From: a virus
IMG/VR virus record: IMGVR_UViG_3300027690_000123
Coordinates: 49,991-113,990 of that record
DNA: 64,000 nt
Direction: 5' to 3' (one strand)
Shown: positions 1-64,000 of the stretch, piece after piece
Layout: each line of letters opens with the position of its first letter
How positions within the stretch are numbered: position 1 is the stretch's first letter
Notes under the pieces: generated by a model
Databases searched by the model: none
What the model was told of the DNA's origin: nothing
Seen by the model: only the letters and a program-made list of their open reading frames with translations
Translations under genes and position numbers: made by a program

Positions 1-489
1 AAGGCGCCGGCGTCCAGTTCAAAGGTTCACCACCCGCCGTGTTGCAATGTCCAGTCCGGGTTGGTCCGCCATGTGAAAAGGGCAGTGAATCTTGGCCGTC
101 ATCTGTGCCGGGCATACGGTGTCAGCCCCCGGGAGGAAGACATCGTCATTGCTGCTTTGTTGCTGCATGACATCTGGAAAAACGACTTTAAAAAACACGC
201 CTCCCGAGCCGGTCAATATATTCTCGATATTATTGCACAAAACCATGAAAAGTATGGCCCCATCGGAACCGAGGCGCTGGCGCAGATCATCAAAGCGATC
301 CGGTATCACATGGGGTTGTGGACCGAGCCGGACATTAAGAAGCCTATCGCCGAGTACACGCTGATCGAGCTGATCGTTTACACGGCGGATTACATTTCCT
401 CCCGCAATGAGATTGCCATCCCGATTCAAGACGAATGCGATCTGACAATCGAGTTTCCCGGTGAGGATCTGGTCAAAGGGGGTGTGTAA
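1..489 (+). CDS. HD-domain phosphohydrolase (YhaM-like), 5' partial
   Basis: Frame open from base 1 (KAPASSSKVHHP..GLVRH); ALLLHDIWK, YHMGLW and TADY motifs. Confidence 0.8.
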   Translation, partial: KAPASSSKVHHPPCCNVQSGLVRHVKRAVNLGRHLCRAYGVSPREEDIVIAALLLHDIWKNDFKKHASRAGQYILDIIAQNHEKYGPIGTEALAQIIKAIRYHMGLWTEPDIKKPIAEYTLIELIVYTADYISSRNEIAIPIQDECDLTIEFPGEDLVKGGV

Positions 490-1157
490 TGAGGAAAGCC
501 AAAGCCCGGGGTGAGCTGCTTACGGTCAATATCGCCGACGTTTACCCCAACGATTACAATTACAATGAGATGTCGGCCGAGATGATGGAAAAAGAGGCCG
601 AGGCATTCCGCCGGTTCGGGGTGATCCGTTCGATCCTGGTCCGCCAGATAGGGACCAAATACGTCATCATCGATGGGGAACACCGGTACAAGATTCTCAG
701 GGATGCCGGCGTCGCCCGGGTGCAGGTCAGGAACCTGGGGCACATTTCCGATGAGGAAGCCAAGACGCTGACGATTGCGATGGATGAGATCAAAGGTCAG
801 CCTGATTTTCTCCGATCTGCAGAGTTGTTTGCCGACATCAAGGGATATTCGTTCGAGGATATATCGACCTTCCTGCCTTACAAGCCCGAGGAACTGCAAA
901 CGATGGTGGATGCCGTCGATTTTGATTTCTCCGAATATGGCTCGCCCTCTGATCCGTTTGACGATGACATGGTCACCGAATTTGCCACCATCGTCTGCCG
1001 GGTGCCAAAGGATGAGGTGGGGGAGATCGATACGGCGTCTGAGGCACTGGCAACCCGCCTGGGGGTGTCGGATAAGAAAGAACCCGTTCAATTGGGAAAA
1101 CTATTTACCCATCTGCTCAAGGAGGCAACTGCCAATAAGAAAGAGGCATCTGCATAG
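489..1157 (+). CDS. ParB/Sulfiredoxin N-terminal domain protein
   Basis: YPNDYNYN...SILVR...IIDGEHR motif typical of ParB/Srx. Confidence 0.85.
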   Translation: MRKAKARGELLTVNIADVYPNDYNYNEMSAEMMEKEAEAFRRFGVIRSILVRQIGTKYVIIDGEHRYKILRDAGVARVQVRNLGHISDEEAKTLTIAMDEIKGQPDFLRSAELFADIKGYSFEDISTFLPYKPEELQTMVDAVDFDFSEYGSPSDPFDDDMVTEFATIVCRVPKDEVGEIDTASEALATRLGVSDKKEPVQLGKLFTHLLKEATANKKEASA

Positions 1158-1203
1158 AATTTGAGGGGTTCAGGTGGCAACAAGTAGCAGTTGAGGAAGC
1201 AAC

Positions 1204-1860
1204 ATGGCAAAAAAATCAAGTAAAATAGGGAAATCCAAACGAGCAGGTCTTAGCGAAATGACTAAGGCTAAAAACCTGTATTTGGAAAAAATGGGTGAAA
1301 TTTCCGATTCACAGATAGCCCGCCTGGTCGGTTGTAATCGGAATACGGTCAAGGCGTGGAAGGAAAAAGGCAACTGGCCAGCACTTTTGGCAGACATTCA
1401 GCACGCTGCTGACAAAAAAACAGTTGAGCGTGCAGCGACCAAAATCGCCGACCAATCGGAAATCTTTTACGATGAGATTTTTGCCGTCATGCGCTTGGCT
1501 GGTTTGTACGCCCGGAAGCACATGCTTCAGTTCGACGATCATGGTCGGCCGATCAAAGACGCCCAGGGCCAGCCGATGTTCCGCGTCGGGTTGACGCCCA
1601 ACGATGTGCGGAATTTGATCTCCACTATGGAAAGCTGCCAGCGGATGCAGCGGCTCCACACCGGCCAGTCCACTGCGAACAACAATAACAAGATCAGTGG
1701 TGAAGTGGTGAACCGTCGCCCGGTGGGTGAGGAACAGTTCGAAAAGGCGGTCAAAAAGGTTCTGGAGACAGGGGATGCAGAGGCCCAGGATGCCTTGCTT
1801 AAAATGATCGAAAGCCGTCAGAAGCTCGTTGAAATGGCGGAGGCGGGTTCCAATGACTGA
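1204..1860 (+). CDS. terS: Terminase small subunit (putative)
   Basis: N-terminal HTH (SDSQIARLVGCNRNTVKAWK), helical body, two genes upstream of terL. Confidence 0.7.
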   Translation: MAKKSSKIGKSKRAGLSEMTKAKNLYLEKMGEISDSQIARLVGCNRNTVKAWKEKGNWPALLADIQHAADKKTVERAATKIADQSEIFYDEIFAVMRLAGLYARKHMLQFDDHGRPIKDAQGQPMFRVGLTPNDVRNLISTMESCQRMQRLHTGQSTANNNNKISGEVVNRRPVGEEQFEKAVKKVLETGDAEAQDALLKMIESRQKLVEMAEAGSND

Positions 1861-2077
1861 CATGGAAATGGATGTTGCATCTTTCATCGAACGAAACGGC
1901 CGGGAGTTTTTTGACTGCCGGCAGGCTCCTGATCCGGTGGATACCGTCACCATGATTGATGGGGTGCCTATCTCCACACAGGGGATGAAAGAGATTCGTT
2001 TTTACAGCCGGGTCATGGGGGTGTCGGTGCAGGAATTCATGGCCCGCATCATAGAAGGGTGGCTCCGTGACTGCTGA
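1853..2077 (+). CDS. Small hypothetical protein
   Basis: ORF overlapping the terS stop and terL start; ATG 1853 preferred over 1829. Confidence 0.55.
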   Translation: MTDMEMDVASFIERNGREFFDCRQAPDPVDTVTMIDGVPISTQGMKEIRFYSRVMGVSVQEFMARIIEGWLRDC

Positions 2078-3677
2078 TGTTCCAAATGATAGCTTTGCGG
2101 CGACGTGGGCGGTCCAGACCCGGAAAATCCGCGGGGAGCCCTATGGGTTTATCGATTACAAGAACCCGTATCGTCACCGCCCTTTTTTGATGTATCCGCT
2201 CATGGTGCAGCCGCGGGTGAAGGGATATAAAAAATCCCGCCAGGCGGGGGTGTCTGAAAACAGCGTCACCGAAGTTCTTTGGGCGATGGATACTTACCCG
2301 GTCAACGTGGTTTACACGTTTCCATCCCCGAAGCAGGTTGAGGATTTCTCCAATGTTCGCGTCAAGGATGCTTTAACCGGGTCGATCGGTGGGTGCCTTG
2401 AGTCGATGATGGGGGATCCACAAAACGTCACGCTGCGGAAGTTGGGGAAAGGTGCCCTCTACCTGCGTTCTTCCACCAACCCGAAATTGGGTGAAGGTAT
2501 CGACGCCGATCTCGTTGTGTTCGACGAAATCGACCGCATGAAGCGTGGCGTCGGTATCGCGTTCAAAGAGTCCCTTTCGGCATCCAAGTTCGGGTGGCAG
2601 CGGGAGCTGTCTACGCCTACATTGCCCGGCCGCGGCATCGATGAGCTGTGGCAAAAGTCCAATCAGATGTATTGGATGGTCAAATGTGAGGCGTGCGGCC
2701 ATGAGCAGTGGCTCAAATACCCGGATAATATTCTCGAGTTGAAGCACGTCCCGCCGCATGAGAAAATCGTTCCGAAAGGTTCATACGAATATTGCTGCTC
2801 CAAGTGCAAGTCGCCCAAGATCGACCGGTGGCGGGGGCGCTGGGTGCCGATGTATCCCTCCCGGGCCGATTATGTCTGTTTCCATATCAACCAGTTGATG
2901 TGCTGTTGGCTGTCGGCTGATGAGATCATGCAAAAGAAGCGGGACTATCGTTTTCCCCAATTGTTTTGGAATTACGTTCTCGGGGAAACCTACGCCAGCG
3001 ATAACATCCTTTTGACGGACCATATTCTCGACCTGTGTACGGATATTGACTTGCGCCCGCAAATCGTCCGTTTGCCAAAGTACAGCTATATCACAGCGGG
3101 GATCGACTGGGGTACGTTCAACTGGTGTACGGTATGGGGATTGAGGGCTGACACCGGGATAAGGGAAATGCTCGGTATCATGGTGACGGAGGATTCCAAG
3201 GAACCGCTGGAGAGTACAAAACGGATTGAAAAATTCCTTCGACCATTCAAGCCTGACATCGTCGTGGCGGACTGGGGGTATGGGAAAGACCGGGTGACAT
3301 ATCTGGTTAAGGCTTTTCCTGGCCGGGTGTATGGCTGCACCTATGCCGATGAGTCGCGGATGGTCAAACCTCGATTCTCCGATGAAGCGAGTACGGTGTC
3401 TGTGGACCGGACGGCGTGGTTGAAAAGCATGTCCCATGAGTTCAGGGAGCAGCGGGCCGCCATCATGGACATCGACCATGAGCCGTTGGTGTCCACCTAC
3501 AGGGCACATATGAAATCGTTGGTCACGATGCTCACCGAAGAAGATGACGGGACGATCAAGGAACGGATCGAGGAAACCGGTGACGATCATTTCGCCCATG
3601 CGACCGGCTACGGTTTCATGGGTTTTGAATATCGGGAAATGAAAGGCAGCGGTGGGTTCAGCTTTGATTTTGTTTGA
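2067..3677 (+). CDS. terL: Terminase large subunit, gpA family
   Basis: KSRQAGVSE Walker A-like, VVFDEIDR Walker B, STPT motif, CxxC pairs, nuclease GIDWG and DDHFAHA; intact. Confidence 0.93.
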   Translation: MTADVPNDSFAATWAVQTRKIRGEPYGFIDYKNPYRHRPFLMYPLMVQPRVKGYKKSRQAGVSENSVTEVLWAMDTYPVNVVYTFPSPKQVEDFSNVRVKDALTGSIGGCLESMMGDPQNVTLRKLGKGALYLRSSTNPKLGEGIDADLVVFDEIDRMKRGVGIAFKESLSASKFGWQRELSTPTLPGRGIDELWQKSNQMYWMVKCEACGHEQWLKYPDNILELKHVPPHEKIVPKGSYEYCCSKCKSPKIDRWRGRWVPMYPSRADYVCFHINQLMCCWLSADEIMQKKRDYRFPQLFWNYVLGETYASDNILLTDHILDLCTDIDLRPQIVRLPKYSYITAGIDWGTFNWCTVWGLRADTGIREMLGIMVTEDSKEPLESTKRIEKFLRPFKPDIVVADWGYGKDRVTYLVKAFPGRVYGCTYADESRMVKPRFSDEASTVSVDRTAWLKSMSHEFREQRAAIMDIDHEPLVSTYRAHMKSLVTMLTEEDDGTIKERIEETGDDHFAHATGYGFMGFEYREMKGSGGFSFDFV

Positions 3678-3687
3678 TCTCGAACCG

Positions 3688-3701
3688 AAGTAACCAATTA
3701 C
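3688..3701. promoter_or_regulatory. Palindromic phage regulatory motif copy (AAGTAACCAATTAC)
   Basis: Matches the AAGTAA-NN-RATTAC element repeated 11 times in the window; 11 bp after the terL stop. Confidence 0.6.
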
Positions 3702-4353
3702 AATTAAAAATCTGGCAATGGCTTTATCGACGCAGAAACATTGTTTTGGTGCTTAATATTTCTAAGGCCTACAAATTGGCCCCACGCGGTGCCACCTCAA
3801 TTAAACCGAATATTGTTCTTTGTCTGAATGACACCCTGATCAGTATCGATTTTTCGAAGTTCACTTTTTAACCCTCTGTTTACATATGCTTTTCATTTGT
3901 TTCATTGACATATTAAGACCATGGCGTTAGGAATCATACGATCCCTGCGCCAAGTTCATAGCTATAAAACAGATGACAAAGGATGGAACGCCACCCTTCT
4001 TTTTGAATTGGCCTATGTCTTTTATGGGACCGGACCGTAAAGTCAATGAAATAGGGGCATGCCGATAAGGCCCAGGGAAGGGCCCAGTTCTATTTCACAA
4101 GGTCTGTTGGGGTAACAATCTATTTTCCGCGATAAAAATTATAGCTGTCCACTACACAGTGAATATTTAACGATTTCATTTCATTCAAAGGTGGGGCAAA
4201 CATAAAATGGTATCGAAGCTGAGTGCATAGAGATAATTTTTTCATATGATTTATGAGTGTTAGGTTTTATTTGAACGGATTTACCAAATCATTGTCATTC
4301 GGACCAGAACACTGTCGTCACTGATGGGTTATATATGAATTTATTGTAAACGG

Positions 4354-4380
4354 TCATAACGACTAATATTAAAGTTGGGC
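4354..4380 (+). other. attI-like site / first cassette core (TCATAACGACTAATATTAAAG|TTGGGC)
   Basis: GTTGGGC at 4374-4380 is the exact complement of the first attC R'' (GCCCAAC, 5797); upstream CTAATATTAAAGTT resembles class 1 attI CCTAAAACAAAGTT; no attC hairpin here. Confidence 0.55.
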
Positions 4381-4395
4381 AAATCGAGGCATAAT

Positions 4396-4803
4396 ATGCC
4401 AATCATAATTGTGGCTTTTGAAAATCCTGAGGATATTACTGGTCCCCATTTCGATGGAAAGGTTTTCCGCTTTCCTGTCACGGTTATCGATCGTAATGAT
4501 TTGGGTAAACCACGGCAGGCTTCCAAATCCATCTCATTTCACATCAGAGCTGAAATATCGAGGAGCCGCTTAATTACATGGCATCTTATGGAAGGCGACC
4601 TCATTAAGGTCATGTTCGAGATTGCGAAAGAAAATTTGCTTTCTGAAATAAGCTCCGGAAAATGGAATGGTGAGGACATTGACGTACAAATAAACACTTT
4701 TACGTACAGAGGGGCGTGCCCTTTCGATCCATCGGATATCCAGCAACCTACTGGCGCAGTTTTTGAAATTGAAGTGAAACGCCCTATCGGATTTATTGTT
4801 TAG
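4396..4803 (+). CDS. Cassette 1 ORF A, hypothetical protein
   Basis: ATG 4396 after GAGG; first ORF after the attI-like core. Confidence 0.7.
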   Translation: MPIIIVAFENPEDITGPHFDGKVFRFPVTVIDRNDLGKPRQASKSISFHIRAEISRSRLITWHLMEGDLIKVMFEIAKENLLSEISSGKWNGEDIDVQINTFTYRGACPFDPSDIQQPTGAVFEIEVKRPIGFIV

Positions 4804-5790
4804 GTGGCTAAAATGAAAAAATGCCCATACTGTGCTGAAGATATTCAAGATGCTGCCATAAAATGCCGGTTTTGTGGAGAGTGGATCGGAAAAAGTGAAG
4901 ACGCCATGCAGATCGAAAGCGGCTCCCTTCCTTTCGTAAATGTTGATAAATGCTCCGATAATCCAGACGATGATATATCAAATCCGACTGTAGCAGAGCC
5001 ACATAATGATACCTACTTTGAAAAAGAGAGTAACGGAATTTCTCAAGAGGTTATCTATTCTCCATTATGTCGTAAACCAAAGTGGGGGTGGGGTTGGTTT
5101 TTACTCCTTTCTCTTACTATACCAGGATTTAAGTTGCTCCTTTCGTATGAATCGCCCATAGCATTTCTTATAATGTTTATCGGCTGGATTCTTGTGCTCA
5201 TCTTTTATTTTTGGTTAAGAACCAAATTGATGAAAAGAGAGAAATATGGGCAAAAAGTATGGCTTCAATCTTTTTATTCGGGGCTCTTTGCTTACTGTTT
5301 AGCCCTCCTTTTAATAGGAGTTGGTTCTTTCTTTGGAACAATTCAGGAAAATAAAATGCATTCAGAATTTTTTAAAAATCTTGAGATAAAAGGTGGTCAA
5401 TTAAGGGATAAAGAAATCGAGATAATTAAAGAGATGATTATTGATCCTAAATCGGAAGAAGAATATGCTCAAAATCTCAAATGCGTGAAGGATCTCCTTT
5501 CACTGGAAAACCAGAAATACGATTTTCTCCAAGAGTTCGCCGCTAATATTACTGATGTTGGCAAGCGAAAAGAGAATCAAAACCTTCTCACAAATGCTGC
5601 TCGGCTAAAAGAGCTTTCAAAGCAAAGGTACGATTTAGGTACATCCTATGCAAATAAGTTGATTGAATACCACAATTCGAGGGATGAAGCTTTGCTCGAA
5701 GCAAGCGAGAAAATTATGGTCGACCTTAAGACGGTTAGCGATGAAATTACAGAAACTAGTGACCGTATAAATGGCTTTTTTGAAAAGTGA
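4804..5790 (+). CDS. Cassette 1 ORF B, zinc-ribbon plus three-TM membrane protein
   Basis: CPYCAEDIQDAAIKCRFCGEW; three hydrophobic helices; helical C-terminus. Confidence 0.75.
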   Translation: MAKMKKCPYCAEDIQDAAIKCRFCGEWIGKSEDAMQIESGSLPFVNVDKCSDNPDDDISNPTVAEPHNDTYFEKESNGISQEVIYSPLCRKPKWGWGWFLLLSLTIPGFKLLLSYESPIAFLIMFIGWILVLIFYFWLRTKLMKREKYGQKVWLQSFYSGLFAYCLALLLIGVGSFFGTIQENKMHSEFFKNLEIKGGQLRDKEIEIIKEMIIDPKSEEEYAQNLKCVKDLLSLENQKYDFLQEFAANITDVGKRKENQNLLTNAARLKELSKQRYDLGTSYANKLIEYHNSRDEALLEASEKIMVDLKTVSDEITETSDRINGFFEK

Positions 5791-5796
5791 TGGAAT

Positions 5797-5856
5797 GCCC
5801 AACAAGGCTAATTCAGCCGACGCGAAAAGCTGCGCGGCTGATTAGCGACGTTTGGC
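5797..5856 (+). repeat. attC site 1
   Basis: GCCCAAC...AATTCAGCCGACGCGAAAAGCTGCGCGGCTGATTAG...GTTTGGC hairpin. Confidence 0.9.
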
Positions 5857-5961
5857 AGCAAGAGAGATTCGTATAAATATCTGATGGACTGTGTCAGGCA
5901 ATCGAGTGTGTGCTTTGCTATTTATGAAACCGGGCATCTAAATATAAGGAGGTTCGGGATT

Positions 5962-6078
5962 ATGAAAATAATTACTGTAATCGCTCTAATTTTAGGGGTT
6001 GGTGGAAGTCTTTTATATTTTATCTTGTTCAAGAATCGTATTAAATATTTGACTGACAAAAGAAACGAAAACGAATAA
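5962..6078 (+). CDS. 38-aa single-TM peptide (cassette 2)
   Basis: AGGAGG RBS; MKIITVIALILGVGGSLLYFILFKNR... Confidence 0.45.
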   Translation: MKIITVIALILGVGGSLLYFILFKNRIKYLTDKRNENE

Positions 6079-6207
6079 TTGGTATGGCATGCCGCCGGGC
6101 TTAAGAAGACCTTCCAACCTCATGCTTTAGCTGGACCATTGCACCGCTGCCTCCACGCACCATCAAGTAAGCTTTGTGCCGGGCATGTTTTACTAATGCA
6201 ACGAGTT

Positions 6208-6269
6208 GCCCAACCACCTGCTTTTGGGGACGGCGAAAAAGCGCGCCGCCCCTGAGCAGCCCATTCGGT
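6208..6269 (+). repeat. attC site 2 (R' mutated to ATTCGGT)
   Basis: GCCCAAC...GGGGACGGCGAAAAAGCGCGCCGCCCCTGAGCAG...ATTCGGT. Confidence 0.75.
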
Positions 6270-6280
6270 GTTTATAAACT

Positions 6281-6652
6281 ATGAAATACATCTCACATAG
6301 AGTATCGGGAGTGCCTTATGGTCGCAACAAATCGCGCGGCGACATTAATGCGCCTAAGCGTTGGACCACAAGCATAATTGATCAAACGCGGGGACTACCG
6401 AAGATCGCCGAAGCCTGCATTCTCAGGGTAACGTTTCTTCTGCCTCCTAATAAATTTCCATCTGATTTGCCATTCGGGCCAGACTTAGACAACTTGATGA
6501 AGCGGTTTTCTGATGCACTGAATCAAACGATTTTCAGTGAAACGGATGGAAAAGATTCATGTGTAGTAGAAATGAGTGTACTAAAGACCAGAGTTGAAAA
6601 TGAGGATGAGGCGGGAGCAATTTTCGAAGTCCTGCCTATAAGCATAAAATAG
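6281..6652 (+). CDS. RusA-like Holliday junction resolvase/nuclease
   Basis: PDLDNLMKRFSDAL...KDSCVV matches the RusA D-x-D-N-x-x-K-x-x-x-D-A-L motif. Confidence 0.7.
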   Translation: MKYISHRVSGVPYGRNKSRGDINAPKRWTTSIIDQTRGLPKIAEACILRVTFLLPPNKFPSDLPFGPDLDNLMKRFSDALNQTIFSETDGKDSCVVEMSVLKTRVENEDEAGAIFEVLPISIK

Positions 6653-6653
6653 T

Positions 6654-6717
6654 ACCGAACCTTTGGCTGTTGCGGACTCGGTTCCTGGATTTATCCTGTC
6701 GCTCTTGAAGGTTATAG
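6654..6717 (+). repeat. attC site 3 (degenerate)
   Basis: ACCGAAC...TGCGGACTCGGTTCC...GTTATAG; 15-mer shared with the site near 8144. Confidence 0.6.
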
Positions 6718-6794
6718 GCAGCTAATTGCGCATAAGCCATTTGTAAAGGATAAAATTCAGAAGGAAGGTGGCCTTGATAGTATTGTTCAAGGAT

Positions 6795-7343
6795 ATGAGC
6801 AGGCAAAACAAAACTGGTAAATTAACAGAAGAATGGGTGAAGGATAAAATTACTTCACTTGGATTGATTGCAACCGAGCCGGTCCCAGACAGAGGTGTCG
6901 ATTTTCTCGTTACCTCTGTTAACGATCCTGAGAAAAATTTAAAGATACAAGTCAAAGGGAGAGGGAAAATACAGAATAATAAGCGCTACAGATGGTTTCA
7001 AATTCGAACAACCCAAAAACAACGGGATGAAACTTTAAAAGAAGGTTTACCGCTCAGCGAATCCTGGCGTAAAAAGGCCAACTTGGCTGATATATTTATT
7101 TTTGTATCTGAGATGTTTCATGAATTCTGGATTTTCCAAAGGAAGGACCTTGATGATCTCATCTTGTTAAACACTAAAAAATACGGAAATCGTGCTGACA
7201 ATAAAAATGGAAATCAGGCCGAAATAGATCTTGATTTAGAAATTAATGGAATGCCCCTTACGGAAATATATAGAGACAATCTGGAGAACTGGGGGCTCAT
7301 AACCAGCGTTTTTAGCGGACCGCGAGGACCATGCGTCCGCTGA
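6795..7343 (+). CDS. PD-(D/E)XK nuclease (DUF4365-like)
   Basis: DRGVDFLV...KIQVKG; ORF reads into attC4. Confidence 0.7.
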   Translation: MSRQNKTGKLTEEWVKDKITSLGLIATEPVPDRGVDFLVTSVNDPEKNLKIQVKGRGKIQNNKRYRWFQIRTTQKQRDETLKEGLPLSESWRKKANLADIFIFVSEMFHEFWIFQRKDLDDLILLNTKKYGNRADNKNGNQAEIDLDLEINGMPLTEIYRDNLENWGLITSVFSGPRGPCVR

Positions 7344-7358
7344 AACTTGGCGTTCGGT
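7297..7358 (+). repeat. attC site 4
   Basis: TCATAACCAG...AGCGGACCGC...GCGTCCGCTGAAACTTGGCGTTCGGT hairpin. Confidence 0.9.
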
Positions 7359-7377
7359 CATCAAAAGGAGAAGCACG

Positions 7378-7974
7378 ATGCGAAACACCACGATATCAAT
7401 ATGCCTCTTTGCAGCCATGCTCCTCGCTACGCCGACTTTCGCCGCAGGAAATCAGGATGCTTACTACGGTTTCTTCCCGTCAGAGAAGGGAATTAACCAC
7501 AAGAAATTCATTCACAACATTTTCGGATTCTCGATTGACATCCCATCAACGTGGGTATTCGGGGTTAACGGCACGCCGCCTACGGCGGTTGTTTTCTTGT
7601 ATCGTGAGGGTTTAGTCACGGCCAAGTTCTCAGAGGATTACGAGACAATAGAGATCGGCCAAATTCCATTCGTGGGCATGACACTCACTGAAGCACAGGA
7701 AACCTTCATGCGAGGTATGAGAGGCAAACATCCTAAGCACACCATCGTGAAACAACCTGCTGCAGGAAAGGTCAATGGCTTGCCATCTATGTCGTGGATA
7801 TACGAGTGGCTATCGAAAACCGGATATACAGTCACGGAATATGTCACCCTCGTCCAAAGTCCCAGTGGAATGCGCTCATTGGCGGTCAGGACAACCCGAC
7901 GTGACTATTCATCAAGAATGAAGTTCTACAATGGCATTCTAGAGACTTTTGAACCATTCAGGCCGAAATACTGA
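7378..7974 (+). CDS. Secreted hypothetical protein (PsbP-like fold possible)
   Basis: Signal peptide ending TFA-A; FGFSIDIPSTW beta-rich pattern. Confidence 0.65.
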   Translation: MRNTTISICLFAAMLLATPTFAAGNQDAYYGFFPSEKGINHKKFIHNIFGFSIDIPSTWVFGVNGTPPTAVVFLYREGLVTAKFSEDYETIEIGQIPFVGMTLTEAQETFMRGMRGKHPKHTIVKQPAAGKVNGLPSMSWIYEWLSKTGYTVTEYVTLVQSPSGMRSLAVRTTRRDYSSRMKFYNGILETFEPFRPKY

Positions 7975-7977
7975 AAG

Positions 7978-8051
7978 ACCGAACGGCATGCACAGCGTCG
8001 TGGGTACCCCAGGCCTAAAATGGCCGCGAGAGGCAGAAGCAGGTGTTTGGG
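7978..8051 (+). repeat. attC site 5 (degenerate)
   Basis: ACCGAAC directly after the stop complements GTTCGGT (7352); weak hairpin. Confidence 0.55.
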
Positions 8052-8127
8052 AAAAGACAGGCTTGGACTCTTACATCGCTAAAGAAGCTATTGAAATCGT
8101 GTTTGGCAAAGAATGAGGGAGTGAAAC

Positions 8128-8184
8128 GCTGAAATCGGCCTGCTGCGGACTCGGTTCCCTTGCGCCTGAGGCTGGGCGTTATCC
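8128..8184 (+). repeat. attC site 6 (left core decayed)
   Basis: TGCTGCGGACTCGGTTCC...CCTGAGGCTGGGCGTTATCC; R' GTTATCC complements GGATAAC at 8701. Confidence 0.65.
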
Positions 8185-8205
8185 AAGAATGAAGGTGACA
8201 AATAA

Positions 8206-8685
8206 TTGCATAAATTACAATCGAGTATTATTGGGGCTGCTGGGGAACATTATGTCGCGGCTATGCTTTCCGCTAAGGGGCTTGTTGTTGCTTTACCTCG
8301 GGGTGGAGTCCCATCAACTGATTTAATAGTTACTAGTGAAGTCGGTGGTAGGGCTATTTCAATTCAGGTAAAGACAGGCACTGCCTCGTTTCAAAATAGA
8401 AAGCGAAAACCCGAAGAAAGCTATTATGTATGGGATACTAAATTCAAGGCAATGAACTTATCAAACGATTCAAGTTGGTATGCATATGTTTACTTGAATG
8501 GATGGCCAGTTGAGGGGCAAATGCCAAAGGTTTTCTTTGTACCATCATGCGTAGTCGCAGAATGTATGCGCAAACAGCAAGAATATGGACAAAAGCGCCC
8601 TTTCTTTTGGATGTATGAGCACGAAGCTGAAAGCTACAGGGATTTGATAGGTTGCCAAAAGATCATTGACCACCTACAAGAATAG
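8206..8685 (+). CDS. PD-(D/E)XK nuclease
   Basis: GAAGEHYVAAML...TDLIV...IQVKT. Confidence 0.75.
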   Translation: MHKLQSSIIGAAGEHYVAAMLSAKGLVVALPRGGVPSTDLIVTSEVGGRAISIQVKTGTASFQNRKRKPEESYYVWDTKFKAMNLSNDSSWYAYVYLNGWPVEGQMPKVFFVPSCVVAECMRKQQEYGQKRPFFWMYEHEAESYRDLIGCQKIIDHLQE

Positions 8686-8700
8686 ACGCGAACAAATTTT

Positions 8701-8759
8701 GGATAACCAGGGGCTGTTGATGGACTCGCTTCGCTCGCCACAAAGCCCCGCCGTTCGGC
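8701..8759 (+). repeat. attC site 7
   Basis: GGATAACCAGGGGCTGTTG...CAAAGCCCCGCCGTTCGGC hairpin. Confidence 0.9.
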
Positions 8760-8773
8760 TTGAGGAAAGACTT

Positions 8774-9421
8774 ATGAGTTTGAGTCCTGCTTTCAGACAA
8801 CTCGTGGCATTTGCGAGAAATCATCAAGGCCCTACTCTTCCGACCCTTGGCGGAAGGAGGTCTTTCGCTTTACAGGTCTCGGATGACGCGTTTACATATA
8901 CTCCAGTTACAACACGAAAGTCCCGTCGCCAAGAATTTGTCCACGCTAACCGAGTATTTGAGCGCTACCTTGAAACGGGTTCTCTCAAGACATCCGACTA
9001 TACAGATCTCACGGTGAATTCTTCATATTTATTAGCTCTAATTAAGGCGTACTCAGAAAAGGCGTGGCCGCTGACGCCCAATACGAAGGAGGGCGAACTA
9101 CACGTACTAGAAGGTCTCATTAAGGAACGCAAAATCCTCAGCAGAAGTCGTAATAGGCAACTTGCTGATAGATGCAAGGAAAGGGACAATTACACGTGTA
9201 AAGGCTGCGGCTTTAGTACTAAGATACACGGCAGAAGCGTAGTGGAGTGTCATCATATACTACCTCTTCACGAATCGGATGGCGTAGTGACAGATTTGAA
9301 TGATCTCATTACCACCTGTTCAACATGCCACCGTTTGGTTCATCTCCAGACTCCTCCAATGGATGTTAACAGTTTGGAGAAAATTTTGAGCCGAACAACC
9401 ATCTTCAGCAGACCGCGGTAA
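8774..9421 (+). CDS. HNH endonuclease (McrA-like) with an uncharacterised N-terminal domain
   Basis: CKGCGF...VECHHILPLHE...NDLITTCSTCHRLVH; start moved to ATG 8774 (GAGGA RBS, downstream of attC7). Confidence 0.8.
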   Translation: MSLSPAFRQLVAFARNHQGPTLPTLGGRRSFALQVSDDAFTYTPVTTRKSRRQEFVHANRVFERYLETGSLKTSDYTDLTVNSSYLLALIKAYSEKAWPLTPNTKEGELHVLEGLIKERKILSRSRNRQLADRCKERDNYTCKGCGFSTKIHGRSVVECHHILPLHESDGVVTDLNDLITTCSTCHRLVHLQTPPMDVNSLEKILSRTTIFSRPR

Positions 9422-9453
9422 GATCGCCGCGGCTACTGAGATAAGCGTTGGGC
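9390..9453 (+). repeat. attC site 8
   Basis: GCCGAAC...TCTTCAGCAGACCGCGG...CCGCGGCTACTGAGATAAGCGTTGGGC. Confidence 0.9.
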
Positions 9454-9470
9454 TAACAAAAGAGGTTGTC

Positions 9471-10283
9471 ATGAGAATACTTATCACTTCAATTTGTGCG
9501 TTTCTTTTGCTTAATGGAAGTGCGTTTTCAGGTGACAAATTCATAAAAGCTGAATTTGTGAGTTTTGTAGGCGTTGAACAATTTTCTAACGTAATAAAGC
9601 GAACTGTTTTTTGTGTCCAAACCAAAGGAAACCAAGACGACAATAATCCTAATAATGATTGGGTACCCCTTGGTACCGGCTTCTTGGTCAAATGTGATAA
9701 TGGGATTATTTACGGCGTCACTTGCAAGCACGTTATTTCAAAGACAATTGAAAAAAAAGAGACTGTCTATGCCGCTATCGAAACCGATAAAGGTTTTAAA
9801 CGATCACGTTGTCTGATTGATCACATAGATAGTACTTGTGATTTCGCTATTCTTAGTCCTCAAAAGGAAAAAAATGAAGACTTTAAATTAGAAAATTTGA
9901 CGTTTACTCTAGATAATTTTGCATCCAACGATGAACTGATTGAAGGTCGCGCTCTAATTATACCGGGCTATCCTCTTGGAATTGGCACCATAGGTGATGA
10001 AAATCATCCTGTGATTCGAATGGGTATCATTGCGCAGTACTCTAAAAAAGATTTTTTTCTAATTGATGGAATCGCGAGCCATGGGAATAGCGGGTCTCCT
10101 GTTTTTCTTCTTAATGAAAAGAAAGTTGCAGGAATCCTAACTTCCCACGTTTCGGACTATATAAGCCTGATGGATGAGAATGGGCAACTTTCAGCGAGGC
10201 TTCCTTATAACTCGGGAATCGGCAGAGCCTATGTGATGGAAAAGATACATAATGTGCTTAAAGAATTGGGCGCACCAAAATAA
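9471..10283 (+). CDS. Secreted trypsin-like serine protease
   Basis: Signal peptide; triad motifs VTCKHV, CDFAIL, GNSGSPVF. Confidence 0.88.
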   Translation: MRILITSICAFLLLNGSAFSGDKFIKAEFVSFVGVEQFSNVIKRTVFCVQTKGNQDDNNPNNDWVPLGTGFLVKCDNGIIYGVTCKHVISKTIEKKETVYAAIETDKGFKRSRCLIDHIDSTCDFAILSPQKEKNEDFKLENLTFTLDNFASNDELIEGRALIIPGYPLGIGTIGDENHPVIRMGIIAQYSKKDFFLIDGIASHGNSGSPVFLLNEKKVAGILTSHVSDYISLMDENGQLSARLPYNSGIGRAYVMEKIHNVLKELGAPK

Positions 10284-10286
10284 TTG

Positions 10287-10347
10287 ATCCAACCCATCGC
10301 TCACGGGGACGGCGAGGACCATGCCGCCCGGCAGCTTTTTGTTGGGG
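10287..10347 (+). repeat. attC site 9
   Basis: ATCCAAC...GGGGACGGCGAGGACCATGCCGCCC...GTTGGGG. Confidence 0.8.
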
Positions 10348-10354
10348 CAAGAGA

Positions 10355-11248
10355 ATGACTGACTCAAAGACAAAGATGACAAAGTTGACCTCGCTCGCAG
10401 TGAAACTTACTGCTTACGTTGGCACCTTGCTGGAGGTGAGAACCCGCTGTCCCGAATGGGACACCCATCAAAATGCATGGCGGCATGATCAGAAGGAAGA
10501 TGACGTTACGCTCTTCCTACTCCTCAAGCTGGCAGGCGCTGCCAGTGCAACCAACGCCATGCTCGCATTGGCACGTTGCGGCTTCTGGTTTGAAGCGGCC
10601 GTTTTGGCGCGCACGGTGTACGACGCAAGCCTTTCGATTGCGTTCATGCTGCCGACACCAGACATGGCAGCGGGAGGTTGGCCCTCCGAAAAGCAGAAGG
10701 AGCGCCTGCGGGATTTTGCGGCAGAGACTTGGGACAATCCAGAACGTCCCTTTGAGGAGCCCCGGCAGCGGTCGCAGATCCAGATCAAAGACATGAAAGC
10801 CGCTCTTGGCAAGTTCCAATCGAAAAGCGAGGAGATGAACCCCCATGATGCAGGGCAAGTCGCTCTGCAGATGATGCGGTTCCTTTCTGATTACACCCAC
10901 ATGGCATACCCGCGCCTGATGGAACTTCTCGAAGCGGGGCATGGCTACCGGTTGAACGGAGAACAGTCAGTATCCACTTTCGGTATGAGCGGCATTTCGG
11001 GTGCTCTCCTCTATTTTGCTCAAACCGCAGATTCGGTGGCTCTTCTCCTCGGCCGTCAATTGACGCTCTGCTATGAGCATGCAAAGGCAAATGCCCCCGG
11101 CGATATCGCTGAGAAATTCGGCAAGAAGGCGACAACCGTTTCCGAGATTCAGGACACACTCTCTGTTTTATCCTCGGAGATTGAAGCCATCGCCATTAAT
11201 GACTCGGCTTCACATAAGGAAGTCCTTCGAAGATTCAAAGGGAAATGA
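10355..11248 (+). CDS. Helical hypothetical protein, possible HEPN/DUF5677-like RNase
   Basis: All-helical; EAAVLARTVYD and RFLSDYTH motifs reminiscent of HEPN-type families. Confidence 0.4.
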   Translation: MTDSKTKMTKLTSLAVKLTAYVGTLLEVRTRCPEWDTHQNAWRHDQKEDDVTLFLLLKLAGAASATNAMLALARCGFWFEAAVLARTVYDASLSIAFMLPTPDMAAGGWPSEKQKERLRDFAAETWDNPERPFEEPRQRSQIQIKDMKAALGKFQSKSEEMNPHDAGQVALQMMRFLSDYTHMAYPRLMELLEAGHGYRLNGEQSVSTFGMSGISGALLYFAQTADSVALLLGRQLTLCYEHAKANAPGDIAEKFGKKATTVSEIQDTLSVLSSEIEAIAINDSASHKEVLRRFKGK

Positions 11249-11255
11249 CATGGAG

Positions 11256-11381
11256 CCCCAACATTGCGCTTCAGCACACAGCCATGGCCGTGGCATTTTG
11301 GACCGGATTAAGTAGCATGAAATTAAACGTATTTTTCAAGTTCAGTGGAATCCCTGGCTGCTGCTGAACTCGACGTTATGT
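11256..11381 (+). repeat. attC site 10 (long, ~126 bp)
   Basis: CCCCAAC..GCTTCAGCA...CAGCCA / TGGCTGCTGCTGAACTCGACGTTATGT with a long variable loop. Confidence 0.88.
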
Positions 11382-11390
11382 CTCTCGATT

Positions 11391-11954
11391 GTGACGGATT
11401 TAATGAAAATTTCAGATTTAACTAAGACTCTTGAAAAACATCTGTCCTATAATCGATGGGAATTTCTGTACCAATACGCTACCAAAGCACTTGATCAAGA
11501 TATAGACCGCTTTCATAAACTAGACGAGAAAATCTCCAAGTTCATAACCCTCGTGACGATTATCATAAGTGTTTTTGTCGCCGCTATACCTTTTGTATTT
11601 AAAAATCATTTTCCTCCAAACCATCCCTTAGAGTGGTTATTGATTATCCTCCTATTTTTGACGTTCATATCTTTGTGTTCCCTATGGAGCTTCTTGTTTA
11701 GAGGACTTAGATTGCAAAATGTTCCTCGAATGCCATTCAATCAAGAAATCATCGAGCTGTTTAAAAAAAATCAGAATGAGAGCACTATCTTTTTTTCTCT
11801 CACAAAATCTTGCCTTAACGCATTCGAGCAAAACAAAGAAATAAATTCAAAAAAAGTGTATCATTTGAATATGGCCTATGATGATACCGTTTATGCTTCA
11901 TCCTTAATTGTAGCGGATCTATTCATTATTGCAATTTTACAAATAATCAAATGA
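11391..11954 (+). CDS. Three-TM membrane protein (Pycsar-effector-like topology)
   Basis: LDEK before TM1, a TM pair, and a C-terminal TM after an N-x-x-K motif. Confidence 0.55.
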   Translation: MTDLMKISDLTKTLEKHLSYNRWEFLYQYATKALDQDIDRFHKLDEKISKFITLVTIIISVFVAAIPFVFKNHFPPNHPLEWLLIILLFLTFISLCSLWSFLFRGLRLQNVPRMPFNQEIIELFKKNQNESTIFFSLTKSCLNAFEQNKEINSKKVYHLNMAYDDTVYASSLIVADLFIIAILQIIK

Positions 11955-11967
11955 AAGGAGAACTATA

Positions 11968-12129
11968 ATGACTGACCCCAAAGAAAATCCAGAAACAAGT
12001 CAGGAAACCCCAGATACGAGTCGTCCAGATTTCGATGTCGCCCCTCCTGATATAGAGTATGTACAAAACGACTATAAACCCGACTTAGACACCAGTACTG
12101 AAATTTTGAGTGGAGAGAGAAAGAAGTAA
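11968..12129 (+). CDS. 53-aa acidic proline-rich peptide (not in ORF track)
   Basis: AAAGGAG RBS; MTDPKENPETSQETPDTSRPDFDVAPPDIEYVQNDYKPDLDTSTEILSGERKK; fills the cassette up to attC11. Confidence 0.65.
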   Translation: MTDPKENPETSQETPDTSRPDFDVAPPDIEYVQNDYKPDLDTSTEILSGERKK

Positions 12130-12134
12130 TATAG

Positions 12135-12196
12135 ACATAACCTTTGGTTGGTGAGGGACCGCTGGGGGATCGCGGCCCCACAACCAACCGTTATGC
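12135..12196 (+). repeat. attC site 11
   Basis: ACATAAC..TGGTTGGTGAGGGACCGC...GCGGCCCCACAACCAACCGTTATGC. Confidence 0.9.
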
Positions 12197-12245
12197 TTTA
12201 GAGCAAAAAAATGGTAAGTGTTTAAATAATTGTTGAATTTTACGA

Positions 12246-13865
12246 ATGAAAAAGCATGGAAAAAATAAAATTGGACGCAATGATCCCTGTCCATGTGGTA
12301 GTGGAGTAAAGTACAAAAAGTGCCATGGTAAGCATACAGAACATAGGGGACCTCTTAGTTCTGATCAAATCAATAAACTCACGGAATCATATGTGGCCGA
12401 GGAGGTTCGGCGGAAAAGTCAGCAAGGTAAAGGCAGACCTATCATATCAACAGAATTTAAAGGTTATCGGTTAACAGCCGTTGGTAACAGATTACATTAT
12501 TCAAAGAAACATAAGACATTTATTGATTTTCTTGGGAGTTACATCCGCAGTGTTCTCAGCCCGGAGTGGGAAAATTCTGAGATCTCAAAGTCTTTGGAAA
12601 AGCGGCACCAAATTTCAAAGTGGTATGATGCGATTTGTGCACTTCAAAGAGCAACAATGAAAAAACCTCCTGGCGAAATTCAAGATATGCCAATAAATGG
12701 ACTAATATGTTGCTACTACGGTCTGGCATATAATTTGTATCTATTGCAGCACAATGCTGAACTCCAACAATACCTTATAAACCGAATAAAACGATCAGAA
12801 AGCTTCTATGCTGCTTACTATGAGACTTTTGTGGCTGCCTGGTTTATTCTTGCCGGATTTAGTTTGCGTATAGAAGATGAAAAAGATTCTTCTTCAACGC
12901 ATCCCGAGTTTATAGCAACAAGGAACGGCAAAAGCTATTCTGTCGAGGCGAAGTCACGTCAGTTCGGAAAAGATCATTTCGACATTGGGAACCAACTATA
13001 TAACGGTCTTTGTAAAGAGGCTCACCACCAAAGAGTAATTTTTGTTGACATGAATGTGGATGCAAATTTGGATTATGAGGATTTTCGCGACCGGGCATTA
13101 GCTGCTGTTCATGATCGAGAATCGAGACTCACTGTACACGGCCAACCAGCCTCGCCCGCATTTGTATTTTTAACAAATCAACCGTATCACTTATTGCTGA
13201 ATGAAACGCAAATACAGCGGGTATGCCTTTTGGCTGGATTTAAGATTCCAGATTTTGGACATGGCGTTCGTTGTAGCTCATATACAGAGGCTTATAAAAC
13301 TCGCTTAAAGTACTGTGATTTATTAGATGTACAAAAGGCGATGGAGAATTATCGTTTTCCAGTTACATTTGACGGTGAAGTTCCTGAATTTGCATTTGGT
13401 GATGCAAAACGGCGATTTAGTATTGGCGAACGCTTAGAAATTTCAGACGCAACATTCGTAACAATACAATCGGGTATAGTCATCGAGAAAGAGCAAAAAG
13501 CTTGTCTCGTAGTCGATGATTGTAATGGACAGAGCCACTTAATGTTTGTGAAGCTGTCTATAGCTGAATTAGCTGCATATAGATCACATCCAGAAACTTT
13601 TTTCGGACGAGTATTGCAGGCTTCTAATCATATAGAAGATCCAGTGGATTTGTATGAGTTTTATATTAATAGCTGTAAAGATACACCACGTGATAAGCTA
13701 TTAGATTTCATGAAAAATGCCTCTGATTATGAAACAATAAAAAAACTGGCTAATGATGAACTATTATTCGTATATGCTGAAAGACTGACTTTTAATGCAG
13801 TACGTGAAAACGAAATAGAAAGGCATAACAAAGGTCTTCAGGCGACTCGGCCCCTTCGCACCTGA
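12246..13865 (+). CDS. SEC-C motif protein with a putative PD-(D/E)XK domain
   Basis: GRNDPCPCGSGVKYKKCHG; PEFIA...SVEAKSR. Confidence 0.75.
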   Translation: MKKHGKNKIGRNDPCPCGSGVKYKKCHGKHTEHRGPLSSDQINKLTESYVAEEVRRKSQQGKGRPIISTEFKGYRLTAVGNRLHYSKKHKTFIDFLGSYIRSVLSPEWENSEISKSLEKRHQISKWYDAICALQRATMKKPPGEIQDMPINGLICCYYGLAYNLYLLQHNAELQQYLINRIKRSESFYAAYYETFVAAWFILAGFSLRIEDEKDSSSTHPEFIATRNGKSYSVEAKSRQFGKDHFDIGNQLYNGLCKEAHHQRVIFVDMNVDANLDYEDFRDRALAAVHDRESRLTVHGQPASPAFVFLTNQPYHLLLNETQIQRVCLLAGFKIPDFGHGVRCSSYTEAYKTRLKYCDLLDVQKAMENYRFPVTFDGEVPEFAFGDAKRRFSIGERLEISDATFVTIQSGIVIEKEQKACLVVDDCNGQSHLMFVKLSIAELAAYRSHPETFFGRVLQASNHIEDPVDLYEFYINSCKDTPRDKLLDFMKNASDYETIKKLANDELLFVYAERLTFNAVRENEIERHNKGLQATRPLRT

Positions 13866-13880
13866 GACCTGCCGTAGGGC
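13823..13880 (+). repeat. attC site 12 (R' GTAGGGC, mutated)
   Basis: GCATAAC..AGGTCTTCAGGCGA...TCGCACCTGAGACCT..GTAGGGC. Confidence 0.8.
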
Positions 13881-14038
13881 AATACATAGAGGACTGAAAG
13901 TATAAAAATATACATTGGCAATCGATTTCGAAGTTCGAACGGACGTTTTTTATTATGTCTATTGGGACAACTAAACTTTGTTCGGCGTGGCTTAAATGAA
14001 CTCTTGACAAGTTATTAAACGTTCAGGGTGGTGGGAAC

Positions 14039-14656
14039 ATGAAGAATATGTTAAGAAGAATGGGATTTACCAAAGAGGGTAAATTGATGCGGTCTGCAGC
14101 AACCGGAAATTTGAAAAAGGTTGTTCATTTATTGGGGACCGGCTGTGACCCAAATTCGATAACAAATAATGGCTATACTGCCTTAATGGGATCTGCAATG
14201 AACGGTCATATAGATATAGTAGAGGTCTTATTGAATGCTGGAGCAGATCCAAATATTGCTTATCAAGATGGTCGGACAGCCATTTTTGGGGCAGTCCAAG
14301 GCGGGTATTATGAAATTGTAAAAATGCTTTTGGACCGAGGTGCTGAGATCAATATTCACGAATACAATGAAGGGCAAACCCCATTACATTTCGCCGTTCA
14401 TGGAAATCATTTAGATTTAGTTGAGTTATTAGTTGATCATGGAGCAGATATCGAGGCTGGCGAAAAGAGGGGTGGGTTCTCGCCTCTATTTTTTGCAATT
14501 TTAGGTGGTCATTCAAAATCTGTCGATGCACTTCTTAAGCTCGGAGCAGACCCAAATGCTAAAGGCAATGAGGGGGAAAGACCTGCAGAATTGGCATTAA
14601 AATTGGGGTATGATGAAATAGCGAGTATGTTATTCACGAAAGAAATTACGGACTAA
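14039..14656 (+). CDS. Ankyrin-repeat protein (about 5 repeats)
   Basis: GYTALM, GRTAIF, GQTPLHFA, GFSPLFFA, GERPAELA repeats. Confidence 0.92.
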   Translation: MKNMLRRMGFTKEGKLMRSAATGNLKKVVHLLGTGCDPNSITNNGYTALMGSAMNGHIDIVEVLLNAGADPNIAYQDGRTAIFGAVQGGYYEIVKMLLDRGAEINIHEYNEGQTPLHFAVHGNHLDLVELLVDHGADIEAGEKRGGFSPLFFAILGGHSKSVDALLKLGADPNAKGNEGERPAELALKLGYDEIASMLFTKEITD

Positions 14657-14912
14657 TTTTTGATTTAAGACAGTCGGACAAGGTTGCTTTAACCGGATAC
14701 CGTTCAGTGCCTTCGATGATCTCTTGATAGTTAATTTAATCGGCTGCGCCGAACCTGTAATTCCATCTGACGCGGTATAGCTTGGCACTTGCACGCCGGA
14801 TTATCAGGATTATTTAATGCAGCCCCGCCGCGTTCACGGGGGCGTCGAGGACCATACCAGCCCCACAGCACCCGACGTCATATTTTCCCATATCGTTGTA
14901 AAAAGGAAGGTC

Positions 14913-15236
14913 ATGAAAGAACATTTGCTCATTGAGTTGGAACAGGATTTATTAGGAAAGTTGGTAAATGAAGCAAAAGCTAAAGATCAAAGTATATCAA
15001 GCTTTATTAGCTCAGTCCTTTCTATGTTTTTTCGGGCTGGTGGAAAAATTGACCTTCTCGCCTATCCGATGAGACCCGTGGGAACAGATCTTGATGGATA
15101 TCTAAAGGGAATAGAGAGATCTGAAATACTGCGAGCAATAGAGCAATCAGAATCAAAAAGCAATGCGGCTGATTTGCTCGGAATCACTTTCCGTTCTCAA
15201 AGGTACCGGTGCAGTGAGCACAAAATTGATACATAA
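14913..15236 (+). CDS. Small regulator: RHH-like N-terminus plus Fis-type HTH
   Basis: IELEQDLLGKLVNEAK...SISSFIS; ERSEILRAIEQSESKSNAADLLGITFRSQRYR. Confidence 0.6.
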   Translation: MKEHLLIELEQDLLGKLVNEAKAKDQSISSFISSVLSMFFRAGGKIDLLAYPMRPVGTDLDGYLKGIERSEILRAIEQSESKSNAADLLGITFRSQRYRCSEHKIDT

Positions 15237-15248
15237 TATATCGATATA

Positions 15249-15314
15249 ATATAACATTTACCTTTACGCGGACGCGAGGAAGCCCGCCGCGGCCCCTGAA
15301 GATGGCCGTTAAGC
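15249..15314 (+). repeat. attC site 13
   Basis: ATATAAC..CTTTACGCGGACGCG...CGCCGCGGCCCCTGAAGATGGCCGTTAAGC. Confidence 0.8.
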
Positions 15315-15337
15315 TATGCGACAGGAGGAGAGCTGAA

Positions 15338-17026
15338 ATGAGATTCCAGACAACAACTAGACCACTACGTGACCTCGTTCGTGATTTCCACGCCGGTGCG
15401 ATTCTCTTGCCTCAATTCCAACGAGATTATGTATGGAAGGCTGCGAAAGTGCGTAATCTTCTGGATTCTTTGTTAAAGGGGTTTCCCATTGGAGGGTTCT
15501 ATTTGTGGCGCCCAGCAAGCGGTATGCTTGACGCTAAAGCAAAAACTCACGGTGAACAGCGTTTTGCCCCACAATTCGAAGGATATCTTATCGATGGTCA
15601 ACAGCGACTTACCAGTCTGGAGGCGTCGTATGGCCTATATACAGGGGAAGACACGCAGGGTGCTGAACTACGGTGTTATCTGGACCTCTCCGCGCCTGAT
15701 ATAAAGGAAGTAAGGGACACAAGACTATTCGTATCATATGCCGGTAAAAAGTCCATTGCTCGCCGAGTTGAGGCCGGTGATTCCACACTCATTCCTGTGT
15801 CACTTCTCTTTGATGGCCAGAACTACGAACTCCGAAAAATTACTGAGGAGGCATTACGTTTACTTCCAAATTGGAATTCCAAGAGAGTTGAAGATGCCTT
15901 GGAACGGCTCGACCGATCCTTTGGTATGCTTGACCAACAGGTTCCGTGTACTACGGTCATTGATGTTTCGGACAAAGAAGCAGTCGAGGTTTTCAGTCGT
16001 CTTAATAAAGGAGGAAGCGCTCTAAGACAGGGAGACGTGCGCGCTGCTGAACTTGCACGCGGGCGTGCGGTGGATGTATTGAAGCGTATGAGGGATTTCG
16101 TGAGCGGGGAACGCCCGCAGCGGTTAGGGTTTGGTTTTTCATTTGCGTTCCGAGCTTTAGTTCTTTTTCATCGTGGATCAGCGCAATTCAGTACTCTAAA
16201 ACACAACTGGATGGAAGCACCCGGCCCTAACGGTCAGTCTCTCGACCTGTCTTGGCGAGATGCCGAACGTGCTATCGAAAAAGCTCTTGAATTCGTTGAT
16301 ACTTCTATGGGTTGGTCTCGGAGAACATTGGTCCCATCGGCAAATGCCGTTATAATTTTAGCTGCGGCATTCGACAAATCGGAGGGCAGACTAAACGCCG
16401 ATGATAAACAAGCATATCGGCGATGGCTATGCCTGACATCTTTACGTGGCGTTTTCCAAGGTTCCGTTGAAAGCACTATCAATCGATTTCAGCGTGCAAT
16501 TCGGAACAAGAGGACGGAGCTTCCAAAAGCTCTGCTTGAGGCATTAAGACGCGATGAAGCGAGAAAAATTCGATCAGAAGAACTCAACCGATATGCGCAA
16601 CTCTGGGGTCCTGCTACACAAGTTATTCACGCTTGGCTTGTAAACCAGAAAGCCAAGGACTGGCTCAGTACGGAGCCTATCGATGATATTGCTCGTGGCG
16701 GCACACCAAGTCTCCCCGTTGGGGACCTCACTGTTCACCATATTTTTCCACGAAAGCTTCTTACTGAGGTAGTTGATAATCCAGATAAGGCGAATTGTCC
16801 GGCAAATTTCGCCTTGCTAAGCCGGCCGACCAACTCTGAATTTGGAGCCAAGCCACCCGACGAGGTATTGGCAATGCTTACCCCAGACCAGCGGAAAACC
16901 GCCGGTATCCAGTTTTTCGGGGAAGCTGCTGGAGACCGCCTCAAGCCGGACCGTTACAGCGAGTTCTGTGAATGGCGAGCTGGGCGTCTGGCCGACTCAA
17001 TAAATGATTGGCTTGGATTGGTATAA
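15338..17026 (+). CDS. gmrSD: GmrSD-family type IV restriction enzyme (DUF262 + DUF1524/HNH)
   Basis: LPQFQRDYVW, LIDGQQRLTSL, FSRLNKGG, VHHIFP, NFALL; ATG 15338 after AGGAGG. Confidence 0.85.
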   Translation: MRFQTTTRPLRDLVRDFHAGAILLPQFQRDYVWKAAKVRNLLDSLLKGFPIGGFYLWRPASGMLDAKAKTHGEQRFAPQFEGYLIDGQQRLTSLEASYGLYTGEDTQGAELRCYLDLSAPDIKEVRDTRLFVSYAGKKSIARRVEAGDSTLIPVSLLFDGQNYELRKITEEALRLLPNWNSKRVEDALERLDRSFGMLDQQVPCTTVIDVSDKEAVEVFSRLNKGGSALRQGDVRAAELARGRAVDVLKRMRDFVSGERPQRLGFGFSFAFRALVLFHRGSAQFSTLKHNWMEAPGPNGQSLDLSWRDAERAIEKALEFVDTSMGWSRRTLVPSANAVIILAAAFDKSEGRLNADDKQAYRRWLCLTSLRGVFQGSVESTINRFQRAIRNKRTELPKALLEALRRDEARKIRSEELNRYAQLWGPATQVIHAWLVNQKAKDWLSTEPIDDIARGGTPSLPVGDLTVHHIFPRKLLTEVVDNPDKANCPANFALLSRPTNSEFGAKPPDEVLAMLTPDQRKTAGIQFFGEAAGDRLKPDRYSEFCEWRAGRLADSINDWLGLV

Positions 17027-17039
17027 AACTCGATTTATC

Positions 17040-17118
17040 CAGTAACCAAAATACCCGAAAAACGAATACACTCGGACGCGCGAAAGCCCGCCAGACGCAT
17101 TGCAGAAACCCGTTAGTA
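17040..17118 (+). repeat. attC site 14 (degenerate)
   Basis: CGGACGCGCGAAAGCCCGCC shared with attC13; R' GTTAGTA. Confidence 0.55.
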
Positions 17119-17134
17119 TAAGGATTAATACGTA

Positions 17135-18319
17135 TTGATGAAGTTTGAATTTATAAGAGATAAAATATGTAATGAATTTGGGCGGGATCCATTTTCAAAA
17201 TCGGAGTCATGGAACCTGATTAAAAAACGTATTCCAGAAAATCATTGGTCATTCTTGGTTGACCGATCTGGTGCAGACGGATTTCGTAATTATTTGCCTT
17301 CTATTTTTCCTGCCGATCGATTTTATAGCGATGAAGAGGCACAAACATGTTGGGAACGGATTGGTAATTTCTATAAAAACCAGTTTCGCTGGCACGAAGC
17401 CATATCCATCTATTTGTCGCTTTATTATCAACTCCTTGATGCACAAAATTTCGAACAAAAAAGAATTCGGAAAGGCACTCCGCTAGTTTGGATTAGTGAT
17501 TGTTATGCTTCTATGGGGTTTCCAGTACTCTCTAAAAGACACTTAATGCTTGCACTTTGCGAAAATGCCATCCATGAAAAAGGTATTGTTCCGCCAGATA
17601 CTACCGGAACATACTGGCGACTAGTTTTCCGCCATGGCTTACCTCATTCTGAAGTTCAGCGCTACGGTGCGCGTGCATATGAACTCTCAAATCAAAATCA
17701 GCCTGCTGCATTTTTCCCAGAATGGGTTGTTCAGGAACTTGATAATAATTGGATGACTGAAATACCCTCTCCAGCAGAAGCAGGTGTCTGGGTGGTAAAT
17801 GTACAATATGTTAAGATGCTTATGTCAAAATTCGGGGATAAAAAGGGTGAAAATCTGGAGAAACTATCTGAATACCTTATGTCGTGCATGCCTGGTTGCC
17901 GAACATACAGACGACTGAAAACGGAGTCAACGGACTATGATGTAATTTGCTCAATGGAAGGTTTCGAAGTTGATTTTCGATCTGATTTTGGACGTTATTT
18001 TGTTTGTGAATGCAAGGACTGGTCAAAACCCGCAGATTTTACGACGATTGCAAAATTCTGCCGCGTTCTTGATTCTGTAAAGTCAAAATTTGGAATACTA
18101 TTTTCAAAGCGTGGAATTTCTGGCCATGGAAAATCCAAATATGCCGAACGTGAATTGATAAAGGTTTTCCAAGACAGAGGCATGGTAATTATTGTTCTCA
18201 ATGAAGAAGATTTAAATACAGTTGCGAATGGGATGAATTTTGTTAATATGTTACGCATAAAATATGAAACGATTAGGCTTGATTTGAAAAGTTATAGAGA
18301 AGGGAAAAGCGACTGCTAA
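17135..18319 (+). CDS. Mrr-like restriction endonuclease (C-terminal PD-(D/E)XK)
   Basis: DYDVIC...FVCECKDWSKPAD...KFGILFS. Confidence 0.75.
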   Translation: MMKFEFIRDKICNEFGRDPFSKSESWNLIKKRIPENHWSFLVDRSGADGFRNYLPSIFPADRFYSDEEAQTCWERIGNFYKNQFRWHEAISIYLSLYYQLLDAQNFEQKRIRKGTPLVWISDCYASMGFPVLSKRHLMLALCENAIHEKGIVPPDTTGTYWRLVFRHGLPHSEVQRYGARAYELSNQNQPAAFFPEWVVQELDNNWMTEIPSPAEAGVWVVNVQYVKMLMSKFGDKKGENLEKLSEYLMSCMPGCRTYRRLKTESTDYDVICSMEGFEVDFRSDFGRYFVCECKDWSKPADFTTIAKFCRVLDSVKSKFGILFSKRGISGHGKSKYAERELIKVFQDRGMVIIVLNEEDLNTVANGMNFVNMLRIKYETIRLDLKSYREGKSDC

Positions 18320-18406
18320 CCACCGGCTGTTGGCGGAAGCCGAGAGCAGCGCATTTCCATTTGTAGAAACACTGGGCGCCGGCGCCGCGCGGCCCGAACG
18401 TTATTC
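18314..18406 (+). repeat. attC site 15
   Basis: TGCTAAC...GGCCCGAACGTTATTC with a long loop. Confidence 0.75.
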
Positions 18407-18420
18407 CGAAGAGAGAGACC

Positions 18421-19053
18421 ATGAAATGCCTTGGGCGCACAAAAGCATCTAATTTTTGCAAACGATGCACGAGGGAAACTCCGTTCTTGCTTTGTTGGCA
18501 ACATGCCTGGCAGCCGTTTGCAGCAATTGTAGCAATTATAGTATTCTTAGCCGCCATAGCTGAATTCTCAGGATTTACTCTTCGTGATATTTTATCAAAG
18601 ACGAATCATCTATCAAATTTTAACGAAAAAACTAATAGCTCAGATAGAAATCGATACGATAAGTCTGTCCCCAAACGAGAAGGAAATGATGTGCTTGTGC
18701 CATTGATCATACTTCAAGCGATTCCAGATTTTAACAAAACAAAGACTGTATATGCCGCCACATATAAGAACAATTGGTTAAATATCTCTAACCCAGAAGC
18801 TCAATCAGATTTTCTCGAATCCTCGATTTTAAAAAGGGAGGGCAATGTATGGCGTGCCATTGGGCTAGCAGGTACACGTTTTCACCCAGTTCAATTGAAA
18901 AATCCTAATTTAAAAACGAATAAGTTTAAACCAGGCAATCTGTCGTGGCTTCGCATCGAGGATTTGCCGCGTGTTTACGGGGTCACATGGGAAAGGTTTT
19001 CAAGGGAATTTATCGATTCAAATCCTCCTGGCCCATGCTTCTTAATAAGATGA
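18421..19053 (+). CDS. Membrane protein: N-terminal Cys/His finger, TM helix and an unrecognised C-terminal domain
   Basis: CLGRTKASNFC...CWQH; TM helix; C-terminal domain paralogous to 19090..19500. Confidence 0.7.
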   Translation: MKCLGRTKASNFCKRCTRETPFLLCWQHAWQPFAAIVAIIVFLAAIAEFSGFTLRDILSKTNHLSNFNEKTNSSDRNRYDKSVPKREGNDVLVPLIILQAIPDFNKTKTVYAATYKNNWLNISNPEAQSDFLESSILKREGNVWRAIGLAGTRFHPVQLKNPNLKTNKFKPGNLSWLRIEDLPRVYGVTWERFSREFIDSNPPGPCFLIR

Positions 19054-19089
19054 CCATTCACCAATATCTTATTTGAAAAGGATGATGGA

Positions 19090-19500
19090 ATGTCAATTTC
19101 AAAACCATTTGTTTTCAGTTGTTGGTTCTTGTTGATAATTTCTGTGTCCCTTGCCTGTAGTCTATCACCTACTGTCGATGGTGCGGATGTTCTCGTCCCG
19201 GATTTACTTATCAAAGAAATTCCTGGCTACGATTCTACAAAACCAGTATACGCCGCAACCGATATCAATGGATGGTTTGTGAGAGGCGCAAGTTGGGCAA
19301 CAGAGGAAAGGAAAAAAGCCACACAGATGACAAAGGAAGGTGATTGCTGGCGCGCAAAAGGGCTGAAAGGCATACGTTTTCATCCAGTGCAACTCGACTC
19401 GAACGGCAAGCCAGCATGGGCAAAAATAGAGAATCTTTATCCTTTAGATTCTTCGTTTGTTGACAATTCCGGATCGGGTCCATGTTTGAGAGTAAATTAA
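19090..19500 (+). CDS. Secreted or lipoprotein paralogue of the preceding C-terminal domain
   Basis: Signal/lipobox-like VSLAC; DVLVP..IP..VYAAT..W..W..G.RFHPVQL..GPC. Confidence 0.7.
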   Translation: MSISKPFVFSCWFLLIISVSLACSLSPTVDGADVLVPDLLIKEIPGYDSTKPVYAATDINGWFVRGASWATEERKKATQMTKEGDCWRAKGLKGIRFHPVQLDSNGKPAWAKIENLYPLDSSFVDNSGSGPCLRVN

Positions 19501-19511
19501 TAAAGAAAGCA

Positions 19512-19560
19512 GAATAACAATTCAATTCAGCCGACGCAAAAAGCAGCGCTTCTAATTATC
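19512..19560 (+). repeat. attC site 16 (truncated on the right)
   Basis: GAATAAC complements GTTATTC (18400); AATTCAGCCGACGCAAAAAGCAGCGC nearly identical to attC1; no GTT core follows. Confidence 0.7.
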
Positions 19561-19610
19561 GGGCACGGTAGTTGATATCCGTCCCCTTAGTGGATTTGGG
19601 CATTTAAATT

Positions 19611-19760
19611 TTAAGCCCACTCATGACATAAAACCTCTGCCTGCTCTAATACCAGCTCGGTTGCTTTGGCCTGTTTGTCCGGTGGATAGCCGTATTTTCT
19701 CAAAATACGCTTGATGATCACCCTCATCTGGGCGCGGACGTTCTCCCTGACTGTCCAGTC
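19611..19760 (-). pseudogene. hsdR: 3' remnant of type I restriction subunit HsdR (DUF3387-like tail)
   Basis: Reverse strand reads [49 protein letters not shown], with an in-frame stop just upstream. Confidence 0.82.
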
Positions 19761-19777
19761 GGAAATTCAAACCATTT

Positions 19778-22600
19778 TCAACTATTTTGACTCTGAATCA
19801 GAATATCCAATATATCCCCAGGTTTTTTTGTCATGGCACTTCCCCATTGCCCGAAGCCGCCATGTGTGTTCACAGCTCGAATCCATTCTTCCAGATATCG
19901 GCGTTTCACTATATCCTGCTCGGTTTCTTTCCCTTTGGTTTCTATAACAAGGAAAGTTCCATTTTTTAGTCGAACCAAGAAATCCGGTCGATATTTGCGC
20001 ACCACACCGCGATATATGTACAGTACCTCAAATCCCAGGTGATCATTCTTTGCCCAAGCCGCAACTTGCTCGCTGTTATCCAGCGCAAAAGCGTCCGTTG
20101 CCTCCCAAGTGCTGTCGTAAACGCATACGTTAATGTGAGATTTTTTTGTGCGTCCACATGGCTTACCGGTGAACCATTTTTGCATCTTCCCTGTTGATCG
20201 GATTGGATTATCACGGTTAAAAACAGGAATGCACTTTTCCGAATTTTCTTGCCGTACCGCATCCCAGATATGTTGGACCACCCGGGACATGTTAAGAGTA
20301 ATTATCAGTCGTCGGAGCAGATCATCCTGGAAAAACAAGGTGGGGGATATGACAATCCGATTCGAGTGGATAAACTTTTCCACGATCTGCACCAATTGTG
20401 CGAGCAGGATCTCACGGCTGCCCTTCCATGTGTGTTGCATCTGGTCAAACACATCCCGCGCCGTTTCAAAAATGATTCGCTGTATGCGAAATTCTTGCGC
20501 CAACCTTTCCAGTTCTATCCTCCTGATGCTCGTCACATCAGGCCTGCCTTCGATAATAGGTGCCAATTCCGCAATCCGAGCAGTTTGGTTTGCATCCAAC
20601 TCCAATGGGGGCACCTTAGGCAATTCCAGCGTCAACTTGGTCTCAAATATATAATCAATTCGCATTACGTTGGGCCATCGGATTTCAAATTCAGCTTTCA
20701 TCGGATCTGGTTCGACGGCACTTTTGGGAGTTGTGGGTGGCGGTGGGCCGCCAGTTCCGCCTTCGTGGGGTAAAAATGTAAAAGGCACCCCGAATATGTT
20801 CACATATTCTGGATCGAATAGGTTTGTTTCTGGATTGATTTTGTAAGTGGCCCGTCGTAGCCCTCGTCCAACCACCTGCTCACACAAAAGTTGGGAGGTA
20901 AAGGCTCGAAGCCCCATGATGTGTGTGACGGTCTTGGCGTCCCATCCCTCGCTTAGCATGCCTACTGAAATTACCTTCCGAATCTTCTCGCCAGCTTGAC
21001 CGATGCGCCCAATTGTGTCTACCGTCCTGCGTAGCAATTCTGCCTGTTCGGCCTTGGTCAACTTGCGTTCTACCGGTGCAGAATCATCTTCGTCCTGCTC
21101 TTCACCGTCAGGTGTTTCTAATATGGCTGAAAGATCTTCCTGGGATTCTGCCTGATCGAGCACTTTCGAATCAATGTGCAGGATCATGTCTGGATTGCAC
21201 AACTCGTCAATGTGAATGCGCCTTGAGTCAAAGGCATGCTTGACCCTCGCCGCTGTTTCTGTACGGTTACAGACGCTAATCATAACCGGTGGTGTAGGAG
21301 TCCCAGCATCTCGCCACTCCCTCCAAGTCTCACGCCAGTCCATACCCAATAAGTAGTAGGCGTTGAGGACTAGGTCGGGAAGTGGTTCTTCCGGTTTCGC
21401 TTTGCGGTTTAAATTATCTTTGACTTCAACGTCGTTGTAAATGTGGTATAAACGAGATTTGTATGTTTTGGCATCCGGTACAGTATCGTCCCGAATTACA
21501 ACACGCGGGGTTTTAACCAGACCAGATTCAATGGCATCGTTCAATCCAAAGTCGCTAATGATCCAACCAAACAGGGCTTCTTCACGGCTTTTTTTACCAG
21601 ACGGTGTAAAAGGAGTGGCTGAAAAATCATAACAGATCAATATGCTCCGTGAGCGGTGAAGTCGGTCCAGTCCTCCAATCCAAACTGTGGCTTCCTGGGC
21701 ACTGTCTTTAAGGTCGCGTTGGCGAAGGTATTTGCCTTCAGCCTCCCAATTAACTCGCCAGGCATGGTGCGCCTCGTCATTGATAACCAGTAAGTTCCTG
21801 GCCTTGGACATCTCACCGAGCACCTCGCGGGTGTATGCCTCGTCACTCTTTACCCCGCGCTTATCAACGCTGCGTCGCTTTTTGATTTGTTCCGCGCTTT
21901 CCCAAGATAGGGCGTGCCAATTCCGGACAAGCACCTTGCCTTGGCGAAGTTTATCCAGCATGGCTGAAGGAACGATGTTGAACGCCTCGTAATAGTTGTC
22001 AGTAGCTGACGGCTCCAAGACCCCGAGGCGGCTTTTCACGGTAAGCCCTGGCGCAATAACTAGCACATTTTTCGAAAAGCGAGTGTCTTGTGGATAGGCC
22101 ACTTTGTTGAGAATATGCCAAGCGATAGCCATCGCCATAACGATGGTTTTACCAGATCCTGTAGCCATCTTGCAGCAACGGCGTAAAAATTCACCACCAT
22201 CCCCAGGGATTTCGATGCCTACTCGTTCGGAAGGGTGTGCTTCGGTCAGCCAAATGAGTGTTTCAATCGCTTCCAATTGGCAAAAGAAAAATCGGCGTAT
22301 CTCGAATTCCTCTGGGTCGTTCCAATGCTCGAGCAATCGTTTGGTAATGCTGGAAACGCCAGGATGGCCTGCATCGCGCCAAAGTTTTATTCGCGGACGA
22401 ATCTGATTGACCAACGGAATTTCTACAAAAACTCCTGGATCATCGACGGCTTTGGAATCACCCGATGCAATAACGTAACCTGCTGGACGGCGGCCCTCAA
22501 TGCGATCGAACAGCCTGGATTCACAATCATACCTCCTATGGTGTGTTGGTTCCTCATAGGGCGAATTGATAATCAGGCGATCAATGGTTGTCTGAGCCAT
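19778..22600 (-). CDS. res: Type III restriction enzyme Res subunit
   Basis: KMATGSGKT, INDEAHHA, MLSEGWDA, EQVVGRGLR helicase motifs; C-terminal YRPDFLV..VIETKG nuclease. Confidence 0.9.
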   Translation of the reverse strand: MAQTTIDRLIINSPYEEPTHHRRYDCESRLFDRIEGRRPAGYVIASGDSKAVDDPGVFVEIPLVNQIRPRIKLWRDAGHPGVSSITKRLLEHWNDPEEFEIRRFFFCQLEAIETLIWLTEAHPSERVGIEIPGDGGEFLRRCCKMATGSGKTIVMAMAIAWHILNKVAYPQDTRFSKNVLVIAPGLTVKSRLGVLEPSATDNYYEAFNIVPSAMLDKLRQGKVLVRNWHALSWESAEQIKKRRSVDKRGVKSDEAYTREVLGEMSKARNLLVINDEAHHAWRVNWEAEGKYLRQRDLKDSAQEATVWIGGLDRLHRSRSILICYDFSATPFTPSGKKSREEALFGWIISDFGLNDAIESGLVKTPRVVIRDDTVPDAKTYKSRLYHIYNDVEVKDNLNRKAKPEEPLPDLVLNAYYLLGMDWRETWREWRDAGTPTPPVMISVCNRTETAARVKHAFDSRRIHIDELCNPDMILHIDSKVLDQAESQEDLSAILETPDGEEQDEDDSAPVERKLTKAEQAELLRRTVDTIGRIGQAGEKIRKVISVGMLSEGWDAKTVTHIMGLRAFTSQLLCEQVVGRGLRRATYKINPETNLFDPEYVNIFGVPFTFLPHEGGTGGPPPPTTPKSAVEPDPMKAEFEIRWPNVMRIDYIFETKLTLELPKVPPLELDANQTARIAELAPIIEGRPDVTSIRRIELERLAQEFRIQRIIFETARDVFDQMQHTWKGSREILLAQLVQIVEKFIHSNRIVISPTLFFQDDLLRRLIITLNMSRVVQHIWDAVRQENSEKCIPVFNRDNPIRSTGKMQKWFTGKPCGRTKKSHINVCVYDSTWEATDAFALDNSEQVAAWAKNDHLGFEVLYIYRGVVRKYRPDFLVRLKNGTFLVIETKGKETEQDIVKRRYLEEWIRAVNTHGGFGQWGSAMTKKPGDILDILIQSQNS

Positions 22601-25586
22601 TATCCACCCCCATTACCTTCAGGCTTTCAATTCCTCGGTCATCAACTATCTTGACAGCAATGCGGCTGTTTTGGCCTGGTTCAAAGGGTATCGATACTGT
22701 ACCCCAGTAGGCCTCAATCAATTTTTCGTCGATCTCTGCTTTGAGGTTTTTAGATAGTTTCGACCAACCATCCTTTGCCCCGGCCATTGGGAAAAAGACT
22801 TGGCGAGGGTAGAGGCTTCGGCCATCATAGTCTGTATCCAACATCCAAACCGCAATTTTTTCTGCACTGCCGGATTCGATCCCTCCGGTTTTGGTATTGT
22901 AATAGTCGAATCCATGGACTGAAACGCGTAGTTTGCCTTTATTTTCGCCTTTAGTAATTCGTTCCACCTGTATGTCTGGTTGGCCGATCAGCCAGAACGA
23001 TTCGTTACTGGCCCGCTTCTTTTTGAGGTCATCGGTCAGCAGATCAGCATTCATCTGTGCCTTTAACAGCGTCACGCCCGGCCAATTAGTTTCATCAATA
23101 TCTTTGGCTGCCTCGGGGTCAAACTGAAAAGCTGCAAAGACAATGAGTTTGGGTTTCGGAACGAGGTGTTGCGCCTCCTCGATGGCTTGGGCCACCTGGC
23201 GCTGTTCAATAGGAGCATATTCCGGTCCGAAGGAGACTACAATGCGTTGCGGAACTGAATTTTTGTCTTTGGGATCGGGGCGTGTTTCTCCGTCAGCATT
23301 CAACCATCTCAATCCAGGAATTGGCTCCAAACGTACAAACTGAATATATTGGCCACTTTTACCCCTGATGCCGGAACGCAATAATTCATCGCGCCATTCA
23401 CCTTGTCGCAGCGTCTCACCGGAACGGGCAATAGAGAGGTCGGCTGCTTGAGGTGGGTCCTCCAAGATCTCCTCGACTGATTTGACCGCTGGCGCTGGCA
23501 CAGCCTCCACGGTAAATGGTCCGCTGACGCGTTTCTTCGTGCGATCCACTATCGGCTGGTCGTAGAGCGTTTCCTGAGGTGCGTGTCGGGCTATCGCTGC
23601 GTCAATCTGTTCGCGTTTCATGCCTTCCTTAATGTCAGGGTTGTTGGCGATAGACTTGAGTGTAACATGTGGCACAGTCTTATATTTGAATCCACTGCCA
23701 ACGCCTTCTTGCGGGTGGGCCAGCTCGTAGTAGTCAAAAGTCGCTGTCATAAGCCTTTGCTTGGCAAGGGTCAGCGCCACCCGCGAGGTGTCGCAGGTTA
23801 TCCAGCGGCGCCCCCATTGTTCGGCAACTAATGCAGTTGTGCCGCTCCCGCAAGTAGGATCGAAAACGAGGTCACCGGGTTCTGTAGTCATTAGCAAGCA
23901 TCTTTGAATTACTTTTGATGAGGTTTGAACTACATAAATGGATGAATCGCTAGCAAAACCACTTGGCATGGTATCATTCCAAAATGATTTAATTGTAACC
24001 AAAGGAAAATCATCTGAATATTGCTTCCTGTGGATATACTTACCTATGTTGATTATCCTATTCGCATGGACAAGTTTTTCTAAATGTTCTTGATTCGTCC
24101 TCCAAAAATAACCTGATGGAGGTAGAAATTTTTTCCCATTAAATAGAAATTCAAATCGGCTATGTTCAGTCCCACTGTCATTAAATAAACCCTGGGCTTT
24201 AAATGGTTTAGATCCGTCTGGAAGAATACCTGTTTCTTTCTCTGTTTTTGTAAGATACCTGCATTCTCCATTGGACGTCTCTATCATCGTGAACATCTTT
24301 GCGGCTGTCTCTATGGAACGATTTTGGAATAGCTGAAAGTATTTTGTTTGTGATTTGTTTTTACCATACCAAAGTAAATAATCAGTAGTTATATCTAAAT
24401 ATTGGCTTCCTTTTCCTGTTGTTTTTACAAATATAATTGAATTGATGGAATTTCTACTTCCAAAAATTTCATCCATTATTTCTCTAACGTGATGAACATT
24501 TTCATCTGATATTTGAACAAAAATGGAACCTTTTTCGTCCAGCAATTCTCTTGCCAATAACAAGCGGTCTCTCAAATAGTTTAGGTATGAATGAATACCC
24601 AACTCCCAGGTGTCGCGAAAAGCGCGTATTTGTTCTGGTTCCGCGGTTAAATCTTCGTCTTTACCATCCTTAACGTCGCGATTATTTACAAACGGTTGAA
24701 AGTTAGAACCGTACTTGATCCCATAAGGTGGATCGATATAGATCATCTGGACTTTGCCGGTTAAACCCTCTTTCTCCAGTAGGGAATTCATTACTAAGAG
24801 GGAGTCACCTGCGATTAGACGATTGCTCCAGTCATGGGGGTGTTTGTAAAAATCAATGGCTTGACGGATTGGCAGGTTTTCCTCTTGTGTCTCGAAAAGC
24901 GGAAGCTGTTGAGGTGTATCCCCATTTTTTTTGCGAACCGCCTCAATGATGGTTCGTGGGTCAATACGCTCATGAACGTGCAAGGAAACTGTCGGCACAT
25001 CAAATGAGGTGTGTTCGGCTTTGCCCGCCCAAACAAGTTGGGGGTCTAGATGTGGGTCATATTCGTATGTTTTTTTTGTTCCCAGATCGGGGTCTGTATC
25101 GGGTGTAACGAGTCCCGCAGGTGGGTTGTTGATCCTTTTTTTGCCTTTGTGCTCGTATGACTCGATAGATTTCTTGGCTTCGCGGTTTTTTATTCGTGCC
25201 ATTTTTGTCTTCCCGTCATCGCTTTCGGTTTCTGGATAACCCCCGACTGCGTTACTGTGATGTTTTGGGATTTTGTTCTTTTTATCCAATTTTTTCCTAG
25301 TTGGCTGCTCGACGGATAGTTCGGATTCTTTTCTCATGATACGGTCAATGAGAATCTGTTTGCTAATGGCTCCCGGATTAACACCAAGATCCCAGCAGAT
25401 TTTTTTGAGTGTGGATATCTTTAAGCCGTCGAGGATTCCCTCAATTTTCACCGATCCCTTCCTGGATAGGAATGCAGCGATGTCGGCTCTTTTTTCAGAG
25501 ATCCCTTTGAAACCGAATTTTTCTGATATTTCCAATAGGGTTGACTTATCGAGGCAATCAAGGACCTGTCGCTTACGGCTTGCCAT
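22581..25586 (-). CDS. mod: Type III R-M Mod subunit (beta-class N6-adenine MTase) with N-terminal extension
   Basis: IDPPYG and FDPTCGSGTT; overlaps res; alternative start near 25202 (MARIK). Confidence 0.9.
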   Translation of the reverse strand: MASRKRQVLDCLDKSTLLEISEKFGFKGISEKRADIAAFLSRKGSVKIEGILDGLKISTLKKICWDLGVNPGAISKQILIDRIMRKESELSVEQPTRKKLDKKNKIPKHHSNAVGGYPETESDDGKTKMARIKNREAKKSIESYEHKGKKRINNPPAGLVTPDTDPDLGTKKTYEYDPHLDPQLVWAGKAEHTSFDVPTVSLHVHERIDPRTIIEAVRKKNGDTPQQLPLFETQEENLPIRQAIDFYKHPHDWSNRLIAGDSLLVMNSLLEKEGLTGKVQMIYIDPPYGIKYGSNFQPFVNNRDVKDGKDEDLTAEPEQIRAFRDTWELGIHSYLNYLRDRLLLARELLDEKGSIFVQISDENVHHVREIMDEIFGSRNSINSIIFVKTTGKGSQYLDITTDYLLWYGKNKSQTKYFQLFQNRSIETAAKMFTMIETSNGECRYLTKTEKETGILPDGSKPFKAQGLFNDSGTEHSRFEFLFNGKKFLPPSGYFWRTNQEHLEKLVHANRIINIGKYIHRKQYSDDFPLVTIKSFWNDTMPSGFASDSSIYVVQTSSKVIQRCLLMTTEPGDLVFDPTCGSGTTALVAEQWGRRWITCDTSRVALTLAKQRLMTATFDYYELAHPQEGVGSGFKYKTVPHVTLKSIANNPDIKEGMKREQIDAAIARHAPQETLYDQPIVDRTKKRVSGPFTVEAVPAPAVKSVEEILEDPPQAADLSIARSGETLRQGEWRDELLRSGIRGKSGQYIQFVRLEPIPGLRWLNADGETRPDPKDKNSVPQRIVVSFGPEYAPIEQRQVAQAIEEAQHLVPKPKLIVFAAFQFDPEAAKDIDETNWPGVTLLKAQMNADLLTDDLKKKRASNESFWLIGQPDIQVERITKGENKGKLRVSVHGFDYYNTKTGGIESGSAEKIAVWMLDTDYDGRSLYPRQVFFPMAGAKDGWSKLSKNLKAEIDEKLIEAYWGTVSIPFEPGQNSRIAVKIVDDRGIESLKVMGVDNGSDNH

Positions 25587-25788
25587 AGGTATTGCCTTAC
25601 TTGGTGGGGGTTAGAATGTCGGGCGTTAAGATACCAGAACATCTTGAGATGTCAAGGCTTTGTCTGGGCAGGTGGCGGGCCGCTTGAAAGGTCAACCAGG
25701 GGGGGGCTGGGATTCTTACCTCATGCCAATATGGCAGTTCGGAATCTTTTCGATTCAGGTTAAGGTTTGATGTTGACGATCTTTTTTA

Positions 25789-25833
25789 TTTACAGGCGGT
25801 TTTTTTCTGGATAAAATTAAAGTAATTAATTAC
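25789..25833 (+). promoter_or_regulatory. Sigma70-like promoter TTTACA-17-TAAAAT followed by motif AAGTAATTAATTAC (25820-25833)
   Basis: Upstream of the portal operon. Confidence 0.7.
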
Positions 25834-25848
25834 AACCAAAAGGACGTT

Positions 25849-26064
25849 ATGATTTGCCCTAAATGCAACCATGAAATGAATCCAGTCAATCTCGAGAGGT
25901 CAGTTGTCGAGTGTGTAAAGTGCAGGCATCGTCAGCATATTTATTTGCCGGATCTGGATGTCGGGAAAGTCCGGGTTGACCTTAATGAATTGACCATCGG
26001 TGAACTACCCTGGGCGGTAAGAGCTTTATTCAATGAGTCTACCGAGGATGAATATGACGCTTGA
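25849..26064 (+). CDS. Small zinc-finger protein
   Basis: CPKC...CVKC. Confidence 0.65.
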   Translation: MICPKCNHEMNPVNLERSVVECVKCRHRQHIYLPDLDVGKVRVDLNELTIGELPWAVRALFNESTEDEYDA

Positions 26065-27760
26065 ACACCATGAATTTCTTGAATTTATAAATGAGTACGC
26101 TGCCGAGGAACTGAAAAAGGCCAAGGGGCAGGAGGTTTCCGGCTCAAAACTTTTGCCGGCCCAGACAGATGGGCCGCAAACCTTTTTCGTCAATCCTTAC
26201 GATTTCACCAGTCAATACGGGCTTTGGCGGGAGCGTCGGTCGGCTCTTACCTGGGATACCCTCCGGGTCATGGCGGAAAAGAATCCGATCGTCAGTGCCA
26301 TCATCAACACCCGCATCCGTCAGATTAGCTCGTTTTCGGCCCCGGTCAGTGAACAGGAAACAACTGGCAACGACCAGTTGGGGTTCAAGATCGCCCACAA
26401 GGATTCAAACAAAAAGCTGACCAGCGGCGAGGAAAAATACGTTCTCGAGCTGGAGAATTTCATCACTCATTGCGGATATGTCCAACCGGGGCAGCATCGG
26501 GTCGGCCGGGATGGGTTTGACATATGGTTGAAAAAGATCGTCCGCGATTCGTTGACGTTCGATGCCGCGGTGTCTGAGTTGGTTCCGACCCGGAAAGGGG
26601 GGATTCATTCGTTCTATGCGGTGGATGCCGCTACGATCCGGTTGGCGTTGACCCAGCAAGATGATGATGGGCTGGATGACAAGAAATACGTCCAAGTGCT
26701 CAACGGGCAGATTGTTGTCGATTACGAGCCGGATGAGATCATGTACGGCATCCGGAATCCCACCACGAACATCAAAAACAATGGGTACGGGATCGCCGAG
26801 CTGGAGCAGCTTGTGACGATCGTGACGAACATCTTCAATGCCATGACCCACAACGCCATGTTTTTCAAGAACGGCGCTGCAGTGAAAGGCTTGATCAACA
26901 TCAAGACTGGTAAGGGCCAGACCGGAGCGCCGAATGATCAGCTCGAAGCGTTCAAGCGGGCGTGGCGGGCGATGGTGACCGGAAGCCAGAATGCCTGGTC
27001 AACGCCGATCCTCCAATCCGAGGGGGTGGAATTCGTCAGCATGGGTAACACCAACCGAGAGATGGAATTCCAGCAGTACCTCGAATTTTTGGTCAAGCTG
27101 GCCTGCGCTGTTTATTCCATCGATCCGGCTGAGATCAATTTCTATATGGCGGCTTCCAGTGGTGGCGGCTCGCCCATGTTTGAGTCCAATCAAGAAGCCA
27201 AGCTCAAGATGAGTAAGGACAAAGGGCTTCGTCCGCTTTTGGCTTCGATCGCCCGGTGGGTCAATTATTACGTCCTTGAGCCAATCACCCCCGATTTTCG
27301 GTTCGTGTGGGTTGGCATGGATTCTAAGGATGAAAAAGAGATCGTCGAGCTTCGGACGAAAGAAGTTGGCTCATATATGACGGTTGATGAAGCCCGGGCC
27401 GAGGCGGGTAAAGAACCGCTGGGGGAGGAAAAGGGCGGCAACATCATTCTTAATCCGCAATATATCCAATATCTGCAACAGCAGGCAATGGCGGCACAGA
27501 TGGGCGGCATGGGAGGTGGCGGCGATGAAGAAACCGGAGAGGGCGGAAATACCGATTTCAGCGATCGTGGTGGCGGCGATCAAGATCTGGAACTGGTTGG
27601 CGGGAAGCCGGAGGGAGAGGCCGAGGAAGTGGCCGGAGAGAAGCAAAGCGGAGAGATCGCTGCTCAGTCAAAGGCAAAGGGTTCAGCGGATGAAAAAGAG
27701 ATGAAAAAGAGTCTTTTGCGAACCCGAGAAAAATATCTTCGGATTATGATCGGGGGTTGA
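26054..27760 (+). CDS. Portal protein
   Basis: PIVSAIINTR, GIRNP..GYGIAELE, FFKNGAAVKGLI, EMEF..YL, MTVDEAR; ATG 26054 after GAGG. Confidence 0.92.
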   Translation: MTLEHHEFLEFINEYAAEELKKAKGQEVSGSKLLPAQTDGPQTFFVNPYDFTSQYGLWRERRSALTWDTLRVMAEKNPIVSAIINTRIRQISSFSAPVSEQETTGNDQLGFKIAHKDSNKKLTSGEEKYVLELENFITHCGYVQPGQHRVGRDGFDIWLKKIVRDSLTFDAAVSELVPTRKGGIHSFYAVDAATIRLALTQQDDDGLDDKKYVQVLNGQIVVDYEPDEIMYGIRNPTTNIKNNGYGIAELEQLVTIVTNIFNAMTHNAMFFKNGAAVKGLINIKTGKGQTGAPNDQLEAFKRAWRAMVTGSQNAWSTPILQSEGVEFVSMGNTNREMEFQQYLEFLVKLACAVYSIDPAEINFYMAASSGGGSPMFESNQEAKLKMSKDKGLRPLLASIARWVNYYVLEPITPDFRFVWVGMDSKDEKEIVELRTKEVGSYMTVDEARAEAGKEPLGEEKGGNIILNPQYIQYLQQQAMAAQMGGMGGGGDEETGEGGNTDFSDRGGGDQDLELVGGKPEGEAEEVAGEKQSGEIAAQSKAKGSADEKEMKKSLLRTREKYLRIMIGG

Positions 27761-27820
27761 GTCTGACATCGAAGTTAATTTCCAAATTTAAATTTATCAG
27801 GGACAAATAAGGGGGCAAAA

Positions 27821-28228
27821 ATGAAAAAAATCTGTTTGGCTGTTCTGTGTGTTTTGTGTCTCGTATCGGTGGCTCTGGCTGAACCTGTTTCGCTGGCATG
27901 GGATCCTAACAGCGATAATGTCACAGGTTATCGTCTATATGCCAGGACTGGTAACACCTATGACTATGCCAATCCGATATGGGAGGGGTCGTTGACGACT
28001 TGCACGGTCGATGTCGCAGCGGATTTACAAACAGCTTTTGTCGTCCGGGCGTATCGAGTCTTGAATCTCACCGGGGATGTTCAACAAAGCGGGGATAGCA
28101 ACGAGGTGATTTATACACCGGATGCCTTGGTCAATCCGCCCTCTACCCCGAATGGTTTGTTTATCAAAGCTATCGAGGAAATCATCCAGGGGCTTGAAAC
28201 ACTGAAAGAGGCTATCGCCAACAGTTAA
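27821..28228 (+). CDS. Secreted fibronectin type III-like protein
   Basis: Signal peptide; VSLAWDPNSDNVTGYRLY; SNEV. Confidence 0.65.
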   Translation: MKKICLAVLCVLCLVSVALAEPVSLAWDPNSDNVTGYRLYARTGNTYDYANPIWEGSLTTCTVDVAADLQTAFVVRAYRVLNLTGDVQQSGDSNEVIYTPDALVNPPSTPNGLFIKAIEEIIQGLETLKEAIANS

Positions 28229-28245
28229 TTTTTGTCTGTGAAACC

Positions 28246-28259
28246 AAGTAATTAATTAC
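28246..28259. promoter_or_regulatory. Palindromic motif copy (AAGTAATTAATTAC)
   Basis: Intergenic, ahead of the DUF5675 gene. Confidence 0.75.
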
Positions 28260-28274
28260 ATTCGGAGCTTTTTT

Positions 28275-28679
28275 ATGACACCTATTGTGGAACTCGTTCG
28301 GCTTGAAACCGGGAAACAGGGCACTTTCGGTGCCTTGTTGATTTGTAAAAAGGTTTTCTGCTTCACCCTGGAGCCGCCGGCCCGATTGAATAAGAAGCGG
28401 GTCAGCAGCATTCCGCCAAGCCAGTACATTTGTTGGCGGCACCAATCACCCCGATTCGGTGAAACTTTCCAGATTCTCGAGGTGCCGGATCGGTCGGAGA
28501 TCCTTTTCCATTCCGGAAATGTCGTCACCAACACGGAGGGGTGCATTCTTCTTGGTTCGACAATCGGGAAGCTCAAGGGCGACCGAGCAGTGCTTAACAG
28601 CGGGGACACGTTTAAGGCGTTCATGAAAGCGGTTGAAGGGTTTCAGGCCTTTCACCTGACCATCCGTGAAGTCTATTAG
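28275..28679 (+). CDS. DUF5675-family peptidase, putative endolysin
   Basis: CFTLEP...IPPSQY...ILFHSGN...TEGCILLG. Confidence 0.75.
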   Translation: MTPIVELVRLETGKQGTFGALLICKKVFCFTLEPPARLNKKRVSSIPPSQYICWRHQSPRFGETFQILEVPDRSEILFHSGNVVTNTEGCILLGSTIGKLKGDRAVLNSGDTFKAFMKAVEGFQAFHLTIREVY

Positions 28680-28695
28680 GAAAGGGGGTGTTCGT

Positions 28696-28911
28696 ATGTT
28701 CGAAGCAATTGTAGAATTTATCAAATGGTTTTTCAGTCTCAAGATGGATGCCGTGACGCTGCCGTGGGTTGATGCCAATAAGATCACCATCGGCTTTTTC
28801 CTGGGCGCCCCGTACATGATCTATCGCTGGTATCGCAACAGCGTCAATAAGATCAAGAATCTCGACACAGAGCTGGACAAGCAGGAAGCCGGCGACAAGG
28901 CGGAGGGATAA
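28696..28911 (+). CDS. Small TM protein (holin/antiholin-like)
   Basis: One clear TM segment plus a charged tail; follows the lysin candidate. Confidence 0.45.
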   Translation: MFEAIVEFIKWFFSLKMDAVTLPWVDANKITIGFFLGAPYMIYRWYRNSVNKIKNLDTELDKQEAGDKAEG

Positions 28912-28914
28912 CCG

Positions 28915-29310
28915 ATGGCTGGAGTCAAGGCAATGACGGTGCTTTTCGCCCCTCCGGATTACTGGGCCCTGACCGAAGACCAGCGCAATGAGATTTGCAA
29001 CGGTTGTGGTCCCAAGGGGCTCGACTATTTGGTCCCTGACACCATTTGGTTTCTTTCGATCAAGGAAGCATGCCGCATTCACGATTTCATGTATGAAATG
29101 GGTGAAACGCTTGCCGACAAGGAAGCAGCCGACCGCATATTTCGGAATAACATGGTCCGGATCATCGAGGCGAATCCCACCTGGCGTTGGCTCACGCTAA
29201 AGCGGCTCGAACGGGCCGAATTTTACTACAACATGGTTGACAAATACGGCGGCCCCTCGTTCTGGAAAGGAAAGAACAAACCCGAAGAACTGGGACTGGC
29301 CTTTGCGTAA
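28915..29310 (+). CDS. Phospholipase A2-like/DUF1353-like helical protein
   Basis: CNGCGP...ACRIHDFMY...ADRIF resembles the PLA2 xCxxHD catalytic helix. Confidence 0.5.
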   Translation: MAGVKAMTVLFAPPDYWALTEDQRNEICNGCGPKGLDYLVPDTIWFLSIKEACRIHDFMYEMGETLADKEAADRIFRNNMVRIIEANPTWRWLTLKRLERAEFYYNMVDKYGGPSFWKGKNKPEELGLAFA

Positions 29311-29337
29311 CCAATTCAACACAAGGAGTAAAGACGT

Positions 29338-29841
29338 ATGAAACAGCTCAAGTTTCTTTGCATCATGCTGGCCATGATCATGATCGTCGCCCCGATCGTC
29401 GGGTGCGGCACCCTTACAACCACGACCGATTCGGTGTGCAACTACATCCCCGAGGGGCAAACATCGGTCATCTGTGCTGTCGCTGACTATTACAATGTCG
29501 CTCCGGAATCCGTGGCCAAGATTATCAAGATTGGCAACGTGGCGGCCCTGGCCGGTGATGTGTATTCGGCCAAAAGCGCAATGGCATTTTTGGATGAGGT
29601 TGAAACGTTTTTGAAAGAGTCCAAAGTCAATGGCCTTACCTATGCGGCCGCGATTACGGCGGCAAAGGCGAAATATGAGGTTCTGCCGGAAAAGACGAAA
29701 GGGGTTCTTGTCATTCTAGAGGAATTTGTCGTCACTCAGACTGCTTATGCTGGTGATCCGCTTCAGGATTACGATTACATGATTCTGCTTATGGGTATCG
29801 AGGATCAGCGTAAAGTCATCCGACCTTTCTTGATAATCTAA
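29338..29841 (+). CDS. Lipoprotein (spanin-like position)
   Basis: Signal II lipobox IVG-C. Confidence 0.6.
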   Translation: MKQLKFLCIMLAMIMIVAPIVGCGTLTTTTDSVCNYIPEGQTSVICAVADYYNVAPESVAKIIKIGNVAALAGDVYSAKSAMAFLDEVETFLKESKVNGLTYAAAITAAKAKYEVLPEKTKGVLVILEEFVVTQTAYAGDPLQDYDYMILLMGIEDQRKVIRPFLII

Positions 29842-29890
29842 GTTTGCCGGGAGGCGCTATTCGTGCGCCGTGTTTCGCTACCTTGGCACC

Positions 29891-29927
29891 ACCCCCGAGC
29901 CTATTGGTACGGCTCGGGGGTTAATTT
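29891..29927 (+). terminator. Hairpin, probable intrinsic terminator
   Basis: ACCCCCGAGCC / GGCTCGGGGGT stem followed by TAATTT. Confidence 0.55.
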
Positions 29928-29958
29928 CATCAGGTGAGCCGTCAACGGGGATAGGGCA

Positions 29959-30669
29959 ATGGGTTTAATCGTTCAATCAAAAGGATCGCTCGAATCGGCC
30001 TTGTCGATGTTGACCCGTTTGCTTGCAGTCGATGGGGATGGGTCAGGGTTGGATGCCGATACTCTCGACGGGTCGCATGCTGCGGCGTTTGAACCTGCTT
30101 TTTCTAAAAATACAGCTTTTAACAAGGATTTTGGGGTAACCGCCGGAAGCGTCTGCGAAGGAAACGACGCCCGACTGTCGGCTGGTTTTCCGACCGGCAC
30201 CATTATGCTGTTCGGTCAAACAACTCCGCCGACCGGATGGACAAAAATTACCGACCACAACGACAAAGCATTGAGGGTAGTTTCTGGAACGGCTGGGTCA
30301 GGGGGGTCGGTTGCTTTCAGCACGGTCATGTCGAGTGCGAGGCTGTGCTCCAGCGTAACCGCCACCGGGACGGTGGGGTCAACAACACTGACCATAACAA
30401 CCATGCCAAGCCATGATCACTTTATCGCAAGTTCTGATACTTCATCTTCGTCTTTGAGTTCGTCTAACTACTTGGTTCGTCAATCCACGGTTTATAGCGG
30501 TGATCGTGCGGCGTATCTGGCGGGTAGTGCGACAGTCCCGAATATCGGTAACTCTCAATCCGTCGGTGGCGGTAGTTCTCATACTCATGGGTTCACAGGT
30601 ACAGCTCATCAACATTCTACCAATCTGGAAATTCAATATGTCGATGTCGTCCTGGCCTCGAAGGATTAA
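29959..30669 (+). CDS. Tail-fibre protein with a tail-collar domain
   Basis: GSGLDADTLDG; FPTGTIMLFGQTTPPTGW; TTLTITTMPSHDH. Confidence 0.75.
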   Translation: MGLIVQSKGSLESALSMLTRLLAVDGDGSGLDADTLDGSHAAAFEPAFSKNTAFNKDFGVTAGSVCEGNDARLSAGFPTGTIMLFGQTTPPTGWTKITDHNDKALRVVSGTAGSGGSVAFSTVMSSARLCSSVTATGTVGSTTLTITTMPSHDHFIASSDTSSSSLSSSNYLVRQSTVYSGDRAAYLAGSATVPNIGNSQSVGGGSSHTHGFTGTAHQHSTNLEIQYVDVVLASKD

Positions 30670-30678
30670 GGGGGGATC

Positions 30679-33165
30679 ATGATCATTACCGCGATTTTCA
30701 AAAATCAAGGTGTCCCGGCAACAGGGCTTACTCCCACCATCGACATATACAACGTCACAGGGAGCGTTCAGGTCGTGACGGCAGCGGCCATGAGCGAAGT
30801 GGGCGGGGGAATTTACAGATACGATTTTGCCGCTTTCAACCCAGCTCTGGATTATGCGGTCGTTTGTGATGGGGGGTCGAGCCTGGGGAATGCCGATCGA
30901 TACGCTGCGGGTGGCACGACGGTTGAAGGGATGGCTGAACAGATACTTGCCGATACCGCCGAAATGCAGACTGACTTGGCCAATGGCGGTCGCTTGGATC
31001 TCTTGGTCGATGGTATTAAAGCCAAAACAGATCTCATTCCTGCGGATCCGGCTGACCAGTCTCAAATCGAGGCTGCTATCGCTGCTGCGGAAGCAAATAT
31101 CCGCGGAGCTGCTGCGGATACCTTGGGAACGCTTTCCGACCAGATCGATGCCGTTGATACAGTGGTGGATGCAATTAAGCTGAAAACCGATTCGCTTCCG
31201 GCCGACCCGGCGAGTCAGGCGGCGGTGCTTTCGGCGGTCAGCACCTCGGAGTCAAATATCCGCGGTGCCGATTCCGACACATTGAAGGGGTTGTCGGACC
31301 AGATCGATGCCGTCCAGGCCCAAACCGACCTCATTCCTGCTACTCCGGTAGATCAACTGTCGATTGAGGCGGCCCTTGCCGCTGTTGAAGCAAATATCCG
31401 GGGCATTGATGGTGATACGTTAAAAATCATTTCCGATCAGATCGATGCCGTTGATGCCGTTGCTGACGCTATCAAATTGAAAACAGATAGCCTGCCGCCG
31501 GATCCTGCCGCCGGTTCGAGTGTCGTTGCGGCGATCTCAGCCGCCCAGGCTGCGATCATTGGCGGGGATGGGGATTCCCTCGAACTGCTCTCCGATCAGC
31601 TCGACAGCAACTTGTCCGCCATCCAGGCGGTTCAGAACAACACCACTATACGGATTGATGTGCCGGCCCGTTTGGTGCGTCCGGATGTTGGGGCCAAGAC
31701 TTATCGGATCATCCTCGGACTTTACGACACCAATGGCAATCCCGAAGTGCCGGACAGTGCGCCATCGATCCAAATCGAGAACGTGAGCGGGTCTGAGAGG
31801 CTCGCCATTACGTTCATGACTCAATACACGGGTCAGCCTGGGCAATACTATTATGATTACGCCATCGCCTCCGTATCGGCCTTGGAAATTTTGGTCGTAA
31901 CCATTGGGGTGACCGAAGGCGGGGTGACCACTTATCATCGCCGGAGTACCGAGGTGACCGAATTCGAGGCCGACTTGAATGAAGTCCAGGCCAATGTCTC
32001 GGCGATCAAGGCAAGGACGGATCTTTTGCCGGCCAACACGGCCACGGAGCTGTCCACCATCCAAGGTTCTGTCGCCGGGGTGCAGAACAGTCTCGACAGC
32101 GGGGTAAGCGGCCTTGCGGCAATCAAAGCGGTGACTGATGCAATCCAGGCCAAGACGACCAATTTGCCAGATAATACGGCCAGCGAATTAAATGCCATCG
32201 ATGGGGACAATGCGACGATCATCGCTTTGCTTCAGAACGCTTCCTATGGCCTCAGTGCTCTTAGGGTCTTGATCGAGGCTATCGATACCAGCGCGGAGCT
32301 GGCTGCCCGGTTCAATGAGATTAAAGGGGCGGGCTGGGCGACAGAGACATTGACGGGCCTTGATGCTTTGCTGGACGCCATTAAGGCACGGACGGATTTT
32401 CTCCCTGTCAGCACCATTGCCGAGTTAAATGCCATCGATGTTTCGATTGCTGGCTTGGCGACTGATGTTGGAGAGCATGACACGGATATAAAGACGTTGC
32501 TTCAGAATGCGACCTACGGGTTGTCGGCGTTGAGAACCTTGCTCGATACCATCAACGCGGATACCACTTCCGGCGTTCAGGCCATGTTCGATGAAATCAA
32601 GGGCGTTGGGTGGATGGCAGAAACCTTGGTTGCTTTGGATGGGCTTCTTGATTCCATCAAAAATCAGACAGATCGCTTGCCGGCGGATCCTGCATCTCAA
32701 AGCCGGGTTGGAACCGCCATCAGCGAGACCGAGGGGCGCCTGGCCCTGGCCCACAACAACATCTTTGCTGCCATCGTCAATCCAGGGGAACAGTTGACCC
32801 GGATTGAAACTGCGGTCGGTGAGGTAAAGGAAAAGACCGACAATCTGCCGACCAATACGGCCGTTGAACTTTCAGATATTGAAACGCTGGTCGGTGCGAT
32901 CAATGCCGCCACTTCCGAGGCTGGGATTCCGGCCGACATCCAGGCAATGATTACGAACCTTCAAAACGCCGTGACGACCTTGATTAACGCCGTGCAGGCA
33001 GATGTCACCTTCATTCGGGATATCGAGGGTGGTCGCTGGCGGATCGTGGGCACTCAGATGGTTTTCTACAAAGAGGATAACGTGACGGAGGTTGCCCGGT
33101 TCAATCTTTTCGATGTCAATGGGAGTGAATCCGCCAGCAACGTCTTTGAACGGCAGAGGGTGTGA
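30679..33165 (+). CDS. 828-aa repetitive coiled-coil virion/fibre-like protein
   Basis: Five ~36-43 aa repeats (KTD.LP.DP...NIRG.D.DTL..LSDQIDAV) and a duplicated LQNA.YGLSALR...EIKG.GW unit. Confidence 0.7.
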   Translation: MIITAIFKNQGVPATGLTPTIDIYNVTGSVQVVTAAAMSEVGGGIYRYDFAAFNPALDYAVVCDGGSSLGNADRYAAGGTTVEGMAEQILADTAEMQTDLANGGRLDLLVDGIKAKTDLIPADPADQSQIEAAIAAAEANIRGAAADTLGTLSDQIDAVDTVVDAIKLKTDSLPADPASQAAVLSAVSTSESNIRGADSDTLKGLSDQIDAVQAQTDLIPATPVDQLSIEAALAAVEANIRGIDGDTLKIISDQIDAVDAVADAIKLKTDSLPPDPAAGSSVVAAISAAQAAIIGGDGDSLELLSDQLDSNLSAIQAVQNNTTIRIDVPARLVRPDVGAKTYRIILGLYDTNGNPEVPDSAPSIQIENVSGSERLAITFMTQYTGQPGQYYYDYAIASVSALEILVVTIGVTEGGVTTYHRRSTEVTEFEADLNEVQANVSAIKARTDLLPANTATELSTIQGSVAGVQNSLDSGVSGLAAIKAVTDAIQAKTTNLPDNTASELNAIDGDNATIIALLQNASYGLSALRVLIEAIDTSAELAARFNEIKGAGWATETLTGLDALLDAIKARTDFLPVSTIAELNAIDVSIAGLATDVGEHDTDIKTLLQNATYGLSALRTLLDTINADTTSGVQAMFDEIKGVGWMAETLVALDGLLDSIKNQTDRLPADPASQSRVGTAISETEGRLALAHNNIFAAIVNPGEQLTRIETAVGEVKEKTDNLPTNTAVELSDIETLVGAINAATSEAGIPADIQAMITNLQNAVTTLINAVQADVTFIRDIEGGRWRIVGTQMVFYKEDNVTEVARFNLFDVNGSESASNVFERQRV

Positions 33166-33341
33166 TGCTGATAAGCAGGGGCTTCGGGGATACAACGGAA
33201 GGAATGGTCATGGGCTACGAAATAGGCATTGATTTCGGAACCGGGATGGAAGTTGCCGCTATCGAGTTGGCGGAAGAAACCGTCATCGATTTGGAATTTG
33301 ATGGCACGATGGAAATCGAGGTTGAACTTGACGATATGTAG
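33165..33341 (+). CDS. 58-aa acidic protein (not in ORF track)
   Basis: TGATG overlap; MLISRGFGDTTEG...IEVELDDM. Confidence 0.55.
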   Translation: MLISRGFGDTTEGMVMGYEIGIDFGTGMEVAAIELAEETVIDLEFDGTMEIEVELDDM

Positions 33342-33355
33342 TGGGGGTCGAGGAT

Positions 33356-33682
33356 ATGAAATACAAATTTAAACAGGGCGAAGGAAAGACTTTGTCGTTC
33401 AGCGTGACTCGCGGTGGGGTTGCTTACACCGATTTGGCTTCCGCCTTAGACTTGACGTTCGTGGTCAAGCAATCGAAAAGCGATTCAGAGGCGTTGATCA
33501 GTAAAGTCAAAGAGGATTTCACCATCGAATCGAATGTGGCCCGGGTGGGAGTTCTGGATTCTGATACGGCGGGGTTATCTCCGGGATCATATGTCGGTGA
33601 GTTGACCATTGCCGTGGCGGCCGATGATACGGTGAAATCGGCGGATATTGAGATCGAAATCGAACGCTCTGTCTCCGTGTAA
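33356..33682 (+). CDS. BppU N-terminal-like beta-sandwich virion protein
   Basis: FKQGEGKTLSFSV...DTAGLSPGSYVGELTI. Confidence 0.55.
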   Translation: MKYKFKQGEGKTLSFSVTRGGVAYTDLASALDLTFVVKQSKSDSEALISKVKEDFTIESNVARVGVLDSDTAGLSPGSYVGELTIAVAADDTVKSADIEIEIERSVSV

Positions 33683-33697
33683 AAGAAAAGAGGCTGT

Positions 33698-34717
33698 ATG
33701 CAGATCAACGGGATTGCGCTGGATGAAAAACAGGCCGGGTATTATCGGGCGTTGAAAATCAAAAATCCGGCGTTGGCCAATAAGTTTTTGACCGATATCC
33801 GCAAGAAGCAGGACCGGGCCAAGGAAATTAAACAAGATTTCGTGCATCAGCTCCGGCGGGAAGCAACCGAGATCGGGCAGTTGGCAGAGCTGGATAACAG
33901 GGGGGTGCATAACTTTTCGTTGGGATGCCTGGATGCCTATTTCTATTTGCATGAATACATTCAAGAGGGTCGGGCATTCCTCTATCGAGGCCGGGTTCTG
34001 GTTTTGCCGTCACGCACCGGCGGGTGGAAATCGTTCGTCTTCCGATATGTCCAGGCAGACCTGCCGGCATTGATGGAATTGCAAAAGGCGGGAATCGTCT
34101 ATTCGCTCGATCCGATTCCGGGGCTTCCCAACCAGAGCAAGTTCAAAGAGATCGCCTACGACCTGAGTCTGGTTTTCGACCCTGCTTCATATCCGAATAC
34201 GAAGAAGCGAAAAAACAAGATCCGTCATCCGCTGACTTACATCCGCACCGGCGGTTTTGTGATCGAACCGGTTTGCCAGGAGAACTTGGGCGAGTGCCGC
34301 CGGCTGCATGACTTATGGGTGGATCATAAATTAGCGGATGAAAGAACCTTTCAAATCATGTTCCCCAGGCGGAGGTATTACCGCTGCGCTGAAAGGGCCG
34401 CTATGGGGGTGCTGGAGGGGTTGGCGGGGGTTTCGTATGAGGGGCGGGTCTTCAGGCTTGAGGGGGATGTGATCGGCGTAAATATCATGTCGGTGGAAAA
34501 GAAACGGTCTTACGGTTTGGCCATGTTTGGCAATACCTGGGATCCCCAGTTCAACCGGTTGATGGCGGCAACGGATCTTTGGTACTGGCGGAAGTTTCTT
34601 TACGAAGGGATTACTTTTTACAACGCTGGAACCACGGTCAACGCGGATCACAAGTCTTTCAAAGCACGGTACCCACATTTCATCGTTGAGTCTTATATGT
34701 ACGGCCGGGTCAAGTGA
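33698..34717 (+). CDS. DUF2156/LPG_synthase_C-like GNAT-fold protein
   Basis: KRKNKIRHP; FRLEGDVIG; FYNAG...KSFKARYP resembles the DUF2156 C-terminal N..G...K..Y.P pattern. Confidence 0.5.
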   Translation: MQINGIALDEKQAGYYRALKIKNPALANKFLTDIRKKQDRAKEIKQDFVHQLRREATEIGQLAELDNRGVHNFSLGCLDAYFYLHEYIQEGRAFLYRGRVLVLPSRTGGWKSFVFRYVQADLPALMELQKAGIVYSLDPIPGLPNQSKFKEIAYDLSLVFDPASYPNTKKRKNKIRHPLTYIRTGGFVIEPVCQENLGECRRLHDLWVDHKLADERTFQIMFPRRRYYRCAERAAMGVLEGLAGVSYEGRVFRLEGDVIGVNIMSVEKKRSYGLAMFGNTWDPQFNRLMAATDLWYWRKFLYEGITFYNAGTTVNADHKSFKARYPHFIVESYMYGRVK

Positions 34718-34756
34718 TTTACATATCTGCTTGCGGAAAAGCGGCTTCCCGTGATA

Positions 34757-34770
34757 AAGTAAGTAATTAC
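34757..34770. promoter_or_regulatory. Palindromic motif copy (AAGTAAGTAATTAC)
   Basis: Ahead of the InPase gene. Confidence 0.7.
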
Positions 34771-34795
34771 GTTGACATTCGGAGGGATAGTCTCG

Positions 34796-35380
34796 ATGCT
34801 GATCATCGACCTTGAAAAAGCGGCCTATAAACTCCAGGGCCGAACGGACTTCCAGGGTTTAAACATTTCGATTGAAAACCGAAAGGGGTCGGTTCGCCGC
34901 GGGGTGGATAAAGATGGTCACGAATGGCAGACCAAGATGAAACATGCCTACGGGTATATCCGCCTTTCTGATGAGGTTCGCCGTAAGGGGGCCGACGGTG
35001 ACCATGTCGATTGCTTTATCGGGCCTTCCCGCGGGTCTGAGCGGGTTTTCGTGGTGCATTTGAACCGGGCAGACAATGAAAAGTTCGATGAGGATAAAGT
35101 GTTTCTCGGTTTCGACTCCAAGGATGAGGCCAAGGCTGCTTTTGATGCCAATTACGACAAGGTGGGACAACGGCTCTACGGCGGCATGACTGAGATGGAC
35201 ATGTCTGCATTCAAGCAGCGCCTGGCGGCACGATCCAAGGGGATGATAAAATCGCTCCGGTTCGAGGGCAAGGATTCTCGCCCGGATTCGGGGTTGAAGA
35301 AATCTTTGGCTGCGGATTTGATGCACGTTTTGATGGTACCTGGCCGCCCTATTTTTGCGTCTAAACGCGAAAGTAATTGA
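34796..35380 (+). CDS. InPase (phage polyvalent-protein inorganic-pyrophosphatase-like) domain protein
   Basis: ISIENRKGSVR...MKHAYGYI...GADGDHVDCFIG...FDEDKVFLGF. Confidence 0.82.
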   Translation: MLIIDLEKAAYKLQGRTDFQGLNISIENRKGSVRRGVDKDGHEWQTKMKHAYGYIRLSDEVRRKGADGDHVDCFIGPSRGSERVFVVHLNRADNEKFDEDKVFLGFDSKDEAKAAFDANYDKVGQRLYGGMTEMDMSAFKQRLAARSKGMIKSLRFEGKDSRPDSGLKKSLAADLMHVLMVPGRPIFASKRESN

Positions 35381-35384
35381 TTAC
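35371..35384. promoter_or_regulatory. Palindromic motif copy (AAGTAATTGATTAC)
   Basis: Overlaps the InPase stop, ahead of the ART gene. Confidence 0.7.
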
Positions 35385-35400
35385 GTTGATGAGGGATAAG

Positions 35401-38313
35401 ATGCAGCATTTCATCTACGTCGATTTGGTAAAAGCACATGTCAAAGCTCATTTCCGTCGTGATCCGAAAACCGGCAAACTGCTGTTCATCAAGGATTACG
35501 ATTCCAAAGTTCATGGCAAGGCAGATCTTGAGTTTCACCAGGGCCATCAGGTTAGGGTGAACAACCCCCGGAGCAAATTCCACGGCCAGGTGATGACTGT
35601 CCGCCATTACTCCGACAAGTACAATGTCGTGCGTTTAAATATCCCCGGGAAAAACCATACCGCCGATTTTGAGCCCCATCAGTTGGAGCATCATACGCCG
35701 GTAGCCGGCAGCGCCTCGCCGGCGACACCTCCGCCGGCTAAAGCCATGACGTTGGATGATGCCAAGACTGCGTTGGGGTTGGCTGGGATCTCTTTTGCTT
35801 CTGCGGAAATGGCCCACGAAAGAAAGCGGGTCGAATCGATGGATGCAGCCAAGCTCAAGGCCAGGATCTCCAAGATCAAAGAGAGCCAGAAGCTCTACAA
35901 TTTCATGCGGGCGTTGATGGAGTGGGGTACCGCCGATAAGCGGGAAGTCGCCAAAGACATCGAAAAGGAATTGATCAAGCGAGCGGAGGATAAGAAGGCT
36001 GCTGCGCCGGCAGCTAAACCGGTAACCAAGCCGCCAGCCACCCCGCCGGCGGTTGCAAAAATCACTTTCGATCCTGGGGATAGGGTCCGAATCAGTAATC
36101 CCCGCAGCAAGCATCACGACAAGGAGGGTGTGGTCACCTCCTTTTCCGACAAGTACAACGTGGTCCGATTGAAACTCGATGACGGTTCCTACACGGATGT
36201 GAGCCCGGCTTCTGCAGTTAACCTGTCGGGGAACAACCAGTCAGCTCCGGCGGCACAACCAGCTCCTGAACCGGAAAAAACTCCCGAACCTCCGAAGGCT
36301 CCCGAACCTCCGAAGACTGCGGCGGATTTTCCGCATGACAAAGCGGCTGCCTGGAAATACGCCAGCAACGATCAACGGTCCTTGGCCCGGGTCACGGGGA
36401 TGGTCCCGCTGGACGACAAAGCGGCCGAATACATCAAGAAAAATCTTCAGAAAATCACTGCGAAGGCTGGGACGACGAATGTACCTTCCTCCGGTTACAG
36501 AGCGAGCAATGACAGGTGGTATGGGGTCAAGACCCGAGGTGGGTACACCATCCCGAAATATGTGAATGAGTATTTGAATTCGGATTGGCGTACCACAGGC
36601 GATATCATGACCGCTTTCCGTCTTGATGTTAAAGGCGACAAGCCTATTTCCGATACGGCGATTGGTTTCATCCAACGCGGAAAAGAGGACTGGGAAAAGG
36701 CTGGCTACGATTATGTTAAAATCGAGGAAGATCTCAAGGAACTCGGCAAGCTCATCGAGGAAGCGGTTTCGAAAGAAACAGCCAAACAGCAACATTCATT
36801 GCTTGCGGTAGATTTTATGCTTGAGAATCTCGCCCATTCTTTGCGGATAAAAAATACTGGGCCTGATTCGCATCAGGTCAAGCCGTCTGAGTTCATGAAA
36901 ACAATGATGGAAAAATTTACTCCGGATATGAAAGTCTCCGAGTTCTTGGACCACTATACCAAGTTGAATGCTGATGATCTGCTTGATCTAAAATCGGTCA
37001 AGGAGCTTTTTCACGCTTATGCCGGCCCCGGTTTTCAAGGCAATCCGGAACATCTCACCATGAGGGATGTAACCGATGGCTTGACTCGTTTTATGGGGAG
37101 AGCGCGCAAGATCGCTTGGACTGGGAGCCCTGCTGATGATATTGAAATGCGGGGTTTTCTCAATGTGATGAAAGAACGTAGCAGTGCAGTTCGATATCTG
37201 CATGAAAAATTTGGTGTCGAACTGGCGACTATTATCAAAGATAGGGGCTTTTCCGGGGATAACGATTCAATGACTTCCTTTATTGCATCCGGCGGTGTTG
37301 GAGCCCCACCTTTTGCCAGATGGTCCAATTTCCGGGTTATAGAGCCGGGAATGGTTACTTACCCTCAGAAAAAAATATCAGACGAAATTCTCAAGAGAAT
37401 CAAAAACAGCGACATCTTGCGAGATCAGTGGGCGGCGAATTATGTCACTGTCGTGGGACAGGCTAACTTGACGAAAAATTATAACCGGCCGTTTAAAAGC
37501 CGGGTTTTTCCGAGAGGTTTGATTCAAGATCAAGGCCCGCGAGCGGTTGGGATGAAAATTGCCCGACAAAGCGGCAAAGTGGATGACATCGCCGATAGTA
37601 TGTCCAAGCGGTATTGGAAAGAGGTCGAGAAACAGAAAAAGCTCAAGGCATCGGGGCAAAAAGGAGCCGACCCGGCGGATCGAAGTGACCCACCGCCGGA
37701 TTACTTGGGCTGTACGTTCAAATCCGTGGATGACAAGACGGCCAATTTTCTCCGAAAAAAGATTGAAAAGGCCTGGGATAAAGATGTGCATGGCGGGTTC
37801 TTTTTCAAAATCCATGGGATCTATCAAATCGGCGGCATGGATCATCACGGTAAATACAAAAAGATTGAGAAAGATCGTGACAACGTCATGTATGGCTACC
37901 ACTCGACCAATTTCCAAGCAGCCGCATCGATTGTGAAGTCGTCTTATCGGGCTGGCGGCGGGATGCTCGGCGACGGGGTTTATGTTACGGATGTGAGTTC
38001 CAAAAGCGCACAATATCTTTTGGGCAACTGCAACGTAACCCGGCGTCCGGGGACTCGGGGCGTCTTTCTGATGAACAAGGTTTCTTTGGGCAAAGTCCAT
38101 GACAAGAGCTATGGGGCTCCGAATTCCAATCCCCACGAAACTCCCAGTCTCGACAAAGCGGATACGGTTTTTGCTCCCAAAAACAAGATGGTTCCGGGTT
38201 ATTCGACAAAGGTGTTGAACGATGAACATGCGGTCAAGGATGCCAATGCCGTCATTCCGATGTATTGGGTGGATTTGGAATTAACGGATCGTTCCGGCAA
38301 AACTAACCCGTAA
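35401..38313 (+). CDS. Multidomain protein with a C-terminal PARP-like (H-Y-E) ADP-ribosyltransferase
   Basis: YHST (H at 37900), GDGVYVTD (Y at 37981), NDEHAV (E at 38224), FLMNKVSLGK; two KOW-like repeats and P/A linkers at the N-terminus. Confidence 0.8.
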   Translation: MQHFIYVDLVKAHVKAHFRRDPKTGKLLFIKDYDSKVHGKADLEFHQGHQVRVNNPRSKFHGQVMTVRHYSDKYNVVRLNIPGKNHTADFEPHQLEHHTPVAGSASPATPPPAKAMTLDDAKTALGLAGISFASAEMAHERKRVESMDAAKLKARISKIKESQKLYNFMRALMEWGTADKREVAKDIEKELIKRAEDKKAAAPAAKPVTKPPATPPAVAKITFDPGDRVRISNPRSKHHDKEGVVTSFSDKYNVVRLKLDDGSYTDVSPASAVNLSGNNQSAPAAQPAPEPEKTPEPPKAPEPPKTAADFPHDKAAAWKYASNDQRSLARVTGMVPLDDKAAEYIKKNLQKITAKAGTTNVPSSGYRASNDRWYGVKTRGGYTIPKYVNEYLNSDWRTTGDIMTAFRLDVKGDKPISDTAIGFIQRGKEDWEKAGYDYVKIEEDLKELGKLIEEAVSKETAKQQHSLLAVDFMLENLAHSLRIKNTGPDSHQVKPSEFMKTMMEKFTPDMKVSEFLDHYTKLNADDLLDLKSVKELFHAYAGPGFQGNPEHLTMRDVTDGLTRFMGRARKIAWTGSPADDIEMRGFLNVMKERSSAVRYLHEKFGVELATIIKDRGFSGDNDSMTSFIASGGVGAPPFARWSNFRVIEPGMVTYPQKKISDEILKRIKNSDILRDQWAANYVTVVGQANLTKNYNRPFKSRVFPRGLIQDQGPRAVGMKIARQSGKVDDIADSMSKRYWKEVEKQKKLKASGQKGADPADRSDPPPDYLGCTFKSVDDKTANFLRKKIEKAWDKDVHGGFFFKIHGIYQIGGMDHHGKYKKIEKDRDNVMYGYHSTNFQAAASIVKSSYRAGGGMLGDGVYVTDVSSKSAQYLLGNCNVTRRPGTRGVFLMNKVSLGKVHDKSYGAPNSNPHETPSLDKADTVFAPKNKMVPGYSTKVLNDEHAVKDANAVIPMYWVDLELTDRSGKTNP

Positions 38314-38326
38314 AAGAGGCTGAAAA

Positions 38327-38623
38327 ATGATGCTCGTTAATCATTCGAATTATTTCGATTACAATGGCCAGATTTACTGTGAAAAACTCATGGATGTGGT
38401 CCGGGCCGATGAGCAGCATTACGAGAACTATTGCCTGAATTGCCGTTTTTTCAATGGGCACCTGTTCGGCGAGGGGGTGGAGTGTCTTTACGAGGACTCC
38501 ACGGTCAAGGACGGTGAGGAAGTGATCGGTGTAACCGATCCTTTCGAGTACCTGGATAAGCGTCGCAAAGCACGTTCTATTGAAAGAGAACGCAAGGCAA
38601 CCGATTTCACCGTAAAGCGGTAG
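38327..38623 (+). CDS. Hypothetical protein
   Basis: ORF filling the gap; CLNC..C motif. Confidence 0.6.
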   Translation: MMLVNHSNYFDYNGQIYCEKLMDVVRADEQHYENYCLNCRFFNGHLFGEGVECLYEDSTVKDGEEVIGVTDPFEYLDKRRKARSIERERKATDFTVKR

Positions 38624-38632
38624 CGAGGGGCC

Positions 38633-39328
38633 ATGTCGCACGTCAAGCAATACACCCGGGTCAGCCACGGCAAAATGCAGACCGTTCGCGCCTATGATGA
38701 TAAGCGTTCGCGGTCTGGAAAAAAGGTTTCACACCATGTCGTGACGATTGACAAGGGGATGGAAAAGATCAGGGAAACGGTTACGGAGCTGCTGCGGACG
38801 GATGCGGGCGTCAAGGAGCTGGAGGCCAAGGTCAAGTCCGGCGGCTTTTTAAAGTCTTTGCCCGAGGTGGCGGCGTTGTATGGGGTCGAACAAGGCGTCC
38901 ACCATCCCTATCGGGATACCTTCGATCATACGATCCAGGTCATAAAACACTTGCCAGCGGATGCCAGCGATAACGTCCGCTGGGCGGCGTTGCTGCATGA
39001 TATCGGCAAATCAACGACCCAACAGGTACATCCGGATCGGGGCATCGTGTTCGATGGCCATGAATACGCTGGCTACAAGATGGTGGGCAAGGTTCTCGAT
39101 CGCCTGGGGTTCTCCAAGGATGATCAGGCAGAGATCAAGCATCTGGTCCTTCATCATGGCAACCTGCGGACCAAATTCCTTCGATCGGACGAAAGCGAGG
39201 CTCGGGAATTTATGGCCCACAAGCATTTTGAGACTTTGCTGGCGTTGCATCGAGCGGATGTGAAAGCGTCCGGCCGGGATCCGAAAGAGGTGCTCGATGC
39301 CATCGATGAATTAAGGCAAAAAGATTAG
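38633..39328 (+). CDS. HD-domain phosphohydrolase (CCA-enzyme/poly(A) polymerase-type HD)
   Basis: HHPYRDTFDHT, RWAALLHDIGK, FDGHEYAG, LVLHH, LHRAD. Confidence 0.85.
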   Translation: MSHVKQYTRVSHGKMQTVRAYDDKRSRSGKKVSHHVVTIDKGMEKIRETVTELLRTDAGVKELEAKVKSGGFLKSLPEVAALYGVEQGVHHPYRDTFDHTIQVIKHLPADASDNVRWAALLHDIGKSTTQQVHPDRGIVFDGHEYAGYKMVGKVLDRLGFSKDDQAEIKHLVLHHGNLRTKFLRSDESEAREFMAHKHFETLLALHRADVKASGRDPKEVLDAIDELRQKD

Positions 39329-39344
39329 TTTTATCCATAAATAC

Positions 39345-39358
39345 AAGTAAGTAATTAC
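39345..39358. promoter_or_regulatory. Palindromic motif copy (AAGTAAGTAATTAC)
   Basis: Ahead of the gene at 39380. Confidence 0.7.
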
Positions 39359-39379
39359 ATATATTGGAGGCCCGGCTAT

Positions 39380-41539
39380 ATGTTGATCGATCTGAAAAAC
39401 ATCAAGGTTGTACCCTTGGCTGAATTTGATTTGGAAAAAGCGGCCTTCAAGCACGGGTACTACACCCATCTGGTGCCAAAAAAAGTCGTTGGCAAGGATG
39501 GAGTTGAGCGGATCCACTGGGTCAATCCGGACAAGGACAAAAAGACCAAGCTGGCCCGAGTGTCTCATCATCGGGAGGGTAATGAAGCCGAACACCATGC
39601 CGAGATCAGTCAGAAGCATATAATTGATCCGAAGGATTTGCAGAGGTTTTCCGAGGGCGACAAGGTGGTTGTATCCTGGGGCGCTCATAAGGGCCGTGAA
39701 GGGGTTTTCCGCGGGGATTTGGCCGGTCCTTCGCCGAGGGTGTCGGTTGCGCTTTTCAATGCGAAAACCGGCAAGCATGAAGCCAAGACGATGAACATCA
39801 ATTACATCAAGTTGGTTCACCGGGCGGATGAAGAAACCAAAAAGGTAATCGAGCGCAAGACCGTCGAGGCGACCAATCTGAAAGGGGAAACGATTCTGGT
39901 CGATCGTGGGGATTTTGAAAAATACTACAAGGACCGGGACAAGAAAAAGACGATTCAAGAGCGGGTGGCCGAGGAAGCCAAGCGCCTGGTAGTCGGCGGC
40001 GTGTACCGGCGGCCGGATGGTCGGATGATCGGGGTTGAATCGTCGCTGAAGGTCGGGTCTTCGACGCAATATTCTATCAGGGTGGTTGACCGAAGAAAAA
40101 AAGCGGACAAGGTGGGAAAGGTCGACGAAGACCGGCTGCAGGGAATCTTGGACAAGCAGAAATATGAGCGGGTGCCCCGGCCGACGATCACCAAAGAGGC
40201 GAAAACTTTTGATGAAGACGACGGCACCTGGAAAAAATGGGTAACGGACAAGCCGCTCAGTGCAGATCTGGAAAGCGGCGAGCTGCATCGTAAAGGGCAT
40301 TTCGGTTACGATGCAAAAACGGGGATGCGGGTTCCTACAGAAGCCGATGAGGACATTGCCCGTAAAATCCTTGCCGAGCATTGGTCGATGCTGGAACGCA
40401 CGGTAAACAACCGCGTAGCGAAATATCCCACGGTGCCGGAGGGTGAAATCAGCCCAGCCGACATCATCGATGGTTTGACCAAGGCGGTGGCCAGTTACGA
40501 ACCGTTGCTCGATACCGGGGGCGGGATTGAGGGGCGCCTCCGGAAGTATGCCGACTCCTACGCCCGGAGTGAGGCTGAAAAGATCCATGAGCGGGAAACG
40601 GCGACGGTGCGGGATGACTTGGTCAAGGAGGATGGGGATACCACCGATGCTCCGATCACGTCGGCTGTCGATAAGGCGGCTGTCAAAGAGATGATCGGGG
40701 ATCTCAACGAGATCATGGCTTCTGCCTTTGTTTCCAAACAAGATGCGATGATCTTGGAGGAAGGCCTTGCCGATGAGGCAGACATGATGAGTTGGCTCTA
40801 CGGGGATGAAAAGATCCTCGATGTCATGAAGCGGTGGACCGGCATCGGTGAGTTTGAATCGACCATCACCAAAAAGGAAGCTGCAGCCGAACTGACCGGT
40901 TTGGCTTACAACCCGGCGACGATGGAGCCTTACGCGACTTCGACGATCGAAACGCTGCTGCTTCCTCGGGAGCTTAACCGAATTATTGAGGCTTTCCAGA
41001 ATGAGGGGATGCTCTATCCCGAGTTCATGGCGACGCTGAAAAAAGATGTCAACCTTCGGAATAAGTTGGCCCGGAATCGAAAAATCCTTCCTGTCCATCC
41101 GAAGGATGAGAAGGTCATCGCCGTTGTCCGCGAAAAGGTCAAAGAGTCCAAGGGTCGGGCGATCTATGCGGCCCAATTGATTCGCCGCGGGGTACCGCCG
41201 CGGTATGCGCCGGCGGTGATGCAGCTTGGTGATCGGATCATGGCCGGCCGAAGTGCTCCGTATGATTACGCCAAGCAGCTTCCCCGTGAGGTGTGGAAAG
41301 ACGGGGCGAAGGCACTGACGCAGTGGTTCAAAGATCAATTGCCTACATCGGTGTTTGCTGGCAAACGAGCTGCAGCATTCAATTTGCCCCAGCGGTTCGA
41401 TGTTGAGGGTCCGATAAACAGGGCAATCGCTGATGAAAAGCGGCTGAAGGAAGAAAACGAGCAGGCGGCCAGCCGCGAATATTCCAAGATGGGGAAAGAG
41501 CCCCCGGCGCCTCCAAAGCCCACTAAGGTAATTATCTAA
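39380..41539 (+). CDS. 719-aa protein with a KOW-like motif and a sigma70 region 2/4-like segment
   Basis: EGDKVVVSWGAHKGREG; DIIDGLTKAVASYEP...RKYADSYAR; ITKKEAAAEL. Confidence 0.5.
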   Translation: MLIDLKNIKVVPLAEFDLEKAAFKHGYYTHLVPKKVVGKDGVERIHWVNPDKDKKTKLARVSHHREGNEAEHHAEISQKHIIDPKDLQRFSEGDKVVVSWGAHKGREGVFRGDLAGPSPRVSVALFNAKTGKHEAKTMNINYIKLVHRADEETKKVIERKTVEATNLKGETILVDRGDFEKYYKDRDKKKTIQERVAEEAKRLVVGGVYRRPDGRMIGVESSLKVGSSTQYSIRVVDRRKKADKVGKVDEDRLQGILDKQKYERVPRPTITKEAKTFDEDDGTWKKWVTDKPLSADLESGELHRKGHFGYDAKTGMRVPTEADEDIARKILAEHWSMLERTVNNRVAKYPTVPEGEISPADIIDGLTKAVASYEPLLDTGGGIEGRLRKYADSYARSEAEKIHERETATVRDDLVKEDGDTTDAPITSAVDKAAVKEMIGDLNEIMASAFVSKQDAMILEEGLADEADMMSWLYGDEKILDVMKRWTGIGEFESTITKKEAAAELTGLAYNPATMEPYATSTIETLLLPRELNRIIEAFQNEGMLYPEFMATLKKDVNLRNKLARNRKILPVHPKDEKVIAVVREKVKESKGRAIYAAQLIRRGVPPRYAPAVMQLGDRIMAGRSAPYDYAKQLPREVWKDGAKALTQWFKDQLPTSVFAGKRAAAFNLPQRFDVEGPINRAIADEKRLKEENEQAASREYSKMGKEPPAPPKPTKVII

Positions 41540-41624
41540 GGGGCTTGACGGTTGTTGAAATTCGGAATACAAATAAAGTATCGATCGAAACCGAATCGAA
41601 TCATATCATATCAAAGGTGACTCT

Positions 41625-42122
41625 ATGGATTTAAACAAGATGCGGGATGATGTTCTGGAAAGCCTTCGGATCAAGTACAAGGAATCTCCGGAACTTTTGA
41701 GTGACGGTGCTAAGGCGATCATGGCTATTCTTTCAACGACCAAATACATGGATTTGTACGACGCCAAGGGGGACATGTTCGCGGACATGTTCCGCCGGGT
41801 CGAATTGGCTGAACAATTACTGGTTGAATACGAAAACAAAACCTACAAGGGGCCGGGGGATGTCAGTAATATGATTTGCCAGCTCATCCCGATCGAGATG
41901 GTGGAAACAGCCGAACATTATACCCACTTAAACGATCTTGTGTACCGGATGCAAAAGGTTTTGGATCGTAACATCTGCCTGGGTATTCGGGAATATGAGA
42001 AAGCGAACAATTTGTCTCCGTTGGATCTGAGCCATCCACTTGATCATCTTGCCGAGGATCTTGCTCTTGCTGGGTATAAAGATACTGATGAAGACCTGCT
42101 TGCTGATGACGGTGAGGGGTAG
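41625..42122 (+). CDS. Hypothetical protein
   Basis: ORF downstream of a TTGACG-17-TACAAA promoter-like sequence (41545-41573). Confidence 0.65.
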   Translation: MDLNKMRDDVLESLRIKYKESPELLSDGAKAIMAILSTTKYMDLYDAKGDMFADMFRRVELAEQLLVEYENKTYKGPGDVSNMICQLIPIEMVETAEHYTHLNDLVYRMQKVLDRNICLGIREYEKANNLSPLDLSHPLDHLAEDLALAGYKDTDEDLLADDGEG

Positions 42123-42123
42123 C

Positions 42124-42336
42124 ATGCCGATCGTGGAATTAGAACACAACCTTCAGGATTTTGAACTCGAGGAAACCCTCGAAAAAGCACTTGGTACCAT
42201 CCGTCAAAAGATCCAGCGGCCGGCTCGTAAATTCAGGCAACCGGCCCTGGAGGAACTGGCCCGGACGGTGACTGGTCAATTTGATGGTCAGATGAAAAAG
42301 ATGACCAAGCGGATCGAGGGCGTCATCCAGGGATAA
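42124..42336 (+). CDS. Small hypothetical protein
   Basis: ATG 42124, MPIVELEHNLQDFELEETLEKA... Confidence 0.55.
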   Translation: MPIVELEHNLQDFELEETLEKALGTIRQKIQRPARKFRQPALEELARTVTGQFDGQMKKMTKRIEGVIQG

Positions 42337-42355
42337 TTTTTTTGGCCTCGTGTCG

Positions 42356-42369
42356 AAGTAATTAATTAG
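42356..42369. promoter_or_regulatory. Palindromic motif copy (AAGTAATTAATTAG)
   Basis: One mismatch; intergenic. Confidence 0.6.
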
Positions 42370-42378
42370 GTTGACCAT

Positions 42379-42627
42379 ATGAGCGAAGCGGAAAAAGAGT
42401 TCACCTTCGGGGCAGAAACGGTCAGAGCGATATTTGAGGAAATCCGGGAGAACCACCGCCGGCTGGATCGTTGCCCCGGGCCTCATGATTTTGGGGTGAC
42501 CGACCAAAGCGGTTTCAATTTCCGTCAGAAATGCACCTGCAGCAAATGTGGGGGTGTTCTCGATGGAGTGGCCCTGCGTTGGTATTTGAAGGGTTTGGAA
42601 CACGGGAAAAAGCTGCATGCTGAATAA
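42379..42627 (+). CDS. Small Cys/His protein
   Basis: CPGPHDF...CTCSKCG. Confidence 0.6.
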   Translation: MSEAEKEFTFGAETVRAIFEEIRENHRRLDRCPGPHDFGVTDQSGFNFRQKCTCSKCGGVLDGVALRWYLKGLEHGKKLHAE

Positions 42628-43456
42628 AGACCAAGTTGCCGAAATTGCCCGGATCATCCGCGAACATGTGGGTGTCGCTATTTATTATCTGACCGGGTCA
42701 CCGCCGGCGGGGATCAATGTCGATAAGCTGCGGGCGGCTGGAATTATTGGTCCGGATGTTCCCGACAGTGTCATCGCCGATGCCTACCTGTACGGGGTGC
42801 TGTCTTCGCTCGACCCGAAGGTAGCTTCGGCACCGTTTTCGGTGATCAAAGAAACCCTTCGGAACCTGCCGCTCAGTCCGATCGAAAAAGCAACGGTTGA
42901 ATGGCTCAACACCTCGGCTGCGCTTTATTGCCAGGGCTTGGGGAACCGGATTGAGACAGCGACGATGCGGATCATCCACGATGCTGCCAAAGAGGCAGTC
43001 ATGCGGGACACGATCCAAACCACGATGTCGGCGGCAACCCGGCATCGTAAAACCCGGGGTGAGATGGTCACCTTGCTTCGACGGGCGACAGAGGATGTTC
43101 AGCGGGATTGGCATCGGATCGTCAACACCGAGTTGCATAGCGCCAGGACACATGGCGTGGCCCATGGGATAACAAAGCAGTTCGGGCCTGATGCCTATGT
43201 CGTCGTCCGGCCCCATCCTGATTGCTGTGACCTGTGCCGGGAGGCTTTTCTTTCCCGGGGAGTGCCCCGGGTGTTCAAGTTGGCGGACCTGGCTGCGCGG
43301 AGCAATATCGATCGCACGGCGGCTGAGATCCGGCGGGCGCCCGGGATGCCGCCGGTTCATCCTCATTGCTTGTGTGAGATGTCGTACTTCAATCCGAAGC
43401 TTCACGAATTCGACAAAGAAGGGCGGGTCGTTTTCAAACAGTTCAAGGGGGATTAA
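42617..43456 (+). CDS. MuF/SPP1 gp7-like head morphogenesis protein
   Basis: RDWHRIVNTELHSA; CCDLC; PPVHPHCLC. Confidence 0.8.
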   Translation: MLNKDQVAEIARIIREHVGVAIYYLTGSPPAGINVDKLRAAGIIGPDVPDSVIADAYLYGVLSSLDPKVASAPFSVIKETLRNLPLSPIEKATVEWLNTSAALYCQGLGNRIETATMRIIHDAAKEAVMRDTIQTTMSAATRHRKTRGEMVTLLRRATEDVQRDWHRIVNTELHSARTHGVAHGITKQFGPDAYVVVRPHPDCCDLCREAFLSRGVPRVFKLADLAARSNIDRTAAEIRRAPGMPPVHPHCLCEMSYFNPKLHEFDKEGRVVFKQFKGD

Positions 43457-43839
43457 TGTCAGATTCAGCCTCTCCATTCATTGTTGCGATCGATTTTGAT
43501 GGAGTGATCGCCCAGTACGACGGCTATAAAGGGGACGATCATTTCCTTCCGCCGAAACCTTGGGCCAAGGAAGCGATCGATGTTTTGCGGGGCCACGGGA
43601 TTAAAGTCATCATTTGGACCTGTCGGAACAATGAAGTTTGCTTGAAGGAATATCTGGACAAATACGAGATCGGCTACGATGCGATCAATGCGGATGTTCA
43701 TCCTGAGATCAAATCGCCTAATCAGATCTCCCGAAAGGTATTGGCCGATGTCTATGTGGATGATCGGGCTGTCCATTTTATCGAGTGGAACAGCGTAATG
43801 GAACAGATCCTTGACCGGATGGCAGCGGGGGTCAAATGA
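43456..43839 (+). CDS. HAD-family phosphatase
   Basis: AIDFDGVI, IWTCR, YVDDRA. Confidence 0.85.
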   Translation: MSDSASPFIVAIDFDGVIAQYDGYKGDDHFLPPKPWAKEAIDVLRGHGIKVIIWTCRNNEVCLKEYLDKYEIGYDAINADVHPEIKSPNQISRKVLADVYVDDRAVHFIEWNSVMEQILDRMAAGVK

Positions 43840-44060
43840 CGAAAGGCTTGGTCGCATGCGGTACTTGCGGCAGTGAAATGATCCGGGAATATCCTGACGG
43901 AAAGAAAAAACTCCGGACCAGCATACTTGTTTGGGAGGGGGATCGCTGCATCGGAAAATGCCGAAAATGCGGGGCTGACGTGGTTTTGCCGGTGCAGTTG
44001 GCTATGCCGGTTTCTGCTACTCCGAAAAAAAAGTTGGTTCATATCGTTTATCCCCGTTGA
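43836..44060 (+). CDS. Small zinc-ribbon protein
   Basis: CGTC...CRKC. Confidence 0.6.
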   Translation: MTKGLVACGTCGSEMIREYPDGKKKLRTSILVWEGDRCIGKCRKCGADVVLPVQLAMPVSATPKKKLVHIVYPR

Positions 44061-44102
44061 CAGGTATTTTTGATTCTGGCTATAATATAAGTATCTAATT
44101 AC
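44057..44102 (+). promoter_or_regulatory. Sigma70-like promoter TTGACA-18-TATAAT followed by motif AAGTATCTAATTAC (44089-44102)
   Basis: Consensus hexamers upstream of the protease-capsid operon. Confidence 0.8.
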
Positions 44103-44289
44103 TGTAATTAGTTCGGTTTGTGGCTAAATCTAAGGGGGCAGGAATGATTTTCTAAGCGGTCGGGGTATGTTGGGTTAGCTCGTTTCATTTTCGGTTGCTG
44201 TCGGTGGGCAGCGTTAAGCTCCAATTTTGAGGGAGTATTCGGCAGGAAAATTGCGCCGTTTACTCCCTCTTTTTATTTGAAGGTCTGAC

Positions 44290-45192
44290 ATGATGGAAAA
44301 CCAAACGCCAATTGGGTTCCACGAGGACGGGTCATTCCGGTTCCATGTTCCCATCGATCTGAAAAAAGGGGACGATGGCAAGACATGGATTGAAGGGGTC
44401 GCCAGCGTTGAAAGAGAAGACATCGCCGGCGAAACGGTTATCTTGGCCGGGATGGATCTGTCCTATCTTTTGAGCCGCGGCTATTTCAACGACAATCATG
44501 CCAAGACCACCGATGCAAAGGTCGGCGTCCCCACCGAAGCGAAAGTTACGCCCAATGGGTTGCAGGTCAAAGGGTATCTGTTCGACACACCCCGGGCCAA
44601 AGGCATTGTTGAGTTGGCCGAGGCCCTGCAGAAATCCGGCAGCGAGCGCCGCCTGGGTTTCAGTGTTGAAGGAAAGACCCTCAAGCGTGACGGCAAGATC
44701 ATCAAACAGTGTTGGGTCAAGGATATTGCCATCACCGCCGAGCCGGTCAACCCCTACACCTACCTCGATGTCATCAAAAGCATTTCCCATGATATCGCCG
44801 TCAATGGTTATGTCGATGATCTGGAGGAAAAGGCCCAGGCCCCGAATATAGTAGAGCCTGAGCCGTTGGGCTACTGGGACCGCCTGGAACAGATTTTTTC
44901 CAGGTGCTTGTCAAAGATCTTTGGGGGCAAAGCTCAATCCGATTTGGAAAAGATGATGATGGCCGGAACCCAGCGGCCCGTCGAGGATGGGGGATCAGCC
45001 CTTCGGAAAGAGGCAGTCGAGGAAGGGGTGACGAATCTGGACATCCCGCAAGGTGAAACGAAAGAGCTAACCGAGGATGAAGCCGTCCAATATCTGATGC
45101 GACGTGGTTATTCCGAGGAAAACGCAAAACGGGTCGCAAATATGATTTTCAATACCGAAAATCGGAAGTTCTTGGCAACTGTCGGCCTATAA
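44290..45192 (+). CDS. Prohead (maturation) protease
   Basis: IEGVAS...DIAGE, NDNH, GFSVEG, AITAEPVN; position before scaffold and MCP. Confidence 0.88.
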   Translation: MMENQTPIGFHEDGSFRFHVPIDLKKGDDGKTWIEGVASVEREDIAGETVILAGMDLSYLLSRGYFNDNHAKTTDAKVGVPTEAKVTPNGLQVKGYLFDTPRAKGIVELAEALQKSGSERRLGFSVEGKTLKRDGKIIKQCWVKDIAITAEPVNPYTYLDVIKSISHDIAVNGYVDDLEEKAQAPNIVEPEPLGYWDRLEQIFSRCLSKIFGGKAQSDLEKMMMAGTQRPVEDGGSALRKEAVEEGVTNLDIPQGETKELTEDEAVQYLMRRGYSEENAKRVANMIFNTENRKFLATVGL

Positions 45193-45209
45193 CACAAGGA
45201 GGACAAATC

Positions 45210-45998
45210 ATGACGGAACAAAAAACAACGATGCCGGAAAAAGCTTTCCTGGAATCGCTTGACGCTCTGGAGAATTTGGCAAAGGGGATGGTCCCTGTTG
45301 CGGATGATCTGGATGCGGCTGCCGGTGAGGATCTGGAAAAAAGTCAGTCGGCCGACGGCCAGGGGGAAGCTGCTGCTGACGAAGCACTGGTCAAGGGGGA
45401 TGATGGCGAGGACGATGATGACCAGGACAAAGACGAAGGCGATGAAGACACCGAAAAAGCCTTGTCCGGGGATGCCCTCTCCTTTGCCGAGGAAGCCGCT
45501 GCCGGTTCCGAAAATATCCGAAAAGCCATTGAAGTGAGTGACTTCCTGGCGGATCTGGTGGACCGGGTTGGCGATGCCATCGATGGCATTCGTCAAAACC
45601 TCGATACCCGCGTCGAAACCATCGAGAAAAGTCTGTTGACGGTATGTGAGGCCAATCAGTCCGTCGTCCAGGCTGTGGCCGAAACCCTGCGGAAGTCTTT
45701 CCAGGCAGTTTCGGAAAAGACGGACCAGCAAGCTGAAACCCTGCGGAAGTCGCTGGATATCCTCAACGATGAGTTGAGCAGGACTCCTGCCCGGGCTCCC
45801 AAGGCCAAAGTCTCCGTGCTGGAAAAAGGTTTCAACGACGAAGAAAAGGGGATCGAAATGTCGAAAGCCGACATCCTCAAGTCTTTGTCCGACATGTTCG
45901 AGCGTGGTGAACCGGGTGTGACTTCGCTGGATGTGATTCGATTCGAGTCCAGCGGCGTGTTGCCGCCCCACATTCAGAAGAAGTTTCAAGGCCGGTAG
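45210..45998 (+). CDS. Acidic coiled-coil scaffold-like protein
   Basis: D/E-rich, coiled coil, many x-x-K-[SA] motifs; between protease and MCP. Confidence 0.6.
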   Translation: MTEQKTTMPEKAFLESLDALENLAKGMVPVADDLDAAAGEDLEKSQSADGQGEAAADEALVKGDDGEDDDDQDKDEGDEDTEKALSGDALSFAEEAAAGSENIRKAIEVSDFLADLVDRVGDAIDGIRQNLDTRVETIEKSLLTVCEANQSVVQAVAETLRKSFQAVSEKTDQQAETLRKSLDILNDELSRTPARAPKAKVSVLEKGFNDEEKGIEMSKADILKSLSDMFERGEPGVTSLDVIRFESSGVLPPHIQKKFQGR

Positions 45999-46016
45999 TT
46001 TTTTCATCTTAAGTCG

Positions 46017-46030
46017 AAGTAATCAATTAC
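46017..46030. promoter_or_regulatory. Palindromic motif copy (AAGTAATCAATTAC)
   Basis: Ahead of the MCP RBS. Confidence 0.75.
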
Positions 46031-46055
46031 TTCTAATCTGTAGGAGGAAATTCAA

Positions 46056-47489
46056 ATGAACGATATCATCACACTGGCTCAATACGAAGATATTCACACC
46101 GCCGGTTTCACCAGCATGCGCGAAGTTGAGGAACTCAACAAAGCCCTGGAAGCCGGCCATGACCGTCCGGTGTCCACCGGCGGCGGCGCTTTGCGCGTGG
46201 AGTCCCTGGAAGCCAGCCTCAAAGTGCTGACCCATCAGGCCAAACACTGTGCTTTCTGGCAGCGCGTTCCCAAACTACCCGCTTACTCGACCGTCGAGGA
46301 ATACAATCAGTTGACGGCTGTTGGCGATGAGTCCGGAGCCTTCATTCCTGAAGGTACGCTGCCCGATACGGTGGATTCCACCTACAACCGCGCAACCAGC
46401 CTGGTGAAGTTCCTGGGTACGACCCGCAGCGTTTCTCACCCCATGACCCTGGTCCGCACCAACATCGGTGATGTGATGGCCCAGGAAAATGCCAACGGCA
46501 TCCTGTGGATTCTCAAAAACCTGGAATGGGGCCTATTCAACGGCGACGCCGACATGTGTTACCTGGGTGCGGCTACCGATTCGACCCACCGTGAAGGTGT
46601 GGAGTTCAGCGGTCTGGAAAAACAGATCAACGCCGCCAACGTGGTCGATCTGAAGGGCGCTCCTCTGAGTGAGGGTGCGTTCTCCTATGCGGCTCAGTTG
46701 GTCGCCAGCAATTACGGTGTTCCGTCGGATTGTTTCTTGAGCTTCGCCGCTCATCAGGCATTCTGCGACACCATGCTGCCCAAAGAGCGCGTACCGCTGC
46801 CCACCCAAGGCGGTGGCTATACCGTCGGTGCCAATATCCCCGATGTGAACACCCCCTTCGGCAAGGTCAACCTCAACCCCGATGTGTTCCTGAACTCGGG
46901 CAAAACTCCTCCGTCCGCTGCGACCAGCACCAATGCTCCGACGGCTCCTGCGACCTTTGCCGCCGCAGCTATGGCTGGCACCGATGGTGTGTGGGCGACC
47001 CATGGTGGCGCCGGCACCTACAATTACGCCGTGACCGCCGTGAACCGCTACGGTGAGTCGGCTGCCGTGAATGCTGCTGCTGCCGTGACCGTGGCTGCTG
47101 CCGATCTCGGAAAGCACGTTCCCTTCACCATCACCAACGCCGCCGCCGTGTCCGTGGCGCCCGAGTATTTCAACATCTACAAGACCCTGCCGGGTGGCAC
47201 CACGAAATACCTGGTCGGCCGTATCCGTGCCAACAGCGTGGCCAACGCCGGAACGACCACCTGGGACGATACCGGCCTGTGGATGGCTGGCACGACCAAG
47301 GCTTTTGTGGGTGAGCTGAGCCCGCAAGTCATCTCCGTCAAACAGCTTGCTCCGCTGATGAAAATGGATCTGGCGACCTTGGCTCCGGCCTACCGTTGGA
47401 TGATCCTCTGCTACCTGACCTTCATCCTGTACGCCCCCAAGAAATGGGTGCAGTTCATCAATGTCGGTGGCAGCCAACTGGCGGTGTAA
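46056..47489 (+). CDS. Major capsid protein (SPO1/Twort-like)
   Basis: NKALEAG..GGALRVESL, AYSTVEEYNQ, VKFLGTTRSVS, LEWGLFNGD, EFSGL. Confidence 0.92.
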   Translation: MNDIITLAQYEDIHTAGFTSMREVEELNKALEAGHDRPVSTGGGALRVESLEASLKVLTHQAKHCAFWQRVPKLPAYSTVEEYNQLTAVGDESGAFIPEGTLPDTVDSTYNRATSLVKFLGTTRSVSHPMTLVRTNIGDVMAQENANGILWILKNLEWGLFNGDADMCYLGAATDSTHREGVEFSGLEKQINAANVVDLKGAPLSEGAFSYAAQLVASNYGVPSDCFLSFAAHQAFCDTMLPKERVPLPTQGGGYTVGANIPDVNTPFGKVNLNPDVFLNSGKTPPSAATSTNAPTAPATFAAAAMAGTDGVWATHGGAGTYNYAVTAVNRYGESAAVNAAAAVTVAAADLGKHVPFTITNAAAVSVAPEYFNIYKTLPGGTTKYLVGRIRANSVANAGTTTWDDTGLWMAGTTKAFVGELSPQVISVKQLAPLMKMDLATLAPAYRWMILCYLTFILYAPKKWVQFINVGGSQLAV

Positions 47490-47532
47490 TTCGGTAATTC
47501 CCCTGAGACTTTAAGGGGGTTCGTAACCCGTG

Positions 47533-47568
47533 AAAACCCAGGGGTCGACTCCGACGCCTGGGTTTTTT
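47533..47568 (+). terminator. Intrinsic terminator after MCP
   Basis: AAAACCCAGG-GGTCG ACTC CGAC-GCCTGGGTTTTTT. Confidence 0.8.
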
Positions 47569-47599
47569 CATAAACGCTTTTTCCAATGGAGGTTATCCC

Positions 47600-47755
47600 A
47601 TGGCAACAATTTCGAATCTGACCGACACCCAAAAACGGATGCTTGAGGATTACGACCCGGCGATCAAAGAGGCGGGGCTGGCCGATCTGCTCGATGATTT
47701 GATCGACAGCAACAACGATCTCGAGGCCCGGGTGGCTGTTCTTGAAACTCCCTAA
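47600..47755 (+). CDS. 51-aa protein (not in ORF track)
   Basis: GGAGG RBS; MATISNLTDTQKRMLEDYDPAIKEAGLADLLDD...LETP. Confidence 0.65.
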   Translation: MATISNLTDTQKRMLEDYDPAIKEAGLADLLDDLIDSNNDLEARVAVLETP

Positions 47756-47777
47756 TGCCGTCTGAGCTAATTCTTCC

Positions 47778-47804
47778 GGGGCGGTGAAATGCCGCCCCTT
47801 ATTT
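47778..47804 (+). terminator. GC hairpin with T-tail
   Basis: GGGGCGG-TGAAATG-CCGCCCC-TTATTT. Confidence 0.55.
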
Positions 47805-47835
47805 GAACTGATCAAGCAACTGAAAGGATCTTCTC

Positions 47836-48213
47836 ATGCCGAAAATTCATACGTCTGTGTTGGGTGGGCAAAAACTTCTGGTCGGCAATGAAATCGTGGA
47901 ATTCGACGCCGACGGTTTCGCCGATGTCACCGACGATATTGCGGCTACCGTTCTTCCGTTGAAAGGCTTTTCCAAAGTCAAAGAGGCTCAAGACGATGGA
48001 GGGGTGGTGTCGGATGATACCGGCGGTGCATCGGATGAAAAAACGGATGATGGTGCGAATGCTGCCGGTCCATTGAATGAAGCCGGCGCAGCCAAGGAAG
48101 AAAACACCCAGGACACAGCAGGGGCCACCGGGCGTGTTCCAGCCATCGACGATGAGGCGATCAAGAAAACCCGGGGGCGTAAACCGAAAAAGGACGCCGA
48201 AACCAATGAATAA
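47836..48213 (+). CDS. Acidic head-region protein
   Basis: VEFDADGFADV N-terminal domain plus a low-complexity tail. Confidence 0.65.
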   Translation: MPKIHTSVLGGQKLLVGNEIVEFDADGFADVTDDIAATVLPLKGFSKVKEAQDDGGVVSDDTGGASDEKTDDGANAAGPLNEAGAAKEENTQDTAGATGRVPAIDDEAIKKTRGRKPKKDAETNE

Positions 48214-48616
48214 CCTTGATGAAGCATTGGTGAGATTGAACGAGCTGGAACCCGGCCTGCGTTCTTTAGATACCCTTTTTGCCCTTGGCGAAGTGATCAA
48301 GGGCGAAAAGGGGCACCACAATGCGGGGGATTTTGATCTTACCGTGTGGGAGCACAGCATGGACGGGTTCTCTGTTGGGGCTATCGTCAGGGCCAGAATG
48401 GACGGGAAGCCATTTCCGAGTCTGAATCAGTCTCAAAAAAAATGGATTCTATGCTGCAAGGGACGAATGAAAATTGTCTATGGCGAGAACATTAAGACCA
48501 TGGGCGAGGGGGAGCGGCTGACGATCCCGTCCAAGACGCCCCATGAGATCTATCCGATAACCGAGGATTGCTCGGCGATCATCGTTACGGTGCCTGCCGA
48601 TCCCGGGATGAGATAA
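48206..48616 (+). CDS. Cupin-fold protein
   Basis: CCKGRMKIV...GERLTIPSKTPHEI. Confidence 0.65.
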   Translation: MNNLDEALVRLNELEPGLRSLDTLFALGEVIKGEKGHHNAGDFDLTVWEHSMDGFSVGAIVRARMDGKPFPSLNQSQKKWILCCKGRMKIVYGENIKTMGEGERLTIPSKTPHEIYPITEDCSAIIVTVPADPGMR

Positions 48617-49024
48617 ATGTCTATGACTGACCAAAGATCCGTTGATTCATGGACTTCCTTTGCTGAATGGCGAGGTACTGTCAAAACAGCCCTTGATTTC
48701 ATCAAAAGCAGCCTAAAACGGCTTGAGGCAGAAGACCAGGAACAATGGGAAACCATTGAGCAAGTCCGGGGGATGCTGGAAAAGGCCCGGGATCGGTGTG
48801 ACCAACTAAGCCAGGGCCGGGCCACGAAAGCTGATGTTGATGCTTTGCGTGGCGAGTTGGATAAAAAAGCCAGCGCCAAGGATTTTGACGAGCTGAAAAC
48901 GGAGGTCAACGCTCAAAGCAAGGTCCAAATCAAGCAGGGCGTGACCTTGCTTTTTTATGGGACCATCGGCGGAGCCTTGTTCACGATCCTCCTTAATATG
49001 GCCACTCACTTTTTTAAAAAGTAG
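48617..49024 (+). CDS. Coiled-coil protein with a C-terminal TM helix (holin-like)
   Basis: Heptad pattern, then LLFYGTIGGALFTILL. Confidence 0.55.
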   Translation: MSMTDQRSVDSWTSFAEWRGTVKTALDFIKSSLKRLEAEDQEQWETIEQVRGMLEKARDRCDQLSQGRATKADVDALRGELDKKASAKDFDELKTEVNAQSKVQIKQGVTLLFYGTIGGALFTILLNMATHFFKK

Positions 49025-49031
49025 GTATGCG

Positions 49032-49769
49032 ATGAAACTGCCGACACCTGAACTGATCACCGGAAATTATCTGTTCGGAATCCCTTTGGTCGATGAAGAC
49101 GGAAACGAGTTGGGGGAGCCGACTATCGAATACTGGATCGGCCAGGGGATCTCCTGGCTTGAAACAGAATTAATGATCCCGATCCAGCCGACCTCGATCC
49201 AAGAAACGCATGACTACTACATCGATGAGTATCAGCAATTTTGCTACCTTCAGCTTTATCAATATCCCGTGATCTCTGTCGAGTCGCTGGTGGCAAGCTA
49301 CGCTGGCCAGGAAATCATGACGTTTCCTGCCGATTGGATCCGGATTTACAAACAGACCGGTCAGCTCCAGCTTGTGCCGACCACCGGCAGCTTGTCGCAA
49401 GTCCTCCTGGGGGCCGGGTCGGGTGTCTTGCTGCCGCTGATCACCGCCCGGTTATCGAATATGCCGCATTTGTTCAATGTGACCTACACGGCGGGTTTCG
49501 CCGAGGGACAGGTGCCCGGGGATATCGTTGACATGATCGCCATGAAGGCGTGCATCGGGTTGTTGAACATCCTGGGCGATATTTTGTTGGGTGCCGGTAT
49601 CGCTTCCCAAAGTCTCAGCATCGATGGGTTGAGCGAAAGCATCAATACGACCCAGTCTGCGGAAAACTCCGCTTACAGCGCCCGCATCCGTCAGTATGAA
49701 CGTCAAATCAAAGCCCAGTTGCCGAATCTGCGGGCACGATACAAAGGGCTCAGATTGGCGGTGGCATAA
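49032..49769 (+). CDS. Head-tail connector/neck protein
   Basis: LYQYPVISVESL; VTYTAGF..VPGDI; SQSLSIDGLSES. Confidence 0.7.
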   Translation: MKLPTPELITGNYLFGIPLVDEDGNELGEPTIEYWIGQGISWLETELMIPIQPTSIQETHDYYIDEYQQFCYLQLYQYPVISVESLVASYAGQEIMTFPADWIRIYKQTGQLQLVPTTGSLSQVLLGAGSGVLLPLITARLSNMPHLFNVTYTAGFAEGQVPGDIVDMIAMKACIGLLNILGDILLGAGIASQSLSIDGLSESINTTQSAENSAYSARIRQYERQIKAQLPNLRARYKGLRLAVA

Positions 49770-50428
49770 TGGCAGGCCGTGTTGATTTCAAAGTCGGATC
49801 CTTCGATGCCCTGGTCGATAAGCACGGGTACTACCTGGAGCATTATCAGGCCTTGCAATGTCCTTGCTACGACCTGCAAACCGGCCATCCCGACCCGACT
49901 TGCTTATATTGTGAGCATGGCTGGCAGTACTATGGCCGGCAGGAAATCCAAGGGATCATCACAGGCCTCCAGACGGACAAACAGTTCATCGAGCCGGGTG
50001 GATTGTTGCTTGGCACGATGCAGCTCACGGTCAAGGCCGAGGTGGATCTCGGGTATCATGATCGCATCGTCAACCGGAAGTCGTTGATTGCGTTTTCCGA
50101 ATTGCTCATCCGCGGGACCGGGGAAACAGACCGGGCCCGGTTTGAGATGGTGGATATTCTTCGGGTGGTCGGCCCCGGCGGGGTGGTGTATGTGCCGATC
50201 CTTGATTACGAAGTTTCCGGCGGGCTGATCCGGTGGACGGGAACCGGGCAAGCGCCGGCAGCCGGCAGCCGTTATTCGGTTGCGTACCGGATGCACCCGA
50301 CATGGCTTGTGTTGAGCCATGTTCATGTCGTTCGCGACACTCATATCAAATTCCGGCAGGTTGAGCCAATGCACCACCGGCTGCCGATTCAGGCAATCTG
50401 CAAACTTGAATATCTTTGGGAGGGGTAA
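49769..50428 (+). CDS. Neck/head-completion protein
   Basis: CPC...PTCLYC.HGW; position after the connector. Confidence 0.65.
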   Translation: MAGRVDFKVGSFDALVDKHGYYLEHYQALQCPCYDLQTGHPDPTCLYCEHGWQYYGRQEIQGIITGLQTDKQFIEPGGLLLGTMQLTVKAEVDLGYHDRIVNRKSLIAFSELLIRGTGETDRARFEMVDILRVVGPGGVVYVPILDYEVSGGLIRWTGTGQAPAAGSRYSVAYRMHPTWLVLSHVHVVRDTHIKFRQVEPMHHRLPIQAICKLEYLWEG

Positions 50429-50431
50429 ACC

Positions 50432-52021
50432 ATGGGTCTTTTTGATGAAGCATTGGCGAAAAGCCTTGAAACAGGGGATACAAAAGATCTTGCCCAGGTG
50501 GTGTTTCCCGGGGCCGAAAGTTTGGAAAAGGCCCATATCAAAGCCCATTTCCGGTTGAATCCCAAAACCGGGAAACGAGAATTCATCAAAGACTACGATG
50601 ATGCCCGGCACAAAGATGAAGTACATGTCTCGTTTCACAAAGGGCACAAGGTCAAAGTGAACAATCCGAAATCCAAGCACCATGGCAAGGTGATGGAGGT
50701 GACTGGTTACTCGGAAAAATACGATGTCGTGCGGGGTAAAATTGATGGCGAGAAAAACTCTGTCGATTTTCATGCAGACCACTTGGAGCATCATGGCGAC
50801 AAGGCTGCTGCCCCTGATGCAAAAGAGGACAAAGAGCCGACCGGGAAAATCTCCGCCGAGCTGAAAGCGAAAATCGATAGCCTTTCTCCGACTGAAAAAT
50901 TCACTGTCGTCAATGATTACTTGGGCCTTCGGGTTCATGCGGGTGATAAAAATTTCCGCGCCGACAAAGATGGTGGGACCGATCGGTTCCTGGCCCATGT
51001 CAATGTCAGAGATTTTCCAATCAAAAAGATCGAAGAAGCGGTCGATCGTATGTTGGACCAAAAAGATCGGGGAAAAGTTGAACCACCGAAGCGGGATTAT
51101 TCCAAAGGGGTTACGGTTGTCGTTACCAAGGTGGAGAGACTGCCTGGTGGCCAAGGCGACCGTGTTGCTTTCAGCTATGACGATGGCACTCCAGTAGAAG
51201 ATAAAATCATGGCGGGTTGGTCCCACCGACATGGGCCCAGCAGCAGTGATCCCAATCCGGCTGCTATCAGGACCATGAGCACCTACAAGGTAGGGGAAAA
51301 ATACAAGCTCACCCGCGACAATCGTGGAATGTGGGCCGAACCCCATCACACGAACAAGGTGGCCGAGGGTAAAGCCCCGACAGATACAGGGCCCAAGAAA
51401 GACCTTGATGTTAAAACTACTCCCGAAAAATTGAAATATGACAAATTCGGTGCCCATGTGAAATCGGGCGTGAGCAGCGTTTCGGATGCCGAAAAGATTC
51501 TGATGGAGCACGGTTTCACCTGGGACAAGAGCGACAAGTCTGGATCGCTTGGAGGCGCCATCTATGAAAAAGACGGCAAGGGGGTTGCCCACTTCGATGC
51601 AGCGGGCAAAACCTTGACGATCTATGAGCCCAAGGAAAAATCGGATTCCAAGCCTGACCAATCAAAGGCAACAGGTGCCCAAAAACAATGGGGGACGGAA
51701 AAGGAAATTGCGGCGCCGGATGCTGGCATCGGTCCAAAGAGTTTCGAGACGCGGTTTCCCCACATCAAAGAGTTTTTTGAACAGGCTGAGAATACCCTTG
51801 AACTCGGGAAGTTGAAAAAACAGGCCGCCAAATTCGCCGCGAGTAACCCCGAGGGGTGGAAGTGGGGGCCGATTGACCACTTTCACAAGGAACACGCTGA
51901 GACTTTGAGGCAGCTTGGTCGATCCGGTCACAAACAAACGGCCGCAGCAGAACACCGGATGGATACTTTACTTCGAACCCGGGATTCATCCGGGCGGGCA
52001 ACGGCGAGAAGGCGTTCATAA
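50432..52021 (+). CDS. 529-aa protein sharing its N-terminal module with the PARP-like protein
   Basis: LEKAHIKAHFRLNPKTGKREFIKDY...VNNPKSKHHGKV...YSEKYDVVR...HLEHH. Confidence 0.75.
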   Translation: MGLFDEALAKSLETGDTKDLAQVVFPGAESLEKAHIKAHFRLNPKTGKREFIKDYDDARHKDEVHVSFHKGHKVKVNNPKSKHHGKVMEVTGYSEKYDVVRGKIDGEKNSVDFHADHLEHHGDKAAAPDAKEDKEPTGKISAELKAKIDSLSPTEKFTVVNDYLGLRVHAGDKNFRADKDGGTDRFLAHVNVRDFPIKKIEEAVDRMLDQKDRGKVEPPKRDYSKGVTVVVTKVERLPGGQGDRVAFSYDDGTPVEDKIMAGWSHRHGPSSSDPNPAAIRTMSTYKVGEKYKLTRDNRGMWAEPHHTNKVAEGKAPTDTGPKKDLDVKTTPEKLKYDKFGAHVKSGVSSVSDAEKILMEHGFTWDKSDKSGSLGGAIYEKDGKGVAHFDAAGKTLTIYEPKEKSDSKPDQSKATGAQKQWGTEKEIAAPDAGIGPKSFETRFPHIKEFFEQAENTLELGKLKKQAAKFAASNPEGWKWGPIDHFHKEHAETLRQLGRSGHKQTAAAEHRMDTLLRTRDSSGRATARRRS

Positions 52022-52023
52022 CA

Positions 52024-52782
52024 ATGCCTATTCAAATCGACATATCGGGCCATCTGCCGGCGGTGGGATATGATGAAGACGCCATGCGTGAGCGGGTCTT
52101 CACCCTCGCCGAGATGGCCCGGGGTGAATGGATCCGGCAGGCCCAAACCCATTTGGAGGGCAGCGCCGCCGATTATATCGCCGGAATCCAGCCTGTCGAA
52201 GTGGAAGGCAACTGGGCAACCGTGGCCCTGGTCGGGGAACTGCCCAATGCCATTGAAAACGGCAAGGCGCCTTTTGATATGAAGCCGGGGCTGCTGAAGG
52301 GGCCGAATGCCAAAACGGGGAAAAACGGCCGGTACAATACGGTTCCGTTTCGCCATGGCACGCCGGGAACGACTGGCAAGAGGGTAGGGGCTCCGATGAC
52401 GATCACCGGCCACACGCCGAAAGGTACTCCAACGAGTTTGATCTATGCGGCGGCCAAACGGGTCAAGGCCAGCAGTGAGAATGCGACGGGAAAGACAGTA
52501 TGGGGCGGAAGAACAGGGGATTTCGGCGGCTACGGTATGCGAACCCAGCTCCCGGTCAAAGGGGGCCGTCCCGGGGCTTACACTTGGAAAACGAGCCCTT
52601 TTGCGGGGATGGTCAAGATAGCGAAAACCTATAAATCGGCGGTCCAGAACCAATACGTCACCTTCCGACGGGTGAGCGACAACAGCGATCCGTCTTCCTG
52701 GTGGCACCCGGGCATCAAAGCCCGGCGCTTTGTGAACCGGGTTCATGACTATCTCGCCGACGTGGTGAAAAGGATCATCTAA
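52024..52782 (+). CDS. Neck/tail-completion protein
   Basis: PFDMKPGLL...YNTVPFRH...YVTFRRVSDNSDPSSWWHPG. Confidence 0.65.
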   Translation: MPIQIDISGHLPAVGYDEDAMRERVFTLAEMARGEWIRQAQTHLEGSAADYIAGIQPVEVEGNWATVALVGELPNAIENGKAPFDMKPGLLKGPNAKTGKNGRYNTVPFRHGTPGTTGKRVGAPMTITGHTPKGTPTSLIYAAAKRVKASSENATGKTVWGGRTGDFGGYGMRTQLPVKGGRPGAYTWKTSPFAGMVKIAKTYKSAVQNQYVTFRRVSDNSDPSSWWHPGIKARRFVNRVHDYLADVVKRII

Positions 52783-53412
52783 ATGCCAATCATGATGCCG
52801 GAAAAATCGATCATCGCGGCCCTGGCGGCTGGGCTGGCGGAGATCAAAGAGGATTTGACCATCGTCGACGATATATTCGATGTCGATGTGCTGGGGGCTG
52901 CGTATATCGCCAAGGTCAAAGCCTATTTGACGGCCAACACGATCCACATCGGGCAGGGGTATGGGATCGATGATACGCGGCTGCCGGCCTGGTATGTGGT
53001 CCCGGCAAACATCACGCCCGATGAACAGCTTGTGGGCGCTTTCGTTGCCGATGATAACAACGTGGATGATGAGTCCATCGATGCCGATGACATCCAGGGC
53101 GATTATCACCGGTACAATCTGCGGGTGATCAGTGCCAGCCTGAACGGCGACGTGACGATGTTCCTTGAGGCTATCGCCCGGTACATTCTCATTCAAGCCG
53201 AGGTGTGGGCGGAGGAAAAAGGCTTTTACGAGCTGACCGTTTCGGCAACGGATTTTGATCCGTTGTACCAGCATTTGCCTCAAAATTTGTTCTACCGTTC
53301 AACCATGTTGGGCTTCCGCGGGCTTTCGACGTGGAACAAGGCATATACCATCATCAGGGATGCCGAACTTTATATAAAATTTGATCCAAACGAAGACTTC
53401 ATCGAAGTGTAA
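52783..53412 (+). CDS. Tail terminator-like protein
   Basis: Position before the sheath; acidic alpha/beta pattern. Confidence 0.55.
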   Translation: MPIMMPEKSIIAALAAGLAEIKEDLTIVDDIFDVDVLGAAYIAKVKAYLTANTIHIGQGYGIDDTRLPAWYVVPANITPDEQLVGAFVADDNNVDDESIDADDIQGDYHRYNLRVISASLNGDVTMFLEAIARYILIQAEVWAEEKGFYELTVSATDFDPLYQHLPQNLFYRSTMLGFRGLSTWNKAYTIIRDAELYIKFDPNEDFIEV

Positions 53413-53424
53413 GGAGGGGGTAAC

Positions 53425-53592
53425 ATGACGATTACGTTGACTGAGTTCTGCAAGAAACTGTCTTTAAGCGACAAGCGGGTGGAGCTGATCGGTGGGTTTT
53501 TCCACTACATGAAATTCACCAAGAAAGTGGAGCGGGCCAGGGCCAAGGATTTTCAGAAGCAATATACCGATTTCTGCAACGCGCCTGCATAA
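53425..53592 (+). CDS. 55-aa protein before the sheath (not in ORF track)
   Basis: AGGAGG RBS; MTITLTEFCKKLSLSDKRVELIGGF... Confidence 0.65.
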   Translation: MTITLTEFCKKLSLSDKRVELIGGFFHYMKFTKKVERARAKDFQKQYTDFCNAPA

Positions 53593-53606
53593 TGGAGGGA
53601 TAAATC

Positions 53607-55565
53607 ATGCCTGTATTTTTCAATGGACGGCTGTTGACGACCCCGGCGGTAGCCACCCGCATCGATGATTCGGCGATGGCCAACAAGAACCTGACGGTCG
53701 AGAACAACCTGGCGATCATCGGACAGAGTTTGGGCGGAACCCCCAAAACGGTGGTGAAGTTGGGGAACCCCAAGGAAGCAGTTGAATATTTCACCAGCGG
53801 CGAGCTGGTCGAGGCCATTAAAAAGGCGTTTTCCCCGTCGGCCGAAACGAATGCTCCCCAAAACATTTTTGCGGTGCGTGTGGATCCGGCGACCCAGTCC
53901 CATCTGGTACTGGCCCAGGATGTTGTTGCGGAAACCGGTATCGTCGGCAGCCTCGTGGGATTAGAGGCCCAACAGATCACCTTGGGCACCGTGGTTGGCA
54001 CCGAGGATGGCTTTTACAATGGCTTTCGGATCAAAATGACCAGTGGGGCGGCAGTTGGCGAAACGAACCTGATCACTTCTTTCACCTATTCGACGCTGGT
54101 TTGTGATCTCCGATACGCCTGGCGCAATGCCCCGTCGGCCGGTGACACCTATGAACTGACCCCTGCTGCTTTGTGTGTCGAATCTTCGGATTACGGCAGT
54201 CAAACCACCCGGATCCGGATCAAGGTTCAAGACGGCACGGTTGATGGGACGAAATATCTTGCCACCAGCATGGACAATCAGGAGTACATCAAGGATAACC
54301 TGGGGGCGACCTATTTCACCTTGCAGTACACCGGTGCCGCGGCCTCTGCTTTGGTTACCGTTACGGCTGCCAGCATCGTGGTTTCTGCAGGTGTCCTCGG
54401 GGCGGAAACGACCTTGCTGACTTGCGATCTGACGGTTTACGATACCGTGTCCAAGGTGGTTGATTTCTTCGACGCCCATGCGGATCTGGTTGCTTCCTAC
54501 AACCCGACCTATCGGGATTATGAAACCTACGGCAAGTTGGATTATGTGATCGATGCGAGCATTTTGACCGCTACGGGGATCACGGCCAACTTGCAAGCCA
54601 TCGCCGACTGGCTGGATAGCCTGTCCGAATCTTTCGTCGATGTGTATCGACCGATTGAAGCCGGAGTCGTGCCGGCCAATATCGGGTACACGTTCCTGCA
54701 TGGCGGGAATGCCACTACCCCGACGAACACCGACTGGCAGGATTGCTTCGATGCCCTCCAGACAGAGGATGTGCAGTGCGTCGTTCCGCTTTCCAGCTCC
54801 GCATCGATCCACGCCATGGCTGTGACGCATTGCGATTACATGAGCGACACGGCGGGTATGGAACGACGTTGCATCGTCGGTGGCGCCATCGGGGAAACGA
54901 TGGATGCGGTGGCCCTCCGGGCATATAACATTAACCATGACCGGTGCTATCTGGCGACGCCGGGCTACAAAGATTACAATGCCAATGGCATTCTGGTCGA
55001 ATATGCCCCGTACATGATGGCAGCTCTGCTTGGCGGGATGATCACCGGCAGCGACCCGGGAACCAGTCTGACCAACAAAACCATCACCATCCAGGGCTTG
55101 ATCCAGAAATACCGCATTCCGACCGATACGGACGATCTGATCAAGGCTGGCGTGATCGCGGTGGCTGAAACCCGGGAAGGGTACAAGGTTATTCAATCCT
55201 GCTCCACCTGGCTGTCCAACGACAACTATAACCGCGTGGAAATGGGAACCGGCTTTGCCGTCGATTATGTGGCCCGGAACGTCCGCAACTCCCTCCGGAC
55301 CTTGATCGGCAAGAAAGGCACTCCGGCAATCCTCGGACGGGCTGTGTCCATCGTCGAAAACACCTGCAAGGAACTGGCCCGCCCGGCTCCTTTGGGCCCG
55401 GAAGTCATCACCGGCGACGATGCCAACCCGGCTTACAAGAACATCACCGCCGAGCTGGAGGGCGACGTTCTGCGGGTCTTTTTCCAGTGCAGCCCGGTGG
55501 TGCCGGTCAACTACATCCCGGTTGGCATTTCCATCGTGCCTTACAGCGGATCGGCGGCAGTTTAA
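53607..55565 (+). CDS. Contractile tail sheath protein
   Basis: MPVFFNGR..TPAVATRIDDS; SGELVEAI..AF; DWQDCFDAL; LIKAGVI; PVNYI. Confidence 0.92.
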   Translation: MPVFFNGRLLTTPAVATRIDDSAMANKNLTVENNLAIIGQSLGGTPKTVVKLGNPKEAVEYFTSGELVEAIKKAFSPSAETNAPQNIFAVRVDPATQSHLVLAQDVVAETGIVGSLVGLEAQQITLGTVVGTEDGFYNGFRIKMTSGAAVGETNLITSFTYSTLVCDLRYAWRNAPSAGDTYELTPAALCVESSDYGSQTTRIRIKVQDGTVDGTKYLATSMDNQEYIKDNLGATYFTLQYTGAAASALVTVTAASIVVSAGVLGAETTLLTCDLTVYDTVSKVVDFFDAHADLVASYNPTYRDYETYGKLDYVIDASILTATGITANLQAIADWLDSLSESFVDVYRPIEAGVVPANIGYTFLHGGNATTPTNTDWQDCFDALQTEDVQCVVPLSSSASIHAMAVTHCDYMSDTAGMERRCIVGGAIGETMDAVALRAYNINHDRCYLATPGYKDYNANGILVEYAPYMMAALLGGMITGSDPGTSLTNKTITIQGLIQKYRIPTDTDDLIKAGVIAVAETREGYKVIQSCSTWLSNDNYNRVEMGTGFAVDYVARNVRNSLRTLIGKKGTPAILGRAVSIVENTCKELARPAPLGPEVITGDDANPAYKNITAELEGDVLRVFFQCSPVVPVNYIPVGISIVPYSGSAAV

Positions 55566-55581
55566 TTTTGTTCTGCTGTTA

Positions 55582-55595
55582 CAGTAACGGATTAC
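55582..55595. promoter_or_regulatory. Palindromic motif copy (CAGTAACGGATTAC, degenerate)
   Basis: Between sheath and tube. Confidence 0.45.
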
Positions 55596-55644
55596 TTTTG
55601 AAACATGGGGGCCGGATGGCCCCCATTATCCAGGAGGCCATATC

Positions 55645-56064
55645 ATGAGAGAGAATCTCAAAGTTCGTTCCGCGAACCTGGCCCGGGTCTTGATCGACGG
55701 CGAGGAAGTGGGATTGATGCAAAATATCAACATGAGCGATGACTACGGGCCGGAGGGGGCGTCGGGCATCGGCGACATCCATGTGCAAGAGCATGTTCCG
55801 ACCATGGCTCGGCACAGCATTTCGTGTTCCAAAATGGCCCTGCGTACCGCCGGCCTGTACGCCAAAGGGATCGTTCCGGAAAACGGCGAAGAGGCCCTCC
55901 GAGGCCTGGTCGTCGACATCGAGGTGTTGGACAAAAACACCGGTGAGGTGTTGCGGAAATACCTGTTTTGCACCTTCGCCTCCGGCAGCATTGAAGTGAG
56001 CAAACATGCCATCATCAGTTATCAGTCCCAATGGATGGCGCTCGATGTCGCCGGGAAAATGTAA
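55645..56064 (+). CDS. Tail tube protein
   Basis: Follows the sheath; GLMQNINMSDDYG..GIGDIHVQEHVP. Confidence 0.85.
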   Translation: MRENLKVRSANLARVLIDGEEVGLMQNINMSDDYGPEGASGIGDIHVQEHVPTMARHSISCSKMALRTAGLYAKGIVPENGEEALRGLVVDIEVLDKNTGEVLRKYLFCTFASGSIEVSKHAIISYQSQWMALDVAGKM

Positions 56065-56075
56065 CTCCCTTATCC

Positions 56076-56130
56076 AAGCCCAAACCTCTGGCGGTGAACC
56101 TCCCTCCCTCCGCCACGTTTGGGCTTTCTT
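56076..56130 (+). terminator. Hairpin terminator after the tube gene
   Basis: AAGCCCAAAC..TGGCGG / CCGCCA.GTTTGGGCTT-TCTT. Confidence 0.7.
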
Positions 56131-56149
56131 GTATCTGTAGGATGAATCG

Positions 56150-56194
56150 TTGACGAAGGCCCTGGAACCTTATAGAATAAAAGTAATCAATTAC
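56150..56194 (+). promoter_or_regulatory. Sigma70-like promoter TTGACG-17-TAGAAT followed by motif AAGTAATCAATTAC (56181-56194)
   Basis: Upstream of the tail chaperone-TMP-baseplate operon. Confidence 0.8.
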
Positions 56195-56211
56195 ATTGAA
56201 AGGAAAATATC

Positions 56212-56571
56212 ATGCTAAAACCATCGGAAAAACAATTCACCAAAGAGATCGAGAACCTGGGCAAATTCACTTTCCGTTTCCCCACGCTGACGGATGAAAT
56301 CCAAGCCGACAACATCTCGGCGAAGCTGCTCGGGGAAAACCGCAATCCTGCCATTGCGACCAACAACATCGCGGTCATGATCGGCACATTGAAGGTGGCT
56401 ATCGTGGAAGCTCCAAAGGATTTTGATCTCGATGAGATCTACTCTCCCGAGGAACTGGAGATCGTCTATAACGCCTTTTCCGAACAGGTGTCATCCTTTC
56501 GTCGCCAATCTGCGTTCGCAAAACAGACGGGAGCTAAAACAGAGGGCGCTGGAACAGGCGAAGGAGCTTAA
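56212..56571 (+). CDS. Tail assembly chaperone (G)
   Basis: Position between tube and TMP; FTFRFPTLTDEI. Confidence 0.75.
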   Translation: MLKPSEKQFTKEIENLGKFTFRFPTLTDEIQADNISAKLLGENRNPAIATNNIAVMIGTLKVAIVEAPKDFDLDEIYSPEELEIVYNAFSEQVSSFRRQSAFAKQTGAKTEGAGTGEGA

Positions 56572-56836
56572 ATACTGGTTCCGGCAAAAGTACAATTTGC
56601 CGCCCACCGATCCCCGTTACCTTGAAATGACGGGCATTGAGATCGAAATGGAGTTCATGAGCCACCTCTACCGGGAGGTGTTGGACAAGGGGCGGGAACC
56701 TGATCTCGATGAATTTGAAACGACCGAGGTGGATAAGGCCATCGAACAGTGGGCGAAGGAAGACGACGAAATTCTCGACGCCTATGCCTTGCGAAATAGC
56801 CGGCATCTTTGGGAGGAAGTAAACATCCATGAGTGA
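56498..56836 (+). CDS. Tail assembly chaperone extension (T), probably made by frameshifting
   Basis: Overlaps G in the +1 frame with no good RBS/start; YWFRQKYNLPPTDPRYL. Confidence 0.6.
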   Translation, partial: FVANLRSQNRRELKQRALEQAKELKYWFRQKYNLPPTDPRYLEMTGIEIEMEFMSHLYREVLDKGREPDLDEFETTEVDKAIEQWAKEDDEILDAYALRNSRHLWEEVNIHE

Positions 56837-58595
56837 TCAGAAAACGACAATTTCGGTCGGGTTCAGATCCGATACAACGGGGATCGATCAGGCGAGCCAG
56901 AAGATTTCACGGCTCAAGCGATTGCTGGATGATACGGCCAACTCCTGCCAGCGGCTAAATGGGCAGGGTGGGGGATCTTTTTGGGGCAATCTTTCCGATC
57001 CAAGCCGGCAGCGGGTAATGACTGGCGGATTCATGGGGGGATTTGGCCGGGGCATATTGAACCGGGGCATGGCCGGTGGCGGGGCGGCGTTGGCTGGGTT
57101 GGGCATGGCTACCGGGGCTATCGCCTTGATCGCCCGGATGGTGTCGTCGGCCAGAGAATATATCCAGGCGCTCGACCCGCTTGAAAAACAGCTCTCGATG
57201 GTCACCGACGGCCAAAGTCAATTCGCTGGCAGTATCGAACGCACCGGCGAAGCAATCGGAAAGACCAAAATTGAAATGGTCCGACTGGCCCAGTCCTACG
57301 TTGCTTTGGCCGGCGCCCAGCAAGGTGGCATCGCCCGGCAGATGAATGTGGCCGGGCTGCTGGCCAAGGGGATGGGCGTCGATACGGGGACGATGTATTC
57401 CTCCATGGGCTCGATGGCTCAGATGGGGGCTTTCGGCCAATACGGCGGCATGCGGATGGAACGCTTTGCGGTCATGATCGCCGATGCCGTCGCCCGCGGT
57501 GGGATGAATGGCAGGGAAGGCGAAGTCCTGTCCTCGATCCAGTCTTTGATGGGGTCGCAGCTTAATGTCCTCACCCGCATGGCCCCGGGCAGTACCGATG
57601 CCATGATCGGGGCGCTGACGGCCATGAACGCCTCCAACCGGCCGGGCTTGATGGGAATGCGTGGGGCTGGTCTGCTCCAGCAAATGAATCAAGGGTTCAT
57701 GAATCCCCGGGGCGAATTCGGCGAATACTTCATGTATAACGCCCTCGGCGGTGGGGATTACTTTGACTTCAGATCACGCCTTGAGAAAGGGATCTTTGGC
57801 AAGGGGAACCTGGATGCCTTGATGGGGCAATTCCGCAAAAATTTCAAGAATCCAAAAGCCCGGTATCATGCGATGAGCAAGATCCTGGGAATCTCGATGG
57901 ATCAAGCGGCGGCTATAGACGGCCTTGATCTTAACAATAGCGACGCCTTCATGTCGGCGTTGGATAAGGCCACCGGCGGGCGGAAAGAAGCTATCAGTCC
58001 TGACAAATTGGGGTTGATGGCCCAAATTTTCAACTCCAGCGGGGCGCAGCGGGAGGCCTTGTTCAAAGACGCCCGGATCTCTGGTTTGGCAAAGGAAAAA
58101 GGGTGGACGGCCCGAACCGACATCAACACCGTCCTTGCGGGGATCGCCAAAAGCGGGCTGAAGCAGACTGAATCCGAAAAGATGATGACGACCCTTACCA
58201 CCATCGACAACAGCATCACCAAGTATGGAGAAAAAATCGTACCGAAATTGACAGACATTTTGGAAGGGGTCCTAAAAATCACCAATAAGCTGGTGGATGA
58301 AGATGACAACCTCATCATGTCTGATGAACAGCAGAAAAAAGTCATCGACGAAATTCGAGCCCGAGGGCTGTTTGATGGCGCCGGCGATGAAATGGCTAAA
58401 CAGTGGGCTTCGAAAGCCAAGGGCACATATGAAGTGGGATCACAAGTTGTTGGCGGCTTGTTTAGTTCCTTCGACCCTATCATGGAGGGGATCGGGAACC
58501 TGTTCACCGAATTGGGGAAGCAGTTGAAGCTTGAGGTCAAGGTCGTTGATGACCGGGTGGCCGGCGATGGCAACACAGTGAAGGCGGGGCGCTGA
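56829..58595 (+). CDS. Tape measure protein
   Basis: G/A/M-rich helical sequence; position. Confidence 0.8.
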   Translation: MSDQKTTISVGFRSDTTGIDQASQKISRLKRLLDDTANSCQRLNGQGGGSFWGNLSDPSRQRVMTGGFMGGFGRGILNRGMAGGGAALAGLGMATGAIALIARMVSSAREYIQALDPLEKQLSMVTDGQSQFAGSIERTGEAIGKTKIEMVRLAQSYVALAGAQQGGIARQMNVAGLLAKGMGVDTGTMYSSMGSMAQMGAFGQYGGMRMERFAVMIADAVARGGMNGREGEVLSSIQSLMGSQLNVLTRMAPGSTDAMIGALTAMNASNRPGLMGMRGAGLLQQMNQGFMNPRGEFGEYFMYNALGGGDYFDFRSRLEKGIFGKGNLDALMGQFRKNFKNPKARYHAMSKILGISMDQAAAIDGLDLNNSDAFMSALDKATGGRKEAISPDKLGLMAQIFNSSGAQREALFKDARISGLAKEKGWTARTDINTVLAGIAKSGLKQTESEKMMTTLTTIDNSITKYGEKIVPKLTDILEGVLKITNKLVDEDDNLIMSDEQQKKVIDEIRARGLFDGAGDEMAKQWASKAKGTYEVGSQVVGGLFSSFDPIMEGIGNLFTELGKQLKLEVKVVDDRVAGDGNTVKAGR

Positions 58596-59989
58596 TGGCG
58601 ATTCAAACCTATAAAATCCGGTGCCAGGTCACGTTGCATTCTTACATCGACGGGCGGGTGCTGGACCTGACGAATTACATCCGGAATTTGAATATCCAAA
58701 AAGGGTTGTATGAGCCGGCGGGTCATTTTGAGATTCAACTTCTGCCGGCGGCCGATATCATCGGGAAAAAGAACGTTTCCTGGTACTATCGGATCAGCCC
58801 GATGGATTATGTCGAAATCCGCTTCACCCGGGATTGGGATTCCAAGGAAATTCCCGTCGTCATGCGGGGGTTTGTCGAGGAAGTGGGGCTGTCCATGGCG
58901 GTGGATAACGAGGGCCGGCCCAACCGGGTCTATACCATCAGCGGGTCGGATATGGGCAAGCTCTTTCAGATCACCCGGATTTACTATTTGAAGGAAGTCT
59001 CCCGCGATCTGCAACTGATCACCTTGCCCGGGTTTGAACAGGTCCAGCAAAAATACGGGGTTCAAATCAGCGGCACGCCGGGTGAGATCATCGAGGCGTT
59101 ATTCGCCATCGCCCAAAATCAGCTTTCGCTGATCAAGAAAACACAGACTGCAATCCCCGAAATGAAAATTCTCCGGAGTGCGACAATCAAGGGCTTCGCC
59201 AACAAATTTGCTTTGTCCCAGGAAGACGGGTCGATTTGGGATTTGATGTCATTTTTCGACAACAGCCCTTGGAATGAGTTGTTCACCGTCGATCTGGCAG
59301 ATGCCTTCTATCTGGTTTTTCGGGAAACGCCCTGGAAAGACTATGACGACGGAAAATATATTCAGGGCGTCGATGCCAATATCGACAAATACACTTTGGG
59401 GCCGCCGGTTTCGATCGAGCCGAGCAGCATCCAGCGGTTGAACCTCCGCCGAAGTGATGCCGAAGTTAAAAACTTCTTTTTCACCTATCCGATCCATAAC
59501 CTTGTGGATGGTCAAACGGCGTTTAAAGCCACATCGATCGGTGAGGTGGAAAAAGAGGAAGACCTCAAATCCAACCCCCACTTGATCGATCACACCGACA
59601 AGGATGCCGGATCTTACCGGTTTGGCTTTCGCCGCTTTGAAAATAGCTGCGAGGTTTTTGATATGGAGCAAATGATCAGCTCGAAAAACCTGGCCCTCGA
59701 GCTGAATCAAGCCTTGCAGAGAGCCTTCAAATACAACAGCGCCTATGAATCCGGCGACATCGTCTTGAAGGGCAATTCGAACCTGCGGCCCGGGATCTAC
59801 ATGACGTTCAATTATCATTCGGGGGTAACGCCTGAATACTATGTCATCGGGGTCAACCACGAATTGTCCTTCGTCAATAACCAGGAACAGTTTTCCACCA
59901 CGGTCAACGTCGTCCGAGGGGATGGATATTTGAGAACCCGGAAAGCTTTACATAATGCCGACAACGAACAGCGGAAGGCACTTACATGA
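58595..59989 (+). CDS. Baseplate hub protein
   Basis: Position after TMP; PWNELF, FRETPW, G...LKG...RPG, YYVIGVNH, VVRG. Confidence 0.7.
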   Translation: MAIQTYKIRCQVTLHSYIDGRVLDLTNYIRNLNIQKGLYEPAGHFEIQLLPAADIIGKKNVSWYYRISPMDYVEIRFTRDWDSKEIPVVMRGFVEEVGLSMAVDNEGRPNRVYTISGSDMGKLFQITRIYYLKEVSRDLQLITLPGFEQVQQKYGVQISGTPGEIIEALFAIAQNQLSLIKKTQTAIPEMKILRSATIKGFANKFALSQEDGSIWDLMSFFDNSPWNELFTVDLADAFYLVFRETPWKDYDDGKYIQGVDANIDKYTLGPPVSIEPSSIQRLNLRRSDAEVKNFFFTYPIHNLVDGQTAFKATSIGEVEKEEDLKSNPHLIDHTDKDAGSYRFGFRRFENSCEVFDMEQMISSKNLALELNQALQRAFKYNSAYESGDIVLKGNSNLRPGIYMTFNYHSGVTPEYYVIGVNHELSFVNNQEQFSTTVNVVRGDGYLRTRKALHNADNEQRKALT

Positions 59990-60984
59990 TGCAAAAAGGC
60001 TTTGAACGAAATCCGAAGCGTTCTCCCAAATATTGGCACAACATACTGCAGATGGGGAAAGTGATCGGGGTCAAGGCGGACAAAAAGACGGTTGACATCG
60101 TGATGATGAACGGTGGGGCGGTGCATTACGATGTGCCGGTCCTGGCGCCCATGGCGTCCACGTCGTCGGGGTTGAGCCATCTGCCCAGGCCGCAAAACCC
60201 GAAGGCCGACACGGAGGAAGGCTATGACTTTCCGATCGCCTACGGCGGCCGGGATATTTTCGCCATTGTTGGTTTCGTCGAGGGGGTTGGGACGATGCCG
60301 GTCGTGTTGGGGTTTCGCTATCCGGCTGAAAACCAGTTGTCGTTTTCCAACAGCGTGGGGGCGAACCATTATATCGATCGACATGAATCCGATCGGTATC
60401 ACCGGATGATCGGGGATACGGTGGAGGAAAACGGCGGGGCGGATGTCGCCAGTGAGGAAGAAATCCGGTATCCGGATGACAGCTATTTCAAGGTTGTGAA
60501 AAACGGCGGCAGCCGGGCGTTGACCGATCTGTCGGAGTTGAACCGGGATGCCGAAACCCAACCGTTCACCGTCAAGAAAGAAAACCGCAAGGGGTTTTAT
60601 TTCCAGCATGCGAGCGGCACCCGGGTGTTAATCGGCCCCGATGGGGAAATCAAGATCGGCCATCATACCGGCTCTTGGATTTCGATCGGGCCGGATTCAT
60701 CCGAACTGGCGGCCGAGGCGGTATCGATCGGCGAGGTGGACAGCAAAAATGATCCGCCGACGGCTGCAAACGCAAATACGGTTAAAATCCATATCGAGCA
60801 TTCGTCAGGAACGACAATCACCGTTCTGGAAAACGGGAAAATTGAGATCGAGGCCGTTGCCACTGTGGACATCGCCGGGGCGGCTGCAGCAACGGTCAAA
60901 GGCGTTGTTCAAGGGGATTGCATCTGCCCTTATACGGGGCGGCCCCACATCATGATTTCATCCAATGTGAAAGCGAGTGTGTAA
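59986..60984 (+). CDS. Baseplate central spike (gpV/gp5-like)
   Basis: N-terminal OB fold, HASGT/HSSGT beta repeats, C-terminal CICPYTGRPH metal-binding tip. Confidence 0.75.
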   Translation: MMQKGFERNPKRSPKYWHNILQMGKVIGVKADKKTVDIVMMNGGAVHYDVPVLAPMASTSSGLSHLPRPQNPKADTEEGYDFPIAYGGRDIFAIVGFVEGVGTMPVVLGFRYPAENQLSFSNSVGANHYIDRHESDRYHRMIGDTVEENGGADVASEEEIRYPDDSYFKVVKNGGSRALTDLSELNRDAETQPFTVKKENRKGFYFQHASGTRVLIGPDGEIKIGHHTGSWISIGPDSSELAAEAVSIGEVDSKNDPPTAANANTVKIHIEHSSGTTITVLENGKIEIEAVATVDIAGAAAATVKGVVQGDCICPYTGRPHIMISSNVKASV

Positions 60985-60986
60985 CT

Positions 60987-61202
60987 ATGGCAATGTCGGC
61001 AGCAAGCATGGCGGCGTATATCGAGAGCCACCTGGCAGCACTTGATCATACCCAAACCAACAGCGCAGCCAGCGCCGAAACCTATCGGCAGTCAGTCCTG
61101 CAGGCTTTCTGCCAGGGGGTCATCGATGAGATCGTCAACAACGCCGTGGTGACGACTATCAGCGGCGCACCTGATGGGGAACACACCGGCGAGATCGCCT
61201 GA
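60987..61202 (+). CDS. Small baseplate-region protein
   Basis: MAMSAASMAAYI...FCQGVIDEIVNNAVV. Confidence 0.55.
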   Translation: MAMSAASMAAYIESHLAALDHTQTNSAASAETYRQSVLQAFCQGVIDEIVNNAVVTTISGAPDGEHTGEIA

Positions 61203-61222
61203 TCGGTTTTAACGGGGGATAT

Positions 61223-63655
61223 ATGGCATCCAGCAGTCTGACAAAATTAAAGCGTTTGTCCGACGAATTGAGTTCGGTCGGGCAAAACCCGTCTTCGAAC
61301 GATTCCAGGGTGAATCACAGTCAATTCGGCAAGAACGTGGTTCTATACCTTTACACCGATGGACTGATCACCGGCACTGTTAAAAAAGACCAACGCTTCA
61401 TCTTCCCGGTCAACCCCGAGGAATTTTCCGTCAGCCGCAACGAGCGGGTCCAGGTCGTTCAGACTTTGGGTGAACCCTTCATCGATGAGTTCGGAAAAGG
61501 TATGCCCACGCTTACCGTCCGGGGCACCACCGGATGGCGTATCCGGCCGACCATCGAGAATATCGACGGACATGAAGCCTTCCGCCGGCTGCATCGCAAT
61601 TTCATCGATGGTTATTTTGATCAGCGCCAGGCCAAGGTCGGGGCGGGGTTGAATCCGGATGATGTGATGCTGGTCGTGGTCAACAATGTCGATGACCTCA
61701 GTTACAAAGTGGTTCCCCAAAATTTCAAACTGCTTCGGAGCCGGGTCAAGCCGCTGCTTTATCAATACGAGATCACGTTCGGTGTTCTTGAAGATCTGAA
61801 CTCGATCGAGGCCTTTAAAAAAGTGGAGGATCTTGTCAGCAAGCCCAAAAGTCGGAATTGGCTGTCTGCCTTAACAGAACGGCTCACCCCCTTGGTTAAT
61901 AAACTCATGGTTTTTGCCACGCCGGTGTGCACCGCCGTAGCGAATTTCATCGATACCAGTGTGGGAATTCTCGAGAACGCCAAGGCTGGGGTAGGAGACA
62001 TCGCTAACTTTATCCATGGGGTGAGTTCCTCAATCGAGCTGGTCCTCGATGCCACCCGGGACACCCAGGCGTTTATCAACGATTTGCCGCTGGAGGCCAT
62101 CCTTGAACTCAACGAACTTACGAGCGTGGTGGGGGAGTTCAACTGCTACCTGAAAAACGGTTTGACCGAGTCCTGGCTGCCGGATTTCTCCGGGGTATGC
62201 GGGGTAACCGATTGCGCTACGACGCACGGGATCAAATCCGGCGCCATTGCCGACAGTGTCTCCAACGCCGTCGAATGGGTGGTCGAGATGCGCGAAGCGG
62301 CGAAACGCAACGGATCGGCAACGATCATCGGTATTCGCCACAGTGATGAAAATCTGCCCAATATGTTCGAAGATCCGTCGGCCGCCATCGTCATGGAAAG
62401 CACTTTAGATGACAAGCTCGAGCAGCTTTCGTTGATCCAAAAAACACCTGCGTCCGCTGGCGGGCTCGACGGGGTCTATGAGGCCATCATCAGCACTGTC
62501 GGCGACATCGATATGGATGCCAGCCTTTTGCCGGATGAAAATACAACCGACGATCTGAAGAAAATCAGCCAATTCAAAATCGTAACGGTCAAGGAAAACG
62601 AGTCGCTTCAAGCTATCGCTTACCGAGAATACGGGGATTCAAACAGGTGGTATGAGATTGCTGCGGCAAACGATATCGTGATCGAATCTGCAACCGAATT
62701 GCTGGTGCCCTACACGTCGTTCACGGTTACGGGTAACCTTTACCGGAGCACGCAGCATATCGACATCGGAATGGCTGTGCCAAGCAACTATGCTGTCGCC
62801 GGGGTTACGCTGGTCATCAAGGATGCCATGGGCGCCTGGCAAAAGATGCAAGTCGAAAGCGTTTTGGGCAGTGTGATCACGTTTCACGAAACCTTCAGCC
62901 AGAATTACACCGGCCCGATTACGGTCATGAGAATGACCAACCTGGCCAGCTATGGGGTACTGGATGGAGAGACTTTTTTGACAGCAGCCTTCTCGACTGG
63001 TTCCAAAACACTGTCGTTGAATGAGGTCAAAGACATCTATCCGGGGTATGCGCTGTTCGTACAAGGTGTCAGCGAAGCCCGAAGCTATAAAGTCGTCAGC
63101 GTGAATTATCTCGAGAAAAAAGTCATTGTCGATAAGGCTTCGATCGGGTTTGCGTCGGGGGCGAAGGTTCAAATCTACAATCGGGAAACAAGTCAGGTCC
63201 ACATCACCCCGGGCATGCAGTTGAAAATCCCAATCACCAGTGGGGACCAGAACGTTCCTTCGCAAAGCGCCAACGAGATTTACGGGACTGATCTTGAAAC
63301 TGATTCTTCCGGTTGTCTTGTGGTGGCTGATGGGGATTTCTCCTTGATTTCGGGCTTGGCCAATCTCAAACAGGCGATCGAACATCGGATTCTTTCAGAT
63401 TATGAAAGCCTGATCGTGCATCCCCAATATGGTTGCGGGCTGCTGGCGATTGTCGGGGCAAAGAACACACCAGCGATCCGGACGTTGGCCAAGGCAGCTC
63501 TTATCGATGCGTTGAATCGGGAGCCCAGGCTTGCCCGGGTTTCATCGCTCAACAGCTTTTCGGTGGGGGATGCGATCAAATTTGCGATCGAGGTGCAAAG
63601 CACGGATAGCAATACAGCAACGGATCTCAATTTCGTAATCGGAGGGGGCAACTAA
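61223..63655 (+). CDS. Fused baseplate protein: tube-initiator-like + LysM + gp25-like wedge
   Basis: FPVNPEEF..VVQTLG; VKENESLQAIAYREYGDSNRWYEIAAAN; GLANLKQAI...HPQYGCGL. Confidence 0.7.
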   Translation: MASSSLTKLKRLSDELSSVGQNPSSNDSRVNHSQFGKNVVLYLYTDGLITGTVKKDQRFIFPVNPEEFSVSRNERVQVVQTLGEPFIDEFGKGMPTLTVRGTTGWRIRPTIENIDGHEAFRRLHRNFIDGYFDQRQAKVGAGLNPDDVMLVVVNNVDDLSYKVVPQNFKLLRSRVKPLLYQYEITFGVLEDLNSIEAFKKVEDLVSKPKSRNWLSALTERLTPLVNKLMVFATPVCTAVANFIDTSVGILENAKAGVGDIANFIHGVSSSIELVLDATRDTQAFINDLPLEAILELNELTSVVGEFNCYLKNGLTESWLPDFSGVCGVTDCATTHGIKSGAIADSVSNAVEWVVEMREAAKRNGSATIIGIRHSDENLPNMFEDPSAAIVMESTLDDKLEQLSLIQKTPASAGGLDGVYEAIISTVGDIDMDASLLPDENTTDDLKKISQFKIVTVKENESLQAIAYREYGDSNRWYEIAAANDIVIESATELLVPYTSFTVTGNLYRSTQHIDIGMAVPSNYAVAGVTLVIKDAMGAWQKMQVESVLGSVITFHETFSQNYTGPITVMRMTNLASYGVLDGETFLTAAFSTGSKTLSLNEVKDIYPGYALFVQGVSEARSYKVVSVNYLEKKVIVDKASIGFASGAKVQIYNRETSQVHITPGMQLKIPITSGDQNVPSQSANEIYGTDLETDSSGCLVVADGDFSLISGLANLKQAIEHRILSDYESLIVHPQYGCGLLAIVGAKNTPAIRTLAKAALIDALNREPRLARVSSLNSFSVGDAIKFAIEVQSTDSNTATDLNFVIGGGN

Positions 63656-64000
63656 TGTTTCAGATTAAAAACTTCAATTCGATCGTCGCTTCCATGATCA
63701 ATAACGTCACCGGCGGATCGGATGAATTGACCGATTTTAACACCGGCAGTGTTGTCCGAACTATCCTTGAAGCCGCGGCGGCCGAGATCGATCAATACTA
63801 TCAAGCCTTGCTCAAAGGGTTTTATGAGGCGGTACCGGTTGCCATTTACAAGTCGTTTAGCTTCAGCCGCCTGCCGGCGGTGGGGGCGTCGGGTTATGTG
63901 ACATTCACCCGCGAAAGCGGCTATGTGGGAGAGATCACAATTCCGACTGGCACCCGGGTGACCATTCCCGGTGAAAGCTTCAACTATGCCGTTGTCTCCG
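63655..64000 (+). CDS. Baseplate J-like wedge protein, 3' partial
   Basis: MFQIKNFNSIVASMI...LTDFNTGSVVRTILEA...ASGYVTF...TIPTGT. Confidence 0.8.
   Translation, partial: MFQIKNFNSIVASMINNVTGGSDELTDFNTGSVVRTILEAAAAEIDQYYQALLKGFYEAVPVAIYKSFSFSRLPAVGASGYVTFTRESGYVGEITIPTGTRVTIPGESFNYAVVS

Follow-up and report, generated by a model that had tools for sequence, protein, structure and literature searches.

An integrase-less array of about fifteen integron gene cassettes between terL and portal in a temperate myovirus

Integrons are usually seen as travellers on plasmids and transposons, and a role for phages has been raised only recently. Clusters of attC sites lacking an integron-integrase are reportedly called CALINs, a term said to go back to Cury et al. 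in 2016 (IntegronFinder; see also Néron et al. 2022, PMC9024848). Such a cluster consists of two or more attC sites spaced by no more than cassette distance, with intI lacking for about 4 kb around. Temperate phages have moron and defence hotspots, for example those of P2 and P4. Phage-borne integrons and CALINs were first reported in 2023 by Qi, Rajabal, Ghaly, Tetu and Gillings (PMC9892861), who described integron parts in temperate and virulent phages and proposed phages as movers of cassettes. The 17 phage CALINs in that work (14 tabulated, 3 drawn) have 2–4 predicted attC sites each, and the one in Shewanella prophage M16-3 lies between tail, capsid and terminase genes. The sole long array, with 16 attC sites, was that of Vibrio phage Va_90-11-286_p16, which is accompanied by intI and is a slice of a host chromosomal integron. 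Sedentary chromosomal integrons are presented in a recent report (bioRxiv 10.1101/2024.07.02.601686) as stores of anti-phage defence cassettes; a counterpart deals with mobile integrons (10.1101/2024.07.02.601719).

The array described here is an unusually large and clear example of a kind already published, the phage-borne CALIN (PMC9892861). It resembles CALINs in general by its co-oriented attC sites, the cassette-sized ORFs between them, the lack of a nearby intI and the decay of some sites, and differs from the usual ones in lying in a phage genome rather than on a chromosome or plasmid and in its size, about 15 sites being large for a mobile element. Like the 2023 cases it consists of integron parts carried by a phage; unlike the CALINs among them it has about 15 cassettes without intI, belongs to a Desulfobacterales phage, sits in a family-wide hotspot and has boundaries verified one by one. 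With sedentary integrons it shares compact nuclease- or defence-type cassettes and a host family rich in chromosomal integrons, whereas its attC sites vary in length (58–126 nt or more) and sequence and one cassette only gives a strong defence match. As in the P2/P4 hotspots, a fixed site between conserved genes holds cargo that differs from relative to relative and includes restriction-modification (R-M) and defence genes; unlike them, the site lies between terL and portal, is flanked by promoter-associated palindrome copies and is loaded with integron cassettes. The locus is far cleaner than most published phage CALINs, since its boundaries can be checked and its cargo slot is known by comparison. 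It offers a system for asking whether phages move mostly nuclease-type, probably defensive cassettes between bacteria, and whether an integrase-less prophage array is used in trans, with IntI in about six of ten host-family genomes sampled.

The window analyzed is a stretch of 64,000 nucleotides (positions 49,991 to 113,990 of IMG/VR record IMGVR_UViG_3300027690_000123). The array is carried by a temperate myovirus, more than 110 kb in size, of sulfate-reducing sediment bacteria; its relatives occur as prophages in MAGs of Desulfosarcina and Desulfobacterium (Desulfobacterales). Family matches on the record identified terL, portal, major capsid protein, tail sheath and tail-tube initiator genes, and a replication module and a tyrosine integrase adjoining a tRNA fragment are also present. 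Open frames were found in every packaging, head, tail and replication gene tested, and the phage is apparently intact. No attL/attR direct repeats were found between the two ends of the record, and the prophage probably extends beyond the right end. The left 6 kb of the record contain a broken terminase from another prophage; the region therefore gathers phage debris. We know this sequence from a metagenome provirus contig alone. A single genome among 65 from the host family carries TerL, and a TerL-based search of viral contigs for the locus yielded no relatives. Published phages offered only SPO1-like TerL proteins with about 39% identity, too distant for comparison of the locus.

The array is part of a 22 kb insertion composed of a 0.7 kb leader, the cassettes and a type III R-M system (Table 1). 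The limits of the insertion, 3694 and 25816, were mapped against relative L002, in which the site is empty. DNA homology to relatives on the terL side ends at about 3632–3693, depending on the relative, and homology to L002 resumes at 25816. A motif found phage-wide flanks the island, as a degenerate copy on the left and an intact copy at 25820–25833 on the right. The intact copy follows σ70-like −35 and −10 elements, a candidate promoter of the portal operon judging by its sequence. The zinc-ribbon and portal genes stand directly 3′ of terL in relatives and are conserved. The preliminary description had taken the flanking terL and portal genes to be intact, with which their phrog_675 and phrog_12 matches agree. 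It had also placed the array between them; this is its position, but it takes up only part of the interval, with the R-M pair separating it from portal. That pair (Pfam matches ResIII and N6_N4_Mtase) belongs to the island and is not a cassette. Its Res protein is about 80% identical to proteins of many phyla, and the homologues, considered as a source of an R-M copy with uninterrupted flank, were all at this level and too distant for comparison of DNA flanks. Since neither the leader nor the R-M module is a cassette, at least one insertion without IntI is needed.

Table 1. Features of the island and its borders (window coordinates; bit scores are those of the covariance model)
Feature	Position	Strand	Evidence or remark
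terL, terminase large subunit, left border of slot	2067–3677	+	phrog_675 E 2.8e-119; Pfam GpA_ATPase
Degenerate copy of phage-wide motif AAGTAAYYAATTAC, left flanking repeat	3688–3701		repeat family D4 and pattern search
Leader, non-coding, AT-rich (GC 0.38)	3702–4373		no ORF >65 aa
CALIN, ~15 co-oriented cassettes	4374–19575	+	R′/R″ chain, covariance model matches, folds
Cassette starts	4374, 5850, 6263, 6711, 7352, 8178, 8753, 9447, 10341, 11375, 12190, 13874, 15308, 17112, 18400		
Exact 7-mer core/R″ pairs	4374/5797, 7352/7978, 8178/8701, 8753/9390, 10341/11256, 11375/12135, 12190/13823, 18400/19512		
Decayed attC sites	6654–6717; part of 7978–8184; ~17040–17118; 19512–19575		
attC, aadA7-like, 60 nt	5797–5856	+	48 bits (training set)
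attC, R′ mutated to ATTCGGT	6208–6269	+	66 bits (training set)
Decayed attC, R″ ACCGAAC, R′ GTTATAG, L′ lost	6654–6717	+	by eye and fold; R″ complements 6263 core
attC, untrained	7297–7358	+	34 bits, E 3e-7
Long or compound attC region	7978–8184	+	R″ ACCGAAC at 7978, R′ GTTATCC at 8178
attC, weak by model	8701–8759	+	10.8 bits; R″ GGATAAC complements 8178
attC	9390–9453	+	63 bits (training set); bottom-strand bulged T and A
Cassette c8: S1-type serine protease gene and its attC (10287–10347)	9447–10347	+	homology to L032
Long attC, 126 nt	11256–11381	+	single hairpin; R″ CCCCAAC complements 10341
attC	12135–12196	+	57.6 bits (training set)
Weak attC, R′ decayed to GTAGGGC	13823–13880	+	10 bits; R″ GCATAAC complements 12190
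attC, untrained	15249–15314	+	17.4 bits, E 0.005 within array
GmrSD-family/HEC-05-like nuclease, cassette gene	15302–17026	+	Pfam GmrSD_N E 4.5e-24; PADLOC HEC-05 E 2.6e-32, full length
Decayed attC remnant ending in R′ GTTAGTA	17040–17118	+	by eye; missed by model
Long attC, 93 nt, R′ GTTATTC	18314–18406	+	R″ TGCTAAC vs GTTAGTA at 17112, one mismatch
Last attC, full length, mutated L′ arm, R′ GTTGATA	19512–19575	+	R″ GAATAAC complements 18400
Type III R-M pair: res 19778–22600, mod 22581–25586	19778–25586	−	PADLOC MTase_III E 8e-163, REase_III E 4e-10
Promoter-like TTTACA-17-TAAAAT, then intact palindromic motif, right flanking repeat	25790–25835	+	seen by eye
Small zinc-ribbon gene 25849–26064 and portal 26033–27760, right border	25849–27760	+	portal phrog_12 E 1e-55

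The leader ends in ...TCATAACGACTAATATTAAAG immediately 5′ of the first crossover point. The left edge of the array falls exactly on a crossover point and has TCATAAC-N15-GTTGGGC in front of it. No Rfam match and no plus-strand σ70 consensus were found in the leader, tblastn revealed no IntI remnant in it, and it has no significant similarity to relatives, to the rest of the record or to the intI-attI regions of MAGs G001 and G002. attI sites are class-specific and cannot be recognized by sequence alone.

The terL-portal interval was compared in 13 relatives, where it is either empty or differently loaded. The gaps measure 245, 279, 292, 436, 1170, 1489, 1724, 2129, 3558, 3618 and 9859 bp, those of 245–436 bp being empty slots; in the contigs of the other two relatives no portal was found downstream, and the gaps exceed 10,000 and 2,600 bp. 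At 22,355 bp, the gap analyzed here is the largest seen in this phage family. Loaded slots hold genes for adenylosuccinate synthase, lysozyme, HU, histidine kinases, CheB/CheR and a transposase. The covariance model found attC in the slot of none of the 13 relatives, and a model-free hairpin scan of four of their cargo intervals revealed no array. The cassette-capture hotspot proposed earlier is not supported as such by these data: the terL-portal slot is a general, family-wide cargo hotspot, for which integron cassettes are one among several kinds of load.

From 4374 to 19575 run about 15 integron gene cassettes, all in one orientation and parted by attC sites. We count six strong attC sites, about five weaker or long ones and about four decayed ones, close to the approximately 16 of the preliminary description. 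An attC site is an imperfect palindrome of about 57–141 nt located 3′ of an ORF, with R″ (RYYYAAC) and R′ (GTTRRRY) as its end boxes. Recognizable boxes are present in 11 sites of 58–126 nt, each located immediately 3′ of a plus-strand ORF. Region 7978–8184 is probably two sites, fused or decayed, and an attC expected near 14657–14816 is absent. The eight pairs of cassette core and closing R″ that had been called perfect are all exact 7-mer complements. Four pairs called near are also real, with one or two mismatches or an altered leading base: 5850/6208 and 17112/18314 have a single mismatch each, 6263/6654 is perfect except for a leading G replaced by A, and 9447/10287 has two mismatches. 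In 9 of 14 cassettes the core that opens the cassette is, at its four variable positions, a perfect complement of R″ in the cassette's own attC, while random re-pairing of cassettes gave a mean of 1.15 perfect matches and never reached 9 in 100,000 permutations (P<1e-5). Within a single physical site R″ and R′ match poorly, which is the pattern expected if it is always the following cassette that completes R′. Every well-preserved cassette bears the G|TT scar of IntI crossover.

The sites are predicted to fold into an R box, a spacer, an L box with bulged bases and a loop, and the RNAalifold consensus structure, which is a prediction and not structure probing, contains 8 covarying pairs. Sites 5797–5856 and 9390–9453 have a predicted bulged T and a second bulge placed as in attC-aadA7 (sequence from Table S3 of PMC9892861); the former is identical to attC-aadA7 at 41 of 60 positions, with the bottom-strand bulged T in common. 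Mean column identity among five good sites is 67%, and several other sites could not be aligned. The uniform attC sites expected of a fragment of a sedentary chromosomal integron were not seen in the array, lengths ranging from 58 to 126 nt and more. Decay appears to be under way in part of the array, chiefly its distal third. The last attC has 84% identity to the first attC core.

A crude scan of the record for AAC...GTT hairpins was unspecific and caught terminator-like hairpins, and a covariance model was used instead. This home-made model was trained on five sites of the array itself, an alignment of seven by MAFFT having been structurally inconsistent. The high scores of those five are therefore circular, and only untrained sites and matches in other genomes count as evidence. 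The model recovered two untrained sites of the array (7297–7358 and 15249–15314) and gave no score better than 16 bits in the remainder of the 120 kb record. In Desulfosarcina MAG G001 it found at least seven co-oriented sites, 9–16 kb from a bona fide intI and on the opposite strand. Rfam, which is without an attC model, gave no family at gathering and E-value thresholds.

The preserved sites lie at most 1.8 kb apart, and intI is nowhere on the record: the TIGR02249 profile had no match in its 119.7 kb, and tblastn with two Desulfobacterales IntI proteins gave nothing better than E 0.59 and nothing in the leader. The phage's own integrase, of 532 aa, is not IntI-like. The array is therefore a CALIN and not a complete integron, and any integrase must work in trans. 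IntI is encoded in both prophage-bearing MAGs and in 37 of the 61 host-family genomes sampled. The interpretation offered in the preliminary description is supported as to true IntI-type cassettes within a phage, the need for any integrase to act in trans and a likely host lineage rich in IntI, and is not supported as to a hotspot specific for cassettes.

Cassette c8 has 82% DNA identity to positions 182–1067 of contig L032, with unrelated flanks. The homology starts at GCG|TTGGGC and stops inside attC; the L032 attC scores 31 bits and keeps the R″ GCCCAAC. Judged by these boundaries, c8 is a discrete mobile unit that occurs in different arrays, as demonstrated for this one cassette alone. A marsh metagenome contig has the core of site 6208–6269 in common and continues with GTTGGGC and a different cassette.

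We conclude that a genuine integrase-less array of about 15 cassettes, in a 22 kb island, very probably fills the terL-portal slot of this temperate myovirus of more than 110 kb. Intergenic hairpins are common, and the crude scan did catch unrelated ones elsewhere on the record, so that phage terminators or REP/MITE-like intergenic repeats with chance AAC...GTT ends had to be considered in place of attC. This explanation is scarcely credible, as terminators cannot give cassette-specific complementarity between distant cores, the model also gives matches beside a genuine intI of a different genome, one cassette has a second occurrence whose homology begins at G|TT, and the first site resembles attC-aadA7. 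It is also improbable that the array represents a host insertion into a dead prophage, or was joined on during assembly, and is never packaged in virions. The metagenomic provirus origin of the sequence, the neighboring broken terminase and a terL-portal gap unmatched in the family would fit such a reading, but the tested phage genes are open throughout, structural and packaging genes from terL to the tail-tube initiator are matched, and the corresponding slot of relatives can hold as much as 10 kb or more. Moreover, the junctions are covered by tiled Logan contigs whose depth is even, about 38–46 (listed pieces longer than 800 nt), and independent k-mer contigs join terL to leader and leader to array through 30-nt overlaps. 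Depth is 40 at terL, 38–46 in the longer array contigs and 42 in a 54.8 kb contig running from 12272 through the R-M genes; because the covering run may be the source of the phage's own assembly, this depth evidence is not independent.

As to origin, we tentatively prefer import of the array ready-made from a bacterial integron or CALIN, which we consider not far short of an even chance and at least as likely as loading in place. Loading in place, conceivable though on the doubtful side, would mean that host IntI acting in trans seeded the first cassette at a GTT secondary or attI-like site and added the others singly, leaving a live dock. Both ends of the array are crossover points, G|TTGGGC (4374) on the left and the last R′, G|TTGATA (19569), on the right, and the 680 bp leader holds no intI remnant, while the first cassette gene of G001 is only about 290 bp from intI; yet an exact-crossover left edge of this kind fits import as well as secondary-site seeding. 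The best attC sites occupy the proximal two thirds and decay is distal, as entry at the leader end predicts, but a donor integron could equally hand down such a gradient. Logan contigs break at 4339–4368, just 5′ of the array start, though the break falls 9 nt before the divergence point of an alternative first cassette. The frequency of IntI in the host family also favors loading in place, whereas the lack of attC in the slot of relatives (by the model in all 13, by the model-free scan in four cargo intervals) argues against it, and an exact-match search of viral contigs gave neither an empty-site junction nor a leader-end match. It would moreover take about 15 independent insertions plus separate import of leader and R-M system. 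The island itself probably entered the slot by ordinary IntI-independent recombination. Whatever the origin, the six or so intact attC sites should still be usable in trans in an IntI-encoding lysogen, allowing cassette excision or exchange. That the prophage array is today a live dock, at which lysogens with IntI swap cassettes between host integron and phage and from which virions spread defence cassettes among sulfate reducers rich in integrons, seems to us rather unlikely; if true, the phage would carry an extension of the host integron that has no integrase of its own.

Of all cassette genes, that for the GmrSD/HEC-05-like nuclease matches a defence family most strongly; other cargo includes HNH and PD-(D/E)XK-like nucleases, a serine protease and an ankyrin protein. 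One strong and several weak PADLOC matches suggest that the cargo probably protects the lysogen from other phages. No homologues of cassette proteins were found in the host integron loci retrieved. A promoter scan of the array gave fewer sites than shuffled sequence and was uninformative. The GC content of individual cassettes ranges from 0.37 to 0.535, compared to 0.53 for the phage backbone.

The limits of the insertion were set by comparison with an empty-site relative (L002), in which 245 bp separate terL from a small zinc-ribbon gene that precedes the portal gene. Homology between the window and L002 ends near 3632-3693 and returns at 25816, which gives an insert of 22.1 kb. This island begins with an AT-rich leader, for which no RNA family match and no homology to any fetched sequence were found, continues with the cassette array and ends with a type III restriction-modification (R-M) pair. 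The GC content of the array is 0.43 overall (0.37-0.535 for individual cassettes) and that of the phage backbone 0.53. Two copies of the phage-wide motif AAGTAAYYAATTAC bracket the island; the left copy is degenerate, and the right one lies downstream of a good -35/-10 pair and upstream of the portal operon. The palindrome GTAATTAATTAC is positioned just 3' of sigma70-like -35/-10 boxes ahead of phage operons, is kept in related phages, and is probably an operator or a late-promoter element; two of its copies stand on either side of the island.

Features of the island, the phage and related loci (window positions unless stated otherwise; the window is positions 49991-113990 of the 119,703-bp IMG/VR provirus record)
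Feature	Position	Strand	Remark
AT-rich leader	3702-4373		GC 0.38; no gene
GmrSD/HEC-05-type nuclease			one cassette, full length; PADLOC E 3e-32
S1 protease			cassette; related to defence-associated proteases, E 6e-15
Ankyrin protein			cassette; PDC-M72A, E 8e-32
Last attC	19512-19575		full length, L' arm mutated
Type III R-M pair		-	Mod E 8e-163
Type III Res	19778-22600		
Palindrome GTAATTAATTAC	25822, 28248, 42358, 46019, 56183		degenerate copy at 3690
Palindrome GTAATTAATTAC, elsewhere	record ~7735, ~118520; L001 21227; L002 11650		L001 and L002, related phages
Logan contig breaks	4339-4368, 6816-6845, 8088-8117, 9454-9483, 9636-9665, 12272-12300		30-nt overlaps
828-aa gene	30679-33165		tandem ~150-nt units x5 at 31007-32699, 63-75% identity
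978-aa structural-region protein	35377-38313		C-terminal PARP-type catalytic domain, Pfam E 2e-9
Split GpA-type large terminase	record 374-2019 (L004)		separate ATPase and nuclease ORFs
tRNA 3' fragment	record 6060-6100 (L004)	-	T arm, acceptor, CCA
Tyrosine integrase, 532 aa	record 6119-7717 (L004)		
DnaE fused to uracil-DNA glycosylase (UDG) domain	record 24217-27678 (L005)		
GyrB split by intein	record 33557-36562 (L005)		HNH domain in intein
Portal gene with intein, relative	L031 15037-17646		
queD, queE, folE, queC, queF-like gene, two ParB-like genes	L027 2347-6280		upstream of terL; also L001, L002, L003, L028
Integron locus of Desulfosarcina MAG	G001 C3:2188000-2207999 (L024); intI at C3:2206329-2207270		

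All sizeable ORFs from 4374 to ~19575 are on the plus strand; between them stand short, GC-rich, imperfect palindromes with RYYYAAC at the beginning and GTTRRRY at the end. The preliminary description had paired the core at the left of each cassette with the R'' box that closes it. All the pairs that it listed were checked, and its eight perfect pairs proved to be exact 7-mer complements. Of its four near pairs, two carry one mismatch, 9447/10287 carries two, and 6263/6654 is perfect but for the leading G. When the four variable core positions were considered, 9 of 14 cassettes matched their own R'' perfectly at the start; random re-pairing of starts and ends gave a mean of 1.15 perfect matches, and none of 100,000 permutations reached 9. 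R'' and R' within one physical site agreed poorly (0-3 of 4 positions). In integrons the TTRRRY of each R' is part of the next cassette, and poor agreement within a site is therefore predicted by the mechanism. By the established mechanism of integron recombination, the complementarity pattern is the one that IntI crossovers at G|TT leave behind. The array starts at one crossover point, G|TTGGGC, and ends at another, G|TTGATA, which follows the last site. About 15 attC sites were counted (six strong, about five weak or long, about four decayed), with one expected site near 14657-14816 missing; the proximal two thirds of the array have the best-preserved sites.

Rfam contains no attC family and gave no matches. 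A covariance model (R1) was built from five well-formed array sites with an RNAalifold consensus comprising R box, spacer, L box with bulges, and loop; covariation was observed at 8 pairs. With filters off, R1 matched the untrained sites 7297-7358 (34 bits, E 3e-7) and 15249-15314 (17 bits) and weakly recovered two more array sites; outside the array, no score exceeded 16 bits anywhere in the record, window included. The 60-nt site 5797-5856 is identical to the paradigm attC-aadA7 (sequence from PMC9892861 Table S3) at 41 of 60 positions. The bottom strands of the two are predicted to fold alike: a T bulges out of GCG-T-CGGCT, and another bulge follows six bases further along. Two tests were independent of the array. 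The Desulfosarcina MAG G001 has a true integron integrase (470 bits against TIGR02249, cut-off 265), and at a distance of 9-16 kb from it, on the opposite strand, R1 detected at least 7 sites that share one orientation. The protease cassette (9447-10341) has a DNA homologue, 82% identical, on contig L032; the homology runs from GCG|TTGGGC to inside the attC, with unrelated flanks on either side. The L032 attC scored 31 bits with R1 and keeps the R'' GCCCAAC, and thus the near pair 9447/10287 is a mutated copy. In addition, ~31-nt cores of two array attC sites stand beside other cassettes on marsh metagenome contigs.

Chimeric assembly at the junctions had been named as a danger to this reading. 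Over the stretch that begins 8 kb upstream of terL and ends at 4368, the record is matched at 100% identity by a Logan contig of a sediment run; the array itself is tiled by additional contigs, each overlapping the next by 30 nt. Of the two junctions, the one covered is the left (terL-leader-array); the right one is at 25.8 kb. Depth is even (40 for the terL contig, 38-46 for the longer array contigs, 42 for a 54.8-kb contig from 12272 through the R-M genes), which is internal consistency rather than independent confirmation, since the run may be the record's own source. At 19527 a contig joins whose preceding sequence is foreign. The contig breaks may reflect other arrays in the sample with common attC or gene words, or a phage population varying in cassette content.

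The element carrying the array is a large temperate myovirus. Genes for an HD-domain protein, a ParB-like protein, a small-terminase-like protein and TerL (phrog_675, E 3e-119) lie upstream of the array, and portal (phrog_12, E 1e-55), major capsid protein, tail sheath and tail-tube initiator genes downstream. The rest of the record encodes ribonucleotide reductase, primase and helicases besides DnaE-UDG and the intein-containing GyrB. The tyrosine integrase gene adjoins a tRNA 3' fragment, probably one att site. At the other end of the record no full tRNA and no matching repeat were found, and the phage motif is still seen at 118.5 kb; the prophage therefore probably continues beyond the record (source contig, 149,313 bp). 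The split GpA-type terminase is left over from another prophage, a degraded one that adjoins this one. The PARP-domain protein has a homologue at the same place in L002, and the 828-aa gene probably encodes a fibrous or decoration protein.

No intI was found in the record, either with TIGR02249 or by tblastn with two Desulfobacterales IntI proteins (nothing better than E 0.59), so the array is a CALIN and not a complete integron. TerL is only ~39% identical to those of published phages, namely SPO1-type terminases; closer relatives (54-83%) occur in metagenomes and in prophages of MAGs labelled Desulfosarcina sp. and Desulfobacterium sp. IntI above the cut-off is encoded by both MAGs with related prophages and by 37 of 61 genomes sampled from the Desulfosarcina MAG's family, several of them with multiple copies (up to five). 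This family is an integron-rich lineage, on which we found no literature report in that respect, and is likely the host lineage of the phage. Since IntI is common there, its supply in trans in a lysogen is plausible.

Among 13 relatives, the terL-portal distance is 245, 279, 292 and 436 bp in the four empty ones, 1170, 1489, 1724, 2129, 3558 and 3618 bp in six, and 9859 bp in one; two contigs are unbridged (>10 kb and >2.6 kb). Among the products of the cargo genes are adenylosuccinate synthase, lysozyme, HU, histidine kinases, CheB/CheR and a transposase. R1 detected no attC in the 13 intervals; when four intervals with cargo were scanned for hairpins without a model, a single isolated palindrome emerged, in L003. 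This phage alone among the set compared has cassettes in the slot. The proposal of a cassette-capture hotspot was therefore not upheld: the slot is a general hotspot, filled with general cargo or nothing in the relatives.

How the cassettes reached this slot can be read in two ways. We tentatively favour, at slightly below an even chance, the view that the array was already assembled when it was imported, together with its flanks, from a bacterial integron or CALIN. The leader and the R-M pair need one non-IntI insertion in any case, attC is absent from the slot in every relative, and the proximal-distal decay gradient could have been inherited from the donor. A reading that we consider quite possible, if less so, is that host IntI seeded a secondary site in the prophage, followed by serial insertions. 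Hosts commonly carry IntI, and the 680 bp before the first cassette contain no intI remnant; in the Desulfosarcina integron, ~290 bp separate intI from the first cassette gene. An empty-site junction was sought in viral contigs and a donor among host integron loci and Res homologues, and neither was found.

Phage-borne CALINs are already known as a kind. A screen of 10,705 phage genomes yielded three complete integrons, one In0 element and 17 CALINs, the latter with 2-4 predicted attC each (Qi et al. 2023, PMC9892861). One of these CALINs is surrounded by a Shewanella prophage's genes for tail, capsid and terminase, and five of six sites tested recombined with attI1 under IntI1 (PMC9892861). 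The sole long array, with 16 attC, belongs to a Vibrio anguillarum prophage; it includes intI and represents a segment of the host's chromosomal integron (PMC9892861). The present array shares integron cassettes in a phage with the published CALINs but has ~15 attC; unlike the Vibrio array, it lacks intI. What is new is how large this integrase-less array is, the clade to which the host belongs, the proof by comparison that the site is a family-wide cargo slot, and the verification of cassettes one by one.

Besides the nuclease, the protease and the ankyrin protein, the cassettes encode an HNH protein, two weak PD-(D/E)XK-like proteins, a RusA-like protein and a SEC-C-motif protein; the remaining cassette genes had no family match. 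Together with the R-M pair, this content would fit a putative role in defence or superinfection exclusion. The queD/queE/folE/queC/queF-like set upstream of terL in the phage family constitutes a 7-deazaguanine pathway and suggests modified phage DNA, which bears on the GmrSD-type and R-M cargo. Thousands of proteins share ~78-81% identity with Res; their sources span many phyla (Chloroflexota, Chlorobaculum, Thermochromatium, Acidobacteria and others), and some are named BPTD_3080 family. The type III R-M pair looks like a very widely exchanged module.

Follow-up and report, generated by a model that had tools for sequence, protein, structure and literature searches.

Head-gene-encoded effectors of a temperate phage of sulfate-reducing bacteria share a capsid-protein-type cleavage motif and a hairpin-KOW module: evidence for probable loading into the prohead

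In phage T4, where a capsid targeting sequence (CTS) is known, the gp21 protease processes Alt and the internal proteins IPI-III (PMC9026906). In the giant phages phiKZ and SPN3US, ejection and inner-body proteins are cut at S/A/G-x-E (PMC9026906; PMC5694885), and for DarB of phage P1 an N-terminal segment of no more than 30 residues suffices for capsid loading (PMC9024508). The polyvalent proteins of phages were described by Iyer, Burroughs, Anand, de Souza and Aravind in 2017 (PMC5512222), and ADP-ribosyltransferases (ARTs) whose genes lie beside head genes, and for which packaging is predicted, by Iyer et al. in 2022 (PMC9503650; also PMC5512222).

The DNA analyzed in this work (the window, 64,000 nucleotides) belongs to a 120-kb temperate phage whose hosts are sulfate-reducing bacteria. 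From about 34.8 to 52 kb it holds an SPO1-type head-gene block which resembles the T4 system in three respects: basic proteins encoded among the head genes, an ADP-ribosyltransferase included, have putative short N-terminal propeptides; the propeptide ends in a predicted prohead-protease consensus that recurs in capsid protein, scaffold and protease; and the set of cargo varies among relatives (PMC9026906). It differs in that the site is L-x-K/[AS] (the slash denotes the predicted cut) rather than [LI]-x-E/, in that the head is of SPO1/Herelleviridae type, in that the sequences do not resemble the T4 CTS, and in that a conserved hairpin, alone or followed by a KOW barrel, begins exactly at P1′ of the cargo and would be retained, an element without counterpart in T4. 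Because the L-x-K/[AS] of the predicted capsid-protein cut marks them, the polyvalent-type effector enzymes of this block are probably loaded into the capsid, trimmed and injected. With some reserve, we regard it as most likely that they co-assemble with the prohead, are trimmed by the protease encoded at 44290 and are ejected together with the DNA.

The reference point is the major capsid protein (MCP; 46056 to 47489 on the + strand, as are all genes below; phrog_752, E 3e-112). It is of the SPO1 type and ∼46% identical to the MCPs of Herelleviridae (SPO1, phi812/K, YungSlug), to which the protease and scaffold are also homologous. The maturation cut is predicted at EELNK29/A30LEAGH (K29, nt 46140–46142). 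In an alignment of PDB sequences K29/A30 falls upon K24/S25 of staphylococcal phage phi812 and upon ‘LNKALEAGH’ of SPO1 Gp6.1; the phi812 cut is placed from PDB chain length and alignment offset, chain 9row (439 aa) starting at S25 compared with 463 aa in 5lii. A Lys-type capsid maturation site had been assumed in the first-pass annotation, and L-x-K-[SA] indeed coincides with the predicted cut. Among Herelleviridae ‘LNK/ALxAG’ is conserved in MCPs and scaffolds are rich in hydrophobic-x-K-S sites. The window scaffold (45210 to 45998; phrog_15087) carries DLEK/S, TIEK/S, TLRK/S (twice) and ILK/S; hydrophobic-x-K-[SA] sites are similarly dense in the scaffolds of the related locus L019, with nine, and Bacillus phage YungSlug, the Herelleviridae scaffold having 11. 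The prohead protease (44290 to 45192; phrog_1028, E 5e-47) contains I-D-L-K-K/G near its N-terminus and, in alignment with L001 and L002, a C-terminal segment, SDLEK/MMMAGTQRPVEDGGSALRKE, that resembles the N-arm of the MCP (pattern ‘LEK/MMMAG..GGSALRKE’).

The portal gene (26033 to 27760; phrog_12, E 1e-55) encodes a candidate site, E-L-K-K/A, at aa 26–30 (K29, nt 26117–26119), and the portal orthologue of prophage L023 has T-L-S-K-A at the matching position; the gene at 39380 is not the portal. The product of 42617 to 43456, previously labeled MuF, matched no Pfam Phage_Mu_F model even at E≤1, but Foldseek places its AF2 model (pLDDT 62) with proteins annotated ‘phage head morphogenesis domain’ (SPP1 gp7/MuF; E 6e-12 and 2e-10), and the label stands in the form of a distant MuF/SPP1-gp7-like protein; family alignment A6 shows the motifs RD[WF]HR, C..C and HP.C.C. 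The head block also contains a lysis-like cluster (27.8–29.8 kb), for which no virion role is required, and a protein at 43456 whose best PHROG match is annotated as phosphoheptose isomerase and which need not be a virion protein.

All motifs listed in the first-pass annotation were recovered: DLEKA in 34796 and 39380, DLVKA in 35401, ALAKS and SLEKA in 50432, ELKKA in the portal, ELNKA in the MCP, and DLEKS plus two copies of TLRKS in the scaffold. The head block holds 13 copies of L.K[SA] where shuffled sequences predict 4.2, and the tail four, where 3.0 are expected. In the comparison with tail and island proteins suggested by the first-pass annotation, [DE]L.K[SAM] lies within the first 45 aa of seven of the 31 head-block proteins and of none of the 94 proteins elsewhere, tail, island and replication proteins included (Fisher p 3e-5, for a motif chosen partly post hoc). 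Besides MCP, protease segment, scaffold and portal, six head-block proteins bear the motif at their N-terminus. Orthologues at 30–80% identity keep the motif in 10 related loci, three of which are Desulfobacterales prophages. Codons differ among the copies; conservation is therefore at the level of protein. The motif is found without a hairpin in the InPase, 42124, portal, scaffold, protease and MCP, and the box K[ASM][LM][EM][AT]G is confined, among all genome ORFs of at least 50 aa, to the MCP, the protease and 50432.

The second shared element is the N-terminal module common to 35401 and 50432, whose relatedness was noted in the first-pass annotation and is confirmed by alignment (∼95 aa, 57% identity, BLAST E 1.5e-31; aa 9–106 of 35401 against aa 31–121 of 50432). 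Its leader closes with D-L-x-K-[AS] and is followed by a His/Lys-rich β-hairpin, to which the lineage of Desulfobacterales phages adds a KOW/SH3-like barrel as third part. The leader is short, poorly conserved and mostly hydrophobic, terminating in hydrophobic-hydrophobic-[DE]-L-x-K/[AS]. The hairpin, [AS]-H-V-K-A-H-F-R-R-D-P-K-T-G-K-L-x-F-I-K-D-Y-D, is basic and His-rich, and its first residue stands exactly at P1′/P2′ of the predicted cut. The Lys that precedes it is the sole invariant column in an alignment of 49 homologues; it is present in 52 of 52 hairpin copies, followed by A, S or G in 51. The module as a whole has a pI of 9.3–10.4 and 10–13% His, and confidence in its AF2 model (pLDDT 62) is low to moderate. 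In profile searches the hairpin was covered by none of the Pfam, PHROG or NCBIfam models. The family is rare, with 76 representatives among 1.84 billion proteins, and a search of 50,697 phage records gave no match to it. The proteins are of 130–1116 aa, and the module is mostly N-terminal, beginning at or before aa 36 in about 45. The domains joined to it are PARP (9), SNF2/ResIII (4), InPase (2), ddrB-ParB, LPD1, ART-PolyVal and DUF5661.

The predicted effector set begins with the InPase-domain protein (34796 to 35380, 194 aa; PF18823, E 5e-42). Its leader, MLIIDLEK/A, would be cut after K8 (nt 34817–34819); orthologues retain [IVNT]-L-[EV]-K-A. Toward the C-terminus there are further conserved sites, GMIK/S and GLKK/S, and the tail of the protein resembles that of an InPase-module-SNF2 helicase fusion in relatives. 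Among its PHROG matches are minor head protein and DarB-like families. The PARP-type ADP-ribosyltransferase (35401 to 38313, 970 aa; PF00644, 38 bits; PARP domain at aa 794–912) has a leader at aa 1–11 (MQHFIYVDLVK) with a predicted cut after K11 (nt 35431–35433), followed by the hairpin (aa 12–35), the barrel (about aa 45–100) and a second KOW-like copy (about aa 219–290, or about aa 227–296 with E 7e-10). Its conserved gene companion, a 98-aa Cys-rich protein (38327 to 38623), has orthologues adjoining PARP or HD genes in L007, L013, L022, L023 and YungSlug. The HD-domain phosphohydrolase (38633 to 39328; CCA-enzyme-like HD; Pfam HD, E 2e-10; also NCBIfam) starts with MSHVKQYTRVSHGKMQTVRAYDD, and its suspected relation to the module is substantiated by a match to the 49-sequence alignment (hhalign 92%, E 6.6e-7). 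Here the hairpin has no leader: the N-terminus reads M-S-HVKQYTRVSHGKMQTVRAYDD, five of five orthologues begin M-[SA]-H-[VI]-[KR], and removal of Met gives the same N-terminus as the residue predicted after cutting. The 719-aa product of 39380 to 41539, for which profile searches gave no Pfam, PHROG or NCBIfam match, has a leader ending EFDLEK/A (K20, nt 39437–39439; LEKA[AGL]FKH.YY in five of five orthologues), a divergent hairpin, AFKHGYYTHLVPKKVVGKDGVERIHWV, and a weakly supported KOW-like segment (hhalign 22%). Two small proteins complete this run: an acidic protein of 165 aa (41625 to 42122; orthologues in L001 and L021) starting M-D-L-N-K/M, and an ORF of about 70 aa (42124 to 42336), missed by the gene finder and recovered from the translation, with E-T-L-E-K/A-L at aa 18–23 and [TV]-L-[ET]-K-A-L retained in L022 and L023.

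The last member, 50432 (50432 to 52021, 529 aa), occupies a variable slot among neck genes and carries the module at its N-terminus. Within its leader (aa 1–33) a mimic of the MCP site, EALAK10/SLETGD, unique in the genome, precedes SLEK33/A (nt 50528–50530); the hairpin spans aa 34–57 and the barrel about aa 64–120, and the remaining C-terminal 400 aa are without assigned function. The structural model is flexible around the predicted cut (pLDDT <50, aa 24–35).

In other uncultured phages cut-site-plus-hairpin units sit at the domain joints of portal-adjacent polyvalent effectors. An internal DLEKALRKAHFRR unit joins InPase to an SNF2 helicase in L006, L022 and P0023, and in L009 this fusion is split into two genes. 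L003 has 11 units in five genes after the portal; L011, L018 and L019, whose MCP (38% identical) has ‘DELNK/A’, have at least seven around the portal; and units occur also in P0063 and P0076.

We propose that the effectors join the prohead during assembly, where the 44290 protease would trim them after the Lys of [DE]-L-x-K/[AS], the same type of site as LNK/A of the MCP, LEK/M of the protease and those of the scaffold, and that they are ejected with the DNA. Since the cut-site-hairpin unit sits at fusion joints, the protease would also separate the fused enzymes of relatives into individual enzymes, each starting with a hairpin. The first-pass annotation had taken the module for an N-terminal address, and this part of its proposal is not sustained. 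Cutting after Lys would strip off the leader, whereas the mature enzyme would still bear hairpin and barrel; hence the two are best read as a retained handle, which might bind DNA, portal or MuF. In addition, the hairpin of the HD protein is leaderless, and a 230-aa Zn-ribbon/AT-hook-like protein adjoining the DNA polymerase has at its C-terminus a hairpin-KOW copy from which K-[AS]-H is missing. Lacking the cut-site motif, this copy indicates that the module has a packaging-independent function, and thus that it should be seen as a handle for binding and not as an established address. What stands of the proposed modular tagging system is the motif at the predicted MCP site, in the MCP-like segment of the protease and in the scaffold, its restriction to head-block proteins, the polyvalent-effector repertoire (InPase and PARP-type ART here, an SNF2/DarB-like helicase in relatives) and the 50432 slot, where the N-terminal 128 aa persist while the rest is exchanged.

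The same copy, whose protein also bears the AT-hook-like KKRGRPRTKK, is an argument for a rival account, in which late-expressed enzymes that work inside the producing cell, or never enter a capsid, simply carry an ordinary domain for binding nucleic acid or protein, the conserved L-x-K-[AS] being part of its fold or binding surface and no protease site. The basic character of the module suits this account, as do fold matches to barrels of the KOW, SH3, PsaE and NdhS types, among which binding of nucleic acid or proteins is common. Yet the replication-arm copy lacks precisely the K-[AS]-H start, the motif occurs without a hairpin in six head-block proteins and aligns with the capsid maturation site, the Lys is dispensable only in the HD protein, which naturally begins there, and the attached domains are those of predicted injected effectors; we therefore judge it unlikely, if deserving of weight. 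KOW/Tudor-like domains dock on RNA polymerase or the ribosome, and hairpin-KOW could act after injection, steering enzymes to RNA polymerase, the ribosome or incoming phage DNA while loading depends on the leader or other contacts. This is compatible with packaging and denies the module a role as address. In line with it are KOW Pfam matches in seven family members, local fold matches to the KOW domains of Spt5 and NusG, a hairpin of its own on every predicted fragment of the fused polyvalent proteins, as if required after cutting, and the action of T4 Alt on RNA polymerase (PMC9026906). Against these stand the hairpin-only units without barrel in other lineages and the weak E-values (≥0.01) of the fold searches, and we think this possibility rather improbable.

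A conserved N-terminus with a variable C-terminus is typical of fibres and decoration proteins, and 50432 in particular invites the idea that the module anchors external or neck appendages to the virion. In all relatives its slot is bounded by orthologues of 49769 (a virion structural protein family) and 52024, among neck and tail-completion genes, and conservation is limited to the N-terminal 128 aa (50–81% identity), the C-terminal parts being unrelated and swapped. These parts, however, gave no fibre, Ig-like or carbohydrate-binding signatures in profile searches, and other enzymes headed by the module, a PARP-type ART and SNF2 helicases, use intracellular substrates (NAD+, ATP, DNA); an anchor thus has little to recommend it. 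That L-x-K-[SA] is a chance product, with only the 35401/50432 paralogy real, we hold to be very improbable: the four-residue motif was picked after inspection and chance alone predicts about 22 copies in a set of 102 predicted proteins of the genome (29,807 aa), but its confinement to head-block N-termini, its conservation in orthologues down to 30% identity, the invariance of the Lys in 49–52 homologues and its recurrence in unrelated phage lineages all argue otherwise.

Predicted loading and trimming of the effectors in the prohead can be compared with other described systems. As with P1, where a large SNF2-type helicase/methylase cargo gene adjoins the portal and prohead protease genes, module-SNF2 helicases occupy the equivalent place in relatives of the window phage; in contrast, the P1 MCP is cut at E120/S121 and no common N-terminal consensus was found among Dar proteins (PMC9024508), whereas the cargo proteins here have a common motif and module. 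With the giant phages the predicted system shares the trimming of many head proteins, including host-bound enzymes, at one short motif (PMC9026906; PMC5694885); protease specificity and phage group are different, and no common hairpin/KOW handle is described in these sources. Resemblance to the polyvalent proteins and head-linked ARTs (PMC5512222; PMC9503650) lies in the repertoire (InPase, ART/PARP, SNF2, ddrB-ParB, LPD1, DUF5661; all of them basic proteins, pI about 9), in the portal, MuF and terminase neighbours and in predicted co-delivery with DNA. In the window, however, most of these domains have a gene each instead of being joined in a single giant chain, and for processing the 2017 paper proposes embedded zincin-like peptidases. 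A search of PMC5512222 by term gave ‘KOW’ not at all, ‘prohead protease’ once and, for ‘hairpin’, passages on other structures, and thus yielded no description of the hairpin, the KOW module or prohead-protease-site joints. Among Herelleviridae, YungSlug, a cultured phage, likewise encodes PARP, small Cys-rich and MuF-like proteins beside the portal, but its PARP lacks the L-x-K-[AS] leader, and the window phage is temperate with Gram-negative Desulfobacterales hosts. If the reading is true, effector loading in this phage would be a new version of the strategy known from phage T4.

The window is part of a single virus record of 119,703 bp and has a late block on the plus strand as its right half. 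The head genes of this block are of the SPO1 type (Herelleviridae-like): homologous prohead protease (44290, phrog_1028), scaffold (45210, phrog_15087) and major capsid protein (MCP; 46056, phrog_752, E 3e-112, ∼46% identity to the capsid proteins of SPO1-like Herelleviridae) occur in this order, and the MCP keeps its N-terminal ‘LNK[AS]L.AG’ box. The late block also holds the portal gene (26033-27760, phrog_12) and the tail sheath gene (53607, phrog_279). Between portal and protease, again on the plus strand, are genes for an InPase protein (34796-35380; PF18823, E 5e-42), a 970-aa protein with a PARP domain at its C-terminus (35401; PF00644), a small Cys-rich protein (38327-38623), an HD phosphohydrolase (38633-39328), a 719-aa protein of no named family situated beside small ORFs (39380), and a distant MuF-like protein (42617). 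A further plus-strand gene of interest, 50432-52021, is found downstream among the neck genes.

The close relatives of the phage comprise metagenomic contigs together with three prophages, which come from Desulfosarcina, Desulfobacterales and Desulfobacterium genomes. Related head modules are located inside large bacterial contigs – L021 (a Desulfosarcina MAG contig of 2.6 Mb), L022 and L023 (the 5.77 Mb Desulfobacterium chromosome) – and it follows that this group of phages is temperate and that its hosts are Desulfobacterales. A cluster of genes for small proteins, their N-termini resembling signal peptides or those of lipoproteins, lies at 27821-29841, between the portal and an 828-aa protein at 30679; in the related locus L006 an ORF adjoining the orthologues of 28666 and 29338 resembles a lysozyme by eye, and the cluster is probably a lysis cassette within the head block. 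The Cys-rich gene (38327-38623) and the HD gene (38633-39328) share a frame, with a stop codon and 9 nt between them; every relative has the HD gene 0-12 nt behind the Cys-rich gene, which suggests translational coupling.

The first-pass annotation had proposed that enzymes encoded in this block carry a common N-terminal address module. A shared module exists: proteins 35401 and 50432 have ∼95 N-terminal residues in common (57% identity, E 1.5e-31), comprising a leader that ends in D-L-x-K-[AS], a His/Lys-rich beta-hairpin and a KOW-like barrel, of which 35401 contains a second copy. For the HD protein (38633) the proposed relationship holds for the hairpin part only (hhalign probability 92%, E 6.6e-7). 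Protein 39380 begins with LEKA followed by a hairpin-like FKH.YY...GKDGV.RIHWV that is kept in five orthologues; its KOW-like part matches weakly, and full membership is not supported. The module is basic and rich in histidine (pI 9.3-10.4, 10–13% His). Neither the module, nor 39380, nor the C-terminal part of 50432, nor 42617 matched a named family in Pfam, PHROGs or NCBIfam, and a tblastn search of 50,697 phage records returned no match to the C-terminal part of 50432.

A profile search of 1.84 billion proteins recovered 76 representatives of the module, a few of them false, and in ∼45 of the 76 the module is N-terminal; a word-index search with the hairpin region returned only two proteins. 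Domains on the module-bearing homologues include PARP (nine), SNF2/ResIII (four), InPase (two), ddrB-ParB, LPD1, ART-PolyVal and DUF5661. The motif lysine is the sole invariant column of a 49-sequence alignment. Among 52 hairpin copies it is present in all 52, [ASG] follows in 51 and His in 52 – the copies having been gathered with a pattern that required this His – and D-L-x usually precedes. Five of the profile matches (P0054, P0070, P0072, P0074 and P0075) we regard as false positives rather than homologues: they contain beta-propeller/NHL-type repeats of the form FRV[ND]PxTGxRxxxSDFGD (in one form FRVNPxTGxRxxVSDFGD), and reveal a likeness between the hairpin and the turn of a propeller blade.

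An AF2 model of residues 1–135 of 50432, of moderate confidence (pLDDT 62), consists of a helical leader, a hairpin and a five-stranded SH3-like barrel (barrel pLDDT about 74), with a low-confidence stretch at residues 24–35, around the predicted cut. The barrel locally matches Spt5 KOW2-3, NdhS, PsaE and NusG in Foldseek, with rmsd values of 1.1–2.3 Å over 51–60 residues and E-values of only 0.01–0.1. At E≤0.01 neither copy in the window matches Pfam KOW (PF00467), while 7 of the 76 family members do (best E 1.9e-10).

Where the leader would be cut can be predicted from the capsid protein. The MCP sequence ‘EELNK29/A30LEAGH’ (a slash marks a predicted cut) aligns with ‘DALNKALEAGH’ of SPO1 Gp6.1 (PDB 9vel), and K29/A30 aligns with ‘VVK24/S25FQ’ of staphylococcal phage phi812. 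The prediction rests on a comparison of PDB chains: those of phi812 are 463 aa (5lii) and 439 aa (9row) long, and by alignment offsets the shorter begins at S25, from which, using the deposited sequence rather than a paper, we infer that S25 is the mature N-terminus. HK97 gp5 is likewise cut after Lys (K103/S104). Near its C-end the protease copies the MCP N-arm including the site (‘SDLEK/MMMAGTQRPVEDGGSALRKE’ as against ‘EELNK/ALEAGHDRPVSTGGGALRVE’ in the MCP). The copy spans residues 218–247 of the protease (44941-45030) and resembles the first ∼30 residues of the mature N-arm with its cut site (MCP residues 26–55, 46131-46220); it is kept in L001, L002, the distant phage L019 and Bacillus phage YungSlug, and may recruit the protease into the prohead. 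The scaffold contains five or more sites of the hydrophobic-x-K-[SA] type, the scaffolds of YungSlug and L019 having 11 and 9. The predicted MCP site (LNK/A), the protease site (LEK/M) and the scaffold sites all match the cargo motif [DE]-L-x-K/[AS]. Only three ORFs in the entire genome contain K[ASM][LM][EM][AT]G, a longer box around the site: MCP, protease and 50432, in whose leader it reads ‘EALAK/SLETGD’. Judged in silico, the cargo propeptide would end at the consensus by which the prohead protease of the phage recognizes the capsid protein.

Every L-x-K-[SA] motif listed by the first-pass annotation is present, and as a DNA-level repeat the motif was rejected because codons differ between copies. 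Counts of L.K[SA] against shuffled expectation were 13 versus 4.2 in the head block, 4 versus 3.0 in the tail genes and 17 versus 12.1 in the replication arm. With a second definition, [DE]-L-x-K-[SAM] within the first 45 residues – derived from MCP and protease rather than cargo, and partly chosen after seeing the data – the motif occurs in 7 of 31 head-block proteins and in 0 of 94 others (Fisher p 3e-5), and is thus not equally frequent in tail and island proteins. A small ORF at ∼42124 also carries an N-terminal motif of this type.

Several arrangements amount to natural experiments on the unit formed by cut site and hairpin. In L006, L022 and P0023 (the last a protein from the profile search) InPase is joined to an SNF2 helicase via an internal ‘CCCDLEKALRKAHFRRDPKTGK’ unit and KOW barrel; in L009 the InPase and SNF2 parts are two genes, the second of which begins with a leader and unit. 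The InPase of the window keeps only the C-terminal tail of the InPase-module-SNF2 fusion: its last ∼30 residues (GLKKSLAADLMHVLMVPGRPIFASK..) match the tail of the 1122-aa fusion protein of L006 (L006:3573-6941), and by comparison with that locus and L009:6499-9938 the gene looks like a remnant of the fusion. The tail of the L006 fusion also begins with L-K-K-[SA], and a G-[MV]-I-K-S site closes the InPase domain in all orthologues.

The HD enzyme is the leaderless case. All five HD orthologues begin M-[SA]-H-[VI]-[KR], so that removal of Met would yield the same N-terminus as the predicted cut elsewhere. The motif lysine is therefore missing only where no cut is needed, an argument for a role of this lysine in processing, not in folding, and for the importance of a free [AS]-His N-terminus. 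A third arrangement is a hypervariable slot between two conserved neck genes, the orthologues of 49769 and 52024. In five phages (50432-52021 in the window, with L001/L005, L002/L008, L004 and L021) the first 128 residues of its product are kept at 50–81% identity; the C-terminal parts are unrelated, except for one 63-aa segment common to the window and L021 proteins. L019 has no gene in the slot.

The unit recurs in other phages. In L003 it is present 11 times in five consecutive genes past the portal (SNF2, ART-PolyVal twice, DUF5661+InPase), two of which begin ‘MLLLK/AH’ and ‘MILLK/AH’; in L011, L018 and L019 it is found at least 7 times around the portal, and the L019 MCP, 38% identical to that of the window, reads ‘DELNK/ALTVGYG’. 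It is also carried by P0063, a ddrB-ParB protein encoded near terminase and portal, and by the InPase protein P0076 (‘YIDLEKA’, ‘YIDFEKAHVK’, ‘FIDLEKARVK’). In YungSlug, a cultured member of the Herelleviridae (MT416612.2, 45369-57938), genes for a MuF-like protein (288 aa), a small Cys-rich protein (88 aa) and an 870-aa ‘PARP polymerase’ immediately precede those for portal, protease, scaffold and MCP; the PARP protein has a hairpin-like MPVQRMVTRDGKTFQTTVWVK at its start, without an L-x-K-[SA] leader.

One copy of the module lies away from the head genes. A 230-aa protein encoded on the minus strand of the other arm of the genome, outside the window (G000:C1:27696-28388; L014:7699-8388), adjoins the DNA polymerase. 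It has a Zn-ribbon-like, Cys-rich N-end, an Ala/Pro/Glu-rich linker and an AT-hook-like KKRGRPRTKK; its C-end is formed by a degenerate hairpin and KOW-like barrel without K-[AS]-H, which are homologues of the cargo module (E 3e-11). The architecture recurs in about ten representatives.

The first-pass annotation also placed a MuF protein at 42617, an assignment that finds its backing in a fold search: the top Foldseek matches among AFDB clusters are ‘phage head morphogenesis domain’ and ‘SPP1 gp7 family’ (E 6e-12 and 2e-10, 25% identity), with TM-scores of only 0.38–0.40 and a model pLDDT of 62. Pfam Phage_Mu_F (PF04233) gave no match at E≤1, and PHROGs and NCBIfam returned no MuF match. Conserved motifs of the protein are C..C and HP.C.C.

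How far do these data bear out a system in which an address module directs enzymes to the capsid? The interpretation given by the first-pass annotation is partly supported, and on the sequence evidence we lean towards regarding the candidate proteins as capsid cargo trimmed at L-x-K/[AS]. The idea of the whole module as an address is limited by the copy beside the DNA polymerase and by the predicted retention after the cut. Cleavage after Lys would strip the leader from the protein but not hairpin and barrel, and the module is also found in the DNA-polymerase neighbor, which lacks K-[AS]-H; we therefore read the leader and its site as a putative processing signal, possibly also a loading signal, and hairpin plus barrel as a handle that could be retained, with DNA, portal, MuF or a host target as candidate partners.

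The class of system is already known. The T4 internal proteins and the ART Alt each have a short propeptide with the gp21 consensus at its end; capsid, scaffold and protease are processed at this consensus too, and a 10-residue capsid targeting sequence (CTS) loads foreign proteins (PMC9026906). The predicted cleavage and loading of head-gene cargo here follow the same logic. The head genes, however, are SPO1-type (phrog_752, phrog_1028), the site ends in Lys rather than Glu, and no homology to the T4 CTS or internal proteins was found: the system would be an analogue of the T4 class, not a member. Packaging of polyvalent proteins and of head-linked ARTs was predicted by Iyer et al. (PMC5512222, PMC9503650). 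The window resembles this class in its InPase and PARP proteins, its module-bearing homologues in their PARP, SNF2, InPase, ddrB-ParB, LPD1, ART-PolyVal and DUF5661 domains, and a location beside portal, terminase, MuF or head morphogenesis genes is common to the window, L003, L011, L018, L019 and L024. Polyvalent proteins as described in 2017 have several (2–15) effector domains per polypeptide. The window proteins have one recognizable enzyme domain each; multi-domain relatives are the InPase-module-SNF2 proteins of L006, L022 and P0023, and also P0064, P0076 and P0010. By term search, Iyer et al. 2017 (PMC5512222) does not mention ‘KOW’ and mentions ‘prohead protease’ once, and its ‘hairpin’ passages returned by the search deal with other structures; in this search we therefore met no account of the hairpin, of a KOW handle or of domain joints formed by prohead-protease sites. 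The unit is not covered by any profile library among Pfam, PHROG and NCBIfam. New here are the Lys-type site in SPO1-type heads, the hairpin beginning at P1′ and the spread of this hairpin over several lineages.

A bolder generalization, which we put forward tentatively and think rather unlikely, is that ‘hydrophobic-hydrophobic-D-L-E-K/A plus His-rich hairpin’ constitutes a general ‘cut-and-keep’ code, as yet undescribed, by which phages with SPO1-type heads would also dissect their polyvalent proteins. Inside the capsid, polyvalent effectors would be cut at their units by the prohead protease, and every freed enzyme would start with a newly exposed [AS]-His hairpin; this would hold the enzyme on DNA, portal or MuF and carry it out via the tail, the leaderless HD enzyme gaining the same N-terminus by Met removal alone. 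If true, such a code would account for the processing of polyvalent proteins and provide a portable tag for loading foreign proteins.

To our knowledge, experiments have established how injected enzymes are loaded into phage heads in few systems only (T4, P1 and phiKZ-like phages), and we know of essentially no packaging or processing signals for the widespread polyvalent effectors. The present analysis offers a concrete signal: a site type common to capsid protein, scaffold, protease and cargo, with a conserved hairpin – and in some lineages a KOW barrel – beginning at the first residue after the cut, together with three kinds of natural experiment: genes fused in some phages and split in others, a protein that lacks the leader, and a slot in which the C-terminal parts are exchanged. 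If correct, it would establish at which sites SPO1-type prohead proteases cut, make virion cargo candidates predictable from sequence in related uncultured phages, and supply a tag for loading proteins into SPO1-type capsids.
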